Source: Fibrobacteria bacterium (GTDB lineage Bacteria > Fibrobacterota > Fibrobacteria > UBA11236). Taken from it: 64,000 bases of DNA. Numbering within the stretch: the first letter of the stretch is position 1; each line of letters opens with the position of its first letter. The notes beneath the pieces are model-generated. The model was not told the DNA's origin. It saw only the letters and a program-made list of their open reading frames with translations, and did not search any database. Below, piece after piece: positions 1-64,000 of this stretch. The position numbers and the translations under genes were made by a program. Where the stretch lies: assembly GCA_043745805.1 (NCBI GenBank), contig JAYTSD010000040.1:1-64000 (forward strand), in the 5' to 3' direction.

Positions 1-171
1 GAGGCCCATATTGCAATGTGTAAATGTTGCCATGAATATGTTTTGCTTTATCGATCCACTGCCAATGTGGAGGTATTTCAAAAACTAAATCCACCTTCAA
101 GTGAATTCCTAGATAAAACTTTATCCTTTTTGAAAGCGGAAGGATTGTTGGATGAGGATAAGTTACCCTAA
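1..171 (+). CDS. 3' end of a zf-HC2 (ZAS-type) anti-sigma-factor-like small protein, truncated by the window edge
   Basis: Not in the ORF track. Frame 1 reads EAHIAMCKCCHEYVLLYRSTANVEVFQKLNPPSSEFLDKTLSFLKAEGLLDEDKLP* and contains the HxxxCxxC zinc motif (HIAMCKCC). Its TAA at 169-171 overlaps the convergent bioA end. Confidence 0.65.
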   Translation, partial: EAHIAMCKCCHEYVLLYRSTANVEVFQKLNPPSSEFLDKTLSFLKAEGLLDEDKLP

Positions 172-1494
172 AACTTCTTGTATGGCGGCGATAGTAATAT
201 CGCGTAATTTTTCGATCACATTGGATTCAACATTTAGCGGCAGTAACCAATAAATAGTATTACCCAAAGGTCTTAATAAAGCACCGCGGCGTATGGCCGC
301 TTGATAGACTTGATAGCCAATTCTTGCTTGGGCCTTTTCGCCTGGTACAGCTAAGTCGGCGGCGACTAAAGCACCGAGATAGCGAATATTTTTTAAATGT
401 CCCGTTGCGGAACCAACTAATTCCATTTGCGAATGTAAAAAACTTTGATTACCCTCGACTTGCGCAAATAAATTTTCTTCGGTATAGATTTTTAAAGTTT
501 CTAAAGCCACGGCAGCCGCTAAGGCGTTGCCCGCAAAAGTGTTGGAGTGCAAAAAAGCTGTGCCCGAAGTATAATCCCCATAAAATAAATTATAGGTTAA
601 CGTAGAGGTTAATACCGCAGATAAGGGCAACCAGCCTGCAGTGAGGCTTTTGGATAAACAAATAAAATCAGGCTGTATGCCTGCATGTTCGCAAGCTAAG
701 GCTTTGCCGGTGCGGCCAAGGCCGGTCAATATTTCATCGGCAATGAGATACACATGATGCGCTTTTGTCCACTTTCTTAAACGACGTAAAAAGTCTGCAC
801 TATAAATGAGCATACCGCCCGCCCCTTGCAACAAGGGTTCAATGACAATGGCACACAGATTTTCCTTTTGGACGTCTAATTGTTTTTCTAGAGCTGGCCA
901 AAATAATGAGCAATCAGTCCATAGAGGATCTGCCGGTGACGTTACATAGGGAATACCCTTAAGGAAAAATACTTCGGTTAATAATTCTGCATAAGGGTTT
1001 TTATAAAGTCCTAAATCACTCAGTGATAAGGCCATTAAGCTTTCGCCATGATAGCCATTCTCCAAGGCCATGAATTTTGTACGCTGAATTTGACCGCGTT
1101 GCTTTTGGGCCTGTAAACTCATTTTCACTGCGATTTCGACTGCCATTGATCCATCGCTAGCATAAAATACTTTGTCTAAACCGGGTGAAAGCTTTGCGAG
1201 TCTGGCGGAGAGTTCCTCAATGGTTTGATTGGTGGTATTGGCTAATAGCACATGCTCAAATTTTTCAGATTGTTGTAATAAGGCTTGTTTGAGGCGAGGG
1301 TGGCCATGCCCTAAACTTTTACACCACCAACTGGATACGGCATCGATAATATGGTTGCCGCCTTTTAAATGCAGGTTACTACCCTTTGCGCCTATTATTT
1401 CTAAAGGTGGAAAGGAGGAGTAGTCTTGCATCTGTGCGCAAGGATGCCAAAGGAAATTGCTTTGGTCAGAATAGGGGTTGGTGTATTCTTTCAC
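163..1494 (-). CDS. bioA: Adenosylmethionine-8-amino-7-oxononanoate aminotransferase (DAPA aminotransferase)
   Basis: Motifs LWHPCAQM, DAVSSWW, SDGSMAVEIAVKM, YHGE, IADEILTGLGRTG, PLP lysine in LSKSLTAG, and HSNTFAGN. Confidence 0.95.
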   Translation of the reverse strand: MKEYTNPYSDQSNFLWHPCAQMQDYSSFPPLEIIGAKGSNLHLKGGNHIIDAVSSWWCKSLGHGHPRLKQALLQQSEKFEHVLLANTTNQTIEELSARLAKLSPGLDKVFYASDGSMAVEIAVKMSLQAQKQRGQIQRTKFMALENGYHGESLMALSLSDLGLYKNPYAELLTEVFFLKGIPYVTSPADPLWTDCSLFWPALEKQLDVQKENLCAIVIEPLLQGAGGMLIYSADFLRRLRKWTKAHHVYLIADEILTGLGRTGKALACEHAGIQPDFICLSKSLTAGWLPLSAVLTSTLTYNLFYGDYTSGTAFLHSNTFAGNALAAAVALETLKIYTEENLFAQVEGNQSFLHSQMELVGSATGHLKNIRYLGALVAADLAVPGEKAQARIGYQVYQAAIRRGALLRPLGNTIYWLLPLNVESNVIEKLRDITIAAIQEVLG

Positions 1495-1579
1495 AGAGAG
1501 AATAATATTTAATTTCAGTGAGGTTTGTGAATTATGGCCCGAAGAAATTAAGTACCATTCTGTCGACTCTTAAAGGACT

Positions 1580-3007
1580 CTAGTCCAACAAAAACAACGA
1601 ACCTTTTTTCTCTTGCAGGATGCCTTTTTCAGAAATCACCTTTAAGGCATAAAAATACACGCCGGATTTAATTGCTTTCGCACCAAAATTCCAGTTCAAT
1701 TTGGAATCCGCATCAAGCGTTTTGATTTGATCAAAAACTTGTCCTTGGCTATTGTAAATAGTTAAAGCTACTGACTTGGCTTTTTGATTGCCTAACATAA
1801 AATGCAAGCTGGTTTGGGAATATGTACTAACAAAATTAACGGAAGGACCAAAATTAGCATTGCAATTAATATCATTTACCGAAAGTACGCCAGTGTATCG
1901 AATTCGTTGCACCGTACCTTTCCACGGAGGCTGATCACCTTCGATTTTTAATGCGTACAAGGCGCCATCTATAGGACTTACTTCGAGTTGAATTACTTTG
2001 TCAGTTGTTTTATCAAAGACATTCAGGGTACCATCACTACTTTTCGTGGCAATTTGAGTGGTATTGTAATCTGCAAAAAAGTAACTTGCACGATACTCTG
2101 AGGGAAAACTGTTACCATAATAAAATGTGCCGCCCGTAATACAACTATAAAATAACCCAGAACCGTGCGGTAAATTAATCCAAGGATTTTCCATACCAGC
2201 ATTAGTACAATTACCTTCACAGCCGCTTTCATAACCAAAGTTTGCGCCTTTTTTCAGTATGTCTACTTCTTCAGAGCCACCTTCTCCCACATCATTAAAA
2301 ACCACTCTGTCATTTACTGTGTCGGTTGTTCCTGAAAAAGGTTCTCGAAATCCAAGCGACCAAATTTCGGGACGTGTGCCGGGAGTTTTTACAAAAGGAT
2401 TATCGACTGGGATCACATTAGGGTAGGAAGCAGGATTGATGCGTAAAGCCTTACCATGTAAGTTACTTGGATCTTTGGATCCACCATGGGCAGAGCCGAT
2501 ATAAAGCATTCCGTCTTTACCAAAAGTTAACGCTCCTCCCTGATAGCCACCAATGGAGAGGCTATCCAATAAAAGGATTTCACTTCCAGGCTCCATAATA
2601 TCAGGATTGGTTTTGCTGGAAGTCAGACGGGTTACTTTCATAATCAAAGTTGGGTTGGTTCCTAAGTAGTGAACATATACATATCCGTTTTGAGTAAAAT
2701 GAGGATCCAAAGCAATACCCACCATTGATTCGCGGTGGCCTGCAGATGTATTTAATGTCGCAAAAGGAGTAGGTAACAATAGACCATTTTTAATAATTCG
2801 AATTTGGCCATTTTGCTGATTAACGAATAAACGTCCATCGGGGGCAAAGCGCATCGCCAAGGGTGAAATCAGACCCGTAACCCAAGCGGTACGTTCAAAA
2901 TTTGTGGGTAAAGCAAATGTTGATTTGCAAGTTATTAGTGCTAATAATCCAAGTGCAAGGACGTGACCAAGTTTAAATGAACGGGTGAATTGATTTTTAT
3001 TATTCAT
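1580..3007 (-). CDS. Secreted PQQ-dependent glucose/sorbosone dehydrogenase-family beta-propeller with a T9SS-type C-terminal domain
   Basis: Signal peptide; FAPDGRLFV, ALDPHFTQNGYVYVHY, GGALTFGKDGMLYIG, IPVDNPF, EIWSLGFREP; C-terminal TIYNSQG...SGVYFY tail. RBS GAGGG upstream. Confidence 0.8.
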   Translation of the reverse strand: MNNKNQFTRSFKLGHVLALGLLALITCKSTFALPTNFERTAWVTGLISPLAMRFAPDGRLFVNQQNGQIRIIKNGLLLPTPFATLNTSAGHRESMVGIALDPHFTQNGYVYVHYLGTNPTLIMKVTRLTSSKTNPDIMEPGSEILLLDSLSIGGYQGGALTFGKDGMLYIGSAHGGSKDPSNLHGKALRINPASYPNVIPVDNPFVKTPGTRPEIWSLGFREPFSGTTDTVNDRVVFNDVGEGGSEEVDILKKGANFGYESGCEGNCTNAGMENPWINLPHGSGLFYSCITGGTFYYGNSFPSEYRASYFFADYNTTQIATKSSDGTLNVFDKTTDKVIQLEVSPIDGALYALKIEGDQPPWKGTVQRIRYTGVLSVNDINCNANFGPSVNFVSTYSQTSLHFMLGNQKAKSVALTIYNSQGQVFDQIKTLDADSKLNWNFGAKAIKSGVYFYALKVISEKGILQEKKGSLFLLD

Positions 3008-3201
3008 GTTACCCTCAATATTTCTAAAGAATTATTTTTTGGTAATGTACGAATGAATGAGGATATCTTCATAGAAGCGTTTCTATCCAAGCCAGCGAAC
3101 ATTACTTTAAGGAAAGTTAGCCTGAAAAGGTCTAATATTACGGAGCAATTAACTCCCTAATTATTCTACACTTGAGGAAGGAATGGTAAAATTTAGGGTA
3201 A

Positions 3202-3783
3202 TTATTTCTGCATATAACTAATGAGTACAACAAAGCCTATAAGAAGCCCTAAGATCAAGACTTTTGAACTGATATCCTTCCAAGCATTTTTGCGACTTTG
3301 AGCCTTAGCTTCATTTTTTCCTGCCTGCGATTCTCGATTAACTTTGAAGCTGGGACCTTCTTTCTCCTCCACAAAAACTTGCTGAATATTTTTTTTGCTT
3401 AGGCAAATTTTAGCATAAACATCTTCTGACGACTTTTTTTCTAATGTGGCAAGTATGAAAAGGGAATCACCAGCCGTTTTTAAAAATGTGAATTGGGAAA
3501 CTTTAAATCCATTGATTTGAAATGCATCATAAGGAATTTTGTTTTTTGTTTTTGCGACATCAGGCTCATTAATTTTAATGACTTCTTTATATTCACTATT
3601 CATTTCATAATTGCTTAAAACGGAAGCGGTGGTTTGCAAATAAATATTGCGATAGGGCAATAAGCTGTCTGGTTGTACAATTACCATTTCTTCAGCGAAT
3701 AATGACAAGGGGAGCAGTAATAAAAATAAATTCAATAGCCTAAATAACATGATTTTCGCGGCCCCATAATTAAAGTTTTCCAT
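3202..3783 (-). CDS. Hypothetical exported protein with a C-terminal membrane anchor
   Basis: N-terminal signal-like segment (LLNLFLLLLPLSLFA) and C-terminal hydrophobic helix (VLILGLLIGFVVLISY). No recognised family. Confidence 0.6.
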   Translation of the reverse strand: MENFNYGAAKIMLFRLLNLFLLLLPLSLFAEEMVIVQPDSLLPYRNIYLQTTASVLSNYEMNSEYKEVIKINEPDVAKTKNKIPYDAFQINGFKVSQFTFLKTAGDSLFILATLEKKSSEDVYAKICLSKKNIQQVFVEEKEGPSFKVNRESQAGKNEAKAQSRKNAWKDISSKVLILGLLIGFVVLISYMQK

Positions 3784-3863
3784 AAGATGTTTGTATAAGG
3801 TAGTCGCCCATAGGTTTTTTTTCCATATCGATTATTATTACCTAAAGAAAATTAGGAGTCTTT

Positions 3864-4283
3864 ATGCCACAATGGGTGTTATTCGCAATACTTGCCGCTT
3901 TCTTTGCCGGACTAACTTCGGTATTCGGAAAATTTGGGATTAATCGCATTAATGCTGATGCGGGATTATGGATTCGTACTGTGGTGGTATTTTTCTGGAC
4001 TTCTATTTTGATTTTGCCGTCTAAGGCTTATCGTGAAATTCCTTTAATTGGAAAACGCGATTTGTTGTTTTTGATTTTATCCGCTACGGCTACTTGTTTG
4101 AGTTGGATTTTTTATTATCGGGCAATGAAAGATGGATTACTTTCGCGTGTGGCGGCAATCGATAAAGCAAGTATTTTGGTAACTATAATTTTCTCTTTAA
4201 TTTTGTTTAAAGAACCATTGACTTTAAAACTCGCCTTGGGCGCAGGATTAATTGTGGCGGGGACTTTTGTTTTACTAAAATAA
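3864..4283 (+). CDS. Single-repeat EamA/DMT family transporter
   Basis: About 5 TM helices; FAGLTSVFGKFG, LSWIFYYRAM, IDKASI, LFKEPLT; RBS AGGAG upstream. Confidence 0.85.
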   Translation: MPQWVLFAILAAFFAGLTSVFGKFGINRINADAGLWIRTVVVFFWTSILILPSKAYREIPLIGKRDLLFLILSATATCLSWIFYYRAMKDGLLSRVAAIDKASILVTIIFSLILFKEPLTLKLALGAGLIVAGTFVLLK

Positions 4284-4287
4284 CCGG

Positions 4288-6126
4288 CTAATCTTTAAAT
4301 TCCCTAATCACCTGCACAAACTCCACGCCATAGCGATCGAGTTTTGATTCCCCAACACCCGATATTTCTCGCATACTCGTGAGCGTAACGGGTAAGTGAC
4401 GGCACATTTCTTGTAAAGTTTTGTCGGAGAAAACCATATAGGGTGGAAGATTTTGTCTTTGAGCTAATTCTTTACGTAAGCTGCGGAGCTTTTCAAAAAG
4501 TGGCGAATTTGCGGAGGCCGTACTTGCTGATGATGAGGATGTTTTTTTAGTTTTTTCTTTTTCTCTAAATTTCAAAATGGCGAATTCCGCTAAGCCTTGT
4601 AATAAGGGCGCGCAAGCTTCAGTGAGTTTTAAAATGGGATAAGGGCCGCTGTCTACGGCTAGTACATTGCGGGCTACTAATTCACTAACAAGAAAGCGCC
4701 AGAAATCCTTGGGCCGATGTTTTCCTACACCATAGGTTTTAAGGTTATGATGATTTAACTCTTGGATTTTTTGTGTTTCCGCGCCAAGTAGAACATCAAT
4801 AATATGTCCTCCACCAAAACGTTCGCCGGTACGTATCACTGCGGATAAAGCCATTTGCGCTTCACGTGTGACATCTTCCGTTTCCGCCATGCCTTTGCAT
4901 ATATCACAGGAGTTACAATTATCTTCAGGATATGTTTCTTCGAAATAGGCAAGCAATTGCGACCGACGACATTGGCAACGCGAAGCGAAATGGATCATTT
5001 GTTGTAGTTTGGCATTAGCCCTTTCTTTTTCGGCTCCGTCGGGCATAAGCTCTAGAAAATGACGTAACTTAGGAATGTCCCCACCGCCGTAAAAGAGTAA
5101 GCAATGTGAAGGCTCGCCGTCGCGTCCTGCACGGCCGGTTTCTTGATAATAGCCTTCCAAATTTTTAGGTAAATCGGCATGTAATACAAAACGTACATTA
5201 CTTTTATCAATGCCCATGCCAAAGGCAATAGTAGCCACCATCACCTGTACTTCATCGCGATTAAAAGCCACTTGATTGGCCTCTCGCTTCCCTTGATGTA
5301 AACCTGCATGATATGGTAACGCTTTTATTTTTTGGGCGTTTAAAAATTCAGCCGTTTTTTCTACGGAATCGCGTGATAGCCGATAGACAATACCTGGTTC
5401 ATCGGGATGTTGACGTAAGAATTTTAAAATTTGTGTGTCTACATGATTTTTGGGTTGCACTTCATAAAATAAATTGGGGCGATTGAAGGAGGCCCGCACA
5501 ATTAAAGGTTTATGCAGTTTTAATTTTTTTAAAATATCATTTTGCACCGGCGAGGTGGCCGTAGCGGTAAAGGCGCCAATGGGTGCATCGGGGAAATGTT
5601 TACGAATGCTGGATAGCCCTAAATAATCGGGCCGAAAATCATGTCCCCATTCCGACATACAATGTGCTTCGTCAATAGCGAAAAAAGAGATTTGAATTTT
5701 TTGCAAGGTTTCCACAAAGGAACTTAAAGCGAAACGTTCGGGAGAAATGTATAAGAGATCTAATGTTCCACTATGCAATTGCCTATATACGCTTATGGCC
5801 TCCGTGGAGCTTAAGGAACTATTAATATATGCCGCTTGTAAATTATTTTCCCGCGCAGCATCGACTTGATCTTTCATTAAAGAAATAAGCGGGCTTATAA
5901 TCACGGCAGTGCCAGTCATTACTTTCGCCGGGAGTTGGTAACAGAGCGATTTCCCTCCTCCGGTTGGCATAACTGCCATGACATCAATGCCATTGAGAAG
6001 ATGAGTGACGATTTCCTGTTGATGCGGACGGAAAGAATCGTAGCCAAAGGTTTGCTTTAAAACCGAGAGCAGCTTTTGTTCTTTCGGATCATGCGGCAAC
6101 TTTGTATCGGAAGAAAAAGAAATCAT
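4288..6126 (-). CDS. recQ: ATP-dependent DNA helicase RecQ
   Basis: MPTGGGKSLCYQ, DEAHCMSEWGHDFRPDY, QETGRAGRDG, zinc-binding CRR...CNSCDIC, RQC and HRDC (PPYMVFSDKTL) domains. Confidence 0.97.
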   Translation of the reverse strand: MISFSSDTKLPHDPKEQKLLSVLKQTFGYDSFRPHQQEIVTHLLNGIDVMAVMPTGGGKSLCYQLPAKVMTGTAVIISPLISLMKDQVDAARENNLQAAYINSSLSSTEAISVYRQLHSGTLDLLYISPERFALSSFVETLQKIQISFFAIDEAHCMSEWGHDFRPDYLGLSSIRKHFPDAPIGAFTATATSPVQNDILKKLKLHKPLIVRASFNRPNLFYEVQPKNHVDTQILKFLRQHPDEPGIVYRLSRDSVEKTAEFLNAQKIKALPYHAGLHQGKREANQVAFNRDEVQVMVATIAFGMGIDKSNVRFVLHADLPKNLEGYYQETGRAGRDGEPSHCLLFYGGGDIPKLRHFLELMPDGAEKERANAKLQQMIHFASRCQCRRSQLLAYFEETYPEDNCNSCDICKGMAETEDVTREAQMALSAVIRTGERFGGGHIIDVLLGAETQKIQELNHHNLKTYGVGKHRPKDFWRFLVSELVARNVLAVDSGPYPILKLTEACAPLLQGLAEFAILKFREKEKTKKTSSSSASTASANSPLFEKLRSLRKELAQRQNLPPYMVFSDKTLQEMCRHLPVTLTSMREISGVGESKLDRYGVEFVQVIREFKD

Positions 6127-6175
6127 TACTACAAAAGATAATTCCCTATGCGCGGTTATTATTATTTTTTAAACT

Positions 6176-6988
6176 ATGAAACTCATACGCTTTATTTCTG
6201 ATGGTAAAATTTATTGTGGCCGTTTAAATACCGATGGAACAGGATCTCCTTATTCCGATAAATCACCTGAACAGCATTTTTCAAAGTCTTTAGTATTTAG
6301 CGATAGCACTTTCAAAATCGACAAACTTTTAGCGCCCGTATTGCCATTGGATATTTTAGGGATAGGTTTAAACTATCGCGCCCATGCCGAAGAGCGCCAT
6401 GCCGAGCCGACACATATTCCTTTGCTTTTTATTAAGGCAGGTAATGTTTTAAATGATCCACTTTCGCCTATCCCTGCCCCAGTTTTAAGTTCTAAAGTGG
6501 ATTATGAAGGTGAACTCGCCGTGATTATTGGCAAACAAGCAAAAAATATTTCACGAGAAAATGCTCTCGATTATGTATTGGGTTATACCTGCGCCAATGA
6601 TGTCTCTGCTCGTGATTGGCAAGACGATAAAAAATTGGGTGGCGGACAATTTTCAAGAGGAAAAAGTTTCGATGGCTTTTGTCCCTTAGGGCCTTGGATT
6701 GTGACCAAAGATGAAATTCCTGATCCTCATGCTTTGCGTTTGCGCACGATTCTTAATGGGCAAGTGATGCAGGATCAAAGCACGGGCGATATGATTCATT
6801 ATATCCCCGCCTTGATCGAAAGCTTGAGTTCCACTATGACTTTGCGTCCAGGGGCGGTTATTCTTACGGGCACGCCCATGGGTGTGGGTGCGGCACGTAA
6901 TCCTCCGGTATGGCTTAAGGCGGGTGATGTGGTGCAAATCGAAATTGAAAAAATAGGGACGCTAGAAAATCCTGTGAGCATTGGGTAA
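6176..6988 (+). CDS. Fumarylacetoacetate hydrolase family protein
   Basis: GIGLNYRAHAEE, VDYEGELAVIIG, CANDVSARDWQ, GKSFDGFCPLGP, ILTGTPMGVG. Confidence 0.93.
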   Translation: MKLIRFISDGKIYCGRLNTDGTGSPYSDKSPEQHFSKSLVFSDSTFKIDKLLAPVLPLDILGIGLNYRAHAEERHAEPTHIPLLFIKAGNVLNDPLSPIPAPVLSSKVDYEGELAVIIGKQAKNISRENALDYVLGYTCANDVSARDWQDDKKLGGGQFSRGKSFDGFCPLGPWIVTKDEIPDPHALRLRTILNGQVMQDQSTGDMIHYIPALIESLSSTMTLRPGAVILTGTPMGVGAARNPPVWLKAGDVVQIEIEKIGTLENPVSIG

Positions 6989-7033
6989 CTTTAATGAGTC
7001 GCCATTTCCCACACCGATAAACCCTCTACAAAT

Positions 7034-7061
7034 AAAAAAGCCGTCCCTTATGGAGCGGCTT
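7034..7061 (-). terminator. Probable intrinsic terminator for the 7082-8452 gene, lying between convergent genes
   Basis: Bulged hairpin AAGCCGTCC-CTTAT-GGAGCGGCTT preceded by an A-run, which is a U-tract on the minus strand. Confidence 0.6.
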
Positions 7062-7081
7062 AGAGAATAAGCGGGTTCACT

Positions 7082-8452
7082 TTATTGCGCGACGATTTCA
7101 CCTTTAGCATCATAATTCACTTTTAAAGTATTGCCTTCGGGTCCAGTAAAGGTGGCATGATATACGCCGACAGCGAAGGAACCTTCAGCGGAAGCGCTTT
7201 TGCCATTGGCATAATTAGCCTTCCAATCAAACATTCCTGCGACGGGTTTTTCTCCATGAAGAATCGGCGTAGTGGAAATTAAATTGAATTCGGTATGGCG
7301 TTCCCAACCTAATTTTTTATCATGTTTGGCATGAATGGCATATAAGCTATCATCGGCTTCGCTTTTTAAATCGTGGCCAGGATTCATTACAAACACTACC
7401 GAAGCGCCTCTTAAAGTATCTGATTTAGTGGAGACCATTGTAGCGATGGTAACCCACAAGGTGTCATCTTTAATCATTTCGTCGGACCCTAGGCGATTCT
7501 GCATACTAACGGAATTTGTGCGACCGGTAACCAATTCTTCTTGAGTAGAAAATGAAATCGGCTCATCGCCACCATTATTTGCTATTACCCGTATTTTTGC
7601 TGTTACGGTAGTTTTTTTAACTAATGGTTTGTTCTTGGGGTTTATTTCGAAGAAGGATACTTTTACAATAGAGCTAGCTTTGGTGTTATCGGTAACAAAT
7701 CCGTCGCCATCGCCATCCAAATATTCACCCTGCGCTACAATTTCTCCGCCTTTGGTACGCGTCCATTTTGCGGCCAATAATTGATTGTCAGTATCTTTGT
7801 CAAAATTATTGTCAGGTCCCGCAGCAGCATCCATTGCAAAGTGTTCGGTTATTCCTAATTCTTCAGATGAAAAATTAATACGCACTAGATTTTTGGATCC
7901 AGGTACGGCATTAATTATGCCATCTCCATCTAAATCACTGAACTCAGCGGTTTCAATTTTACCTAATATGTCTTTGGAAACGATTTTCGCTTTAATATAA
8001 TGTTCATTATCTTTAATGGTGTCTTTAGCATTAGCATCCCATTTTACAATTACTGTATCATATTCAGTTTTACCTAAGGTTTTTTTAGTGTCATAAATAG
8101 TAATAGATCCATGAGAAGAGTCATCCCAAATAACTCCAGCAACAGGATTATCAATAGTATTCGCCGAAACCTTTAATAATGATATTGATGTAGAAGGTTG
8201 TAAAAACCTTAGTTTACTGGTTAAATCTGTAGGTAACGTGGGTGTTTCGCTTGTGGTATTTGCATTGGCCCAATCACTATTTTGATCAAGGCTACCTGCC
8301 ACTGCGGGTCCAGCCGTTTTTGCGCTAATTTCTTGGGGGGTAACGCTGAGGTCAATATTCGCATCGTCTTTCTGATTGTCGGATACGCAGGCGGTAAACA
8401 ACGCGGCGGCTGTGAGGGATAGCGCGAAGAGTTTGGTTTTAGACTTTAACAT
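7082..8452 (-). CDS. Hypothetical lipoprotein with DxDxDG-type Ca-binding motifs
   Basis: Start moved to ATG 8452, which follows SD AAGGAG. MLKSKTKLFALSLTAAALFTAC lipobox; DLDGDG and DGDGDG motifs; beta-strand-rich. Confidence 0.7.
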   Translation of the reverse strand: MLKSKTKLFALSLTAAALFTACVSDNQKDDANIDLSVTPQEISAKTAGPAVAGSLDQNSDWANANTTSETPTLPTDLTSKLRFLQPSTSISLLKVSANTIDNPVAGVIWDDSSHGSITIYDTKKTLGKTEYDTVIVKWDANAKDTIKDNEHYIKAKIVSKDILGKIETAEFSDLDGDGIINAVPGSKNLVRINFSSEELGITEHFAMDAAAGPDNNFDKDTDNQLLAAKWTRTKGGEIVAQGEYLDGDGDGFVTDNTKASSIVKVSFFEINPKNKPLVKKTTVTAKIRVIANNGGDEPISFSTQEELVTGRTNSVSMQNRLGSDEMIKDDTLWVTIATMVSTKSDTLRGASVVFVMNPGHDLKSEADDSLYAIHAKHDKKLGWERHTEFNLISTTPILHGEKPVAGMFDWKANYANGKSASAEGSFAVGVYHATFTGPEGNTLKVNYDAKGEIVAQ

Positions 8453-8709
8453 AATGACTCCTTGAGGAAGTGTGGTGGGGATAAGAAGACCTTTGGTTTT
8501 CATGATTTAAATATACACCGATTTACCTTAGTATTAAAAGTAAATATTTATATATGATTACAGTATTTGAAGCATTAAAGGCATTTTTTTCATCAAAAAA
8601 GCAATATATAGGGGTTTATTGTTATTTAAATAATTGTAAATATGATTACGTTTTGAGGAAAATAGACTAAAAATTACTGATTTATTGGAGATAATAAAGA
8701 GGATTTAAA

Positions 8710-9972
8710 TTAGCGCATAGGGTGAAAGCGCTTTTTCAAATGGGAAAAAGCGAAGCCACAGCTCATGGCCAAGGTCATAATAAAAAATAAACAAGAGAAA
8801 GTGGTAAAGTCTTCTATACGGTTAAAAATAAATAAGACTAAGCCCAATAATATTCCATAAAAAATTTCCCAATAATGAATGAGCTTGGGCATTCGTTTTA
8901 AACCCATTTCAGCCACCACAAAAGCAAGGTAGGTGAAAATTAAAAAAATCAAACCATAAAAAATTATGGGGATAAGTATAAAGCCTTGCACCACCATTAT
9001 TCCTGGTAATTGTAAAGAAGGGTAAGGATATATCTCGCTGGAAACACGAAATAGATCTATTAAGAAAGTAGGAGTATAGCGAAATATTCGTGAATAATGC
9101 GAATAAGTTTCGGGTAAAAAATGGTTTAGGGAGGCAAGTTTTTCAAAAGTAATGACAGTAACCGATGGCTTCTCGGATAAGGTTTTTAAATATTTTTCAA
9201 ATTCAACTAAAGAAAATAATCCACGCTGAGAATTAATTTCTTTGAATTCATAAGGATGAAAATAAACGGTTATAATTGGCGCAGGAATATTGGGAGATAA
9301 GTGGGCGATTTTTTGGGCGCGAGTAAGCGCTTCAAAAAGATGAGGTAATGTACAGGTTGCAGGGATATAATTTAAAGAAGACGGGGAATGAGAAGGACCT
9401 TCAATATCTCCACTGATTAAGGCAAAGCCAGTACTTTCCAAAGCCCTTAAGGTATTTTTGTCATAGGCATTCCATGGAGGGATAAAGCTGGTAATCAAAA
9501 CCCCTAATTGTTGTTCTAAAAAACTTTTCCCCTTCAACAGTCTTTGGCATTGCGCCTCATAGGGAAGTCCAATAAACTCACTAGGAATTTTGTAAGCCGC
9601 GCTTTGATGTGTTAAGCCATGCAAGGCTATTTCTATGCTGCCTTCACGGATACCTTGGCGTAACAAATCGATTTTTAAGGAGTCTAAAGGGTAGACGGAG
9701 CTTGGACTAGGGTCCCGAGGCTTCCCATTGGTTATTTCGGGGATGACACCAAAAACACATGGGGTATGATATTTTTTGAATAGCCGCAGCATTTTTTTTT
9801 CCAAATCAAGGGAGCTCAAAGAGGAGTAGTCATCATACCGTAACACCACGTGTACGGTAGATTGCCCATAACTTTTACCAATATCGCCCAAGCAGATTAA
9901 AGTTAACCCGATTAAAAATACTGAAAATGAAGAGGAATTATTTTTCATATTCTTGGAGATATAAAGAGGCAA
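8710..9972 (-). CDS. DUF2334-type (CE4/NodB-like) polysaccharide deacetylase with C-terminal TM helices
   Basis: LRYDD, FGVIP, EIALHGLTH, SFIPPWNAYD, YFHPYEF; hydrophobic C-terminus. True start may be slightly downstream (MKNN). Confidence 0.75.
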   Translation of the reverse strand: MPLYISKNMKNNSSSFSVFLIGLTLICLGDIGKSYGQSTVHVVLRYDDYSSLSSLDLEKKMLRLFKKYHTPCVFGVIPEITNGKPRDPSPSSVYPLDSLKIDLLRQGIREGSIEIALHGLTHQSAAYKIPSEFIGLPYEAQCQRLLKGKSFLEQQLGVLITSFIPPWNAYDKNTLRALESTGFALISGDIEGPSHSPSSLNYIPATCTLPHLFEALTRAQKIAHLSPNIPAPIITVYFHPYEFKEINSQRGLFSLVEFEKYLKTLSEKPSVTVITFEKLASLNHFLPETYSHYSRIFRYTPTFLIDLFRVSSEIYPYPSLQLPGIMVVQGFILIPIIFYGLIFLIFTYLAFVVAEMGLKRMPKLIHYWEIFYGILLGLVLFIFNRIEDFTTFSCLFFIMTLAMSCGFAFSHLKKRFHPMR

Positions 9973-11107
9973 CGGCTTCCCAAGTATATTGGGAACGATA
10001 ATATTCTATTTGCTGGGTGATTTCTTCAGGTGTTCTTTGTCGTTGCAATTCATTTTCTAAAGCTTTGGCAAATCCATATATGTCACCCGAGGGAATTTGA
10101 ATTCCATAAGCGCCGGCCACTTCAGGGATGGCGCAGGCAGACGTAGTCACAAGTTGTTGGCCCGTAATTAGCGTTTCTAAAATGGCATTTCCAAAAGACT
10201 CCTCTAAACTAGGTAAAAACACCAATCGATGTTGTACAAGTAAGTCACCTAATTGTTCATTACTTACCCAACCGGAGAATTTAATTTTTTCGCTAAGTCC
10301 AAGCTCTTTGGATCGAGAAAGTAATTGTGCGTGTAATGGCCCAGTGCCTGCAAAAGTTAATCCATGTTGTGTACGGAGATTTTCGGGTAATAAGGCATAA
10401 GCTTCAAGCGCATGGTCCGCTCCTTTATTGATTGCGAGCCTACCAAAAAAAAGAATATCTTTTTGATTATTTTCTTGAAACTTATATTGTAAGAAAACGG
10501 GATCTAGCCCATTGGGGATTATTGCGGAACGGGTAGCCTCCAAAGCAAAACAATCTTGTAATTGTTGAAGAGAAAACCGACTTGTACAGGTTACTTTATT
10601 CGCATGGAATATGGCCATGGCGACGGCAACATCTCTAGGCTCAGTGAAAAAAATCTTTAACCAAGTACTCAATTTTTTCCAGTTAAGTCCCGATAGATAA
10701 GCTGGATAAGTGTTGCGACTGGTAAATAAAAACTTTTTTTTGTGAGGAATTAGCCAAAGCAAACTGGCTTCATCACCATTACCATGTATAATAGTATTCA
10801 AATTACTTATACGCTTAATAAGAAAATAATAAAAAATACCATTTAGAAATCGTAAAGGAGAGCTTACTCCAGGTTTAATCCCTAAAAAAAAAGCCCACTG
10901 AATTTTGTAAGGTAGAGTAGCAGGCAGGTTAACCTTTTCCCAAGGCGCTTTGCTATAAACAACACGTACTTCAAATCCTTTTTGGGATAAGGCACTGGCC
11001 AGCATATGGGTAGATTTCTGCCCTCCACCTCGATACTTCGACCAAGGGGAGTAATTACAGGTTAAAATGATATTCACTGTTTTACTTTGCGGCAAACCTA
11101 TCTCCAA
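9938..11107 (-). CDS. Glycosyltransferase family 4 (GT-B)
   Basis: GGGQKS, IIPNGLD, FFGRLAINKG, PSLEESFGNAILE (EX7E). Confidence 0.9.
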   Translation of the reverse strand: MEIGLPQSKTVNIILTCNYSPWSKYRGGGQKSTHMLASALSQKGFEVRVVYSKAPWEKVNLPATLPYKIQWAFFLGIKPGVSSPLRFLNGIFYYFLIKRISNLNTIIHGNGDEASLLWLIPHKKKFLFTSRNTYPAYLSGLNWKKLSTWLKIFFTEPRDVAVAMAIFHANKVTCTSRFSLQQLQDCFALEATRSAIIPNGLDPVFLQYKFQENNQKDILFFGRLAINKGADHALEAYALLPENLRTQHGLTFAGTGPLHAQLLSRSKELGLSEKIKFSGWVSNEQLGDLLVQHRLVFLPSLEESFGNAILETLITGQQLVTTSACAIPEVAGAYGIQIPSGDIYGFAKALENELQRQRTPEEITQQIEYYRSQYTWEAVASLYLQEYEK

Positions 11108-11147
11108 TATTACCTTAAAGGTAATATTTAATTTCTAGAGTTTAAGC

Positions 11148-14100
11148 TTAATACCCTTTTGGCAAAAGAGTAATATCACCTCCCAAGCGCTTATACTCGT
11201 CAAAATATTGTTGAGCTTCTTTTTTCTGATAGCTTTTGTCTGCGCCAAAGCCTGCATAATAATAGGTGAAAGGATCTTCGGGACAAAGGGCTATAATCAT
11301 TCGCGCATTTGCCGCTAAGGCTTGGTAATTTTCGAAAGCAATTTGAATTTTATTTTCTTCCAAATGCAAATCACAGGAGCGAGGGTTTTTTGTTAAGGCT
11401 TCTTTAATTAAATCACGCGCCCCATCCTTTTCTTTTTGTCCAAGTAATACTTCCGTCAAGGCTACTAGGCCAAGTGGAAAATCAGGATCTTTTTCCAAAC
11501 TTTTTTGTGCCCAGATTTCTGCATCCGCAATTTGTCCTTGCTTTAAACATAATGCCGATAAGTCGGCAAAGGTTTCGGGTACATCTGCCGCTTGCACCGA
11601 CTTCAATAAATTTTCTTTGGCGGCATCCACGTTTTTTTCTTTTTCATAAACTTGTGCTAAACCCTGGAAGCCTTTTGCCATAGAGGGGCGATTAGACGAT
11701 TGGGATAAAATTTCAAATTTTACTTTGGCATTAATTAAGTCATTACTTTGCATTAAGGCTAAGCCACTATGATACAAAGCCGAAGGATTGTTTTCTTTGA
11801 TTTCTAAAGAAGTGGAAAATTCTTTCAGAGCGGAAGCATATTGCTTTTGATCCAAATACACTAAACCTAATTGATTATGATATTCAAAATTTTTGTCATC
11901 ATTTTGCACTAAAGATTTCAAAATTTTAAATGCCTTATCACTTTCATGCAAGGCTAAATAAGCTCTTGCTAAAGCTAAGCGTATGGGGGGCTGTGAGGAT
12001 AAAGTAGAACCTTCTAAGAGGCGTTTCGCTTCTGTCGCTTGATTCTGTTGCAAAAATATTTCGGCCATGCCAGCTAAGGCGCGAGGAAGTAGTGTTTTGT
12101 TCAGCACATTTTGATAATAGAGTTTTGCTTTGGGATAATTTTCTTTGATTAACAATGCCTCCGCATAAATACATTGGCCATTGGCGGAAAGTTTTAACTG
12201 TATGGGTTCGAGCATTTCAATTACAGTTTCTACATCCTCACGTTGCAAAAATATATCGGCTAACCCTTCACTATAACTCGGTTCATTGGGATCGAGTTGT
12301 ATGGCTTGGGAAAACATTTCTTCCGCTTTTTCCGCGTTACCTTTTTGCCAAGCCATTTGCCCAAGCCATGCACAAGCCTTGGCATTTCCGGGTTCGGCCA
12401 AGATTAATTCATCCAACACAGGCTCCGCCTGTGTTAGTGTTCCTGAGCTTTCATGTAATTCGACTAAGGCACGTAACAATTCGGGAGCGCGTTCGCCTAA
12501 ATCAAAAGCTTTTTGCAAAGCTTGTTTCGCTTCGGGCTTTTTAGGAATACCATTAAGTGATAATCCAAATTGAGTCCAATAAAATTTATCTTCGGGCGCT
12601 GTTAAAGAAACGCGGCGATATAAGGTAGCTGCCTCAATAAAGTTTTTTTCTTGGAAACGAATTTGAGCAAGTCCCGCAGCTGCTTCAGTATAATTCGAAT
12701 CTAATAATAAGATATCACTATAAGCATTAGGTATTTCTGTGGTGAGCGATAAGCTGCGGGCAATTTCCATTTTCGCAATTGCCACCTGGACATCTTTTCC
12801 ATTTAAGGCAAAGGCTTTTTGATAAGCCTTATAAGCTTCGACTAAATTACCATGCGCCGTATAGCATTCTCCTAAAGATTTATTCGCTTTGGCTAAAATA
12901 GGGCGAGGTTCATTATTGGACTGAGTTAGGCCTAACTTTAATTTGTTTTCAGCCTCCGCATAATCTTTATTTTCGCCGAGCCACAAGCCTAGATATAAAT
13001 TGGCTTTGGGATGGTTAGGTTCTTTTTCCAATAAAATGCCATAATATTCGGCGGCTTTATCAGTTTCTCCTTTGGCGACTAAGGCATTGGCTAATTCAGA
13101 AAGTAAGGCCGTTAAAGAAGCAATATAAGTGGGTGTTTTGGGTTTGAGTTCATCAGCATGGGTAAAATATTCTAAAGCTTTTTCATCAGCATGAATTTTA
13201 TGGGCGGCTAAACCAGTTTTATAAGTTAAATCGGCATCGGAGGGTTGCAAGCGCTGCCAGGCTTCCAAAGCATTTTCCATTTTGCTCACTTCGCTTGATT
13301 TTTCATAAAGCTTGGTCAGTTGTTGCCAAGGAAAAATATCTTCAGGTAAATGAGTGGCCCAAATATTGAGTAACTCTATTGCTACCCCATCTTTATTTAA
13401 GACTATGGCTAAGCGTGCAGCATTTTGGAGAATAGTCATATCCTCCGGAGTTTTTTGTAAAACGGCTAAATACAAATCTAAAGCGCGAGGCGTATTACCT
13501 AGTGCTTTGGCTAAAGCCGATTGAATAGATAATTCTTTGGGAAAGCTTTGATAACCTAGGTTTAAAATATCCACCAAATAGGGCGATTGATTGGCTTCAC
13601 CATATATCAATGCCTTGTCTAAAGCATTGTGTAAGTCTTCGGCCGTAGTGTTTGGTTTTTGCTTAAGATAAACCAAGGCTTCGTAAAAAGCTTTATGCGC
13701 TAAGGCTTTTTTGTTTTGATATGAATACGTTTCAGCAAGTGGCGCCAGCCAATTTTTATCTTGTGCCGATTCTTCGGACATAAATTTTTCATAAATCGCT
13801 AATTTGGGAAAGTCACCTCGACGATAATATTCACGGGAAATAATAATCTTACCCTGACGAAATTGAGGAAAATTTTTCACCATGGTTTCTACAGGCTTTA
13901 ATTCTCCCGAAAATTTATAATTCAATTCGGTTAGTTGGAAGCTGTATTGATTATCAATATTTCTAATACGAGTAAGTAAGCGCAAGGATGTTTCTAGGCT
14001 AGCGGTATCTTTTTGTGACATGGCTAGGCGATGAAAGGCTTTTAAAGCGGGGATATCCTCGGAGTTGCGTCCCACCCATTGCCCATAAGCGTTTAGTGCT

Positions 14101-17100
14101 TCGGAAAATTTTCCATTTTTATCATAAATTTGTGCGAGTTGAAGTTGAGAATTTTTGTGTGCGGGGCTTTGCTCCACAATTTTTTCTAAAGCACTAATGT
14201 ATTTTGCTTGGTCTTTAGTTTTAGTATAAAGCATTACTAAGGTATCGAGTAATTCTAAACGACCCGGTTCCCGCTTGCTGCGTTCGGCATAAATGGGGGC
14301 GGCTTTAGCGAATTGATTTACTCGCCAATAGGTTTCGCCGGCCCAAGGATAAATATCCTCTTGTGATTTTGGATCGGCATAGGTAATGTCCCAAACCTTT
14401 GCAGAAGAAACATAATCCCCATTGAAAAAATAAGCTTTAGCCAAATTCTTTTTTTCTTCGATATAAGGTTGATGGCGATTTAAAAATTCAAATAAAGCTA
14501 AACCCTCTTTAACGGCTTTATCACTACGGAAAGTTTGGGCATAGGTGCGTGCATATTCCAAGTTATCGGGCTCCAATTTATAGGCCTTTGCAAAACTTTG
14601 TATGGCTAATTCGGTAACGCCTAAATGATGGCGACATTGGCCAAAGCGATACCAAGCAAGTGCATTTTTAGGTTGTGCCGCAGTAACTTCATTTAAAAGT
14701 TTTGCAGCTTCGCGATAATTTTTGCGATCAAAATGAAAGTAAGCGAGTTTTAATAAATGCCCACTGCGACCGGCGGTATCTAGCTCTGCAAGTTTTTCTA
14801 AAACCACCACGTAACTTACACGTTGCTCAGGTTTTTTGTCTACCAAGGGTAAGAGTATTTGATAGGCTCTCAATTCATTCGCATGCGTGGTGAGGCAGGT
14901 ACGAATATTGGTGAGCGCCGAAGCCGTATCCTTAGCGCGCAAATCGAGATCGGCTAAGCGTAAGAGGCCGCCGGCATTGTCTTTGTCTACCGCCAAAAGA
15001 AGTTGTAAGGATTTGCGAATAGCGCTTTCCTCCTTATGCGTTTTTTCAAAGGACATAATTTGACATTGTCGAATTTCCCGATCGAAATCTTGATTGAGGT
15101 CAAAGTATTTTTCGGTAAGGTCGGCGGTTAAGTTAAAATTTTTACCTTGAAATAAAGCTAAGATGGCGTCGCGTTTACCGATTAATCTTTTGGAATCAAG
15201 TGCTTGAATAAGCGAATAGTATTTAGCAGAATTATCCCATTGTTGTTTTAAAGCATAACCATGCGCGAGTAAATAATATAAATCCGCATTTTGTACATCA
15301 CTTTTATGGGTTTCGGGACGTTCGGCAATTTCATTTAATAGCGCAAAGTGCTTGAGTATTTGTTCATCACTATGAATGGTACGTGGTAAAAGATTTTGAT
15401 AATTATGATTTTGTGGACTTTGTTCCAAGGCCGAGCTGGCATAGGCATAAGCCCTTTCTTTATTTTTTTGTTGCCAATAAATTTTGGCTAACTCAAATTG
15501 CGCTTCATGTGCACTGGTATCCAAACTTTGCATTTCATTTAAAACTTCTGCCAACTGTTCTTTTTGTTCAGGGCGATGTAATAGCGCAATCATCTTTTCG
15601 CGAATAGCCTTGTCTTTAGGATTCAAATACAGCGCTGCGCGATAATAGCCAATCGCCTTATCAAATTTTTGTAGACCTTCATAAAGACCGGCGAGTTGCA
15701 ATAAAATAGCACTATTGCCTGCATCTTGTGCATATAGGCCTTCTAAGGCATGTACCAATTTTAATTTATCGTTTTGTTTAGTATAAATTTCCACCAAGTT
15801 TTTCCAAGGTTTCAAATCTTGCGATTTGAGTTTGGCATATTGTTCATACCATTTTGCTGCTAAATCTAAACGTTGTAAGTTTTTTGCTAATTCGGCACTA
15901 CTGACTATCCATTCCAAATTATTCGGTTGTTTTTGTAATAAGGTTTGATACACCGTTAAGGCTTGATTAGTTTGCCCTAAAGATTTGGCATACGTCAATT
16001 GTAAATCTTCGTCTTGTCCAAAAGATTCGGCACCTAATTGCAAAATGGCTTTTAAATGTGGGCTTTGATGGTCTATGGCAAAAGTGTATACTTTTTCATA
16101 AAGGTCTCTATCCTTTTTGTGAAATAGTAAAACGTCGAAATAAATTTGATTAGCTAAAGGATATTTTTTTTGATAAGCATAGATGTCACCCAACGCCTCG
16201 AGTAAATCGGGTGTAGTTTTACTTTCTTCAATCACAAAATTCAACAAGGGAGCGAGCTTGTCTAAAGCACGTTTTTCATGATATTCGCGCACCAAAATTA
16301 ATTTCCCCTTACGATAATTAGGATATTTAATACTTAATTCTTCGATGTCTTGTAATTCACCGCTGCGACTATAATAAATTTCAGCCAGTTGAAATTGGTA
16401 TTGCGGATCTGCATTTTTTATTTTTCCTAAATAGCGTAATGCTTCAATAAGACTGGTGGTGTCTTTATATTTTTCAGCGAGCTTTTGATAGGCGATTAAG
16501 GTTGGCACATCATCTTCATGTCGCAATGCCCAATCCCCATAATAATGCAGTGCTTCAGGAATTAAGCCGGCTTTTTCTTTTTCTTTGGCTAAACGCAATA
16601 AATAATCTTCATGCATAAAATCTTCTTGCACCACTTTTTCCATCATGGCAATTTGCTTGGGTTTATTGCCTTCTCTTTGATAAATATCGGAGAGCGAGGT
16701 CATCACCTCTAAGTCATGGCTATTTTCTTGTAAGCGTTTTTCTAAAAGGGGTCTAGCTTTGGCTGTGGCACCGAGCTTCAAATAGGTTTTGGCCGCCAAG
16801 GTGTCGGAGACAGCGATATTATTTGCATTGCTTAAAAACCAATCCCATTCGGCTCCAGCGGAGGCATATTCACCTCGTAATGAATAGGCACGGGCCAGTT
16901 TTTGTCGCTCTTCAATTTTAGGATTATCGCGACGTAACATTTGTAATACTGGTATATTTGCGGTTAACTGTTCGTCTTTTACCAGAAGTATGGCAAAGGC
17001 GCGTGCATATTCGGTTTGTGTGGGCGCTAATTGACAGGCTTTTTGATAACATTCAAAAGCATTGTCGCGACCTAATTTGGCATAGCTTTGACCCAAACGA

Positions 17101-19124
17101 AACCACACTTTAGCATCACCCGGAAAGACTTCGCTGAGTTTGGAATACGATTCAACCGCACCAGGAAAGTTACCCTGCTGAAATAAAAATTCAGCGCGCT
17201 TTTGTTCATATTGATTTTGCAAACTCGGTTCTAGGCGCACCAAATTATCGAGGATTTGCAAATAAAACTCTTCTTGCCCTTTTTTACTTACCGATAAAGG
17301 TTCTAGGAGATGATAGGCTTTTTTGTCATCCGGATATTGTCGCAACCAAGCTTGCCCATGCTGTAAAGCACCGGCACTATCCTTGGCATCCAAATCCAAT
17401 TCTGCCAAACGTAACAGCCATTTATCCTCTGCGGGATCTTCGAAAAGTAAATCTTGAATGGCTTTACGTAATTTGGTTGGGGGAACATTATTTTGTGCGA
17501 GCGACGCTACCCAAATTTGGCGAATCTCTAAATCTTTGGGATGAACCTTGGTATAATTTTCTGAGAGAGGTCCAGCAAGTGTATAATTTTTTTCGGTAAA
17601 CACTTCTAGTATGGGCTGACGTAAACTATCGAGCATTTTAGGTGCTAAGCGATAAACTTCGGCAATGGCTTCCGCAGAGCGAGGATGATTTTTAAAACGT
17701 GCATAGCCGCGCGCCAACAATAAATATAGCTCAGGAGAGTTATTCCCTTTTTGGGCCAAGGTTTGTAAAGTGGGAAAATGCTTAATTAATTGCTCTTCGG
17801 TATGAATAACCAGAGGTAACAACAAAGTGTATTCGGTATGGCTGGGCGCATTCGCTAAAGCGCGTTTCAAATATTTATAGGCATTATCGCGATCATTTTT
17901 TTTCTGAAAAATTTGTGCCAGTTGAAATTGTAAGGCATGATCTTTTGGATTTTTTGCTTCGGTTTTTTGTAAAGTTTCTAACCATGATCCCTGCTCTTTT
18001 TGTAAAGGACCCAAAGCCAATAATTTTTCTTTAGCTCCAGCGTGATTAGGATTTAAATGTAAAACGCCTTGATAGGCTTCTATCGCCTTATCCAATTGCT
18101 TATTTTCTTCATAGCGTTTAGCGAGTTCTAAAAGTGGATCGGCTTCTTTAGGTGCAAGGTTTTGTACAATTTCTAAATAATGAATGGCTTTATTGCGATC
18201 AAATTTTTGCCATAACGTGGCTAAATGCTGATTGAATTTAATATCCGTGGAAAAATTAGGTGCCAGCATTTCACAGAGTTCTACCGCCTTTTTAAAATCG
18301 CCTTTACTTTCTAATAAGCCCACCATTTTTTTTGCATTACCAATTTCTTGTGGAGCCAAAGCCAAAACGCGTGCACGCAATTCCAAGGCGCGAGGAGCCT
18401 CTCCATATAAATCGGCTAACTCTAAAGCGACTTTACTTTCTTCTGGAGTATTGCTGCTAGCGAGTTTTTTGTATTGCAATTCCAATAAGGGTAATAGTTT
18501 TTCTTTTTGTAATGGATGTCGATAACTTTGTGCCAAAAATTCCAAACCCGCTTCGACCTTAGGGTAACGTAAACGATACGCTTCAAATTCCTTCACTGCG
18601 TCTGCTTTTTTGCCTGCTTCTTGCAAAGTTAACGCGTATTTTTCCCAATCCTCTTGCAGCATGGGAGCCGGTATTTTTTGAAAATAAGGTAATGCTTTAC
18701 GATATTCTTTTTGTTCATAAAAACTTAAGGCTAATAAACGATTGGCAATGGGACTTAAGCGTTTGAGTTTGGCAAAATAAGCTTCGGCTAAGGCGAAATC
18801 ATTTTTTTGAAATTGAATTATGCCCGCCACTTCAAGTAAGGTAGGGTTGTCAGGCTGACTATATAAACGAGTTTCTACTTGGGATAAAAATGAGGGTAAA
18901 TCTAAATTTTTGAAATTTAAAGCTTGTACGGCGCGTGAGCTTTGCACAAAAGCGGGATCCTCTTCGCGTTTTGCACCTTCACTCTTAGGGGTTTTTGTTA
19001 CCCCACTTTCGGCATTTTTACTACCGGCAAAAGTAGGTGAAAATGCTAAAACCCCAATAGCAATCGCTAACAATGCAGACCAGGTAGAATTTGGGGTTTG
19101 TATGGAAATTCGGGGATAGGACAT
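11148..19124 (-). CDS. Giant exported TPR-repeat protein (2658 aa)
   Basis: Signal peptide (..GVLAFSPTFA); continuous TPR-like helical repeats (e.g. AIEAYQGVLHLNPNH, ALAWYRFGQC..LGVTELAIQSFAKAYKLEPDN); SD AAGGAGG upstream. Confidence 0.88.
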   Translation of the reverse strand: MSYPRISIQTPNSTWSALLAIAIGVLAFSPTFAGSKNAESGVTKTPKSEGAKREEDPAFVQSSRAVQALNFKNLDLPSFLSQVETRLYSQPDNPTLLEVAGIIQFQKNDFALAEAYFAKLKRLSPIANRLLALSFYEQKEYRKALPYFQKIPAPMLQEDWEKYALTLQEAGKKADAVKEFEAYRLRYPKVEAGLEFLAQSYRHPLQKEKLLPLLELQYKKLASSNTPEESKVALELADLYGEAPRALELRARVLALAPQEIGNAKKMVGLLESKGDFKKAVELCEMLAPNFSTDIKFNQHLATLWQKFDRNKAIHYLEIVQNLAPKEADPLLELAKRYEENKQLDKAIEAYQGVLHLNPNHAGAKEKLLALGPLQKEQGSWLETLQKTEAKNPKDHALQFQLAQIFQKKNDRDNAYKYLKRALANAPSHTEYTLLLPLVIHTEEQLIKHFPTLQTLAQKGNNSPELYLLLARGYARFKNHPRSAEAIAEVYRLAPKMLDSLRQPILEVFTEKNYTLAGPLSENYTKVHPKDLEIRQIWVASLAQNNVPPTKLRKAIQDLLFEDPAEDKWLLRLAELDLDAKDSAGALQHGQAWLRQYPDDKKAYHLLEPLSVSKKGQEEFYLQILDNLVRLEPSLQNQYEQKRAEFLFQQGNFPGAVESYSKLSEVFPGDAKVWFRLGQSYAKLGRDNAFECYQKACQLAPTQTEYARAFAILLVKDEQLTANIPVLQMLRRDNPKIEERQKLARAYSLRGEYASAGAEWDWFLSNANNIAVSDTLAAKTYLKLGATAKARPLLEKRLQENSHDLEVMTSLSDIYQREGNKPKQIAMMEKVVQEDFMHEDYLLRLAKEKEKAGLIPEALHYYGDWALRHEDDVPTLIAYQKLAEKYKDTTSLIEALRYLGKIKNADPQYQFQLAEIYYSRSGELQDIEELSIKYPNYRKGKLILVREYHEKRALDKLAPLLNFVIEESKTTPDLLEALGDIYAYQKKYPLANQIYFDVLLFHKKDRDLYEKVYTFAIDHQSPHLKAILQLGAESFGQDEDLQLTYAKSLGQTNQALTVYQTLLQKQPNNLEWIVSSAELAKNLQRLDLAAKWYEQYAKLKSQDLKPWKNLVEIYTKQNDKLKLVHALEGLYAQDAGNSAILLQLAGLYEGLQKFDKAIGYYRAALYLNPKDKAIREKMIALLHRPEQKEQLAEVLNEMQSLDTSAHEAQFELAKIYWQQKNKERAYAYASSALEQSPQNHNYQNLLPRTIHSDEQILKHFALLNEIAERPETHKSDVQNADLYYLLAHGYALKQQWDNSAKYYSLIQALDSKRLIGKRDAILALFQGKNFNLTADLTEKYFDLNQDFDREIRQCQIMSFEKTHKEESAIRKSLQLLLAVDKDNAGGLLRLADLDLRAKDTASALTNIRTCLTTHANELRAYQILLPLVDKKPEQRVSYVVVLEKLAELDTAGRSGHLLKLAYFHFDRKNYREAAKLLNEVTAAQPKNALAWYRFGQCRHHLGVTELAIQSFAKAYKLEPDNLEYARTYAQTFRSDKAVKEGLALFEFLNRHQPYIEEKKNLAKAYFFNGDYVSSAKVWDITYADPKSQEDIYPWAGETYWRVNQFAKAAPIYAERSKREPGRLELLDTLVMLYTKTKDQAKYISALEKIVEQSPAHKNSQLQLAQIYDKNGKFSEALNAYGQWVGRNSEDIPALKAFHRLAMSQKDTASLETSLRLLTRIRNIDNQYSFQLTELNYKFSGELKPVETMVKNFPQFRQGKIIISREYYRRGDFPKLAIYEKFMSEESAQDKNWLAPLAETYSYQNKKALAHKAFYEALVYLKQKPNTTAEDLHNALDKALIYGEANQSPYLVDILNLGYQSFPKELSIQSALAKALGNTPRALDLYLAVLQKTPEDMTILQNAARLAIVLNKDGVAIELLNIWATHLPEDIFPWQQLTKLYEKSSEVSKMENALEAWQRLQPSDADLTYKTGLAAHKIHADEKALEYFTHADELKPKTPTYIASLTALLSELANALVAKGETDKAAEYYGILLEKEPNHPKANLYLGLWLGENKDYAEAENKLKLGLTQSNNEPRPILAKANKSLGECYTAHGNLVEAYKAYQKAFALNGKDVQVAIAKMEIARSLSLTTEIPNAYSDILLLDSNYTEAAAGLAQIRFQEKNFIEAATLYRRVSLTAPEDKFYWTQFGLSLNGIPKKPEAKQALQKAFDLGERAPELLRALVELHESSGTLTQAEPVLDELILAEPGNAKACAWLGQMAWQKGNAEKAEEMFSQAIQLDPNEPSYSEGLADIFLQREDVETVIEMLEPIQLKLSANGQCIYAEALLIKENYPKAKLYYQNVLNKTLLPRALAGMAEIFLQQNQATEAKRLLEGSTLSSQPPIRLALARAYLALHESDKAFKILKSLVQNDDKNFEYHNQLGLVYLDQKQYASALKEFSTSLEIKENNPSALYHSGLALMQSNDLINAKVKFEILSQSSNRPSMAKGFQGLAQVYEKEKNVDAAKENLLKSVQAADVPETFADLSALCLKQGQIADAEIWAQKSLEKDPDFPLGLVALTEVLLGQKEKDGARDLIKEALTKNPRSCDLHLEENKIQIAFENYQALAANARMIIALCPEDPFTYYYAGFGADKSYQKKEAQQYFDEYKRLGGDITLLPKGY

Positions 19125-19296
19125 ATTCCTCCTTAAAGATAACGTTTGGTTTTAGCTTAAATTTTGCTTTAAACCAGTGCTCAATTATCTCACAAACCTT
19201 TTTCTATCGCAAGCAACATCATTTTTGATTGTTTCGGTTTCTTTGTAAAATTTGGGTCGCAACCGCTAATCAATATGGTTTATAATCCAAATACGC

Positions 19297-19530
19297 ATGG
19301 AAACAATTTTTGATCATAATCCCAGCCCTGAAGAATTACGTTATTTGTTCCTTTCCGGTCAAAGCAAAGAAGAATATTTGCAAAGTCGTACGGATCAAGA
19401 AAACGAATATGGAAATATTTATGCCCTATATTTATTGCGGGGAAAAAGAGAACAAGCCTTGCAATATTTGGAGCGCATTCGCGATCCTAAAAGCAGTTTT
19501 CGCGGAAGTAATGGAATAACCGGCCAATAA
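19297..19530 (+). CDS. Small hypothetical protein (77 aa)
   Basis: ATG start 10 nt after TATAAT (19281-19286). Helical composition with a single TPR-like C-terminal pattern (IYALYLLRGKREQALQYLERI). Confidence 0.55.
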   Translation: METIFDHNPSPEELRYLFLSGQSKEEYLQSRTDQENEYGNIYALYLLRGKREQALQYLERIRDPKSSFRGSNGITGQ

Positions 19531-19573
19531 TCCATGTGGGAAAGTCTCTGAAGAAGGTTTAAAAAGGAATACC

Positions 19574-20344
19574 ATGCTAGCTTTAATTGATACACCGGCA
19601 GCGCTAGACGATTTAGACAAACAATGTCGGAAATTGGCTAGGGAATTGCATAAAGCTTGGCCCGAAGCTGGCGAAAAGCGCATTTTATCTCAGCATGTAG
19701 ATCTATTACGAGAGTTTCCCAGTACCTGGATATTTATTCATAAAGGGGTTTTTCAATTTTTAGACCGCGATAAAAACGTACGCTTTTATTCCCAAGGCGA
19801 TTGGTTACCAGCTTTTCCAGCTAGCGATAATGTGAGAGTTATCAGTGAATTTGGATCCGAAATCGAAATTTTTGGCGAACAAAGTGTGGCAGCCACTTTA
19901 TCCTCTCAGCCCGCATTAATTGCCCAATGGTTGCGTTATCAAGCCATGCAAGAACGTATTGCCCATATGCTTTGTGCTTTGCATATGCCGGCGCCTGTTC
20001 AATGCGCAGTGCGTATTCAACCCTTTAGCGCGGGAGAGCTTATTTTCAAGGAAGGTGATGAGCCTACGGGTATTTATGAAATGGTACAAGGGGAAGCGGA
20101 TGTTACCGCCAAAGGCCATTTGATTTCAGCGATTGGCGAGAGGCAAATTTTTGGTGAGCTGAGTTTTTTCATGGGAACCCATCGTAACGCAACTGTTACC
20201 GCAAAAACCGATTGTCTGGTGCAAATCATAGAACAAAAAGATTTTTTAGCCTTAATGCAAAGACGCCCTTCTATGGTGAATAATGTAATCCACACTTTAT
20301 GTGCGCGGCTTTTGGAAGTCGATAGACAATTGATTGGGAATTGA
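19574..20344 (+). CDS. Cyclic-nucleotide-binding domain protein without HTH
   Basis: C-terminal cNMP domain: FSAGELIFKEGD, IYEMVQGEADV, FGELSF..HRNATVTA. SD AAGGAA. The N-terminal half looks like a degenerate cNMP fold. Confidence 0.8.
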   Translation: MLALIDTPAALDDLDKQCRKLARELHKAWPEAGEKRILSQHVDLLREFPSTWIFIHKGVFQFLDRDKNVRFYSQGDWLPAFPASDNVRVISEFGSEIEIFGEQSVAATLSSQPALIAQWLRYQAMQERIAHMLCALHMPAPVQCAVRIQPFSAGELIFKEGDEPTGIYEMVQGEADVTAKGHLISAIGERQIFGELSFFMGTHRNATVTAKTDCLVQIIEQKDFLALMQRRPSMVNNVIHTLCARLLEVDRQLIGN

Positions 20345-20441
20345 TGGGCTATGGATCGGTTTATGGACCATATATCGCCTAGAATTCCTAAAGATTTTCA
20401 CTCCTTCAGCAAACTTATGTAAAATCCCTGCGACTCAACCC

Positions 20442-20470
20442 TTGACGGCTGGTCACCCCTTAGCTAAAAT
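20442..20470 (+). promoter_or_regulatory. sigma70 promoter for the tRNA pair
   Basis: TTGACG (20442-47), 17 nt spacer, TAAAAT (20465-70), followed by a GC-rich discriminator (TTGCCCCTGC) typical of stable-RNA promoters. Confidence 0.8.
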
Positions 20471-20509
20471 TTGCCCCTGCTCAGAAAAAGGGCAGGAAAT
20501 TCTGGTTTC

Positions 20510-20586
20510 GGGCCTGTAGCTCAGTTGGTTAGAGCATCGCTCTGATAAGGCGGGGGTCGGCAGTTCAACTCTGCCCGGGCCCACCA
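20510..20586 (+). tRNA. tRNA-Ile (GAU)
   Basis: Cloverleaf: acceptor GGGCCTG/CGGGCCC, D arm GCTC/GAGC, anticodon loop CTGATAA, T arm GGCAG-TTCAACT-CTGCC, discriminator A and encoded CCA. Confidence 0.96.
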
Positions 20587-20627
20587 GTTTTAACTTTAAG
20601 CCTTCGTTTCTTGAAGCGAATGTTTTT

Positions 20628-20703
20628 GGGGACTTAGCTCAGTTGGTAGAGCGCCTGCTTTGCAAGCAGGATGTCAGGAGTTCGACTCTCCTAGTCTCCA
20701 CCA
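20628..20703 (+). tRNA. tRNA-Ala (UGC)
   Basis: Acceptor GGGGACT/AGTCTCC with the G3:U70 Ala identity pair, anticodon arm CCTGC-TTTGCAA-GCAGG, T arm AGGAG-TTCGACT-CTCCT, encoded CCA. Confidence 0.97.
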
Positions 20704-20709
20704 CTTTTT

Positions 20710-20750
20710 AAAATCGCCTTTTCCGTACTCGGAAGAGGCGATTTTGTTTT
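20710..20750. terminator. Intrinsic (probably bidirectional) terminator between the tRNA pair and abiEii
   Basis: AAAATCGCCTTTTCCG-TACT-CGGAAGAGGCGATTTT hairpin followed by GTTTT. Confidence 0.85.
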
Positions 20751-20767
20751 ATAAATGATTTTAGATT

Positions 20768-21835
20768 TCACAATCCATTCGGCAATAAATTGATCTTTTT
20801 TTCTGCTTCGGTCAATTGGTTCATCACTTGTGCAAAAGTTGGTGGTTCGCGTAAAAACATAGGAAACATTTTTTCATAGTCCCTTGCTAGAGCTGCCATC
20901 CGGTTTGGGGGAGGAACAAATCGAAAACTTCCTTTGCGAGCAAGGTCGTAACGCGCCCACTGCCTTCCAAAAATTCGGCTTTTCCATTCCGCTACTCGAT
21001 CACATAAAATTTCATCTTGCAGAAAATTGGAACACCGTGGCGATTCCAACAAACAAGCCATATCCGCATAATGGCGAGCATATCTGTCAGGTAACATCAA
21101 TTCTTCTGGGCGATGATATTCGGCATGTAAAATAGTCGCCTTCTCCCAGAAACTTCGTGAAAGATCCAAAACTTTTACTTCACAATGCCAGTCGACAAAT
21201 AATTTTGGAAATTCATCCGCTACATAAGGCCGCACAGAGTATATGTCCACCGGTTGCTGATCGGTCAAAGAACCTAATTCCAATTTTACCGCTCGACGTA
21301 AATATTTAAATCCCTCCGGTTGAGTTGTGGGATATAGGAAATATATTACTGGCGAATGTGATGCTATATCATTTTCATATTCTAGCCATGTTTTGTTTGA
21401 ATGCGGCGAGTCCAATTCTTCGGTGATGGCTTTCTCCAATAATGGCAGCATTTGGTTTTTTGTAAAATCTGCACACAGATTTTGAATATTAACAAGCGCA
21501 GTGTCTCTTTTCGTGCGACTTGTTAACGCATCGAATACCGATTCATCAATTCCTAGCAGGCTGGGATTTATAGACAAATCAATATCTTCTGAAAATCGAT
21601 TGATTATACCGAAGACTTTGGATAGAGAGGTTCCACCTTTGAATACAAGTTGGTCTTTTAATGCTGGTAATTTGAATAGCAATCCGAGTAACCAACTTAC
21701 CCAAAAATCTTTTTCCAGCATAACCGCAGAGCTACTTAGTTTCGTGGCTGCTTCAGCAAATGCAGTAGAGCGATCTTCCTGGGAAAGTGCCAGAAATGTG
21801 AATTTCTTTTGTCGGTTTTCTTCTGGCAGAGTCAC
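20768..21835 (-). CDS. AbiEii/AbiGii-family nucleotidyltransferase toxin (type IV TA)
   Basis: LEKDFWV, LVFKGGTSLSK, INRFSEDIDL, KLELGS, RSFWEKATILH, RYARHYAD. GTG start overlaps the antitoxin TGA (GTGA). Confidence 0.92.
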   Translation of the reverse strand: MTLPEENRQKKFTFLALSQEDRSTAFAEAATKLSSSAVMLEKDFWVSWLLGLLFKLPALKDQLVFKGGTSLSKVFGIINRFSEDIDLSINPSLLGIDESVFDALTSRTKRDTALVNIQNLCADFTKNQMLPLLEKAITEELDSPHSNKTWLEYENDIASHSPVIYFLYPTTQPEGFKYLRRAVKLELGSLTDQQPVDIYSVRPYVADEFPKLFVDWHCEVKVLDLSRSFWEKATILHAEYHRPEELMLPDRYARHYADMACLLESPRCSNFLQDEILCDRVAEWKSRIFGRQWARYDLARKGSFRFVPPPNRMAALARDYEKMFPMFLREPPTFAQVMNQLTEAEKKINLLPNGL

Positions 21836-22443
21836 GGTTTCGCCAATTCATGAAAGTGTGTGTGCATCCAAACAGGGGCGAAGGTTAAGTCTTTTAATAG
21901 GCTACGGCGCTCGACAATAGGCAATAGCTTACGCATCCGAGCAATTCGTTCAGGAGTAATGTGTTGTTTCCCAAGTTCTCGGAAGGCTTGAATAACTAGG
22001 CCGCTGAGCCGACCCGCTACCGCCATGTTACGGGGGGTAGTACGTTTAAAGTTGATTTGCATTGGCCCCGCTTTGATCGAGCGTGATGCGCCGTCGGTAT
22101 AATAGATGACTTTGGCGGGCACTTGATCCGAAAGCCCCAATAGATTTGCCGCATATGCTCCAGCTGGTTGCAAGCGTAATCCATTCTTTCCTTGCAGAGC
22201 TTTGGTAACCGCCTCTATGGATGGCCAAAGTGCACCTAATACTGGATTGTGGCGAGGTAAATCGTATAGGCCTCTAGTCAATTGCCGAATTATGCCTGCT
22301 GCTTTGTAACGCTTTAATGCGGTGGCAACAGCTGTGCGAGAACCTAAGTCGATAAAATCAGCAGGTGTAAAAACCCAACCTGGTTTATGCGACTTAATTC
22401 GCTTTAAAACCAAGCTGTCCGTTGACTGTTTATGCTTACCCAT
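21832..22443 (-). CDS. DUF6088/AbiEi-type antitoxin, wHTH transcriptional regulator
   Basis: GWVFTPADFIDLGSRTAVATALKR...IRQLTRGLYDLP, GAYAANLLGLSDQVPAKVIYYTDG. Start taken as ATG 22443 rather than TTG 22452. Confidence 0.9.
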   Translation of the reverse strand: MGKHKQSTDSLVLKRIKSHKPGWVFTPADFIDLGSRTAVATALKRYKAAGIIRQLTRGLYDLPRHNPVLGALWPSIEAVTKALQGKNGLRLQPAGAYAANLLGLSDQVPAKVIYYTDGASRSIKAGPMQINFKRTTPRNMAVAGRLSGLVIQAFRELGKQHITPERIARMRKLLPIVERRSLLKDLTFAPVWMHTHFHELAKP

Positions 22444-22481
22444 TTGCCACAAAAAATACCATGTTTTTGTGGCAAAAACAA
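22443..22481 (-). promoter_or_regulatory. TA operon promoter overlapped by a perfect 13-bp inverted repeat (putative autorepression operator)
   Basis: TTTGCCACAAAAA (22443-55), 8 nt, TTTTTGTGGCAAA (22464-76). On the minus strand: TTGTTT-17-TATTTT with an extended TG, 9 nt before the ATG. Confidence 0.75.
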
Positions 22482-22626
22482 GAGGTTAATTTATCTAAAA
22501 ACATGCTTGAATGAAATCATTACACGATTAACTCCTGCAACTCTCCCAAGAAATTTATCCATTTTTAAAACCTGCACCTTGGATGAATCCTCGGATCAAT
22601 TTTTTAAAACGAGTCGCAAAAAAAAC

Positions 22627-23079
22627 TCACACACCAAATTGGCTTAAATGATGATCCACATGTTTATAAAACATATTGTTCCATTCGCCTTTGGTGAGCT
22701 TTCCAAATGAGTTGGACTCTTTTCCATCAAAATAAGCTTCCCCTAATTGTTGGGTTTTGTTGAAATAATCAATTAAACGTTTTTTTTCCGCGGCGAAATC
22801 TTTGGTTTCTTTAATGATAAAAACAGGTCCGGTTCGGATACTATGTTTGTAAGGCTTTTCACTCACTACGGCGTTTTTAACTAAAATTTTTAGTAATAAT
22901 TTTACTACTGCATTGGGTTTGGGGTGTTTGTCTTCAAAAACTAATTCATAGGATACGTTGCAATGTGCGAGCATTTGCCCCACTGCCATTGTTCCCCAAA
23001 GAGGTTTTGATTCGGAGTTTAATTTCTCGATACGTTGAATAGTTTCAGTGGTGGTACTTGCTTCGAAAATATTTTTCAT
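22627..23079 (-). CDS. DUF1569 / DinB-YfiT superfamily protein
   Basis: RIEKLNSESKPLWGTMAVGQMLAHC ... FGKLTKGEWNNMFYKHVDHHLSQFGV; His triad (one H plus HxxHH). Confidence 0.85.
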   Translation of the reverse strand: MKNIFEASTTTETIQRIEKLNSESKPLWGTMAVGQMLAHCNVSYELVFEDKHPKPNAVVKLLLKILVKNAVVSEKPYKHSIRTGPVFIIKETKDFAAEKKRLIDYFNKTQQLGEAYFDGKESNSFGKLTKGEWNNMFYKHVDHHLSQFGV

Positions 23080-23136
23080 GGATTTACCTTTCTGGTTTGG
23101 GGAAAAGGTAAATAATTTGTCAAGGTCCTTTTGGCA

Positions 23137-24966
23137 TTAATTATAATAAAATGGGGGATGAGCAAATTCCATTCGATCCGATTCAATATCCTTTCGGCAG
23201 GCAATGCGACGAACCTTTCCACTACTTGTTTTGGGCAAAGCAAACGGCTTTAAAAAATAAATAGCGCTCATTGGAATTTCATGTTGTTCAATTACAGCAC
23301 GACGAATGGAGCTGGCCAAGTTTTGCCAGCTAGGATCATTTTCAGGTTTTCGAATTTGTGATCGTTCAATCTCCGCAACCACCACAAGGTGCTCTTTGTC
23401 TCCTGTATCAAGAGCAAATGCAGCTGAGCTATTTTTACGGATTAAAGGATTGCTCATTTCCACTGTGAATTCGATGTCTTGAGGGTAATAATTACGTCCT
23501 CGAATTATAATGAGATCTTTGTGTCGACCCGTAACATATAATTGTTGTTGATGAAGAAAACCTAAATCCCCTGTGCGTAAATAAGGGCCGTGGCCTTCTG
23601 CGGTAAAGGCTTGAAAAACATTTTTGCTCTGTTCAATTGAAGCCCAATACCCTTTTGCGACGTGGGGTCCTTTGATCCAAATTTCACCGATTTGATTTTG
23701 GATGCCAGTCTGTAAGGATTCGGGGTTGACAATGCATATTCCTTCAGAGTCGAGAGCTCTTCCACTACTAACAAGTGCCTGTGATTCATGTGATGATTCA
23801 ATCGATAAATCATTTGCCATTATTTCGATTTTATTTTCTCGCAAGGCGGCTGCCGAAACTTTTAAAATAGACACCTCAGTTTGGGGAATGCCCCCAGTGG
23901 AAATTAGGGTAGTTTCCGCTAAACCATAACAGGGATAAAAGACTTGCGATTTAAATCCACATTGCGCAAAAGCCTCGCTAAAATTTTCAAGGGTATCCGC
24001 TCGTACAGGTTCGGCGCCATTAAAAGCAAGGGTCCATGAACTAAGATCAAGATTGTCCAGTAACTCTGGTGTTATGCTTTCTAGGCACAAATCATAGGCA
24101 AAATTGGGACCACCGCTAGTGGTGATTTTCCATTTAGAAATGGCTTGTAGCCAACGAATGGGACGCTGTAAAAAAATTAAAGCAGGCATAAGAAAGCAGG
24201 GAGTGCCTAAAAATAGAGGCTGCAATAGATTCCCTATTAAGCCCATGTCATGATACAATGGAAGCCAACCTAAAACGCGCGTATTGGCATTATGGTGAAA
24301 AAATTGTTGGGTCATCCATTCATTGTGAATAATATTTCCATGACTCACCATAACCCCTTTGGGCATTGACGTGGATCCCGAGGTATATTGCAAAAAGGCA
24401 ATGGTGTGGGTTGTAAGTTCAGGCAATTTCCAAATCTCGGACATGATAGCTGTAATGGTGGTATCAGTTTGAATCCAAGGTAACAAGGCTAAGCTTGGAT
24501 TTTGCGGCAATTGTCTTTCTACTAAGCTCCATACCGAATTACAGGTTAGGGCTAAAGCCGCCCCCGCGTTATCGACAATAGTTTGCAGGCGTTCTAATGA
24601 CCTGTTAGGCCGAGGAGGGTAGACTGGAACAGCAACTAGGCCGGCATAAAGACAGCCAAAAAATGCGCAAATAAATTCTAATCCGGGTGGATAAAGTAAC
24701 AGTACGCGTTCTCCTATCTTATAGAAAGGTTGCTGTTGTAAATGACCAGCTAAAGCGCGTGCATGGAAATCTAAGTCTTCATAAGTGAGGTAACCTTTAT
24801 ATTTCGGATCGCTAACGTCTTCGTCAAGTCCATCGGCCAACCAGCTAAAGGCTTTGGTTTTTGCTTGGTTTTTAGCACGTAACCTTAAAAGCTCCACCAA
24901 AGTTAAAGGGAGTTCCGACTTAGCAAAGGGAAATTCAGGAAACAAAATCAAGCTCCCCATCGGCAT
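23137..24966 (-). CDS. Fatty acyl-AMP ligase (FAAL), stand-alone, JamA/CayA-like
   Basis: LQYTSGSTSMPKGV, WLPLYHDMGLIG, SGGPNFAYDLC, NGAEPV, PCYGLAETTL, FAAL-specific insertion (VSAAALRENKIE...), LRTGDLG, GRNYYPQDIE, LPKTSSGKVRR. Confidence 0.92.
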   Translation of the reverse strand: MPMGSLILFPEFPFAKSELPLTLVELLRLRAKNQAKTKAFSWLADGLDEDVSDPKYKGYLTYEDLDFHARALAGHLQQQPFYKIGERVLLLYPPGLEFICAFFGCLYAGLVAVPVYPPRPNRSLERLQTIVDNAGAALALTCNSVWSLVERQLPQNPSLALLPWIQTDTTITAIMSEIWKLPELTTHTIAFLQYTSGSTSMPKGVMVSHGNIIHNEWMTQQFFHHNANTRVLGWLPLYHDMGLIGNLLQPLFLGTPCFLMPALIFLQRPIRWLQAISKWKITTSGGPNFAYDLCLESITPELLDNLDLSSWTLAFNGAEPVRADTLENFSEAFAQCGFKSQVFYPCYGLAETTLISTGGIPQTEVSILKVSAAALRENKIEIMANDLSIESSHESQALVSSGRALDSEGICIVNPESLQTGIQNQIGEIWIKGPHVAKGYWASIEQSKNVFQAFTAEGHGPYLRTGDLGFLHQQQLYVTGRHKDLIIIRGRNYYPQDIEFTVEMSNPLIRKNSSAAFALDTGDKEHLVVVAEIERSQIRKPENDPSWQNLASSIRRAVIEQHEIPMSAIYFLKPFALPKTSSGKVRRIACRKDIESDRMEFAHPPFYYN

Positions 24967-26008
24967 AGCTTATGTGTCGGAAGGCCGCATCCAGTCCGGC
25001 TTCTTTAGGAAGACTTTGTAAATTGTTGCTTGCCACTAATTGATGATCCAACTTGCGCAATAAAAATCCACAACGAGTTAAAAGGGTTCTCCATGGTGAA
25101 GGTATATCGGCAATTAAGCAATGTATAACCTGCACTTTATTTTTCGTAAACCAAGATTCTGCGGCTTGTAGTAGAGCTGAGCCTGTTCCATTATCATTAG
25201 GTTCCATGAGGAGGTCGACAACATAACCTCTTATTAATCCGCCTTTATTTCCAAAGCGAAGCACGGCATAACCCGTGAGTTTTTTTTCTCTATAGGCTAA
25301 AATTATTTTGTACTCCCTTTGTGGACAATGCACAAAACGCCATTGCAAATAACTCTGATCGCGTATGGTCATAAGAGCCATGCCTTGGCTAGGTGCTTGA
25401 GGATTTATTCCTTTGGCGACCACTGAATTCCACAAATCATCACAGGCTTTGGGGAAATCATCAGCTTCTTCTAAACGCACTCCTACTGTGGATGGCGAAA
25501 AAACTTTCAGCGTTCGGAGTAAAATGTTTATTACTCTGCTTACTACATTAATTCCTGGGAGTTTAGTTTTTTGAAGAAAAGATTGGCTATCCATAATTTT
25601 TGTGAGTGTAAGTGGTTTTTTCCAATCTAAACTATTCAAATATTCCCAAATAATAACCGAACTTTTATTAGGACTGCCTATTAATAGATACGGTTGATCA
25701 ATCATGGCCTTGGCTAAACGTAATCCGATGCCACGTTTTTTAGGGTGCACAAAGAAATTAGCGATACAATACATAGGGATTCTTTCCTCCTTCCAATAAG
25801 CAGCATTGGGAAACGACAATAGTAGACCTGTTAATTCATCGGCATGTTCAGTTATTAAAAAAGGAGGCTCCCCAAAACTTGAGGCCGGATTTTTTGCAAA
25901 AAACCATTCCCAGTTATTTTCCAGAGCTTGGCTAACTTCCACCCCTAAAAACTCATGTAACAGGGCAAGCACTTTTGGCTTATCTTGGGGTAAAAAATTC
26001 CGAATCAT
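24935..26008 (-). CDS. Tandem GNAT-fold acyltransferase
   Basis: N-terminal GNAT motif A (FFVHPKKRGIGLRL); C-terminal GNAT-like domain (RDQSYLQWRF..CP..Y, GYAVLR, YVVDLL, LTRCGF). Its 3' end overlaps the FAAL start. Confidence 0.75.
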   Translation of the reverse strand: MIRNFLPQDKPKVLALLHEFLGVEVSQALENNWEWFFAKNPASSFGEPPFLITEHADELTGLLLSFPNAAYWKEERIPMYCIANFFVHPKKRGIGLRLAKAMIDQPYLLIGSPNKSSVIIWEYLNSLDWKKPLTLTKIMDSQSFLQKTKLPGINVVSRVINILLRTLKVFSPSTVGVRLEEADDFPKACDDLWNSVVAKGINPQAPSQGMALMTIRDQSYLQWRFVHCPQREYKIILAYREKKLTGYAVLRFGNKGGLIRGYVVDLLMEPNDNGTGSALLQAAESWFTKNKVQVIHCLIADIPSPWRTLLTRCGFLLRKLDHQLVASNNLQSLPKEAGLDAAFRHISYADGELDFVS

Positions 26009-26087
26009 TAAGGCCTTTAATTTCCCGAGTTAGGGACAGTGTTTTTATCTTTATGTAATAAAATTATAGTGTAGTTAGAGGCCTCAA

Positions 26088-27524
26088 TTGAAAAATGAGA
26101 AAAGTGTAATAAGAATTAAAAAATTACGAAATCTTTTTTTTCTTGCCCCATTTTTATTAGGTAGTTGTCATTTTGCGACAAAGCCGCAAAGCAATCCCAC
26201 ACCTGTACCTCCGACAATTGAAAATTACGCTCCCATGCCTGAAGATAGTGTGATTTCTGGTTACCATGTTCGTTCTTATTTTAACGCAGGTGCAGGAAAG
26301 GAATGGAAAGTTGTCTATGGAGATGGACTTCTATTACAGGACAGTTTGCTACGCGATGATAGCATACAGTTTTTCACCGCGTCTTCCTCCATGCGTATGG
26401 TTGCTTCCGACTTAAAATCGACGGTTATTGAAAAAATTTTAACCACGCCTGAAAATGTTTGCGGTGATGTTTTTATGTCACTGAAATTGATGGCTGAGCA
26501 AAAAGAAAATTTATCCCACATACAGGTATTGTCCTTGAGTTTAATTGGTGGTAAAAATTATATAGATAGTGCGAATGGTGAATTTCAACATCAAATTCAA
26601 GACAGTTTATTGATTGCACCGGAACAATGGACGCGTATAAATATGGTGATTGGTACCTTTAAAAGGTCGCCCACTTTTGATTGTCATAAAGTGGAACGAG
26701 TCCGCATACGCTTTGCAGCAAAGCCAGGATTTCATGATACCTTAAGGTTCGGTGAATTGGCTTTTTACCCTTCACCTTTATCCAAAGCGGCATTAATTAT
26801 CACTGAAGATGATCAGTGGGCTAGTTTTGATACTAATGGAGTTCCGGCTCTACAGAAGTATGGATTTCCGGCCTCGATTTATGCCAATTGCGGACTTTTG
26901 GGTGCGTTTAATAAAATGACATTGGTTCGTTTGAAAACCCTGCAAGATAGTGGCGGATGGACTATTGCAAATCATTTGTGGTTGCATGATACTATCACCA
27001 CACTCTCCGATGATTCTGCCACCCGATCCATTCAGCATAACTCGGAATTTATGCAGGCCAATGGACTTAAGGGAGATAAATATTTTGCTTATCCATATGG
27101 AATTTATAATCGAGCCAAAGATGCAATCGTAAGGAAGAATTCAGAAAATGCTCGCTTAGTAACCGGTTGGTCAGAGGGTGAAGCCTTACCTTATTTTGAT
27201 AGGTATCATTTAAGAGTAGTTGGATTTCTAGAAAAAAAAGTAACCTTGGAAATGGCTAAAGTTGGAATTGATCGATTAGTCAGTAATAAAACTGCGGGGA
27301 TTTTGGGCGTGCATGAAATTATCTTAACTAAAACAGGCGATAGAAATGAATTGGACACACGTAAATGGTTTAAGAGTGATTGGGAAGCCTTAATCGATCA
27401 TATAAAAGCAAAGGTCGATCAAGGCGTTTTAAAACTATATACTCTTGATGATTATATGAAAGAAGTCAGAAATTACACTATTCAGCAACCAAGACCTGCT
27501 CGGGTAAAATCTTTAGTTCCCTAG
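26088..27524 (+). CDS. Lipoprotein polysaccharide deacetylase (CE4/NodB) with an N-terminal beta-sandwich-like domain
   Basis: Lipobox LLGSC; ITEDDQW, IANHLWLH, FAYPYG, LGVHEI. Its 3' end overlaps the convergent ACP gene by 47 nt. Confidence 0.8.
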   Translation: MKNEKSVIRIKKLRNLFFLAPFLLGSCHFATKPQSNPTPVPPTIENYAPMPEDSVISGYHVRSYFNAGAGKEWKVVYGDGLLLQDSLLRDDSIQFFTASSSMRMVASDLKSTVIEKILTTPENVCGDVFMSLKLMAEQKENLSHIQVLSLSLIGGKNYIDSANGEFQHQIQDSLLIAPEQWTRINMVIGTFKRSPTFDCHKVERVRIRFAAKPGFHDTLRFGELAFYPSPLSKAALIITEDDQWASFDTNGVPALQKYGFPASIYANCGLLGAFNKMTLVRLKTLQDSGGWTIANHLWLHDTITTLSDDSATRSIQHNSEFMQANGLKGDKYFAYPYGIYNRAKDAIVRKNSENARLVTGWSEGEALPYFDRYHLRVVGFLEKKVTLEMAKVGIDRLVSNKTAGILGVHEIILTKTGDRNELDTRKWFKSDWEALIDHIKAKVDQGVLKLYTLDDYMKEVRNYTIQQPRPARVKSLVP

Positions 27525-27813
27525 CGAGCTTTTCCGCTAATTCATTTACATTGGGGAATTCCCATAACAGAGTTGGTGGCAATTTAATTTTTAGCCAATC
27601 TTCCAGCTCACCTGAAAATCGCACAGCTTGCAAACTATCGAAGCCTAAATCAGAAAAGGCCTGTTCAGGATCAATTGCTTCTGGTGCAATGGAAAGATAT
27701 TGGGCAAGAGAAGTTTTTAGATGAGTTTGAATTTCTTCAAGGCCGGTGGGAAGGGGTGGAATTATTTTTTTTCCTTGAAAAATACCGGTTACGCTACGCA
27801 TTATGTTTTTCAT
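27478..27813 (-). CDS. Free-standing acyl carrier protein (JamC/CayD-like)
   Basis: IDPEQAFSDLGFDSLQAV (phosphopantetheine Ser) and SGELEDWLKIKLPPTLLWEFPNVNELA, a PKS-type ACP; SD AAGGGG. Confidence 0.92.
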   Translation of the reverse strand: MKNIMRSVTGIFQGKKIIPPLPTGLEEIQTHLKTSLAQYLSIAPEAIDPEQAFSDLGFDSLQAVRFSGELEDWLKIKLPPTLLWEFPNVNELAEKLARELKILPEQVLVAE

Positions 27814-27827
27814 ATTTCCCCTTTTTG

Positions 27828-28835
27828 TTATAATTCAACAATACCTTGTTGACCCCGAGCTTTTGCAATGAGGGCAGCGGAAGGTAACTTAACATTCCAA
27901 ACTAATTTAAATTTTTGCAATAAGTTAATGATATCTGCTGCGAAGTCTGGTTCCCACCACTGAATACGATGATGAGCCGAATTGGGAAAAGCATGATGAT
28001 TATTTTGTAACCCTTCACCAAAAGCAATGATGGCAACGGCATAATTATTACAGCTGCGATCTTGAGTAGCGGCAGCAAAAGGTCGGGTGCCATACATATG
28101 GCTTATGGAACCTACAAACCAAAGAGCATGATCGACTAAACAAATGCGTACTAAGCCTCCCCATAATAATCCATAAAAGGCGCCACTCCAGCTATGCTGT
28201 ACTATGGCACCAATACTGGTTGGTAAAGCTAAACCTAAAATGAGCCAGAGAAAATAAGTGCGATGCATGAGAAATAAAGCGCGATCTTTTATCAAGTCGG
28301 GAGCAAAATGCACCCAATTGGTAATTTCCTTAGAAAACATCCATTTGATGTGACCGTACCAAAAACCTTTCACTTCCCGTTTCCAGCCTTTTCCAGAATT
28401 TAAATTGGGAGAATGAGGATCGCCAGGACCATCACTGTGTCGATGATGTCGACGATGCACTGCTACCCACCAATAAAGAGGGCCTTGTCCAGCCATCGAA
28501 CCTAGAATAGCAAATACAACCCGCATAGGTCCGCTAGTTTTGAATGCGTTATGGGCAAAGTGTCGGTGAAAGCCCACATTGATGCCTAAAAGCGTCAGTG
28601 TGTAAAAGCTAAGAAGGAGTGACCCTTCAGTTACGGTAATGCCTCGAAAGAAAAGTGAAGAAATGGCATAGACTGTGGCAATAAAAGGAATGATGACAAT
28701 GGCACCTGCTGTTACTTTTATATTTCTTTCGGCAGCGGGGCTAGCCATGGTAACGGATTTAATACCCGAACTAAACTTAAACTCACGTTTTTTGGGGCTA
28801 TTCGAATTTTGCGTCGGCAAGGTTTCGGTTTGCAT
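27828..28835 (-). CDS. Membrane-bound acyl-ACP desaturase/acetylenase, JamB/TtuB-like
   Basis: His boxes HRHFAH, HRRHH, then QNNHH (27993-28007); also SDGPGDPHSPN, GSMAGQGP, LWGGLVR, LVWNVKLP. Confidence 0.85.
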   Translation of the reverse strand: MQTETLPTQNSNSPKKREFKFSSGIKSVTMASPAAERNIKVTAGAIVIIPFIATVYAISSLFFRGITVTEGSLLLSFYTLTLLGINVGFHRHFAHNAFKTSGPMRVVFAILGSMAGQGPLYWWVAVHRRHHRHSDGPGDPHSPNLNSGKGWKREVKGFWYGHIKWMFSKEITNWVHFAPDLIKDRALFLMHRTYFLWLILGLALPTSIGAIVQHSWSGAFYGLLWGGLVRICLVDHALWFVGSISHMYGTRPFAAATQDRSCNNYAVAIIAFGEGLQNNHHAFPNSAHHRIQWWEPDFAADIINLLQKFKLVWNVKLPSAALIAKARGQQGIVEL

Positions 28836-28850
28836 ATTCTTGAATCCTTG

Positions 28851-29861
28851 TTAATGAGAGTTTAACGTTTTGATTAGGCGCCTTGAAGAAATAGCTTCAA
28901 GTGAGGGCTTTTTTAATTGCGTTAAAAGATTTATTTTTTTTAGTGCCTGTAAAACCAAACCACAAAAATCAAATTGCCACCAAGCGAATTGATTGTCAGC
29001 TGTAAAGGGAAAGGCATGATGATTATTATGCCAAGCTCCCCCCAAAGAAGGAAGAGCTAGCCAAATATTATTGGTTGCAGTGCCTTTGCAAGCAAATGGA
29101 CGATTTCCTGAAATATGGCAGAAAGAATTCACGGCCCAAACGGCATGATGAACTAAAAAAATACGTGCTAAACCACCCCAAAGAAAACCTTCCCATGCGC
29201 CAAGCCCAGCCAGTGAAAGGGAATGGGTTGGAAAGTACATAACTAACGCACCCACCATGCTAGGAAGTACCAGGCCTAGTAACACCCAAAATAAATACAT
29301 TTGGTTTAGGCGAAATAGCGTGCGGTCTTTTAGTAGGTCGGGTGCAAAGCGTGCCCAGTCTACACTCTCGGCTTTAATTAACCAGCCCATGTGTCCATGC
29401 CACATTCCTTGTAAGAACCCTTTTTTTCCTGCCCCGATAGAACGTGGAGAATGAGGGTCACCCATATCGTCGCTGAAGGCATGATGCTGCCTATGAGCCG
29501 CAGCCCAAAAAATAACTGGCCCCTGCACAGCCATTGATCCCAAAATCACAATGATATTTCGTAATGGGGTAACATATGCATTATGTGAGATTAAGCGGTG
29601 AAATCCAGCTTCTACTCCAAATAAAGTGCCAACATAAAATACTGCGAGTAAAATAATTTTCCACGCCGAGAATTCAAGATTCCAGCCATCTTGCAAGGCC
29701 AGCATAAATCCCAAGGTGGGGATGATCATGACAGCTAAAGCTATTTGCTGTCTAATTTTTTGGGCCTTTCCCTGCAATCCGCTGAGTGGTTTAGGCGTAA
29801 CCGGTTTAAGGGAATTGGGATTTTCCATTTGAAGGGATGAAGTTTGCAAAGAATTCGCCAT
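28851..29861 (-). CDS. Membrane-bound fatty acyl desaturase (paralog of 27828-28835)
   Basis: His boxes HRLISH, HRQHH, HNNHH; GSMAVQGP, SDDMGDPHSP, WHGHMGW, LWGGLAR, WAVNSFCH. Confidence 0.88.
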   Translation of the reverse strand: MANSLQTSSLQMENPNSLKPVTPKPLSGLQGKAQKIRQQIALAVMIIPTLGFMLALQDGWNLEFSAWKIILLAVFYVGTLFGVEAGFHRLISHNAYVTPLRNIIVILGSMAVQGPVIFWAAAHRQHHAFSDDMGDPHSPRSIGAGKKGFLQGMWHGHMGWLIKAESVDWARFAPDLLKDRTLFRLNQMYLFWVLLGLVLPSMVGALVMYFPTHSLSLAGLGAWEGFLWGGLARIFLVHHAVWAVNSFCHISGNRPFACKGTATNNIWLALPSLGGAWHNNHHAFPFTADNQFAWWQFDFCGLVLQALKKINLLTQLKKPSLEAISSRRLIKTLNSH

Positions 29862-29983
29862 ATAAAAATTTCTCTAGTTACCGTAATGCGAGAAGGTAAA
29901 TCGTCCTCAGCTTTTGATCAAGGACATTTAAATCTGCAATAATTTAATTTCCATTCAACTTTGACAAATTATCACAAAACGAG

Positions 29984-31450
29984 CTAATTCTTGAAGCGCT
30001 TCCATTTATGAGCAAGCATGGCTTTTAATTGATTTAATTCTCCATGCCTCCAAAGGTCAATAACTGGGCCCACAAGTACAAAAGTTAGGAGACAAAAACT
30101 CTTTACTACTAGTGAGTTGAATTGTTTAAGGATTAGGAATGTTACTATTCCTAATCCAAAAAGAGTGATGGCTCGACCCCAAAAATAGGGAACAGGATAA
30201 TGTCTTTGTGCTAAAATAAAAGTGCCGATTAAATAAACGAAATAGGCGATAGCCGTTGCTGTAGCTGCTCCTACCGCACCGTAATGTGGTATTAAAATAA
30301 AATTAAATATTAAATTGATTCCAGCTGCTCCGGCCATAATGCCCATTTCAGCAATTAATTTTTTGCGGAGATGAATTCCTGCCGAAACACAATACTGTAA
30401 TCCATTGAACATAACCGCTAAAACTAAAAATGTGACCACCGGCCCTGCCGCATCAAATTTGCCATGCCCTAAAAAATGTAAAGCCTGGTTTTGAAATATT
30501 TGCAAGCCCAGAAATATACAGATTAACAGAAGAAAAAAATAATGTGTGACCCTTGCGAAAATATGAGGTGCTTCAGGATTTTTGCTGAGTGAATAAAAGA
30601 ACGGTTGCCAAGCATATAAAAAGGGCACTAGTAATAAGATATCCATAATAGCAGCTACGCGAGCCCCCATAGAAAATAGCCCCACTTCCGAAAGCCCTTG
30701 CCAATAAGGTAACATATAGCGATTGGCAATTTCTAAAACTTTTCGGCATAATAAATTAGGTAACATGGGAAGTCCGAAGGCAAAAAGCGGCGCTAAGCGT
30801 GACCATTGCCAATTTAGCTGCAATTGCGGGATAAATAATAAGCTAAGGATAATTGCTGTTCCACCAACTCCTAAAAGATTCCCCCATAACATGCCGGGCA
30901 AACCCCAATTTAAAGCCATGATAAAATAAAGATTCCCACTCGCGATTAAAAGAAATGTCGCTAAAGACCAAAGTGCAAAGGCCTTCGAGCGTTGTTGGGT
31001 TTTGTAAAGTTGTAAAGGTAATTGTTGTAATACCATTGCTAAATAAAGCCAGGCCGTAAGGCGAATCCAAAGCGCTTGCCCCTCTTGATGAAAGAGTATT
31101 CGTGAAATAGGTTCTGCAAATACGAGCAGGCCTAAAGTGGTTAACCCAGCCAACGGTAACAAAAAGGTAACTAGTGCCCCAAGAAGTTTTTTTCTTTCCG
31201 ATTCCGGCATAATAGCACCATTATCACCGGGTAAATAAAAGCCACGCACTAATCCTTGCGGTAAACCTAAGGATGTAAATAAGGCTAAAGTTATTGCAAG
31301 CTGATACAACATATCCATTGCACCAAATTCGGCGGTGGTGAAATAACGGGCATAGAGAGGAATGAGTATAAATGACAAACCTCTTTGCAGAAGATTTGCT
31401 GCCATATAAAGTGCCGAATGACTAAGTAATTTACCTATTCGATTACTCAT
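29984..31450 (-). CDS. wzx: Wzx-type oligosaccharide flippase
   Basis: Multi-pass MOP-family protein; FILIPLYARYFTTAEFG, FAFGLPMLPN, EVGLFSMGAR, NFILIPHYGAVGAATAT. Confidence 0.88.
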   Translation of the reverse strand: MSNRIGKLLSHSALYMAANLLQRGLSFILIPLYARYFTTAEFGAMDMLYQLAITLALFTSLGLPQGLVRGFYLPGDNGAIMPESERKKLLGALVTFLLPLAGLTTLGLLVFAEPISRILFHQEGQALWIRLTAWLYLAMVLQQLPLQLYKTQQRSKAFALWSLATFLLIASGNLYFIMALNWGLPGMLWGNLLGVGGTAIILSLLFIPQLQLNWQWSRLAPLFAFGLPMLPNLLCRKVLEIANRYMLPYWQGLSEVGLFSMGARVAAIMDILLLVPFLYAWQPFFYSLSKNPEAPHIFARVTHYFFLLLICIFLGLQIFQNQALHFLGHGKFDAAGPVVTFLVLAVMFNGLQYCVSAGIHLRKKLIAEMGIMAGAAGINLIFNFILIPHYGAVGAATATAIAYFVYLIGTFILAQRHYPVPYFWGRAITLFGLGIVTFLILKQFNSLVVKSFCLLTFVLVGPVIDLWRHGELNQLKAMLAHKWKRFKN

Positions 31451-32616
31451 GAGAACACCTTAGGACTTACATTTTTTTTTAAGTACTTTGGGAAACTCTG
31501 GAACAATTTAGCATACTCTTGCGCAATACGCTCCCAGCGATATCGTCTGATGGCAATGGTTTTCAAAAGAGTTCTTTGTTTATCCCATTCCTCTTGACGG
31601 ACTTCATTTAATAGTTTTACTAATTCAGTGGCATTCGAAAAATAACAGGCGATATTTTCAGTGGTAGCACGATTGTAAATTACGTTAAAGGCGGCAATAG
31701 GTAAAGATAAATGCATCGCTTCGACCAGACTAGGATTTGTGCCACCTGCGGAATGACCATGTATATAAAGGGCCGCATGGCAACGTAACATATTTAATTC
31801 TTTGGCATCATAAATAGCTTCTAATAAATGCAGATGTTGAAAATTTTGATATTGAATTTTTAAATCACGACCATAAGGGGTCCTATCCCAATTTCCCACA
31901 AACACAAAAGTTTTATTCGTCACTTTGCTAAATGCTTCCAAAAGCACATCAGGATTATTATCGGCTTGAATTCTTGCTACGGAAAAAACATAAGCAGACT
32001 GCAAAAAATTATATTTCAACCGATGTTCATTTTCAATTTCGGGGCTAGTAATTTGATCGCCACCGTATTCAATTAAAGTGCTTTTTCGCCCATAACTTTT
32101 TTGTAAATAGTCACCGATACCTTGATTATCGGAAACATTAATATTCGCAGAGCGAACGGCTACCGCTTCGGAAAAATGCAAAAAGCGACTGGCCCAGCGC
32201 CCCCATTTACGTCTTTGCCAATCGAGTCCACCGATATTAAGTATAGTAGGTTTACGGAAGATGCGAGTTAAGGGTAAAGCCAAACCACCCGATACACCTA
32301 ATACCAGCAAAATATCGGCATGCCACCATGCATGTAAATAATTACAAAAATCAAAAAGTATACTTTGCGCTCCATTGGCGCGCAAGGGAAAATAAACTAA
32401 AGTCGCCTGCAAGAAAGTTTTGGGTTTCTCTTTATAATCCGGCCCACTACAATAAACGGTGAAGGAAAAATCTTTTCCTAAATATTCCACCAAGTAATGA
32501 ACTAAAGTTTCAAAGCCACCGTAACTTGCAGGTAAACCTACGGTTCCGATAATGGCAACCTTGAGTTGTTTGGGAGGCATAGCTTGGGAACTCTCCATTT
32601 TGGAATTAGGTAACAT
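31447..32616 (-). CDS. GT4 glycosyltransferase with DUF1972 N-terminus (WchF/RgpA-like)
   Basis: IIGTVGLPASYGGFET, NIGGLDWQRRKWG, YIHGHSAGGTNPSLVEAM. Confidence 0.88.
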   Translation of the reverse strand: MLPNSKMESSQAMPPKQLKVAIIGTVGLPASYGGFETLVHYLVEYLGKDFSFTVYCSGPDYKEKPKTFLQATLVYFPLRANGAQSILFDFCNYLHAWWHADILLVLGVSGGLALPLTRIFRKPTILNIGGLDWQRRKWGRWASRFLHFSEAVAVRSANINVSDNQGIGDYLQKSYGRKSTLIEYGGDQITSPEIENEHRLKYNFLQSAYVFSVARIQADNNPDVLLEAFSKVTNKTFVFVGNWDRTPYGRDLKIQYQNFQHLHLLEAIYDAKELNMLRCHAALYIHGHSAGGTNPSLVEAMHLSLPIAAFNVIYNRATTENIACYFSNATELVKLLNEVRQEEWDKQRTLLKTIAIRRYRWERIAQEYAKLFQSFPKYLKKNVSPKVFS

Positions 32617-33491
32617 TAACGTCGCACAAGCTTTAAAGTTTCAGCCATATGGCCTTGGGTAGAGGCTCCGAAAACCACCGACTTAATGCCTTGGTTGCGA
32701 ACATAGTCTAAAGCCTCAGTCGGAGGAATTGCTCCAGAGGCATAAACCGACATGGCGGTGATAGGATAAATTTGAGGTTTTTGAAAATAGTTTTCATAGG
32801 CTTTTATATCAGGAGACATCAAATAACCCGCCTTATTAACAGACCCACAAATGGTGGCTCTTTCAATTCCACATTCTTGCAAGAAGGCGGACAAGCGAGG
32901 AATATTCATGGTGAGGAAGCCTGGTGTGGCAGCGTATTTTTTTTCAATGTATTGACAATAAGCAATAAAAATATCTTTTAGTTTTAGGCCGAGTAATAAA
33001 TCGGTAATGATATTTTGCAAGTACACTACTTTGAACGGTAGTTTTCGATAAATTTTCATCTCAACATCGATGAGCATTTCCATAACCTTAGTCATATCAC
33101 CCGTTAAGGCCCCAATACTTTTGCCCGCCATGCCAATAAGATTCCAAGCCGATTGACCTGAAATAACATCTTGAATGGCGCTGAGTATTCCTTTTTCAGC
33201 AACCAAATTCGCATATTTATGAGGATAGGGAATTGACGGATACATAACTAAATCTTTGAATTCATTTTTATGTGATCGAAAATAATCACATATAGTTTCA
33301 GCTTTATCATTGGAATTAAGCATAAAAGAATGAATGCCTAAATCATAAGCAGTGTGATAAGCGCGATAAATTTTATTCAAATCATTAAATCGTTCAGCTA
33401 ATTGTTGGGCTTTTTCTTGTGACATATGATTTATGCCAAAAAATTGATTGTCGCCTAAAATTAAATCATCGAGTTGTAAGGCTTGTGACAT
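32616..33491 (-). CDS. Conserved hypothetical protein, probable TIM-barrel (aldo-keto-reductase-like)
   Basis: LILGDNQFFGINHMS at the N-terminus; AMSVYASGAIPP and SVVFGAST at the C-terminus. Tightly coupled to both neighbours. Confidence 0.65.
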   Translation of the reverse strand: MSQALQLDDLILGDNQFFGINHMSQEKAQQLAERFNDLNKIYRAYHTAYDLGIHSFMLNSNDKAETICDYFRSHKNEFKDLVMYPSIPYPHKYANLVAEKGILSAIQDVISGQSAWNLIGMAGKSIGALTGDMTKVMEMLIDVEMKIYRKLPFKVVYLQNIITDLLLGLKLKDIFIAYCQYIEKKYAATPGFLTMNIPRLSAFLQECGIERATICGSVNKAGYLMSPDIKAYENYFQKPQIYPITAMSVYASGAIPPTEALDYVRNQGIKSVVFGASTQGHMAETLKLVRR

Positions 33492-33492
33492 A

Positions 33493-34560
33493 TTAAATTC
33501 CTCCGTTCATGCGGCTATCGGTGAATATCCAATCCATGATGTCTTGGGTTTTTGCCGCCTCATTAAAACTGCTGATATTATTTTGTTTGGGTTGCAATAC
33601 GCAATCCACGAAATGATAAATTTGTCGAGTGAATTCATTGCCCCGTACATAAAAGGGTACGGGTGTCATGAGTTCGGTGATGTAAATAGTATTCCAGCCT
33701 TTGCGATAAGGTCCTTTATCTTGTTTCAGATAAATTTTTAATTCATGCTGATCGGCTAAAATTTTCCCCTCTTCTCCTAAAATCTCAATTTTATTAGTGG
33801 GTTTGCGGCAACTTTCGTCGCTCCAGTTCACAAATAAGGAACCGATTAATCCATTCGAATAAATAAAAGTACTACGTACTATATCTTCTGCATGCGCAGA
33901 GTATAAAGAACTTAAATGCGAACCCATAACTTTTTCGGGTTTGCCGAGTAAATAAACCACTAAATCAATTGCATGCGAACCAAATTCATAAAGGCAACCT
34001 CCACCGTTTTCTCTTTTAGATCGCCAACCGCTTCCGCTATCTTTTTGTACTACGGTTCGTCCAAACATTTCCGATCGAAAACTCAAAGTTTTTCCGATAT
34101 AGTTTTCTGCAAGTAATTGCTTCACCTTCATAAAAACATCATTAAACCGATTTACGTAACCCACCTGTAACCCCAAGCTAGAGGCTTTATTTTTTTGCTC
34201 AGCCATTTGCAAAACCCGATGGGATTCCGCTAAAGTTAAGGTGAAAGGCTTTTCCACAAAAACGGATACATCTTTTGCTAAACAGGCTTCTATCATAGCC
34301 GCATGCATACTGGGAGGCGTACAAATCAGCACTAGATCTAATTTTTCGTCCGCTAACATTTTTTGATAATCGCCAAATAATTTTATATCGGGACGATAGC
34401 GTCCGAGTGCGCTACTGACTAAGCTAGAATCTTCAGCTACCGCAGTAACTTCTACTTGCGGGTGACTTCCCAGTAAGGAAAAATGAGTAATTCCCATGCG
34501 GCCAGCTCCAATGATACCGGCTTTAAGGAGGCGTGATGTGTTGGTGGACAATGTATTCAT
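33493..34560 (-). CDS. Gfo/Idh/MocA family NAD(P)-dependent oxidoreductase
   Basis: GIIGAGRMG, ICTPPSMH, FVEKPF, VGYVNRF, GGGCLYEFGSHAIDL. Confidence 0.92.
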   Translation of the reverse strand: MNTLSTNTSRLLKAGIIGAGRMGITHFSLLGSHPQVEVTAVAEDSSLVSSALGRYRPDIKLFGDYQKMLADEKLDLVLICTPPSMHAAMIEACLAKDVSVFVEKPFTLTLAESHRVLQMAEQKNKASSLGLQVGYVNRFNDVFMKVKQLLAENYIGKTLSFRSEMFGRTVVQKDSGSGWRSKRENGGGCLYEFGSHAIDLVVYLLGKPEKVMGSHLSSLYSAHAEDIVRSTFIYSNGLIGSLFVNWSDESCRKPTNKIEILGEEGKILADQHELKIYLKQDKGPYRKGWNTIYITELMTPVPFYVRGNEFTRQIYHFVDCVLQPKQNNISSFNEAAKTQDIMDWIFTDSRMNGGI

Positions 34561-35708
34561 GAGTGGACTTTCAAAAGTTGATGTTCAATACGCTCCGCAG
34601 CGCGAGACCAAGTAAAATTTTCGAGAACATAGCGTCGACCCGCTTCCCCTCTTCGTTGGCAATATTGCGGATCATTTAATAATGTGTCGATGCTTTGGGT
34701 TAATGCAGGAATATTTCCTAAAGGAAAATATTCTAATAAATCGCCATAAATACTTTTAAAGACGGCTAAATCTGAAGCTATGCATGGCTTGCCGAAATAT
34801 AATGCTTGCATGGGAGGCATGCCAAAACCTTCAAATCCAGTTGGATAAATAACTAGGTCACATTGGCGAAACAAACTCCATAAATCATTATCGGTAACAT
34901 AGCCATGAAAATAAATATGGGGAGATGCTTGAGCAAGATTTTTGAGAGCAGCCATGTCTGCGCCTGTTCCGCAAATATGCAAATCGGCATTTTGTTGTAA
35001 TTCCAAAAAGGCTTTAATTAAATGAGGAATATTTTTGCTATCCACTAAACGACCTACAAAAAGTAATTGCTTGCGTGTTTTATTTAGAGGTAACGATTCA
35101 GTTACTATTGATTGATAGGGCATTTGTTGGGGATCAATACCCGGATAAATGGGTTCTGCGATTTTCTTTCCATTTAACCATTGTTCATTATATTTACGGG
35201 ACAATTCGGAATTGGGAAATAATATTTGACTTCCTAAATAGGCTTGGCGTGTATGCTCCCAAAGCGATTGCGTATAAGTATCAAATCCCCTTTTAAATGT
35301 CGCTTCACCCCAAATCTCTTTCATCCACGGTGGGCATTCATAAATAAAATTGGCGACGGGAATTTTAAAATGGCGACCTAAAATTTCGGCCTTAATAGCG
35401 GAATAAGTTAATACGCCTAATATCCAATCAGGTTGCATGCGCTTTATGGCAGAGCGAAGTTGAAATGTTTCACAAACACGAGAAAGCCATCGATCACATT
35501 TTGTTAGAAAACGACCACGCCGAGGAAAATGGGGACGAAAATGAAGGGAAATATTCTCACCTGCACTAATCCAACCTTTGTCATGAACCGCATAGATACT
35601 GATTTTATGACCACGAAGCGCTAAAAATTCAGCGAATTTAAATAACGCATAAAATCCCCCACCCGCAGCATGTGGTTCATCGTTTTCTACAATAAAAAAC
35701 AATTTCAT
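34557..35708 (-). CDS. Glycosyltransferase family 4
   Basis: AGGG, PIYPGID, FVGRLVDSKN, PTGFEGFGMPPMQA. Confidence 0.9.
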   Translation of the reverse strand: MKLFFIVENDEPHAAGGGFYALFKFAEFLALRGHKISIYAVHDKGWISAGENISLHFRPHFPRRGRFLTKCDRWLSRVCETFQLRSAIKRMQPDWILGVLTYSAIKAEILGRHFKIPVANFIYECPPWMKEIWGEATFKRGFDTYTQSLWEHTRQAYLGSQILFPNSELSRKYNEQWLNGKKIAEPIYPGIDPQQMPYQSIVTESLPLNKTRKQLLFVGRLVDSKNIPHLIKAFLELQQNADLHICGTGADMAALKNLAQASPHIYFHGYVTDNDLWSLFRQCDLVIYPTGFEGFGMPPMQALYFGKPCIASDLAVFKSIYGDLLEYFPLGNIPALTQSIDTLLNDPQYCQRRGEAGRRYVLENFTWSRAAERIEHQLLKVHS

Positions 35709-37003
35709 TTTCGACCGCGATGTTTTTGTTGGTAGGCATATTCACATGCTCGACTCACAACTATTCCGCGATGATTCCAAGTATGGGCGGATAAAATACG
35801 CGCACGCGCATCTGCACCTAACATGGCATCAGGTGATGCCGTGCTAATGCGATCAAAGGCCTTTTCTAAACATTGCGCTAAAGCATGAGGATCTCTGGCA
35901 TCGTAAAGCAGCGGAGAGGAGAGACCACCTAGCATTTCTTCAATTTGTCCTAAGTGTGGAGCAATAATTAATTTGCCTACACTCATGGCTTCAAAAAGTT
36001 TCATGGGTGAGAAATAAAAAAAATCACTATGTGGGTAGGGAATAGCCATGCAATCAGCAAGGTCAATATGCTCACCCATACGAGTATAAGGTAATGGGCC
36101 GGTAAAAACAAATTGTTGTTTACGTATTTCTTCTGGTACTTTTTGCAAAGCTAAACTTTGCGGATCATCCACAGCCCCAATGAATAATAATTTGAGCTTT
36201 GTTTCTTTTTGCAATAAAGGTAAGGCTGCTGAAATTAAAAGATCCACTCCATGCCAAGCACGTAAATTCCCTGAGAATCCAATCACTTTGCAGTCTTGCA
36301 AATTATATTCTTTGCGCAGGTTTTCGCGAGCTATGGGTAATGAAGGTTTAAACTGTTCGGGATGAACTCCATTAGGGGTATAGAACAATTTCTGTGGCGA
36401 AATTTTCTTTTGCTTCCAAAGCTCTCCGCAGGGTTGACTGATATATAATAGCGCGTCCGAATTTTTTGCACGCCAAGTATCAAAAGGCTTTACCCACTTT
36501 GAGTTTAGCCCCCAATAATAATCTAATTCTTCAACCGGACCATCGCATTCCATAACTAAGGGTAGGCGACGTAACTTGGAGGTAACCACAAAAGAAAGGA
36601 TATGATCGGGCCTTGCCATGAGTACATCGGGTTGAACTTTTTTTACCCAGTTTATTTCCACGGGTACATACCGTAAGGAGGATATTATTTGCCGATATAA
36701 TCCTTTTAATGTGGGTTTTCCTTCTACCACTTTGCCTAAAGCGGCTTTTGGTGTGGGTGCAGAGCTTGTCGCAGCGGAGTCGTGTCTACCCAGAGTGTTT
36801 GGCCGCGGAGGATAATAAACATGAAAGTTTTCACTTTGATAACTTTCCATTAAATCATAATAAAAAGCAGGTGGGCGAAAATATGGATTTAAATAACAAA
36901 GGGTAACGTGATGCCCTTGATCAGCCAAAGCCTTTGCATATTCTAGAGAACGAAGAATTGAAGCAAAAGCTGTAGTCATATAATTGAAATAAAGAATTTT
37001 CAT
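35705..37003 (-). CDS. Glycosyltransferase family 4
   Basis: TPNGVH, GFSGNLRAWHGVD, YFSPMKLFEAMSVG. Confidence 0.9.
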   Translation of the reverse strand: MKILYFNYMTTAFASILRSLEYAKALADQGHHVTLCYLNPYFRPPAFYYDLMESYQSENFHVYYPPRPNTLGRHDSAATSSAPTPKAALGKVVEGKPTLKGLYRQIISSLRYVPVEINWVKKVQPDVLMARPDHILSFVVTSKLRRLPLVMECDGPVEELDYYWGLNSKWVKPFDTWRAKNSDALLYISQPCGELWKQKKISPQKLFYTPNGVHPEQFKPSLPIARENLRKEYNLQDCKVIGFSGNLRAWHGVDLLISAALPLLQKETKLKLLFIGAVDDPQSLALQKVPEEIRKQQFVFTGPLPYTRMGEHIDLADCMAIPYPHSDFFYFSPMKLFEAMSVGKLIIAPHLGQIEEMLGGLSSPLLYDARDPHALAQCLEKAFDRISTASPDAMLGADARARILSAHTWNHRGIVVSRACEYAYQQKHRGRK

Positions 37004-38259
37004 TGAAGAACCATATTTTTATTTTCACTATTGGTTGGCGTAAGGCCGTAAGCATACGACTTTAATAATTGATAAAAGCGAGCTACCGAAGCGCACTGTT
37101 CAAAATTTTCACGCACAGAGATTTCGGCTGCTTTCCCGAGGGCTTGGCGGAGAGTGGGGCTTTTCATTAAATCTGTCATGATGGATTTTAAATGTTCTGC
37201 TGATCCCGTGTTAAATAATTGCCCATCAACTCCATTACGAATCATTTCAGGAATTCCATGTAACTCAGGTGCTATTACCGCCAAACCACAGGCCATAGCT
37301 TCCATAATGACAAAAGGAGATCCTTCGCTGACACTCGACAAAATAAAAATATCCGCTTTTTTATATTCAAGCCAAACCTCTTGAGAAGGTATGGCACCCA
37401 CAAGAGTGACATACTCTTCTAATTGCAAAGTTTTTATTTGCTGTTCAAGGGCAATTCGCAAGGGACCTTCACCAATAATTCGTAAATGAAAATCGAAGCC
37501 TTCTTGCATCAGCTCGGCGCAGGCCTCAAGTAAGAGATGTTGTGCTTTCTGCCAGATTAATCTCCCTACAGTTAAGAGTTGCAATGGCGAATTTAGCGTA
37601 GGATTTTCTTTATTTTGTGCAGGGGGAATATTCAAAAGATCTATTCCAAAGGGTATGATGTGCAAAGTGGGATGATTACTTATAGGCAGGATTTTACGTA
37701 AAAAGGCAGCATTATATTCAGTCGCTAAGCGTGTGAATTGAGCATGCGCTAATTTTTCCTTTTGCAAAACTTTGTCTATAAAAATATCGCTTCCATGCGC
37801 GGTGAGGCTATAACTTAAACCATAGATTTTGTTTAATACCAGTGCAATTGTAGCTCCGCCAAAAAGAAAATGAACATGCAAGTGACGGTAACCATTTTTA
37901 CGAAAAATAGGGTAAAGGTAAATCGCTTCTGCAAAATGGAAAATCGTCCTTAGGCGCTGCTTAAATTTTAAGTCTGAATTAGTTAAAATCCAAAGTAAAC
38001 ATTTTGTGAACTTAAACGGTTGTTCTAAAAAAGCTTTTAAGTGTCGACCTATCAGCAAGGAATAATTTATAGGAAATATATAAGTGGTTTCCTGATAAAA
38101 TCGTGTAAAGGCTTTTGGGAATTCTTTGGCGCTTGGTCTTTGAACCGCAAAGAGATCTATTTTAGCACCCTGTTTTCTCAGTTCATCCACTTCATCATTA
38201 ATGAAAGTGCTGGAATATAAAGGAAAGGAATGTATAAGGTAAGCTATTATTTCCGCCAT
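37000..38259 (-). CDS. Glycosyltransferase family 4 (WcaL-like)
   Basis: FPLYSSTFINDEV, HLHVHF, SLTAHGSDIF, TVGRLIWQK, SEGSPFVIMEAMACG. Confidence 0.9.
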   Translation of the reverse strand: MAEIIAYLIHSFPLYSSTFINDEVDELRKQGAKIDLFAVQRPSAKEFPKAFTRFYQETTYIFPINYSLLIGRHLKAFLEQPFKFTKCLLWILTNSDLKFKQRLRTIFHFAEAIYLYPIFRKNGYRHLHVHFLFGGATIALVLNKIYGLSYSLTAHGSDIFIDKVLQKEKLAHAQFTRLATEYNAAFLRKILPISNHPTLHIIPFGIDLLNIPPAQNKENPTLNSPLQLLTVGRLIWQKAQHLLLEACAELMQEGFDFHLRIIGEGPLRIALEQQIKTLQLEEYVTLVGAIPSQEVWLEYKKADIFILSSVSEGSPFVIMEAMACGLAVIAPELHGIPEMIRNGVDGQLFNTGSAEHLKSIMTDLMKSPTLRQALGKAAEISVRENFEQCASVARFYQLLKSYAYGLTPTNSENKNMVLQ

Positions 38260-39314
38260 GCTAAAAGCTCCAGTTTAAAGGCTATTTGTGGCAGGCTTTG
38301 GGGCATGATAACTTTGCGGGGAATTAAAAAGGGATTTTCATCTTTTCGCATGGCGCGTTCTTCGGTGGTAAAGGATAATTCTACACCTGAAGAGGATGTT
38401 TTTGTTTCATCATTTTCAGTTAAAACATGATAAGGGTAACCTATAATTCCTCCCACATCCACTGATTCTCCAAATGGATAAGCAAAGTATTTAGCGGGAA
38501 AGTTTTCTTTACGTAATTCCACAAGTCCATTTATAATTTCAGATTTACATTCCGATTCAGGAATGCGCGCTAAGGATGGATGGGTTTGAGTATGTCCCCC
38601 GATTAGGAAACCGTTTTCTTCCATTGCTTTGGCTTGGTTTACGGTCATAGTTTGACAAATTGGAGTTAATGACAAGGAATCTTGCTGGTCTTTTAAAACA
38701 TTTAATAAGTGGTTACGGCTGACAATAGAAAGTCCCTTAGTTAAATCCAGAACCTTCTGTTGATGGTCTTTTTGACGAGAGGATTTAAACTTTTCAATGG
38801 CAAGAAGTAAGTCCTTCGGTAACATCGAAATTAATTCATGGGGAAAGATATTTCCATTCCAATGATGCAAGTATACCCAAATGCTATCGTACCAATAGGG
38901 AGTACGATGAATTAAGGGACCAGTAGCTATAAAAAAAGCTGCAGGCATTTTGTATTTTTGCAACAAAGGGTAAACCGTTTCAAAATTATCAGAGTATCCA
39001 TCATCAAAGGTTAAGGCAATGGCATCACGATTTAAAGTTTTTTGGCTTAAAAATTTACTTACTTGATACAGTGATAATCTATCAAAGCGTCGGGTATACC
39101 AAGTGAGTTGTTTGCAAAATTCAACGGGGCTTGCCGAAAGGGCAGGAATACCTAGGTTACTGTCAATGCGATGGTAACAGAGCACAATAAGTCGTGGACC
39201 TTTCAGTATGCATCGAACTTTACCAGCAAGTCGTAAAAGTCCAGTAACCCACAAAAAATTAGCGAGTAAAAGTTTAAACCGGAACATGTTCAGGTTCAGT
39301 GGTGGAGATTTCAT
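38247..39314 (-). CDS. Polysaccharide deacetylase (CE4/NodB)
   Basis: VLCYHRI, ALTFDDGYSDN, IGGHTQTHPSL, FAYPFG. Confidence 0.9.
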   Translation of the reverse strand: MKSPPLNLNMFRFKLLLANFLWVTGLLRLAGKVRCILKGPRLIVLCYHRIDSNLGIPALSASPVEFCKQLTWYTRRFDRLSLYQVSKFLSQKTLNRDAIALTFDDGYSDNFETVYPLLQKYKMPAAFFIATGPLIHRTPYWYDSIWVYLHHWNGNIFPHELISMLPKDLLLAIEKFKSSRQKDHQQKVLDLTKGLSIVSRNHLLNVLKDQQDSLSLTPICQTMTVNQAKAMEENGFLIGGHTQTHPSLARIPESECKSEIINGLVELRKENFPAKYFAYPFGESVDVGGIIGYPYHVLTENDETKTSSSGVELSFTTEERAMRKDENPFLIPRKVIMPQSLPQIAFKLELLAWRK

Positions 39315-40806
39315 TTTTGTCTAGTTGATTGAGGCTTACTAACATGGCTGAGATTAAAACAATTAATCCTATGACCGACTCTTTGCGCAAAGATACATCA
39401 AACATATTCGCTAGACCTAAACCCGCAAAAGTAGCGACACCAGTTAACCCGATTGAAAAATGTAATTCACTATTACGTTTTATAACTGCGAAAGCCAATT
39501 TCAAGTAGGTCCAGAGTATTGCCAATAAAATTAACAAAGCCGGAATACCCGATTCGGCGGCAACCAAAAGAAAGGCATTATGCACGGGTTGCTGAATGAT
39601 ATGGGTGATATGATTGGGATCATAATGAATCATATTTTCTTCAAAACTATTTAGCCCTATACCCACAAAGGGCTGGGATTGAATCATTTCCAAAGCAACC
39701 GATGCCAAATCAAACCGAGAATCAAAGGCTTTTTCATCGGTACGAAACACGCGCGTTAACATGGTATCAAACACCCCCGACGCAAAAAGCACCCCAAATA
39801 AAAAGATACAGACGCTTGCGATGGCTATCACATAGCCGATAGAAAGTCTTTTGGTTTTTAATGCCCAATAGGCAATAAATATGGCATCCAATGCAAAGAC
39901 CATCCATCCATTGCGCGAGAACGTCAGGATTAAAGAAATTAAGCCTGCAAATAGAAAAGGAAACACGGCGATTTTATAAATATTGCGGACTCTAGAAAAT
40001 AAAATAATCAAACATATGGAACAAATCACCGTAAGGTAGGCAGCGAAAGTGTTACTATGACCCAAAACCCCGGTGACTCGCTGAATGATTTCATTATCTA
40101 CCAAATCAACATCGGTACTTGCTACCCCACCTACCGGAATTGGAAATTGGAAAAAAAAGAAATATTGTAATAAAGATACTATTCCCTGAATAGCTAGAAT
40201 CCCAATATTGATAGCCAATATTCCCCAATAATAAATGGGTTTATCTAAATAAGTGCGTAATATCCAGTACAAAACAAAATATTTAAGATAGCGGATAATT
40301 TCAAAAATAAAGAAACCATATTCTTCCGTGGTATAGAGGGAGAGTAGACTAACACTAAATAACACTGCCAACAGAGAGTCAAGACTTGACCAATGAGGTA
40401 ACCTTTTGACCCCTAAGCGTAAATCAACTAGCCACATGATTAGTAATAATATTATTGGTAAGTCTACCAAATTAATTACCGGTTCCGCCAAAGCTCCACC
40501 GAAATGATCAATGAATGAGAATTTGCTTCCATGCGAAAAAACATTATATTGAAAACCAATGGGAATACATACGGCAAGCAACCATACACCAAAAAGGCGC
40601 TTGTCATTAAAAAGTAGGCCCACGGCCAAGCCGAGATAAGCCATGCAAACCATGGCCAACCATTTGCCACCCATTGAAAAAGATTGAATCAAGCCGAAAC
40701 CTAAAATTGTGGCAGTAATTACAATAGGCGCAAACGACGCTAAACGTCCCCAACGTTTTTCGAGGGGACTATTTAGATTTTTTGCCATTGAAGATAAACT
40801 AGCCAT
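39274..40806 (-). CDS. Wzy/O-antigen ligase-family polymerase
   Basis: Multi-pass; RVTGVLGHSNTFAAYL, LTFSRNGW, PFVGIGLNSF, PVHNAFLLVAAESGI. Location in a Wzx/Wza/Wzc locus favours a polymerase. Confidence 0.85.
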   Translation of the reverse strand: MASLSSMAKNLNSPLEKRWGRLASFAPIVITATILGFGLIQSFSMGGKWLAMVCMAYLGLAVGLLFNDKRLFGVWLLAVCIPIGFQYNVFSHGSKFSFIDHFGGALAEPVINLVDLPIILLLIMWLVDLRLGVKRLPHWSSLDSLLAVLFSVSLLSLYTTEEYGFFIFEIIRYLKYFVLYWILRTYLDKPIYYWGILAINIGILAIQGIVSLLQYFFFFQFPIPVGGVASTDVDLVDNEIIQRVTGVLGHSNTFAAYLTVICSICLIILFSRVRNIYKIAVFPFLFAGLISLILTFSRNGWMVFALDAIFIAYWALKTKRLSIGYVIAIASVCIFLFGVLFASGVFDTMLTRVFRTDEKAFDSRFDLASVALEMIQSQPFVGIGLNSFEENMIHYDPNHITHIIQQPVHNAFLLVAAESGIPALLILLAILWTYLKLAFAVIKRNSELHFSIGLTGVATFAGLGLANMFDVSLRKESVIGLIVLISAMLVSLNQLDKNEISTTEPEHVPV

Positions 40807-40825
40807 AGTAAGCGAAATTTTCGTT

Positions 40826-42814
40826 TTAAAATAATCGCTGATAAAGAAATTCGGGAATCACATCTTGTCTTCGATTAAAAAGACAGCCTATTAAATTTCC
40901 TTGATGTCTTTTAATTAAATCAGACATTCGACTTAAGGCAGGTTTGCTAGTAATATTATATGCTGCAACCAAAATTACTTTTTCGACTACAGGTACAAAT
41001 TTGAGGTATAAAGAATCGCCACGCTGTGAACTCGCATCAATCAAAATATATTGCGCACCGTTTTGGTGCAGGGCTGCTAATAATTTACGCATAGGATTAT
41101 CATAAAGGCTTAGTTGCTTTGGCGAAACAGCTAAACATAAATGCAGCACTCCCACTTCATCCTTTTCCATATATTGGTTTAAGGGAAAGTTCGAAGAACA
41201 GGCCGAGGATAGGTCTGCTTGTTTGGGAAGCGGATCACCATAGGTAAAAGTTAACACAACGGTTTGTCCATTGGGAGAAATTAATCTCGCCAAATTATCG
41301 CATAAAAAAGTGGTTCCGGCTTCATTGGAAGGGGAGGTAAGCAACAAAGTATGTAACATAGACGGTTCGTTAACTTGCATGTTATTTCGAAACAAACTGT
41401 TACCAAGGGGGATAAGATCACGAGCCAGCTGCATGGCCGAGGAATTCTGATCTGCTCCCTCTTTAAGAGAGTATTCGGGAAGGGAAGCCAGTACAGGAAG
41501 CTTGCTAGTATGTTCCACATCGGCTACAGTTAAAACCTTTAAGGATAATTTATCTAAACTGATTACATATACGGCACCAAAAACGAAACCGAAAAATATC
41601 GAAATAATTAAAATAGGGATTCTTTTTGGAAAGACAGGTGTGGCATCGGCCACTGCATATTCTACTACACGAGCGCCAGCTATGGCGGCTTTATCCATGG
41701 CTTGGGAAATAAGTATTTCATCGGTTTTTTCACGATTCAGTTGAAAAATTCTATCTAAATCTTCAATGTCTTGTTTAAGTCTATCAATGTTGATTTTAAA
41801 ATGATCCAGTTTTGATAATTGCAGACGATAAGTAAAAGCTAAGGATTTCCAAGTGTTTAAACTACGATTCGATCTTTGTTGGATTAAATTTTTTAGCTCT
41901 TCTATTTCTTGTTTGCTAGCAATAGATTTGCGATCATCTCCTGCATAGCGAGTCGTAAGTTCGATACGACGCATTTCGGCATCCGTCAGTTTTTTGGAAA
42001 GTTCTGCGATGGCTGGATCTTCGGAAAGGCTACCATAAACATCAGGAGAAAGGTTTTTATGATTGGCATTTTCAAGAAGTTGGATTTTATTTTCCGCGTC
42101 GCTCAATTTTTCCAATAAACTATGTCTTTGGGTTTCCACGTCGGAAATTGAATTTTCTTTGGAAAATTTATTAAGAGAATCTTCGGCAGTTCGTAACCTT
42201 GCGGCGCTAAGCTCCATTTCCTTTTTTACGGTTTCTAAAACATAAGCATTTCCATGCACTTTAATATGATGTAATAAGTAAGCCTCCACTAAACTATTCA
42301 CGATGTCTCTGGCAAGTTCTGGTGAGCTTTTTTTTAGTTTGACGGTAATGATATTTGTCCTTTTAACAAAGTCTACATTTACTTTGCGGCGTAAATCCTC
42401 AATGGCCGCCTCACGGGGCGGAGTATTGGGTTTAAGTCCTATTGTGACTAAGCTATTATGGATCCCCTGAAAAATCCAATAAGCACACCATTTTAGTAGT
42501 TTAGAAGATGGAGGAGGATCATTTCGATCCAAGTGATTTTCATCCACTACTTTAGCCAATACTGGGTAACTCGTAAGTAATTCTACCTCGCTACCTACAT
42601 CTTCCATAGAAACTTGCATGTAACTGCTGCGTGCATCACGTTCGTCGGGAAGAAAAGGTTTTTTAAAGCGGCTAGTTGTGAGCAGCAATGTAGATTTGCC
42701 AAGATAACTAGACGGTAAAATATAGGCCAAGATCATGGGAATAATAACCATGCAGGCGAAGAAGGTTAAAAATGCGCGTTTACGACGAAACAGAGTAGTT
42801 AATATTTCTTTCAC
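40826..42814 (-). CDS. Wzc/GumC-type polysaccharide co-polymerase with a degenerate kinase domain
   Basis: N-terminal TM, SEVELLTS, coiled coils, PVFPKR, second TM, LPVLASLP. The C-terminal P-loop reads TSPSNEAGTT. Confidence 0.85.
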   Translation of the reverse strand: MKEILTTLFRRKRAFLTFFACMVIIPMILAYILPSSYLGKSTLLLTTSRFKKPFLPDERDARSSYMQVSMEDVGSEVELLTSYPVLAKVVDENHLDRNDPPPSSKLLKWCAYWIFQGIHNSLVTIGLKPNTPPREAAIEDLRRKVNVDFVKRTNIITVKLKKSSPELARDIVNSLVEAYLLHHIKVHGNAYVLETVKKEMELSAARLRTAEDSLNKFSKENSISDVETQRHSLLEKLSDAENKIQLLENANHKNLSPDVYGSLSEDPAIAELSKKLTDAEMRRIELTTRYAGDDRKSIASKQEIEELKNLIQQRSNRSLNTWKSLAFTYRLQLSKLDHFKINIDRLKQDIEDLDRIFQLNREKTDEILISQAMDKAAIAGARVVEYAVADATPVFPKRIPILIISIFFGFVFGAVYVISLDKLSLKVLTVADVEHTSKLPVLASLPEYSLKEGADQNSSAMQLARDLIPLGNSLFRNNMQVNEPSMLHTLLLTSPSNEAGTTFLCDNLARLISPNGQTVVLTFTYGDPLPKQADLSSACSSNFPLNQYMEKDEVGVLHLCLAVSPKQLSLYDNPMRKLLAALHQNGAQYILIDASSQRGDSLYLKFVPVVEKVILVAAYNITSKPALSRMSDLIKRHQGNLIGCLFNRRQDVIPEFLYQRLF

Positions 42815-42821
42815 AATAGCC

Positions 42822-43886
42822 TCAAGGAATCACTAAACCGGTAACAGGAATACTCAATCCAATAGCCACAGGCAAATTGCGCCTTAGGTATTGGTCCACA
42901 AAAATATTTAAATCGCTTATCGCGGAACGGGGAACAAAAACCAAATCTCCACCGGTTAATTGCAATTGGGTGGCTACCATCAGATCTTTTTGCAAATTGT
43001 ATTTGCTGATGGTAACTTTGCCATCGCGTTTTTGAACCAGTATAATATCTTCCAAATGTGCGCTGGGTAGCCATCCTTCGGATAAACCTAATGCAGCTGT
43101 TAGGGAAATGGGTCCACTGACATCAAATGATCCTGGACGGCGCAATTCTCCTAGTAAGGTTATTAACCTGGAAGTTCCGCCCACTAAGTTTGCGGTAACT
43201 TCAATACCCGGAATAATACTTCTATACACTTCTTGTAATTGATGATTTAATTCTTTGGGTGTTTTACCCACAACTTCCAGAAAACCTAATTGTGGAAAAA
43301 CCGCATTTCCATCGACGCCCACTGTAGTTTCATAATTCGTGCCTGGTTTACCTGAGCCGGATAAGCCTTGTATCAAGGCATCTATTTTTCCGGCGAAGCG
43401 CGTGGGGACAAGGGTAACTCGTGCGGACCGTACCATAGGTTGATAACTTTTTTCAGCGGCGGTACGAAGTTCCTTCAAAGTTTTCCCTGCTGCCGGAATG
43501 GGATCTAAAAAAGCAAAATAAATATTCCCATCGGGGGCAACGGTAGAAGTGCGGGTCAGGTCTTCTCGATCTTGCACGGTGACTTGAATTTCATCTCCTT
43601 GTTGTAATTGGTAATTTTCAAATACCGTATCTCTCAAGTTACGCATAAAAGTCAAGATTACTTTGTCGCCCGATTGAACATGATAATCCAGCTTTACTTC
43701 GGTAGCAGGTGCTTGCAGGGAGGCCCAACGATATTTAGCATCGAATGAACACGCGCCTAAGCAAAAACCAATTAGCAGCAGCAACGAAATGTTAGGCTTT
43801 CGACTAAAAATATAGTCCACCTTCGGGTCCAAAATAGGCAATTTTTCCTCCAAAATTTTATTTGAGTTAGTTTGATATTTTTTCAA
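42822..43886 (-). CDS. wza: Wza-like polysaccharide export lipoprotein (two Poly_export domains plus SLBB)
   Basis: Lipobox CLGAC; YQLQQGDEI..VAPDGNIYF..AAGKTL; VGVDGNAVFPQLG..VVGKTP; LGELRRPG; LTGGDLVFVPRS. Confidence 0.85.
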   Translation of the reverse strand: MKKYQTNSNKILEEKLPILDPKVDYIFSRKPNISLLLLIGFCLGACSFDAKYRWASLQAPATEVKLDYHVQSGDKVILTFMRNLRDTVFENYQLQQGDEIQVTVQDREDLTRTSTVAPDGNIYFAFLDPIPAAGKTLKELRTAAEKSYQPMVRSARVTLVPTRFAGKIDALIQGLSGSGKPGTNYETTVGVDGNAVFPQLGFLEVVGKTPKELNHQLQEVYRSIIPGIEVTANLVGGTSRLITLLGELRRPGSFDVSGPISLTAALGLSEGWLPSAHLEDIILVQKRDGKVTISKYNLQKDLMVATQLQLTGGDLVFVPRSAISDLNIFVDQYLRRNLPVAIGLSIPVTGLVIP

Positions 43887-46122
43887 TTTTACTTTCCAAA
43901 AAAACTATTCCATAAGGGGGAAACTTGTAAGTATCCCTTGAGTTAAAGGTTTTTTTATTGTTAAGCGGCCACAGAACTTTAGCTTGATTGGGAATTAAGA
44001 TTCGGCCTGAAGCAAAGCGTAATTCCGCTACAAGGGAATCGCCAGTGAGATTGATATAACCTATAGCTGTTCGGCCATCATTTAGGCGGTAAGCGGAGTA
44101 AAGTAATTTTTGGGTATTAACCACAAAATTTTTTCCAGAAGCTTTGCCCTCTAGTCTCCAAGGTAACTTGGGTTGATGATCTAAAGGTAGTAAGGTGGCT
44201 TGCCGTAAAAATACTCCTGCATCACTTTTCCATAAGGCGGAGGCTTCTTCCATAAAACGGCGTTGTAAGTTATTTACCTTTTCATAAGGTATGATTTTCA
44301 TCCAAACCGCAGCTGCAGGTTGGCGTCCATTTATCAAATTAACGGCCTGGGCATATAGAGCAACTGTGGGATCCTCGCCTTCTTGGCTAATGGGGGCGCT
44401 ATCTCCGCCGTATCCGATAGCATATTCATGGTATAGGTAATTGAAAAGGGAAACTCCTGTGATACCCTTCCCATCGCGAGGCCAAAAGCCTTCCATATAA
44501 TCACGAGTATGAAAAAGATGCACAAAGGGAATAAATAATTCGCCCGGCTCTTCAAGCGAGAGAATGACTTCAGGGTTGGCATGGGAAAGAGAGTCCAATA
44601 ATTTTGTGGTGGAGTTAACCATGGAGTTACCTCCTACCGGAGGGTGACCATGCTTCGCAGAAAAACAAGGGGGCGTGCCGCCACCGATTACTTGATCCAA
44701 TTGTATTCTATTGATGCCATAGGCGCGTATTTGTTTAAAAGCATCGGCAACCATTTTTTTGCCTAAACTCGTAGAAGGACAGAGCGTGGCGAGCTTCCCC
44801 GTACCTTCGGTGGCTTGACCTTGAATCAGTATTTGCCCATCGGCGCCTTGAATAGCCGCTTCTTCCAAAGCCTTGCGGTTGGGCAGATTGGCTTTATACG
44901 CAGCCGCTCCGTGACGTGCTGTTTTATCCAAGGTGACATTATAACCGGATAAATAAACCATGGCCTGTTGATTTTGTTGATGTAGTGATTGAACAAGATC
45001 GCGAAAATTATTGTCGCCGCCATACGGTGGAAAATAATCGGGAGCTATCCAGGGTCCGAGTTTTTCCCATGAAAGTAGTAGAGCAGTAATGGGCATTGAC
45101 AAACCTTTGCTCCAACTTTTTACAATGCCGGGAATTTCTGGAAGGCGATTGGTAGCCTTATCGTCCATCCCCCCTTCACGCAAATTTAAACCTAGGGTAA
45201 AAGTGTTTCCATTTATATCCGAGGGCATTTTTCGATTAATTAAAAGTTTTTGACACCAGGATTGATTCCGAGCCCAAAGTTTGTAAATATCGGCCGCTCT
45301 TTCCCATCCATCGTCAAAGGCTCCTACTTCAATGGTATAGGGCAAATTAATATTGGGAGGATCTAGGTGATACAGAATATTTTCGAAAGTAAGTATCAAT
45401 TGCTTACCAAATCTTTGCAAGATAAGGAGTTTAAAGTTTCCCCCTCCATCGGCTGCAAAAAAAACCATGCCACCTTGTTTATCGTAGGCGGCAAGCAATT
45501 GGGCAGAGGCTAATCCAGGATAGTTATAGCTGCGTTTTTCTCCATCTTTTAATACCTTAGCTGGATTTTCTAAAATGGCTCCGTCGGCAACAGGCAATAA
45601 AATAGATGATTCTTTTTCTTTATCGAGTTCTAAGCCAATGCCAGGCATTCTTGCAATGCCAATACGATATTCAGGTTTCGTTAATTTGAACGACATGGAA
45701 AAACTTGCGGTTAAGCTTTTGGGTTTGAGTCGGATTTGCTGACGAGCCGTTAATTCATATTTGGAATATTCGGCCTTTAGTTCAATGGTTTGGGAATCCA
45801 CACTTCTTAGTTCTAAGGAGCTTGCCTGCGAAGGATCAAGCGTAACCGGTTTGTTACCTTTGTATAGATCGATTTGATATAGGGGAATGGAGGATTGCGG
45901 AACCACCAAATTCCTTTTTTGAGATTTTGAGCTGAACTCTTCGAGTATCGCCGATTTTGGGGTAACCTTTACGGTGAGATGTAAATATTCGTTTTCCAAG
46001 GATAAGCTTTGATCGGCATTAGCCGCAGTGGGTGTAACTATCCCTAGGCACCCAAAGCAAAAAGCAAAGAAATAAAGGAACTCCTGTAATTTAAACAGGA
46101 GTGGGCGCGAAAAGAAAATCAT
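43867..46122 (-). CDS. Exported glycoside-hydrolase-like protein (DUF6259-like TIM barrel)
   Basis: Signal peptide; YNYPGLASAQ, GWERAADIYKLWA, WEKLGPWIAPDYFPPYGG, QLDQ, CFSAKHGHP, SLEEPGE, LFNYLYHEY. Confidence 0.6.
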   Translation of the reverse strand: MIFFSRPLLFKLQEFLYFFAFCFGCLGIVTPTAANADQSLSLENEYLHLTVKVTPKSAILEEFSSKSQKRNLVVPQSSIPLYQIDLYKGNKPVTLDPSQASSLELRSVDSQTIELKAEYSKYELTARQQIRLKPKSLTASFSMSFKLTKPEYRIGIARMPGIGLELDKEKESSILLPVADGAILENPAKVLKDGEKRSYNYPGLASAQLLAAYDKQGGMVFFAADGGGNFKLLILQRFGKQLILTFENILYHLDPPNINLPYTIEVGAFDDGWERAADIYKLWARNQSWCQKLLINRKMPSDINGNTFTLGLNLREGGMDDKATNRLPEIPGIVKSWSKGLSMPITALLLSWEKLGPWIAPDYFPPYGGDNNFRDLVQSLHQQNQQAMVYLSGYNVTLDKTARHGAAAYKANLPNRKALEEAAIQGADGQILIQGQATEGTGKLATLCPSTSLGKKMVADAFKQIRAYGINRIQLDQVIGGGTPPCFSAKHGHPPVGGNSMVNSTTKLLDSLSHANPEVILSLEEPGELFIPFVHLFHTRDYMEGFWPRDGKGITGVSLFNYLYHEYAIGYGGDSAPISQEGEDPTVALYAQAVNLINGRQPAAAVWMKIIPYEKVNNLQRRFMEEASALWKSDAGVFLRQATLLPLDHQPKLPWRLEGKASGKNFVVNTQKLLYSAYRLNDGRTAIGYINLTGDSLVAELRFASGRILIPNQAKVLWPLNNKKTFNSRDTYKFPPYGIVFLESKIEKISN

Positions 46123-46982
46123 GGTTGGAAAATATGAAATTTAATAAACCGCTGACTTTGTAAATAGCGATGAAATTTCATTTCTTCGTCCGAAACCACC
46201 CTTTTCCGTTTTTCAATCATGGCTTTGAAAAACCCGAATAGCATACAGAAGGTACGTAACAAGTAAGGACGATAAATACAATTAAACCCAGCGCGTAGAA
46301 TTAAAAACCAAGGGGCATAGCCGGTAAGGTAAGCGTTACGTCCATCACGTATCATGCCATCCATATATCCATTACGTGTTCCCATGCGGCGAATATGGTG
46401 ATATTCCAAGTCATGAATAACGTGGACCTTAAAATTACGCATACGCATTCTTAAAATATCTACGGTATCCCAACCCACGGAACTAACCCAATTCCCAATT
46501 TCATGCAGAAAGGCTCTTCGATAAATCCGAGCTGTTCCAGAAGGAAAACGATCCCCATGGCGCTCCAACATTTTTTTGCCATTCTCAAAGGTAAATGGAT
46601 GACCGCTTACCATACCCATAAGTGGATCTGTATCGAAGAGAGCTAGAATGCGCTCTAAGTATTCCGGCGGTAAATTTAAATCGGCATCAATTTTGCCAAT
46701 ATATTCGCTTGGCTTTGTGGCGATTTGTGCTAGTCCAAAATTAAGCACTTGCGCGACACCTTGTCCTACTAAATCGTAGCCTCTATCGGGAAGCCTGATC
46801 ATTTGAATCCACGGGTAACGAGAAGCATACTGTTCCACAAGAACATCGCTTCCATCACTTACTCCATCTGCTAATACTAAAAGTAAGTCAGGGATGATGG
46901 TTTGTTTGGTCAAACATTTTAAAGTGGTTTCTATGGTGGCTATTTCATTTCGCATTGGCATTAGTAAAATTATGCTATTCAT
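46119..46982 (-). CDS. Glycosyltransferase family 2
   Basis: PMRNE, DGVSDGS, KIDAD (DxD), GWDTVD, HHIRRMG. Confidence 0.9.
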   Translation of the reverse strand: MNSIILLMPMRNEIATIETTLKCLTKQTIIPDLLLVLADGVSDGSDVLVEQYASRYPWIQMIRLPDRGYDLVGQGVAQVLNFGLAQIATKPSEYIGKIDADLNLPPEYLERILALFDTDPLMGMVSGHPFTFENGKKMLERHGDRFPSGTARIYRRAFLHEIGNWVSSVGWDTVDILRMRMRNFKVHVIHDLEYHHIRRMGTRNGYMDGMIRDGRNAYLTGYAPWFLILRAGFNCIYRPYLLRTFCMLFGFFKAMIEKRKRVVSDEEMKFHRYLQSQRFIKFHIFQP

Positions 46983-48562
46983 TTCTGTTCCTGCAATGTG
47001 AAATTTGAGACGTTTTCAATGTTTGATAAATCTTGCAATGCTGGCAAGGACACTAATTTTTCTATTAGTAACTTTGCCCATAGGTGAATATCTTCACTTT
47101 TGCGACGAAATTTCCAGCTCTGTTTTCCAATTTCTAGTACGATAGGGAATTCATGTTTTTCATCGTCAAGGAAAGTAGCAGAAACCTTTTCTAGTTGAGG
47201 AGGCTGAGGTTGCCATTCCTCATTATCGAGCTTTAAATAATTATGTCTTGCCCAGGAGTAGAGAACAGTTTTTTTTTCGGTTAGGCTATCGTTCTCTAAG
47301 TAAAGCAGAGCAGAGTCTAGTTCCATTTTTTCGACAATCTCACTCAGTTTCTGAAATAATTTTTCCGTCGATATGTTTTTAGGTAAATTTATAAGTAGAC
47401 GTCGCAGGGTTACAACTTTGTCTCTTGGAGTAAGTTTTCTCCGATTGATATTACGCAGGGAATGAAGATAATGTTTCCATTCAATGCTTCCTAAATACCA
47501 AACGGTCAAGGCCATGAGAAAAACCGCGAATAGATTTATTATCAATGCCCGATTTGAGTCCTTAACAAAATGTAACAGTAAAGCTACTCCACCAATTGCT
47601 AAGGTAACTCCCCATAGAATAAGTACGACATCGGGATGGCGAATACCCTTTTGCAATAGGCGATGATGAATATGAAATTTGTCGGCAAAACTGAAGGGTA
47701 ATCCATTTTGAGTTCGTCTTACCATCGCTAAAATAGTATCGAGAATGGGAATATAGAGCAGGCATAATGGGCCGACTAATGAAGCGACTAAAGATCCTTG
47801 TTGTGTTCCGTCAATGGATAGGGTAGCTAATAGGTAGCCTAATAGCAAGCTTCCGGAATCACCTAAAAATATTTTTGCCGGATGTCTATTATGAAATAGG
47901 AATCCGCAAGCGGCGCCTGCAGACACAAAAGCCAGCATGGCGGTTGCTAAATGGTTATTGCCAATAGATATAATACCTAACAGGCTAAAGGCTATGGCGG
48001 TAATACCGGAAGCCAACCCATCTAAGCCGTCAATAAGATTTACCGCATTGGTTGTGCCTATCATCCAAAATATGGTGAGACCGAGGCTAAGTACCCAGCC
48101 GAGCATACTGGTATGAGTTTCAAAGGAAGTGGAGGCCAATAGATTACTGCTGCGAAAGAGAATAAAATGAAATCCACCGTAAAAGGCTAAAAGACCTGCG
48201 AAGGTTTGAAAAATTAATTTGACGCGAGGTGTTAATCCCCGTATATCATCTACAGCTCCAGTTAGTAGTAGCAAGGTTGCACCTCCGGCGAGGCTTAAAC
48301 AGGGCTTTAAGTTTTGTAAAATTAATGCTCTGGCTGCTAATGAAAACAAAAAGACTAGACTTAAGGAAGCCATTATACCTGCGAATACAGCAATTCCACC
48401 AAGACGAGGTATAACTCGAGTATGTACCTTACGAGCATTGGGTTTATCGATAACTCCAAAATGCAATGACAAGCGGGCAACTATAGGAGTAAATATTCCC
48501 GTGGCAATACCTGCCCCAACGAATACTGCTCCACAAGCCCAATAGATACTACCTTGGATCAA
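46979..48562 (-). CDS. wecA: Undecaprenyl-phosphate GlcNAc-1-phosphate transferase (WecA/TagO type) with a C-terminal extension
   Basis: DKPNARKVH..IPRLGG, GAVDD, NAVNLIDGLDGLA, PAKIFLGDSGS, ADKFHIHHRL. TTG start after SD AAGGGAG. Confidence 0.88.
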   Translation of the reverse strand: MIQGSIYWACGAVFVGAGIATGIFTPIVARLSLHFGVIDKPNARKVHTRVIPRLGGIAVFAGIMASLSLVFLFSLAARALILQNLKPCLSLAGGATLLLLTGAVDDIRGLTPRVKLIFQTFAGLLAFYGGFHFILFRSSNLLASTSFETHTSMLGWVLSLGLTIFWMIGTTNAVNLIDGLDGLASGITAIAFSLLGIISIGNNHLATAMLAFVSAGAACGFLFHNRHPAKIFLGDSGSLLLGYLLATLSIDGTQQGSLVASLVGPLCLLYIPILDTILAMVRRTQNGLPFSFADKFHIHHRLLQKGIRHPDVVLILWGVTLAIGGVALLLHFVKDSNRALIINLFAVFLMALTVWYLGSIEWKHYLHSLRNINRRKLTPRDKVVTLRRLLINLPKNISTEKLFQKLSEIVEKMELDSALLYLENDSLTEKKTVLYSWARHNYLKLDNEEWQPQPPQLEKVSATFLDDEKHEFPIVLEIGKQSWKFRRKSEDIHLWAKLLIEKLVSLPALQDLSNIENVSNFTLQEQK

Positions 48563-48746
48563 GGCAAAGCTCCCTTTTTATTTAAAATAAAAGTATTAGA
48601 ACCCATATTTTTTTTGAACCTGCATAGATTGCTTTTTCATTTATTTCATGGCAAGGTAGAAAAGAACATTGTGGCTTGGTAATAATGCACTCAAGCCTTT
48701 TACGCCTTGCAGATAAGCAAATGAGTCAATAATGGAATTCGATTAA

Positions 48747-48774
48747 GTTTTTGTCACAATTTTGTGACAAAAAC
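48747..48774. promoter_or_regulatory. Perfect 13-bp inverted repeat upstream of the EPS locus (putative transcription-factor site)
   Basis: GTTTTTGTCACAA-TT-TTGTGACAAAAAC, about 185 nt upstream of the wecA start. Confidence 0.6.
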
Positions 48775-48993
48775 GGCAGATTTTAAAATCACATACTTGG
48801 CAATGATGAATATTTGATTTGTTTTCGCTAAAAATTAAGGCTAAATGATTTTTTTAACAAAAAAAAGTTCAAAAAAACAAAAATTTAACAAAATATTGCA
48901 TACCAGTTACATAGATGTTTCCACTTTAAACCCTACGAAAAACAGCCTAAATCCCCATTTTATTGGGTGCAATGACCTCGGTTTTATGCGTTA

Positions 48994-51165
48994 TTATTGC
49001 GCATTGATTAATAAAGTTTGGTGGAAAGAATTTTGTTGGTACTTAACAATTCGTAAACCTTGCTGGGAATGAGAAAGAGGGAAAATAAATAAACCTTTTC
49101 CCCGCCCCACTAGCTTAGCTAACTCCTTTCCCTTGAGGTCAAAGAGTTTTAATTGAAATTCGCTGGTTTGATTTGATGTAACATAAAGGTTTTCCTTTTG
49201 ATATTGAATGGAAAAAGCATGTGAATATTTCTTGGGAAGATTTACGCTCAATGGAGGTGGCCAGTTCGTCGAGGATAACGGCAATGTTACGGGTCGATTT
49301 TGTGGAGGCGCTTCATTTGCTTGCAAGGGATAAAGCCAAATTGAAATTGTTGATTTTAAGGAGTTGGTAATATGCAGCGCCAATACGGAGACCAAACTAT
49401 TTTTGTTTTGCAAGGACGGATTTGGAGTGCCTGATAATGGATTAGCTGCAAAAGAAGTAAACCGGACTTGATTATTTGAAGGACTGAGTAAACAAATCCA
49501 AAGGCGCTTTTTGTTTTGAGTTAAAATAGCGCTTTGTCCATCAGCAGCGATACTGACTAAAGCTTCGGTATGCATTTGCCACCAAACATCTCCAGTGGTT
49601 TTTAATTGAACTTCATCTTGAATCAAAGCACTCAGTCCATTTTGCAAAGAGACCCCTCTTAATACTTCGCTCGCTTCATTTTGATAGGCCGATGTGATAT
49701 TGCCAATAGCCGCTTGATGGGTAGAATCGAAATGAATAATGCGGCTTTCTAGTCCGTCGGATTGATCTTTTTTAAGGTTAGGATTAAGGGTTAAAGTATT
49801 GTGTCCTTCAGCTCTAATACGATAGTATGTGAAACGAGTCGTGCTATCAAAGTAGTCCGTAAAATAATTGGGAAGATCATAACCATCTGGGCCTAAGTCC
49901 AATGCCCAGCGCACTCCCGAGGCTTCATAAACGAAACTTCCAGCATCCAAATGGGAATGATTGTTTTTTACACTACTACTTTTCAAGGCCAAATAGGAAG
50001 CATTACTGTCTAGCCATGCCGATCGAAAAATGGCCAATTCAGGTCCACGAAAATATTTTGCTAAGGGGAGGGTTATTGGGCTTACCGTTTCCGCTTCAGA
50101 ATCATACCAGAGTAGGTTAAGAACATGCGGTTCTAAATGCTTTAGAGCAAACCAAGAAAATAAATGTTGATGATAGGCTAAGGCATATCCAGCCATCCAA
50201 AAGGGATAAATTTTATCTTCATGCGCATCACCAAAATTAAACATTTTTCCGGTTGGCCCCTCACTGTAAATTGGGAAGAATCCTGTTTCAGGTAAGCCAG
50301 CTACTTGGGACAAATCAAAATCTTCAACTAAGGCGGATTTTAAAGAGGCAAATAAAATGGATAAATATTGGCTAGCATAACTCCAATATCCAATACCCTC
50401 AGCATAAGCGCCATCGGGCGAAAAAGCATCTAAAGCGTGCGAATGTTGCAGGGATAGTAAAGCTTTTTGTAAAACATCTTGCGTGGCGGTGTCCTCTTTA
50501 CCAATGGCTAACGCGGCTAAGGCTAGTCCGCTATTACAAACCACATTCCAATTCGAAGTGGAATTTACCCAAAAGTCAGGCTTATTGAATTCTTCTATGG
50601 CGGGTAGAAATGCTTTATTCTTGATGGCCATGCGTAGTGTGTTGCGTTGATCAGGAGTAGAAAAAGTATAAAGCCAATCGTAACCAATAGCAAACGCATG
50701 TGCCATTTCGGCTACATCCAAAAAATGACTCGGATTCCAGTCCACAAATCGGGAAGCATTTTCCAGCTCATTCCATGCGCGCGTTGCATATTTTTGATTT
50801 TCATCATAGTGGGCAAAAAAAGCAAACAAATAAATTCTCTCCAAAATTGTTCGACTCACAAGGAGTATAGATCCCGACGATTTAACATACGGGACAACCG
50901 GTAAAGCGTAAATGCTATCCGCTTTTTTACGCATAAAATTTATAGCAAGTTGTAAAGGCAAACTATTTTTTACTTGGACTTTCAAAATTTTGATAGAGGA
51001 ATCGTTTAATATCAGTCGAGGATGCGTTGATTTTAAATTATCAAAAAGAGCATTCGCATTTGGTGGAATTGGGCGCGCCTCTGGGGAGAATAGGTAAGCT
51101 GAAAATAACAAAATGTAAGTAGCCATTTGCCAAAATTTGAAGGAAGCGACTTTGAGAAAATCCAT
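48994..51165 (-). CDS. Secreted heparinase II/III-family polysaccharide lyase-like protein with a T9SS-type C-terminal domain
   Basis: HPRL, WNPSHFLDVAEM, IGYDWLY, NWNVVCN, DGAYAEGIGYWSY, FNFGDA, HSHLDAGSF, AEGHNTL; tail LKLFDLKGKE. Confidence 0.82.
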   Translation of the reverse strand: MDFLKVASFKFWQMATYILLFSAYLFSPEARPIPPNANALFDNLKSTHPRLILNDSSIKILKVQVKNSLPLQLAINFMRKKADSIYALPVVPYVKSSGSILLVSRTILERIYLFAFFAHYDENQKYATRAWNELENASRFVDWNPSHFLDVAEMAHAFAIGYDWLYTFSTPDQRNTLRMAIKNKAFLPAIEEFNKPDFWVNSTSNWNVVCNSGLALAALAIGKEDTATQDVLQKALLSLQHSHALDAFSPDGAYAEGIGYWSYASQYLSILFASLKSALVEDFDLSQVAGLPETGFFPIYSEGPTGKMFNFGDAHEDKIYPFWMAGYALAYHQHLFSWFALKHLEPHVLNLLWYDSEAETVSPITLPLAKYFRGPELAIFRSAWLDSNASYLALKSSSVKNNHSHLDAGSFVYEASGVRWALDLGPDGYDLPNYFTDYFDSTTRFTYYRIRAEGHNTLTLNPNLKKDQSDGLESRIIHFDSTHQAAIGNITSAYQNEASEVLRGVSLQNGLSALIQDEVQLKTTGDVWWQMHTEALVSIAADGQSAILTQNKKRLWICLLSPSNNQVRFTSFAANPLSGTPNPSLQNKNSLVSVLALHITNSLKSTISIWLYPLQANEAPPQNRPVTLPLSSTNWPPPLSVNLPKKYSHAFSIQYQKENLYVTSNQTSEFQLKLFDLKGKELAKLVGRGKGLFIFPLSHSQQGLRIVKYQQNSFHQTLLINAQ

Positions 51166-51295
51166 ACTTTAGTATACCCGGATAAACATTAAAAGGGTGC
51201 AGATTATTTGCAGGCTAATAACTGTAAATCACTTTTTAGAGTCAATTTTCTAGTGTCAAAACGACAAAAACGCTTTTTTGGGTGAAATTATAACT

Positions 51296-51343
51296 TTAAG
51301 ATTAAGTCTCAATCTTGATTTTCAGCCGAACGCGAGTTATCAT
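51296..51343 (+). promoter_or_regulatory. feoAB promoter with an adjacent Fur-box-like imperfect palindrome
   Basis: TTAAGATTAAGTCTCAA (51296-51312; 6 of 8 pairs), then TTGATT (51315-20), 17 nt, TATCAT (51338-43). Confidence 0.55.
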
Positions 51344-51349
51344 TGCTTT

Positions 51350-51583
51350 ATGACCTACGATTTGACTTTAGATATGCTTAAAACCATGCAAATAGCCGAG
51401 GTGGCTAAAATTTCTGCGGGGCCGGTTTTGAAAAAGCATTTAATGGAATTGGGATTTGTAGAGGGCAGCCCGATTCAATTTCTCATGTCAACACCTTTTG
51501 GCGATCCCAATATTTATTCATTGCGAGGCACTTCCATTGCTTTGCGAAAAAGCGAAGCTAAATGCATTCACGTGACAGTTTGA
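51350..51583 (+). CDS. feoA: Ferrous iron transport protein A
   Basis: HLMELGFVEG..TPFGDP..LRGTSIALRKSEA. Start taken as ATG 51350. Confidence 0.92.
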   Translation: MTYDLTLDMLKTMQIAEVAKISAGPVLKKHLMELGFVEGSPIQFLMSTPFGDPNIYSLRGTSIALRKSEAKCIHVTV

Positions 51584-53520
51584 CATCATTCGAAAAAAAA
51601 TCATCACCTAAAAATATCCAGCAAGGACCGCTAATTGCTTTGGTAGGTTCCGCTAATTCCGGTAAGACTACGCTATTCAATTTATTAACAGGTTCACATT
51701 ATAGCACGGTGAATTATCCGGGTGCTACAGTGGAATACACTTTGGGCCAAGTTAAATTCGATAAAACTTGCCGAGTCATGGACACACCAGGGTTAACGAG
51801 TTTGTTACCCTCCTCTCCGGATGAAAAAGTTACCGTAGAATCTTTATTTGATAGGGAAAAGCCTGATCTTATTTTGGCTGTGGTCGATGCAACCCAATTA
51901 TCACGACATTTATATTTGGTGCGACAGCTCAAAGAATTTGGCTTCAATGTGGTTTTAGCGGTGACCATGTTGGATTTGTTGGAAGCACGCGGGCAAGCAT
52001 TAAATATAGCGCGGCTTTCCGAAATGCTGGAGTTACCGGTAATAGGCGTGGATCCGCGTTCCAAGCAGGACTTTAAAGCTTTAGCGAGTTTACTGTCGAG
52101 TAAGCTACTTTTGTCGGCAACTTTACATAAGCGTTATGCGGACTTCGCGCAGGAAATGACGGAAGAGCGGATTACCCAATATTATCAGGCCTTGGATGCG
52201 ATTGAAAAAATGGTCATGGTACAAAACAAAACCATTCCAGTTCCCAAAAAAAGCATAGATAATTGGCTGTTACATCCGGTTTTTGGACTAGTGATTTTTT
52301 TGGCGGCCATGTTTGCTATTTTCACTTCGATTTTTTGGTTAGCCACTCCATTTATGGATGCTATCGATAGTGTTTTTAGTTTCAGTATCACTTTTGCGAA
52401 AACGCATTTGCCCCAATCTTGGATCGTCGATATGTTCGCGGATGGTTTAGTAGGCGGAATCGGTGCGGTTTCAGTTTTTTTACCGCAAATAATAATTCTC
52501 TTTTTTTGCATGGGTTACTTGGAAGATTCAGGGTATCTTGCACGTGGTGCGGCTTTGGTGGATAAGCCGCTTTCCAAAATAGGTCTCAATGGGAAATCTT
52601 TTGTGCCTTTACTTTCTGGTTATGCTTGCGCAATTCCTGCCATTATGGCGGCCCGTACTATTCCCAATCGCTTTGAGCGCATGCTCACCATTTTTATAAT
52701 TCCCCTCATGAGTTGTAGCGCACGTCTGCCGGTATACACTTTGATGCTGGCATTTTTGACGCCTCACGATAAACCTTGGATAGGTGGCTTGGCATTGACG
52801 GGACTTTATCTCATGGGCATTACTATGGGCGCCATAGTGTCTACGGTGATCAGTAAATTTTTGTCGCGTCGCGAAGTTTCGGGTTTTATTTTGGAATTGC
52901 CTGCTTTGCGTAAGCCGGTTTTCCGTGTAGTGGTTTTATCGACTTATCATAAGGCCAAACAATACATTCAAAAAGCCGGCATGACTATTGTGATTATTTC
53001 CTTATCACTTTGGGTATTGACGCATACGCCGCCCCAAAATATGGGTAAGACAGTAAATGTTAATTCGGAAGTTGTTTCGGAATATGTTGCTGTGTCTCAT
53101 TCTTATGCGGCGCAACTTGGACATATTTTAGAACCCATTACTAAACCCATGGGTCTCGATTGGCGCGGTGGAGTGGCCATGATTAGTGGCTTTGCCGCCC
53201 GTGAAGTTTTTGTGAGTGCTTTGGCTTTAATGTATCGCATTGAAGATCAAGATCAAAAAGGTTTGGAGAAAAAAATTCTCGCTCGGATGTCAGAAGTGAA
53301 GTTTGAAAATTCGGATCAAAAGGTCTTTACTTTATCTTCGGTTTTGGGAATTATTCTTTTCTTTATGATAGCCTTACAATGTTTTCCTACCGTGGCTATT
53401 GCGCGTAAAGAGATGGGGAATTGGAAAATTCCTTTATTGCAATTGGTGATTTATACCGGTGGAGCTTATGCTTTAACAGTGATTTTGGTACAAGGTTTAA
53501 GGGCTTTAGGGTTACCGTAA
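51562..53520 (+). CDS. feoB: Ferrous iron transport protein B
   Basis: GSANSGKTTLFN, NYPGATVE, DTPG, LEDSGYLAR, MSCSARLPVY, GFAAREVFV. An alternative in-frame TTG start at 51580 overlaps the feoA stop. Confidence 0.95.
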   Translation: MHSRDSLTSFEKKSSPKNIQQGPLIALVGSANSGKTTLFNLLTGSHYSTVNYPGATVEYTLGQVKFDKTCRVMDTPGLTSLLPSSPDEKVTVESLFDREKPDLILAVVDATQLSRHLYLVRQLKEFGFNVVLAVTMLDLLEARGQALNIARLSEMLELPVIGVDPRSKQDFKALASLLSSKLLLSATLHKRYADFAQEMTEERITQYYQALDAIEKMVMVQNKTIPVPKKSIDNWLLHPVFGLVIFLAAMFAIFTSIFWLATPFMDAIDSVFSFSITFAKTHLPQSWIVDMFADGLVGGIGAVSVFLPQIIILFFCMGYLEDSGYLARGAALVDKPLSKIGLNGKSFVPLLSGYACAIPAIMAARTIPNRFERMLTIFIIPLMSCSARLPVYTLMLAFLTPHDKPWIGGLALTGLYLMGITMGAIVSTVISKFLSRREVSGFILELPALRKPVFRVVVLSTYHKAKQYIQKAGMTIVIISLSLWVLTHTPPQNMGKTVNVNSEVVSEYVAVSHSYAAQLGHILEPITKPMGLDWRGGVAMISGFAAREVFVSALALMYRIEDQDQKGLEKKILARMSEVKFENSDQKVFTLSSVLGIILFFMIALQCFPTVAIARKEMGNWKIPLLQLVIYTGGAYALTVILVQGLRALGLP

Positions 53521-53561
53521 CTTACAGATAAAAATAGTGCAGGAGGTCTTTAATCATTGAA

Positions 53562-55700
53562 TTAAAGTGTTTTAGCGAGTCGCCAAGCTCGCATTAAAGC
53601 ATAAGCTTTTAACCAAGACTCGGCATATTCATTTGTTTCCTCCGACTCCAATAGTATAGCGCCGCCACAACCTATAGTGGCTTTATTTCCTTCGAGGCAA
53701 ATGGTGCGTATAACAATGGAAAAATCTAAATCGCCTTTAAATGCCATATAACCTAGCGCTCCGGAAAACACTTCGCGGCGGCGTTTTTCTAATGCCTCTA
53801 AAATTTCTAAGGTGCGAAGTTTCGGTGCGCCGGTCATAGAGCCACCTGGAAAACAAGCCCGTACAGCATCGAGGCCGGTGTATTCAGGAGAGAGCTTGCC
53901 TTGAATTTCGGAAACCAATTGCCATACAGTGGGATGCGCTTCCGCTTGTAAAAAAGAGGGAACTTGTACGCTACCTACTTCGCATACTTTACCAAAATCA
54001 TTACGTAATAAATCAGTGATCATTAAATTTTCGGAACGCTCTTTGACACTATTTACTAATTCATCACGATTTTTTTCATCCTCGCTGGTATTAGATCCAC
54101 GACTGCGTGTTCCTTTGATCGGCTTACTGCTGAGTCGATCATTCTCTAATTTTAAAAAACGCTCCGGGGAAACCGATAGTATCGCTCCACCAGGAATTTG
54201 TAAATAAGCGGAATATGGAGCCGGATTGATTTTGCGAAGGAGGCGATAAGTTTGAAAGGGATCGGATATTCCGCTGCCACGAAGCTCTTGCGTTAAGCAA
54301 GCTTCATAACTTTCACCCGCTTGCAAAAGCATCTTTATTTTTTTGATTTTAGAAAAATATTCTTCTTGTGTTCCATCTGGTTTCCATTCGGGAAACGCCA
54401 TGGCGATATTATTGGGAAGCGCTTCGTTTTTTATTTCCGGTAAAGGTTTAAGCGGAGATAGCATAGGCCAAGCTTGCTGCAAAAATTTAAACCAGGTTAT
54501 AGCCTGTGCTTGAATATCCGCAGGAATTTTTATGCTATCCCCTTCGGCAGGGCAAGCAAATACCGCGAAGACTTTTTTCTGTTCGCGATCAAAGCCCAAC
54601 ATTTTTTCGGTTTCAAAAAACAGGGCATCAGGCCAAAAGGAGTTTGCTGAAGTCGGCAGGGTTTTGCTTCCCGTGAACTCGCGCATTTCATATCCAAAAT
54701 AACCGACTAAACCTCCATTAAATGCAAACGGTAAAGCGGGTCCGGCAACAATTTTTGCTGTGGATCTTTGTTGCATATAAGTTTTGAGTAGAAAAAAGGG
54801 ATCGCCTTTTACTCGATGTTCGGAAGGAATAGGGTCCAATTTTCGAAACACAGTTTCTTTACCGCGCGTTTCTATAACCTTTGCCGCTTCTCCCATAAAG
54901 CTAAACCGATTACGATGTAACTCTGGTTGCGGTGCTTCGCCATCTAACCAAAAGGCATGAGATGCTTTTTGAAAAAGATGAGCAAAGACCTGTTCTGGTT
55001 CTTGCCAAGGTAATTCTAATGTGAAAATGTCGGGAGCAAACTCGGGTTCTTTATGGATTAAAGGAAACTTAGCGGTAACGGGAGAAAAAGTAGTTTGTGG
55101 GGCATTTTCGCTGAGCCAATTTTGGACAAGAGTCACAAAATTATTCAGGATTTTTTTTCCTAAAGGCGTTCCAATACTTTCGGGATGAAATTGTACTCCG
55201 TAACTTGGACGTTGTTTCCATTGAATGCCCATAATTTGTTGGTCTTCGGAAAAGGCAATAGTTTCCAAATGAACTGGTAGAGTGTGAGCATCAATCACCA
55301 AAGAATGATAGCGTGTGGCGGCAAAGGGTGAAGGAAGGTCATGAAAAAGTTTATGTCCCTGATGGAAAACTTGGGTAACCTTCCCGTGACAGGGTTCAGG
55401 AGCCGCAATAATCTTGGCTCCGGCACAAAGCCCCAAACCTTGATGTCCGAGGCAAACACCCAGTAATGGTGTATTGGCATAGTGATGAATGACTTCCGCA
55501 CAAACTCCAAAATCCCGTGCATTTTCGGGATGGCCAGGGCCAGGAGAAATGACAATGGCTTGAAAATTAAAACGCTGAATTTCTTTTAAGGTAAAAGCAT
55601 TATTCTTAATCAGTAAAGGTTTTTCGCCGCAGATTTCCCAAAGATACTGATAGAGTATATAGGTAAAGGAGTCATAATTATCGATTAATAAAATCTTCAT
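53562..55700 (-). CDS. pabAB: Fused aminodeoxychorismate synthase (GATase plus component I)
   Basis: IDNYDSFT, SPGPG, GVCLGHQ, RYHSL, QFHPES; GESYEACLT, SPERFL, PIKGT, SENLMITDLLRND, FPGGSMTGAPK. Confidence 0.9.
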   Translation of the reverse strand: MKILLIDNYDSFTYILYQYLWEICGEKPLLIKNNAFTLKEIQRFNFQAIVISPGPGHPENARDFGVCAEVIHHYANTPLLGVCLGHQGLGLCAGAKIIAAPEPCHGKVTQVFHQGHKLFHDLPSPFAATRYHSLVIDAHTLPVHLETIAFSEDQQIMGIQWKQRPSYGVQFHPESIGTPLGKKILNNFVTLVQNWLSENAPQTTFSPVTAKFPLIHKEPEFAPDIFTLELPWQEPEQVFAHLFQKASHAFWLDGEAPQPELHRNRFSFMGEAAKVIETRGKETVFRKLDPIPSEHRVKGDPFFLLKTYMQQRSTAKIVAGPALPFAFNGGLVGYFGYEMREFTGSKTLPTSANSFWPDALFFETEKMLGFDREQKKVFAVFACPAEGDSIKIPADIQAQAITWFKFLQQAWPMLSPLKPLPEIKNEALPNNIAMAFPEWKPDGTQEEYFSKIKKIKMLLQAGESYEACLTQELRGSGISDPFQTYRLLRKINPAPYSAYLQIPGGAILSVSPERFLKLENDRLSSKPIKGTRSRGSNTSEDEKNRDELVNSVKERSENLMITDLLRNDFGKVCEVGSVQVPSFLQAEAHPTVWQLVSEIQGKLSPEYTGLDAVRACFPGGSMTGAPKLRTLEILEALEKRRREVFSGALGYMAFKGDLDFSIVIRTICLEGNKATIGCGGAILLESEETNEYAESWLKAYALMRAWRLAKTL

Positions 55701-55738
55701 GATTCCTTAGGAGTTAATGCCACTGTAAATGTAAAGGC

Positions 55739-57592
55739 TTAAATAGTGCTGGCTGATAAGGATTGCAAGCGAGCGAGGAAGGCTTTTGGTTCGACAAAAC
55801 CTACAATTTTATCGACTATGTTTCCTTCGCCATCAATCACCACCAAGGTGGGTATTCCGAGAATCCCATATTTTTCTTGTAAGGCTTTAGCCTCAGGATG
55901 TTTATCTACATCTACAAAAAGCAAATGATAAGCTTGCAAAGATTTGCGCACTTCTGCATCCGCAAAAGTAACGTCTTCCATTTCTCTACAAGCTGCGCAC
56001 CATACTTTGCTTTGAAAGTCTACTAGGGTAACTTTTCCCTTACCTTGATTTAATTCAGCATCGCTGTAAGCCGTCCACTGCAAACTAGGTACTTCAGCCG
56101 AAGAGCTCGTGGTGTGAGCCGCAAAAACACTTTGCCCAAATAAGCCCTCGGTCAAATAATGCACTGAATACAATAAAGCGATAAAGGCCAACACTTTCAT
56201 TATCGCAGACAAGGTTTTATTGCCTTTTTCAAAGGCGCTGAAAGGGTTGAGATATAAAGCGATAAACAATAATAAGGCGCCAAAAATTAAACTGTAAATA
56301 TGCTCGCCCCAAAATCCACGGCCATAATAATCAGCCAGTAACAGCAAAATGACGCCCATAATTTTTTTTACATCGGATAACCAATCTCCACTTTTGGGTA
56401 AGCGCGTGAGCAAAGTGGTGGAGGTTCCTAAAATCAAATAGGGAATACCCATGCCAAAAGACAATACGGCAAAGGTCCAAAAGCCAGTCCATAAACTACC
56501 CTCCTTTGCGACATACACCAGTAAGGCTAGCACAACTGGCCCAATACAAGGTGCTGCTAATAAGCCAGAAAATAATCCAGCCAATAAGCTGCCCACATAA
56601 CCGCCACTATTACTGGCCTCCATGGCCTTGCCCATTAAAGCGGCAGGCATACGAATTTCAAATAAACCAAAAGCACTGAGCGCTAATAGCAAAAATACGC
56701 CGACAATAATGGCTTGGGCGGCAGTTGATTGTAAAAACGATCCAAAGAGACTTCCCGTTTCCGCAGCGAATACACCGAGTATCGAGAAGGTGATCACAAT
56801 GCCCATTACATAAGCGAATGACATCCAAAAGCGTTGTGCAAAAGTACTTTTAGCTTTGGAACCAAATAAACTTACCGTGATAGCGAGCAAGGGATAAACG
56901 CATGGCGTGAGATTTAAAGCCAACCCTGAAAAAAGTAAAGCAAAAAATAAAACTACAAAACTGCGGTTGAAGTCAAATCCTGTTTCTTTGTTTGTTGCGG
57001 AAGGTTCTTTTTCAGAAGCCTTTGTGGGGCCGGTTGAAAATGAATTGGATGATGAACGTGAGGACCCTGGTATCTGTATTTCTGTAGCTTGGGTGTTACC
57101 TGAAGCCGATTTTTCTTCTCCGCCTAATTTTTCACCATAATGTAAAGTAATATCTTTGGGAGGTAAGCAAATGGCATCGCTGCAAGCTTGATACGAAAAA
57201 ATAACCTGTGTGGAATCCAAATGAAAATTGGTTTGGGCTTTAACCGCGGGAATGCGAATGGAAAAATGTCCTTCATAAAGCGAGAGTTTACTGCCTAAGG
57301 ACGGTAAGGTTTTAATTTCTCCTGATGGAAATATCGGTGACCCAAATTTTAGGCCGAGTCCAATGGCTTCGATTTCACTGGCAATGTAAAATGAGTCAAG
57401 AGGATGATGAGAGTGTACATGCCATCCTTCAGGCACGGTGAGTTCTACAATTAAGTTCAGCGTATCCTTTTTGTTGAAGTCTTCACTTTCAAAATGCATG
57501 GACATTTGCAGCGGAGGCATAGAGGTTGGTGTACTGGAAAGAGCATAAGAAAATCCGCTAAGTCCACATAAAATTATCAGTAAAAATCGCAT
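55739..57592 (-). CDS. dsbD: Thiol:disulfide interchange protein DsbD
   Basis: N-domain QACSDAICLPP, TM domain LTPCVYP and APCIGP, thioredoxin domain WCAAC. Confidence 0.92.
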   Translation of the reverse strand: MRFLLIILCGLSGFSYALSSTPTSMPPLQMSMHFESEDFNKKDTLNLIVELTVPEGWHVHSHHPLDSFYIASEIEAIGLGLKFGSPIFPSGEIKTLPSLGSKLSLYEGHFSIRIPAVKAQTNFHLDSTQVIFSYQACSDAICLPPKDITLHYGEKLGGEEKSASGNTQATEIQIPGSSRSSSNSFSTGPTKASEKEPSATNKETGFDFNRSFVVLFFALLFSGLALNLTPCVYPLLAITVSLFGSKAKSTFAQRFWMSFAYVMGIVITFSILGVFAAETGSLFGSFLQSTAAQAIIVGVFLLLALSAFGLFEIRMPAALMGKAMEASNSGGYVGSLLAGLFSGLLAAPCIGPVVLALLVYVAKEGSLWTGFWTFAVLSFGMGIPYLILGTSTTLLTRLPKSGDWLSDVKKIMGVILLLLADYYGRGFWGEHIYSLIFGALLLFIALYLNPFSAFEKGNKTLSAIMKVLAFIALLYSVHYLTEGLFGQSVFAAHTTSSSAEVPSLQWTAYSDAELNQGKGKVTLVDFQSKVWCAACREMEDVTFADAEVRKSLQAYHLLFVDVDKHPEAKALQEKYGILGIPTLVVIDGEGNIVDKIVGFVEPKAFLARLQSLSASTI

Positions 57593-57758
57593 ATTTCCTC
57601 GCTTTATTCACTATTCCTGAATTGGCCTAAGAAATACCAATCTTACCTCATAAATCAAGAGGTATAAATTGCCAATTTTGCGGGCAATAAATGATGGATA
57701 GAGGGAAGATTCGTCAAAAAAAACTAGATTATCGGCTCTAAAGTCAAAAGGGGAATTT

Positions 57759-59099
57759 ATGTCTGTTTTAATGCGCTCAGTTTCGGGCATTCGCGGCATA
57801 GTGGGGCCAGCTTTTTCACCCTCGCTGATAGTGAACTATGTAAATGCCTTTGTGCAACTTACCGGCGCAAAAAAAGTTGTGATTGGTCGTGACACACGCA
57901 CGACAGGTGCTATGATTGAAAATCTTGTAGCTTCAGCCTGTCAAGCTTCTGGCGCCGAAGCCGTTTTGCTTGGCATTGCCAGCACACCTACCGTGGAGAT
58001 GATGGTGCTTAAAGCGGGAGCCGGTGGTGGCATTATCATTACGGCTTCGCATAATCCTATTGAATGGAACGCTTTAAAGTTTTTGACTGCCGAAGGTATT
58101 TTTTTAGATGAACCTCAAGTGAAACAATTATTTCATTTGGTGGATAATGCGCAAATGGATTGGAAAGGTTATCAGGACGTTAAAGCGTTATCGCAAATAC
58201 TAGATTCCGATGATCATCATATTGCCGAAACCTTGAAGTTACCTATTATCGATGTGGAAAAAATTCGTGCGCGTAAATTTCGCGTGGCTTATGATGGTGT
58301 TAATGGTGCAGGTTGTTTTATTGTCCCTAAATTATTACAAGCCTTGGGTTGTGAAGTAGAGGCTATTCATGTACAACCGAGTGGATTGTTTCCACATAAT
58401 CCTGAACCCACTCCCGAAAATTTACGCGAACTGAGTGAGTTGGTGATTAATAAAAAATGCGATGTTGGTTTTGCTACCGATCCCGATGCAGATCGATGTG
58501 CCATGGTGAGCAATACCGGTTTGGCTATTGGTGAGGAATATACTCTGGCTTTGGCTACGCAATTACAATTGACGCATGAAAAAGGTCCAGTAACCATTAA
58601 TCTTTCGACCAGTCGCATGATAGAAGATATCGGTGCAAAATTTGGTGTGCCCGTGAAGCGTGCAAAAGTAGGCGAAATTAATGTGACCGTTGTGATGAAG
58701 CAAAACCACAGTGTGATTGGCGGCGAGGGTAACGGAGGCGTTATCTTACCGGCTTTGCATTATGGACGCGATGGTATTTTGGCAATTGCTATGACCTTAC
58801 AATGGATGGCCGAAAAAGCCATGCCTTTGCAAACGATTGTGGATGAAATTTTTCCGTATCACATTGAAAAGCAAAAATTTGCGGTGGCAGGAAAAAATGT
58901 GCAGAATATTTATGGCCGCTTGCTTGCCAAGTTTCAAGATGCTAAGGTAGATGAGCAAGATGGCTTACACTTCTCCTGGGAAAAAAGTTGGGTGCATGTG
59001 CGCACATCCAATACGGAGCCGGTTATGCGGGTGATCGCGGAAGCGCCCGAAAAAAAACATGCTTTAGAACTATGTCGTTTAATTGAGGAGGAACTTTAA
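57759..59099 (+). CDS. glmM: Phosphoglucosamine mutase (alpha-D-phosphohexomutase)
   Basis: SVSGIRG, GRDTR, TASHNP, DPDADR, GGEGNGG, VRTSNTEP. Its stop overlaps the glmS start (TAATG). Confidence 0.85.
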   Translation: MSVLMRSVSGIRGIVGPAFSPSLIVNYVNAFVQLTGAKKVVIGRDTRTTGAMIENLVASACQASGAEAVLLGIASTPTVEMMVLKAGAGGGIIITASHNPIEWNALKFLTAEGIFLDEPQVKQLFHLVDNAQMDWKGYQDVKALSQILDSDDHHIAETLKLPIIDVEKIRARKFRVAYDGVNGAGCFIVPKLLQALGCEVEAIHVQPSGLFPHNPEPTPENLRELSELVINKKCDVGFATDPDADRCAMVSNTGLAIGEEYTLALATQLQLTHEKGPVTINLSTSRMIEDIGAKFGVPVKRAKVGEINVTVVMKQNHSVIGGEGNGGVILPALHYGRDGILAIAMTLQWMAEKAMPLQTIVDEIFPYHIEKQKFAVAGKNVQNIYGRLLAKFQDAKVDEQDGLHFSWEKSWVHVRTSNTEPVMRVIAEAPEKKHALELCRLIEEEL

Positions 59100-60922
59100 T
59101 GTGTGGAATTGTTGCCTATAGCGGACCTCGCCAAGTACAGCAAATTTTGCTGAATGGCTTAAAGAAAATGGAATACCGTGGCTATGATAGCTCGGGCATT
59201 TGTATTCAATATGAAAATGAAATTCATGTGGTGCGTGCTAAAGGTAAACTCGCGGAATTAGAATCCTTAATGCGTGATGCTCCTCAAAATGGACATACGG
59301 GCATTGGCCATACTCGCTGGGCCACGCATGGTGCGCCTTCCGTGGAAAATGCACATCCGCATTCGAGTAGTGATGGAAAATTTGCCGTAGTGCATAATGG
59401 CATTATTGAAAATTATGCCATCATTAAACAAAAGCTACAACAAGAAGGTGTGGTTTTTAAATCCGAAACCGATACCGAAGTGATTGTACATTTGGTGCAT
59501 AAATATTATAAAGGCGATTTGAGTCAAGCCGTGGCCGACACCTTAGCTCATTTAGAAGGAGCCTTAGGTATCGTAGTCATCACGGCACATGAACCAGGCG
59601 TGCTGGTAGGGGCAAGACGTGGTAGCCCCCTAGTTTTAGGCGTGGGCGAAAATGAATTTTTCTTGGCTTCGGATGTGGCACCGATTGTGGATTATACGCA
59701 AAAAGTGATTTATCTCGATGACAATGATATGGTGGTTATTAATAAAGATGGTTATCGTATTACTAATCAAGCGCGTTTGGAAGTGCGTCGCGAAGTACAA
59801 AATATTGATTTTAATGCGGAGGCAGTCGCCAAAGGCAATTTCGATCATTTTATGCTAAAAGAAATTTTTGAACAGCCGGCTTCGATTATTAATGCCATGC
59901 GCGGTCGTATTCTCACTGAATCGGGCACTTCGCAACTCAATGGCTTGAACTTAGTCCATCAAGAATTACGCAGTATTCAGCGCATTATTATTGTTGCTTG
60001 TGGAACCTCTTTTTATGCGGGTAAGGTGGGGGAATATTTAATTGAGGAAATGGCCGGTATTCCGGTGGAAGTGGAATACGCTTCGGAATTTCGTTACCGT
60101 AACCCTATTGTTACAGAACGTACTTTGGTATTTTGTATTTCTCAATCGGGTGAAACGGCCGATACTTTGGCGGCCTTGCGCGAAGCCAAGCAAAAAGGCG
60201 CGACCGTATTAGGCATTTGTAATGTAGTTGGTTCTAGCATTGCTCGTGAGAGTGATGGCGGAGTTTATCTGCATGCTGGTCCTGAAATTGGAGTGGCTTC
60301 AACTAAGGCGTTTACTGCACAAGTTACCGTATTGACTTTAATCGCTCTATTGCTTGGGCGTATGCGTCGTGTATCCCCAGATGAAGGCATTAAAATTTGC
60401 CATGCCTTGGCTAAAATCCCCGATCAAATTAAAGAGATTTTAGCTTTGAATGAAGAAATCAAAGTCATCGCTAAAGAATATTTACATGCCAGTAATTTTT
60501 TATATCTCGGTCGCGGCTATAATTATCCCGTGGCAATGGAAGGGGCTTTAAAGCTAAAGGAAATTTCCTATGTACATGCCGAAGGTTACCCTGCTGCTGA
60601 AATGAAACATGGGCCAATTGCTTTGATTGATGCGAATATGCCTACCGTGGTAGTGGTTCCTACCGATGCCTTATTCGATAAGGTGCTTTCTAATATGCAA
60701 GAAGTGAAAGCGCGTGGGGGAAAAATTTTGGCGATTACCGATTCGGAAAGTCAGCTCAAAGATTTAGCAGATCATATTATTCGCATTCCTAAAACCTTGA
60801 ATATTTTAACTCCGCTGTTAACGGTAATTCCTTTACAATTGCTAGCCTATCATATTGCAGTAGCCCGTGGTTGCGATGTAGATATGCCTCGTAATTTAGC
60901 GAAGAGCGTAACCGTAGAGTAA
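59099..60922 (+). CDS. glmS: Glutamine-fructose-6-phosphate aminotransferase
   Basis: MCGIV, EYRGYDS, GHTRWATHG, SQSGETADT, VASTKAF, ALKLKEISY, PRNLAKSVTVE. Confidence 0.98.
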   Translation: MCGIVAYSGPRQVQQILLNGLKKMEYRGYDSSGICIQYENEIHVVRAKGKLAELESLMRDAPQNGHTGIGHTRWATHGAPSVENAHPHSSSDGKFAVVHNGIIENYAIIKQKLQQEGVVFKSETDTEVIVHLVHKYYKGDLSQAVADTLAHLEGALGIVVITAHEPGVLVGARRGSPLVLGVGENEFFLASDVAPIVDYTQKVIYLDDNDMVVINKDGYRITNQARLEVRREVQNIDFNAEAVAKGNFDHFMLKEIFEQPASIINAMRGRILTESGTSQLNGLNLVHQELRSIQRIIIVACGTSFYAGKVGEYLIEEMAGIPVEVEYASEFRYRNPIVTERTLVFCISQSGETADTLAALREAKQKGATVLGICNVVGSSIARESDGGVYLHAGPEIGVASTKAFTAQVTVLTLIALLLGRMRRVSPDEGIKICHALAKIPDQIKEILALNEEIKVIAKEYLHASNFLYLGRGYNYPVAMEGALKLKEISYVHAEGYPAAEMKHGPIALIDANMPTVVVVPTDALFDKVLSNMQEVKARGGKILAITDSESQLKDLADHIIRIPKTLNILTPLLTVIPLQLLAYHIAVARGCDVDMPRNLAKSVTVE

Positions 60923-60935
60923 ATCTCGGGAAGAT

Positions 60936-61946
60936 TTGAGTATGGGAATTATGGAAAAGGATAAAGAAAAAGCCATTCGCATAATCGAAAGCGATTATGA
61001 AGTGAAGTTGGGCATTTTCGAAGGCCCGCTCGATCTGCTTCTGTATTTGGTACAGAAGAATGAATTGGATCCTAAACAAATTTCCATTGCGACCATTACC
61101 GATCAATACTTGGTTTATATCGACTCCATGCCCGAACTCAATCTCAGCAATGCAGGCGAATTCTTGGTCATGGCGGCGCGCTTAATGCGTTTAAAGACGC
61201 GCGAACTTTTGCCTGCCGAACAAAAAGACGAATTAGAAGAAATGGAATATGAACTCGATAAGCAAGCCTTAATTGCGCAAATGCTAGAGTATCAAAAATT
61301 CAAAGAAGCCGCACGCGTATTACGTAATTTTGAAGCGCGGCATTTCGGCGCTCTCCCTCGCGGTATCACCGATGCGCCTGACACGGATAAAGATGAATTA
61401 GGCGAAGAAGAAGCGGGCGTCTATGGATTGCTCAGCGCCTTTCGCAAAGTGGTTTTAGAAGCGCCTAAGCCCGTAGTTCATGAAGTAGAAATTGATGATG
61501 TGACTATCGAAGATAGAATGCAGGAAATCGATACGCTCATTCAAGCCGAAGGTCGTAGCTTATTCGAAGATCTTTTTCAAAATGATCCGCGCGTCATCGC
61601 TAAAGTGGTAACCTTTATGGCCATTTTAGAATTGGTGAAGCTGGATAAAATTTTATTAAGACAAAGCCATGCTATGAGTTCCATTTGGGTATTCCGTAAA
61701 CAGAATAATGCGAATTATGAAATTGAACTCAATCAAGCTGATCGTGAACTCGAAGCACTTCCTGAATTTAAAGCCGGACTTGTAGAAATTGTAAAAGAAG
61801 CCATACTACGTCGCCAAGCGGAAAATAGTTTGGAAACGGTAATGCGCGAATTGGAAGAAGAAATGCAGGCCATGGCGCAAATGGGGACTGAGGCTGCGAC
61901 TACTCCTCCGGCCACGGTTATTGTGGAAAGTGATGTGCAGGAATAG
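60936..61946 (+). CDS. scpA: Segregation and condensation protein A
   Basis: FEGPLDLLLYLV, ITDQYL, GEFLVMAA, VVTFMAILELVK. The true start may be a downstream ATG. Confidence 0.93.
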   Translation: MSMGIMEKDKEKAIRIIESDYEVKLGIFEGPLDLLLYLVQKNELDPKQISIATITDQYLVYIDSMPELNLSNAGEFLVMAARLMRLKTRELLPAEQKDELEEMEYELDKQALIAQMLEYQKFKEAARVLRNFEARHFGALPRGITDAPDTDKDELGEEEAGVYGLLSAFRKVVLEAPKPVVHEVEIDDVTIEDRMQEIDTLIQAEGRSLFEDLFQNDPRVIAKVVTFMAILELVKLDKILLRQSHAMSSIWVFRKQNNANYEIELNQADRELEALPEFKAGLVEIVKEAILRRQAENSLETVMRELEEEMQAMAQMGTEAATTPPATVIVESDVQE

Positions 61947-62018
61947 TATTTAAAAATCCATCAAAAATCCCCAAAACAACCTAGGCTAAAGCTATGGTTT
62001 TGCTAACTTTACCTCATT

Positions 62019-62942
62019 ATGGATTCAATCGATCACTCTGCTGAAAATTCCGCTGAAGAGGCTAGTTGGGAAGAGGTTCCCAAGCAAGATATGCAGTCGG
62101 AAGCCGAAAGTCTTGCCGAGGCAAGTGTAGAGGCCAAGGAAAATTCCTCTCAAGAAGAATCGAATTCCGGTGAAAATGCGGATGCAAATATTGAAGTTAT
62201 AGATGCCGAAGATACGACTGAAACTGCCGAAGTAGCGGAAGAAATCGAAGGCATAACGGCTTGGTCACCGGAACCCGAAAAACTTTTGCAAGCTTTGCTT
62301 TTCGCAACCCATGAATATTTATCCGCCAAAGCCCTTAAGGATATTTTAGGGGACGATTGGGTGGTTCCACGTATTCGTCAATTAGTAAAAAGTGTGAATC
62401 ATAAATGGGAAGCCCAAGAAGCCCCTTTTGAAATTGTGGAAGTGGATGGTGCCTTTCGTTGTCGTACACGCACACAATACTATCCTTGGGTGCGCAAGCT
62501 TTTCAAAGAAAGCGCACCACGTCGTTTATCACAAGCCAGCTTAGAAACCTTGGCCATTGTGGCTTATAAGCAACCGATTACTAAAGCAGAAATGGAATCT
62601 ATACGCGGCGTGAATGTTGACGGTTGTATCAAGAGCTTACTCGACAAAAAGTTAATTGATATCACAGGCAAGGCCGATGCCTTAGGCGGTTCCTTCAATT
62701 ATGCGACGACTAAAGAATTTCTGCGTTACTTTGGTATCAGCAAAGTTCCAGATGATTTACCACGCCTTTCCGAGTTCGAAGAAATTTTGCAAGCGCAATC
62801 TTTGATTCCGCAAATTAGAGCCGATGGATCCGTGGTGCATATGGAACAGGCCGATGCGGAGCAAATGACTTTAGACATGCAAACCGCTCGCAATGCACAA
62901 CCCGTTCGCGATTTTCAGAACGCCAATCCACAAGAAGATTAA
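62019..62942 (+). CDS. scpB: Segregation and condensation protein B
   Basis: ALLFA, LSQASLETLAIVAYKQPITKAEMESIRGVN, YATTKEFLRYFG. Confidence 0.95.
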   Translation: MDSIDHSAENSAEEASWEEVPKQDMQSEAESLAEASVEAKENSSQEESNSGENADANIEVIDAEDTTETAEVAEEIEGITAWSPEPEKLLQALLFATHEYLSAKALKDILGDDWVVPRIRQLVKSVNHKWEAQEAPFEIVEVDGAFRCRTRTQYYPWVRKLFKESAPRRLSQASLETLAIVAYKQPITKAEMESIRGVNVDGCIKSLLDKKLIDITGKADALGGSFNYATTKEFLRYFGISKVPDDLPRLSEFEEILQAQSLIPQIRADGSVVHMEQADAEQMTLDMQTARNAQPVRDFQNANPQED

Positions 62943-62959
62943 ATTTTCGGGAGAGTAAC

Positions 62960-64000
62960 ATGAGCGTTACGCCCATGATGAAACAATATCAAGAGATTAA
63001 AGCAAGTCATCCCGATGCTTTATTGCTCTATCGCATGGGCGATTTTTATGAGCTGTTTAATGACGATGCAATTACGGCTTCCAAAATACTAGGCCTCACC
63101 CTCACGGCACGCAATCATGGGGGGCTAGACAAAACCCCTTTAGCAGGGTTTCCTTATCATGCCATTGAACGGTATATGCCCAAGCTTATTGCGGCGGGTC
63201 TTAAGGTGGCCGTCTGTGAACAAACCGAAGATCCGGCGCAAGCAAAGGGTATTGTAAAACGTGAAGTCACGGAACTTGTGACGCGTGGTACATCCATTAA
63301 TGATAATTATCTCGATGCCAAATCCAATAATTATTTAGCCTCTATTTATGGTGAAGCGGATGAAGCGCTCTATGGTTTTGCTTATGTGGATTTAAGCACC
63401 GGTTATTTTGCGACTATGGAAGGTTCGGCGGATGAGATTTGCCATGAACTTTATCGCTTGAATGCGCAAGAAGTGTTGCTCCCCGAAACCTTGGAGTTAC
63501 CTAAAGTTTTGGTACAAATGCGCGAAACCGAACGCACCTTGCTCACCTTATTACCGAAAAGTTTTTTTAATTTTGAACAAGGCCAAAAAAAATTAGCGCG
63601 GCAATTTAAAGTGCATTCCCTGGAAGCCTTTGATTGCGGACATTTGCATGTAGGTATTCAAGCGGCGGCAGCAGCTTTGGCTTATGCGCGTGACCAAAAG
63701 AAAACCGAATTACAGCATTTAGCACGTTTGCAAGTTAAACGCTTCGATGCTTATATGACTTTGGATGCCGCTACCGTGCGTAATCTCGAACTCATTCGCC
63801 CTATTCATACCGAAGATGAAGGCGGCACACTTTTCCATTTACTCGACAAAACTGTAACTGCCATGGGCGGACGCACTTTAAAATTTTGGTTAACCCATCC
63901 GTTACGGGATATTGCGGCTATCGAATTTAGGCAAAAAGCTATTGCCGAACTTTTACAAAAACCAGCCGTATTAGAGATGTTACGTAAGCATTTAATGCAA
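62960..64000 (+). CDS. mutS: DNA mismatch repair protein MutS, 5' part (runs off the window)
   Basis: Not in the ORF track. ATG 62960 after GGAGAG reads MSVTPMMKQYQEIKASHPDALLLYRMGDFYELFNDDA...VAVCEQ...RNLEL...TAMGGR. Confidence 0.96.
   Translation, partial: MSVTPMMKQYQEIKASHPDALLLYRMGDFYELFNDDAITASKILGLTLTARNHGGLDKTPLAGFPYHAIERYMPKLIAAGLKVAVCEQTEDPAQAKGIVKREVTELVTRGTSINDNYLDAKSNNYLASIYGEADEALYGFAYVDLSTGYFATMEGSADEICHELYRLNAQEVLLPETLELPKVLVQMRETERTLLTLLPKSFFNFEQGQKKLARQFKVHSLEAFDCGHLHVGIQAAAAALAYARDQKKTELQHLARLQVKRFDAYMTLDAATVRNLELIRPIHTEDEGGTLFHLLDKTVTAMGGRTLKFWLTHPLRDIAAIEFRQKAIAELLQKPAVLEMLRKHLMQ

What the first reader, a model, noticed from the sequence alone, without database searches (positions are those of the whole stretch)
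23137..48562. Candidate new system: alkyne/enyne fatty-acyl cassette fused to a Wzx/Wzy exopolysaccharide locus (a possible natively clickable lipo-glycan)
Seen: a complete EPS pathway (WecA, GT2, four GT4s, Wzx, Wzy, Wzc, Wza) continues on the same strand into desaturase-desaturase-ACP and GNAT-FAAL. The locus holds two CE4 deacetylases, and the window has no PKS, NRPS, thioesterase or rubredoxin. Established: FAAL + ACP + membrane desaturase is the JamABC/TtuABC terminal-alkyne machinery; FAAL + two desaturases + ACP is the CayABCD core of polyyne clusters. Those systems hand the acyl chain to a PKS/NRPS or release it with a thioesterase. Inference: the FAAL loads a fatty acid on the ACP, the desaturases install alkyne/ene groups, a deacetylase frees the amine of a HexNAc (WecA priming implies one), and the GNAT transfers the acyl chain to the glycan. 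The product would be an amphiphilic, possibly cross-linkable or defensive polymer. I know of no described example, but could not search.
Basis: partly seen in the sequence, partly recalled or inferred. Interest (0 to 1): 0.92.

Follow-up and report, generated by a model that had tools for sequence, protein, structure and literature searches.

The report
Fatty-acyl tailoring cassette inside exopolysaccharide locus
An uncultured sediment bacterium carries a rare five-gene set for loading, desaturating and handing on a fatty acid, woven into the end of a sugar-polymer export locus, so it may make a fat-decorated slime polymer, though the fat's target and any triple bond remain unproven.

Summary
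The gene content is as described. A complete Wzx/Wzy exopolysaccharide (EPS) locus runs on the minus strand into DesB-DesA-ACP and then GNAT-FAAL.

New here:
- The five-gene cassette recurs in the same order in a related genome, G280, 9 kb from the orthologous EPS locus. It also recurs on an unrelated 60%-GC metagenome contig, L031, with no glycan genes nearby.
- Both desaturases group with the two JamB-related desaturases of a canonical seven-gene polyyne cassette, apart from stand-alone delta-9 enzymes. The third desaturase, thioesterase and linked rubredoxin of polyyne clusters are missing.
- The "GNAT" is a rare tandem GNAT. Relatives are fused behind carrier domains of PKSs or to a GT2, or sit in EPS loci.
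- The deacetylase inside the cassette is an exported lipoprotein that belongs to the EPS locus. The other CE4 looks cytoplasmic.

My odds:
- Thiotemplated acyl chain off-loaded by the GNAT: about 0.75.
- Acceptor is an EPS amino sugar: about 0.4.
- Product carries an alkyne: about 0.3.

This is a new variant of known alkyne/polyyne-type cassettes.

The parts
46979..48562 (-). WecA-type polyprenyl-phosphate HexNAc-1-P transferase (527 aa), first gene of the EPS locus
   Evidence: PF00953 3.6e-38. TIGR02380 4e-37, below the curated cut-off. Orthologs 49-55% identical in G280, G011 and G278.
46119..46982 (-). GT2 glycosyltransferase
   Evidence: PF00535 2.2e-13. 68-72% identical orthologs next to WecA in G280, G011 and G278.
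43867..46122 (-). DUF6259 protein with a hydrophobic N-terminus, probably exported
   Evidence: PF19773 6.9e-39. N-terminal hydrophobic segment, residues 12-34. Orthologs in G280 and G011.
42822..43886 (-). Wza-type outer-membrane polysaccharide export protein
   Evidence: PF02563 3.4e-24 plus SLBB domains.
40826..42814 (-). Wzc-like polysaccharide co-polymerase (chain-length determinant); kinase domain not confirmed
   Evidence: GNVR 2e-6. TIGR03007 1.6e-21 and TIGR01005 1.2e-17, both below cut-offs. Two TM-like segments.
39274..40806 (-). Wzy polymerase
   Evidence: PF04932 2.2e-20.
38247..39314 (-). CE4 deacetylase of the EPS operon with no signal peptide (cytoplasmic by inference). It is the only deacetylase that could expose an amine for the GNAT.
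   Evidence: PF01522 1.6e-18. No TM or signal-like segment here or in the G280, G046 and G045 relatives. In G046 and G045 a CE4 of this type overlaps a GNAT-family gene by 4 bp.
34557..38259 (-). Three GT4 glycosyltransferases (37000-38259, 35705-37003, 34557-35708)
   Evidence: PF00534 and PF13692. Orthologs 53-63% identical in G280.
33493..34560 (-). GFO/IDH/MocA sugar oxidoreductase
   Evidence: PF01408 1.3e-23. Weak match to UDP-GlcNAc 3-dehydrogenase, 3.4e-28, below cut-off. No ortholog found in the G280 locus.
32616..33491 (-). 291-aa protein of a large uncharacterised family; aldo-keto-reductase-like TIM-barrel model
   Evidence: No Pfam hit. 5043 homologs, 53-80% identical among those listed. 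AF2 pLDDT 78. Foldseek finds AKRs at E 3e-7, TM about 0.57.
31447..32616 (-). GT4 with DUF1972 (Cps2T-like)
   Evidence: PF09314 5e-20. NF046071 2.2e-48, below cut-off. 65% identical ortholog in G280.
29984..31450 (-). Wzx flippase
   Evidence: PF01943 1.1e-17. 65% identical ortholog in G280.
28851..29861 (-). Desaturase B, a membrane SCD-type di-iron desaturase of the JamB-related 'first polyyne desaturase' clade
   Evidence: PF00487 1.2e-13. In a 5-row clade with Streptomyces sp. Mg1 polyyne cassette desaturase 1 (UFBoot 97 / SH-aLRT 90; SH-aLRT 95).
27828..28835 (-). Desaturase A, a membrane SCD-type desaturase of the JamB-related 'second polyyne desaturase' clade
   Evidence: PF00487 2.8e-20. 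Three His boxes visible in the translation. SCD1 4ymk 1.4e-26. In a 7-row clade with polyyne cassette desaturase 2 (100/98).
27478..27813 (-). Dedicated acyl carrier protein (the DSL serine motif is present)
   Evidence: PF00550 4.9e-18. Sequence ...LGFDSLQ.... It is the best of 5 PP-binding matches in the genome.
26088..27524 (+). CE4 deacetylase with a lipoprotein signal (exported). An EPS-locus gene lodged between the ACP and GNAT genes, convergent on the ACP and divergent from the GNAT.
   Evidence: PF01522 1.7e-14. N-terminus ...FLLGSC. Two tandem orthologs (48% and 51% identical) convergent on Wzx in G280, also with lipobox-like N-termini.
24935..26008 (-). Tandem-GNAT acyltransferase, the proposed off-loader of the acyl-ACP
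   Evidence: Weak Pfam matches to two GNAT halves. AF2 pLDDT 90.9. Foldseek finds N-myristoyltransferases and Eis-like tandem GNATs. 9 hits at E<=1e-30 among 1.84 billion representatives. Relatives are fused behind ACP/PKS domains or to a GT2.
23137..24966 (-). Fatty acyl-AMP ligase; its start overlaps the GNAT gene by 32 bp
   Evidence: PF00501 6.2e-63. FAAL subfamily models 1e-116 to 1e-103, below curated cut-offs. PDB FAALs 7r7e, 3kxw, FadD32 and 3pbk.
48994..51165 (-). Heparinase II/III-like protein upstream of WecA, a possible EPS-processing enzyme
   Evidence: PF07940 2.2e-9. 51% identical ortholog at the far edge of the G280 locus.

Best explanation
A Wzx/Wzy-dependent exopolysaccharide locus of an uncultured Fibrobacterota genome is interleaved at its downstream end with a portable five-gene lipid cassette.

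Proposed mechanism:
1. The FAAL adenylates a free fatty acid and loads it on the cassette's own ACP.
2. Two membrane desaturases modify the ACP-bound chain. They are the counterparts of the two JamB-related desaturases of bacterial polyyne clusters. They introduce double bonds and possibly one triple bond.
3. A cytoplasmic tandem-GNAT acyltransferase takes the chain off the ACP and attaches it to an amine. It occupies the place of the thioesterase or PKS of related cassettes.
4. In this genome the most likely acceptor is an amino sugar of the undecaprenyl-diphosphate-linked repeat unit. That sugar would be de-N-acetylated by the signal-less CE4 of the EPS operon (38247-39314) before Wzx flips the unit. 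The product would be a partly lipidated polymer.

Shown: gene content, cassette conservation, desaturase clade, GNAT fold and fusions, and the predicted location of the two CE4s.
Inferred: every chemical step, the acceptor, and any alkyne.
For: Cassette:
- DesB-DesA-ACP-GNAT-FAAL is conserved in order in G280 at 62/74/49/45/56% identity.
- It is also conserved in L031, an unrelated 60%-GC contig, at 51/57/38/30/45% identity.
- The ACP/GNAT genes (4 bp) and GNAT/FAAL genes (32 bp) overlap in G280, and GNAT/FAAL overlap by 32 bp in the window.

FAAL: the nearest solved structures are FAALs.

Desaturases:
- In a context-labelled tree DesA and DesB fall in clades of ACP-linked enzymes, next to desaturases 2 and 1 of a seven-gene polyyne cassette (100/98 and 97/90).
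- 17 of the 19 stand-alone desaturases cluster apart.
- The genome's own third desaturase is only 31% identical.

GNAT as off-loader:
- Four proteins among the top 150 hits are fusions. They are FAAL-PKS-ACP-GNAT, KR-ACP-GNAT, ACP-GNAT and GT2-GNAT.
- The carrier-fused members are in the clade next to the cassette GNATs.
- The fold resembles N-myristoyltransferase.
- The genome has no PKS, NRPS C domain or cassette thioesterase.

EPS link:
- Within the family, the cassette occurs in 2 of the 4 genomes that have this EPS locus and in 0 of the 28 that lack it.
- Both times it is on the same contig as the locus, directly adjacent in the window and 9 kb away in G280, despite rearrangement.
- In the window an EPS-locus gene, the lipoprotein CE4, lies inside the cassette.
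- More distant GNAT-family members in 4 other Fibrobacterota genomes lie among Wzy, GT4, Wza and CE4 genes. Two of them are translationally coupled to a signal-less CE4.
Against: - L031 has the full cassette but no glycan gene among the 10 flanking ORFs scanned, within 8.9 kb upstream and 6.4 kb downstream. The cassette can therefore work without an adjacent EPS locus.
- In G280, 9 kb of unrelated genes separate the cassette from the EPS locus.
- G000 and G280 belong to one family, so their shared linkage may be inherited rather than selected.
- G011 (97% complete) and G278 have the EPS locus without the cassette.
- The EPS-locus GNATs are not the closest relatives of the cassette GNAT, so acceptor specificity need not be shared.
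- The CE4 adjacent to the GNAT is exported.
- The locus encodes no sugar aminotransferase; DegT genes lie on other contigs.
- The polyyne studies found no alkyne product when the third desaturase or the thioesterase was missing.
- JamB, TtuB and CayB/C themselves were not in my tree.
- There are no expression data.
Confidence: 0.4

Rival explanations
1. The cassette is autonomous and makes a small N-acyl lipid, for example an N-acyl amino acid, acylated polyamine or aminolipid head group, carrying an unusual unsaturated chain. It lies beside the EPS locus only because both are accessory genes inherited together in this family.
For: - The five genes travel as a unit and stand among sensor kinases and sugar-kinase genes in L031.
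- They lie 9 kb from the EPS genes in G280.
- No acceptor-making gene is conserved next to the cassette in the three records.
- The closest context-known GNAT relatives are carrier- or PKS-fused, not in EPS loci.
- The EPS locus functions without the cassette in G011 and G278.
Against: - Within the family the cassette is found only in genomes with this EPS locus (2 of 4 with it, 0 of 28 without), and on the same contig both times.
- An EPS gene is lodged inside the cassette in the window.
- GNAT-family members recur in EPS loci, and one is fused to a GT2.
- P0001 matches no N-acyl amino acid synthase or OlsB-type family at E<=10 in Pfam or E<=0.01 in NCBIfam.
Confidence: 0.35
2. The tandem GNAT lipidates a peptide or protein amine, either an N-terminus as N-myristoyltransferase does or a lysine or N-terminus as RiPP lipidating GNATs do. 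The product would be a lipopeptide or lipoprotein.
For: - The best fold matches are N-myristoyltransferases, at E about 3e-12 and TM about 0.5.
- A GNAT that moves a PKS-made acyl chain from an ACP to a peptide N-terminus is described in the review PMC10088813 (passages read).
Against: - No precursor-peptide or RiPP-type gene turned up among the cassette neighbours I scanned with Pfam in the window, G280 and L031. ORFs shorter than 70-80 aa were not examined.
- The fold matches are equally good to Eis-like small-molecule acetyltransferases. TM 0.5-0.6 shows only the tandem-GNAT architecture.
Confidence: 0.1
3. The two desaturases are ordinary membrane-lipid delta-9 desaturases, and FAAL, ACP and GNAT are unrelated neighbours. 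There is no special product.
For: Public annotation of relatives reads 'stearoyl-CoA / acyl-CoA desaturase'. The His boxes are of the SCD type (recognition of the motif is from recall).
Against: - The five-gene order is conserved across unrelated lineages.
- DesA and DesB group with ACP-linked cassette enzymes, apart from the stand-alone ones.
- The genome has a separate desaturase on contig C28.
Confidence: 0.03

Closest known systems
Bacterial polyyne core cassette (cay, pgn, ccn, col; PMC8406139, PMC9828172)
   Same: It has an FAAL, a dedicated ACP and a pair of JamB-related membrane desaturases placed directly before the ACP gene, acting on a thioester-tethered chain. DesA and DesB are sister to desaturases 2 and 1 of a seven-gene cassette on a Streptomyces sp. 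Mg1 plasmid.
   Different: There is no third (delta-12-like) desaturase, no thioesterase and no linked rubredoxin. A tandem GNAT sits in the off-loading position. The published work found that the triad and the thioesterase are essential for alkynes.
JamABC / TtuABC terminal-alkyne cassette
   Same: The three-gene logic is the same: ligase, carrier and JamB-type desaturase. The literature calls the polyyne pair JamB-related.
   Different: Those cassettes feed a PKS/NRPS. This genome has none. There are two desaturases instead of one.
Nod factor N-acylation (NodB CE4 deacetylase, NodA N-acyltransferase using acyl-ACP, NodE/NodF special unsaturated acyl chains; PMC5080398 passages)
   Different: The acceptor there is a short NodC-made chito-oligosaccharide, not a Wzx/Wzy polymer. 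The chain is built by a ketosynthase rather than loaded by an FAAL and desaturated. P0001 is a tandem GNAT and did not match any NodA model in Pfam or NCBIfam.
Caulobacter holdfast HfsH/HfsK (PMC5362036 passages)
   Same: It is a Wzx/Wzy polysaccharide pathway with a deacetylase and a cytoplasmic tandem-GNAT putative N-acyltransferase. The authors propose that HfsK acylates the amines exposed by the deacetylase.
   Different: HfsK is FemX-like. P0001 gives no FemAB/Acetyltransf_6 or HfsK-type hit. No FAAL, ACP or desaturases accompany HfsK, and its acyl group is unknown.
GNAT off-loaders of carrier-bound acyl chains (lipopeptide RiPP GNATs, per review PMC10088813; mycobactin MbtM-MbtL-MbtN-MbtK, recalled)
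   Same: An FAAL or PKS loads the chain on an ACP, the chain is modified on the carrier, and a GNAT transfers it to an amine.
   Different: The acceptors there are peptides or a siderophore lysine. P0001 did not match MbtK's Pfam family (as I recall it, Acetyltransf_8). Modification there is not by JamB-type desaturases.
Emulsan-type acylated exopolysaccharides (review PMC12375547 passages)
   Same: It is an amphiphilic amino-sugar polymer bearing fatty acid side chains. The review cites the wee gene cluster, which I recall as Wzx/Wzy-type (wza, wzb, wzc, wzx, wzy).
   Different: No dedicated FAAL/ACP/desaturase/GNAT set is described for it. The review's legend for the emulsan pathway figure says some steps have no gene found or confirmed; it does not say which.

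Membership tests
Bacterial polyyne seven-gene cassette | Fatty acyl-AMP ligase | tested here: met
   P0005: FAAL subfamily models 1e-116; solved FAALs up to 7.6e-162.
Bacterial polyyne seven-gene cassette | Dedicated ACP next to the desaturases | tested here: met
   PF00550 4.9e-18, 14 bp downstream of DesA.
Bacterial polyyne seven-gene cassette | Two JamB-related desaturases (cayB/pgnE and cayC/pgnF types) | tested here: met
   DesB and DesA are sister to desaturases 1 and 2 of the Streptomyces sp. Mg1 seven-gene cassette (97/90 and 100/98). The reference cassette was recognised by gene content, not by a characterised product.
Bacterial polyyne seven-gene cassette | Third, delta-12-like desaturase | tested here: not met
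   The genome has only 3 PF00487 matches. Two are DesA and DesB, and the third is a DesC-like gene on contig C28.
Bacterial polyyne seven-gene cassette | Thioesterase releasing the chain | tested here: not met
   No thioesterase or alpha/beta-hydrolase among the 40 window ORFs scanned. The rest of the genome was not searched.
Bacterial polyyne seven-gene cassette | Linked rubredoxin or other electron carrier | tested here: not met
   The single rubredoxin is on contig C42, not in the window.
JamABC/TtuABC alkyne cassette | Ligase + ACP + JamB-type desaturase | tested here: inconclusive
   Gene content is met. The relation to JamB rests on the literature statement about cayB/cayC. JamB and TtuB were not in my trees.
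JamABC/TtuABC alkyne cassette | Hand-off of the alkynyl-ACP to a PKS/NRPS | tested here: not met
   No multidomain PKS (3 ketosynthase matches in frames of 397-419 aa) and no condensation domain in a 99%-complete genome.
JamABC/TtuABC alkyne cassette | Triple-bond formation | not testable with these tools
   Sequence does not separate acetylenase from desaturase activity.
Wzx/Wzy-dependent polysaccharide pathway | Initiating phosphoglycosyl transferase, Wzx, Wzy, PCP, OPX and glycosyltransferases in one locus | tested here: met
   PF00953, PF01943, PF04932, GNVR, PF02563, one GT2 and four GT4. An orthologous locus is present in G280, G011 and G278.
Nod-factor-type N-acylation | NodA-family acyltransferase and NodC chitin-oligomer synthase | tested here: not met
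   P0001 matches only GNAT models. No NodA or NodC model was hit in the NCBIfam scans.
HfsK / FemABX-like tandem GNATs | Sequence membership (Acetyltransf_6/FemAB-type profile) | tested here: not met
   Not among the Pfam hits even at E<=10. 0 NCBIfam hits. The best fold matches are NMT and Eis-like proteins.
Tandem-GNAT family of P0001 (uncharacterised) | About 350 aa, two GNAT halves; conserved R92-G93-x-G95 in the first half | tested here: met
   A1 alignment of 40 members: P89, R92, G93 and G95 nearly invariant. AF2 model pLDDT 90.9. That this is the cofactor-binding loop of GNATs is recalled, not tested.

The most novel reading that the evidence does not exclude
The cassette makes an enyne or terminal-alkyne fatty acyl-ACP with only two JamB-type desaturases. 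The tandem GNAT then N-acylates a de-acetylated hexosamine of the lipid-linked repeat unit. The cell would export a natively alkyne-tagged, amphiphilic exopolysaccharide. That would be a lipo-glycan made by a new marriage of polyyne-type lipid tailoring with Wzx/Wzy assembly, and the GNAT family would be a general carrier-to-amine chain-release catalyst.
Probability: 0.13. Interest if true: 0.9.

Novelty: new variant of a known kind. Interest (0 to 1): 0.68.

Why it matters
- It would add a third way of ending a thiotemplated alkyne/polyyne-type fatty-acid line, transfer to an amine by a tandem GNAT, beside hydrolysis and PKS/NRPS hand-off.
- It would give a first functional handle on a GNAT family with about 2000 representative members, including terminal domains of PKS megasynthases.
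- If the acceptor is the exopolysaccharide, it would give a genetic basis for fatty-acylated (emulsifying, adhesive or cross-linkable) bacterial polymers. If an alkyne is made, it would also give a biosynthetic route to clickable glycans.
- It shows that two JamB-related desaturases occur without the third partner that published polyyne work found indispensable. This makes the division of labour in the triad testable.

Tried and rejected
- Promoter and terminator scan of 22400-31600: 18 promoter-like sites against 23.9 expected, and 10 terminator-like against 10.0. Nothing lies in the 122-bp Wzx-DesB gap, so it is uninformative.
- Sequencing runs: no RNA holder listed.
- GNAT alignment A1 was too diverse for the search for related loci. 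The closer alignment A2 found 1 locus in genome contigs and none in metagenome contigs.
- Extending L031 beyond its 21 kb: the record is not held.
- NCBIfam gave no family for the GNAT.
- The ESM Atlas returned only 'hypothetical protein' clusters for the GNAT and the 291-aa protein.
- Base composition shows no clear island boundary.
- An ACP-GNAT complex prediction was not run. The tool text advises against enzyme-carrier pairs, and the ACP-GNAT fusions already speak to the point.
- I considered and rejected the idea that the giant 2658-aa ORF could be a hidden PKS or NRPS. It is a TPR protein.
They may list two-desaturase or GNAT-bearing variants.

Full report
OBSERVATION. ORF listing, Pfam and NCBIfam give the following on the minus strand:
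- a WecA-type initiating transferase, a GT2 and a DUF6259 protein;
- Wza, a Wzc-like co-polymerase (only the GNVR domain was detected) and Wzy;
- a CE4 deacetylase, three GT4s, a GFO/IDH/MocA oxidoreductase, a 291-aa unknown, a GT4 with DUF1972, and Wzx;
- after a 122-bp gap, two PF00487 desaturases (DesB 28851-29861, DesA 27828-28835) and an ACP (27478-27813);
- further on, a GNAT (24935-26008) whose end overlaps the start of an FAAL (23137-24966) by 32 bp.

The second CE4 (26088-27524) is on the plus strand, between the ACP and GNAT genes. None of the 40 window ORFs scanned is a PKS, NRPS, thioesterase or rubredoxin; the 2658-aa ORF is a TPR protein. The genome is 3.95 Mb in 50 contigs and 99% complete. 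It has only FabF/B-sized ketosynthase frames (3 matches), no condensation domain, three desaturases in all, five PP-binding matches and one rubredoxin on another contig.

THE CASSETTE IS A UNIT. A scan of one genome per species with an alignment of the five closest GNATs found one locus, L003. It carries DesB-DesA-ACP-GNAT-FAAL in the same order at 62/74/49/45/56% identity. There the ACP and GNAT genes overlap by 4 bp and no CE4 lies between them.

The tool titles L003 as a Fibrobacteria MAG, and the best named homolog of a neighbouring gene is also from Fibrobacteria.

A metagenome scan with a DesA alignment returned 80 loci. One of them, L031, comes from a 178-kb contig of 60% GC, against about 40% in the window. 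It carries the whole cassette again at 51/57/38/30/45% identity.

In the phylum, close GNAT orthologs occur in 2 of 296 genomes. That may be G280 itself, so I do not count it as independent.

THE DESATURASES. Both have SCD-type histidine boxes and DesA matches mouse SCD1 at 1.4e-26. Public annotation of relatives is 'stearoyl-CoA desaturase'. Context says otherwise.

Of the plasmid hits I opened, 7 of 8 lie beside an ACP, and 5 of those 7 also have an FAAL nearby. One of these is a Streptomyces sp. Mg1 plasmid locus with the exact seven-gene polyyne cassette defined in PMC8406139: FAAL, desaturase, desaturase, ACP, desaturase, hydrolase, rubredoxin.

I labelled 98 desaturase ORFs from 88 loci by context: 31 ACP/FAAL-linked, 18 stand-alone with at least 1.5 kb on both sides, and 49 on contigs too short to tell. 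In the 101-row tree and the careful 54-row tree:
- DesA sits in a 7-row clade with polyyne desaturase 2 (UFBoot 100 / SH-aLRT 98).
- DesB sits in a 5-row clade with polyyne desaturase 1 (97/90).
- 17 of the 19 stand-alone enzymes cluster elsewhere (72/96; SH-aLRT 98).
- The genome's own third desaturase is 31% identical and far away on the tree.

Rows left out: the Mg1 desaturase 3, which did not match my DesA-type profile, and all but two of the 'short' rows.

[quoted passage not shown] It also reports that polyynes were lost whenever one desaturase or the thioesterase was missing. So the pair here is the JamB-related pair. An alkyne still cannot be inferred.

THE GNAT. P0001 is rare. It has 4 homologs in the word-indexed search. 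In the exhaustive search of 1.84 billion representatives it has 1974 hits at E<=1e-3, 259 at E<=1e-10 and 9 at E<=1e-30. Pfam sees two weak GNAT halves and NCBIfam sees nothing. The AF2 model (pLDDT 90.9) is a tandem GNAT. Foldseek's best PDB matches are N-myristoyltransferases and Eis-like proteins at TM 0.5-0.6.

Four of the top 150 hits are longer than about 500 aa. One is FAAL-ACP-(KS-AT-KR-ACP)x2-GNAT, and the others are KR-ACP-GNAT, ACP-GNAT and GT2-GNAT. In a family tree the carrier-fused members form a clade beside the 15-row clade that holds the cassette GNATs. In other FAAL-desaturase-ACP cassettes the same position is taken by a PKS or a hydrolase. The GNAT has no signal peptide or TM segment. 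I therefore read it as the cytoplasmic off-loader of the acyl-ACP.

THE LINK TO THE EPS LOCUS, FOR AND AGAINST.

For:
- The specific WecA ortholog occurs in 4 of 32 family genomes. The cassette occurs in 2 of those 4 and in none of the other 28.
- In G280 the whole orthologous locus lies on the cassette's contig, starting 9 kb away, in a rearranged layout. It comprises WecA, GT2, DUF6259, GT4s, Wzy, Wzc, Wza, CE4, GT4/DUF1972, Wzx and the heparinase-like gene, at 34-70% identity.
- In G280 two tandem orthologs of the plus-strand CE4 lie convergent on Wzx. That CE4 is therefore an EPS-locus gene. In the window it sits inside the cassette, at the ACP/GNAT junction that is translationally coupled in G280.
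- More distant members of the GNAT family in four other genomes of the phylum lie among Wzy, GT4, Wza and CE4 genes. In two of these (one genus) the GNAT gene overlaps a signal-less CE4 gene by 4 bp. A fifth member follows PKS genes.

Against:
- L031 shows no glycan gene among the 10 flanking ORFs scanned.
- G280's cassette is separated from the locus by LamG, cytochrome c peroxidase, phosphoesterase and BNR genes.
- G011 and G278 have the locus without the cassette.
- G000 and G280 are kin, so their linkage is one observation rather than two.
- The EPS-locus GNATs are not the nearest relatives of P0001.

TOPOLOGY. The plus-strand CE4 begins with a lipoprotein-type signal (...FLLGSC), and the G280 copies have similar N-termini. 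It is therefore an exported polymer deacetylase of the PgaB kind (comparison recalled), and it cannot serve a cytoplasmic GNAT. The operon CE4 (38247-39314) and its relatives in G280, G046 and G045 have no hydrophobic leader. They could act on the lipid-linked unit as proposed for HfsH. No sugar aminotransferase is in the locus.

COMPARISON WITH WHAT IS KNOWN. The closest precedents are:
- the polyyne and JamABC cassettes, for the lipid part;
- Nod factor synthesis: NodB deacetylase, NodA acyl-ACP-dependent N-acyltransferase and NodE/F special chains (PMC5080398 passages);
- the holdfast HfsH/HfsK pair (PMC5362036 passages);
- GNATs that move carrier-bound chains to peptides (PMC10088813 passages);
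- acylated polymers such as emulsan (PMC12375547 passages).

Full-text searches for the combination found nothing describing it:
- FAAL + ACP + GNAT + desaturase + exopolysaccharide: 6 papers held at least 4 of the 5 terms, none on point.
- FAAL + exopolysaccharide + N-acyltransferase: 0 papers.
- JamB + GNAT + ACP + alkyne: only the review.

These searches cover open-access papers and preprints only.

VERDICT.
- The cassette is real, conserved and portable. It is a new variant of the alkyne/polyyne-type thiotemplated lipid lines, with a tandem GNAT as terminator (about 0.75).
- That its acceptor here is an EPS amino sugar is the single most likely reading, but not a secure one (about 0.4).
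- That the chain carries a triple bond is possible (about 0.3).
- The full 'clickable lipo-glycan' reading is about 0.13.

Noticed in passing
window 32616-33491 (-): A 291-aa protein without any Pfam family belongs to a very large and unusually conserved family. It has 5043 homologs at E<=1e-3, and the listed ones are 53-80% identical, with source names from Fibrobacteria, Spirochaetia and Ignavibacteria. Its model is an aldo-keto-reductase-like TIM barrel. It sits beside a GFO/IDH/MocA oxidoreductase, and neither gene was found in the orthologous G280 locus.
   Followed up: partly
window 20768-22452 (-): An AbiEi-like (DUF6088) and AbiEii toxin-antitoxin pair, plus a DUF1569 gene (22627-23079), lie directly downstream of the FAAL. 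They mark the edge of the accessory region and are not conserved next to the cassette in G280 or L031.
   Followed up: no
window 7082-19124 (-): A second glycan-related group: a 2658-aa TPR-repeat protein followed by a GT4, a DUF2334/CE4-like protein and a 473-aa protein with no family.
   Followed up: no
P0154 (4122 aa), P0199, P0253; G120:C72 (L023 10341-19997): The same tandem-GNAT family forms the last domain of FAAL-PKS megasynthases, directly after the final ACP, or follows split PKS genes. This suggests an undescribed chain-release domain type.
   Followed up: partly
L024 8430-11747 and L026 8505-11800 (G046, G045): A conserved trio, signal-less CE4, tandem GNAT (4-bp overlap) and an Rce1-like CAAX protease-family membrane protein, lies divergent from a Wzy gene and GT4s. 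It is a possible deacetylate-and-reacylate module without any FAAL or ACP.
   Followed up: partly
L004 and L006 (Burkholderia gladioli BSR3 plasmids), L008 (Polaromonas plasmid), L009/L010 (Ralstonia megaplasmids), L011 (Thalassospira plasmid): Plasmids and megaplasmids often carry JamB-like desaturase + ACP cassettes, most with an FAAL. They have varied partners: methyltransferase, PKS, P450, hydrolase and, in Ralstonia, a carbamoyltransferase. All of these desaturases are annotated simply as acyl-CoA or fatty acid desaturases.
   Followed up: partly
L111 3259-5938 (G280:C39 about 63258-65937): The exported CE4 is duplicated in tandem in G280 (48% and 51% identical to the window's copy). Its roughly 200-residue N-terminal region matches no Pfam family in the window protein.
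   Followed up: no
window 57759-60922 (+): GlmM-like and GlmS-like genes (hexosamine supply) lie about 9 kb upstream of the EPS locus. They are probably housekeeping.
   Followed up: no
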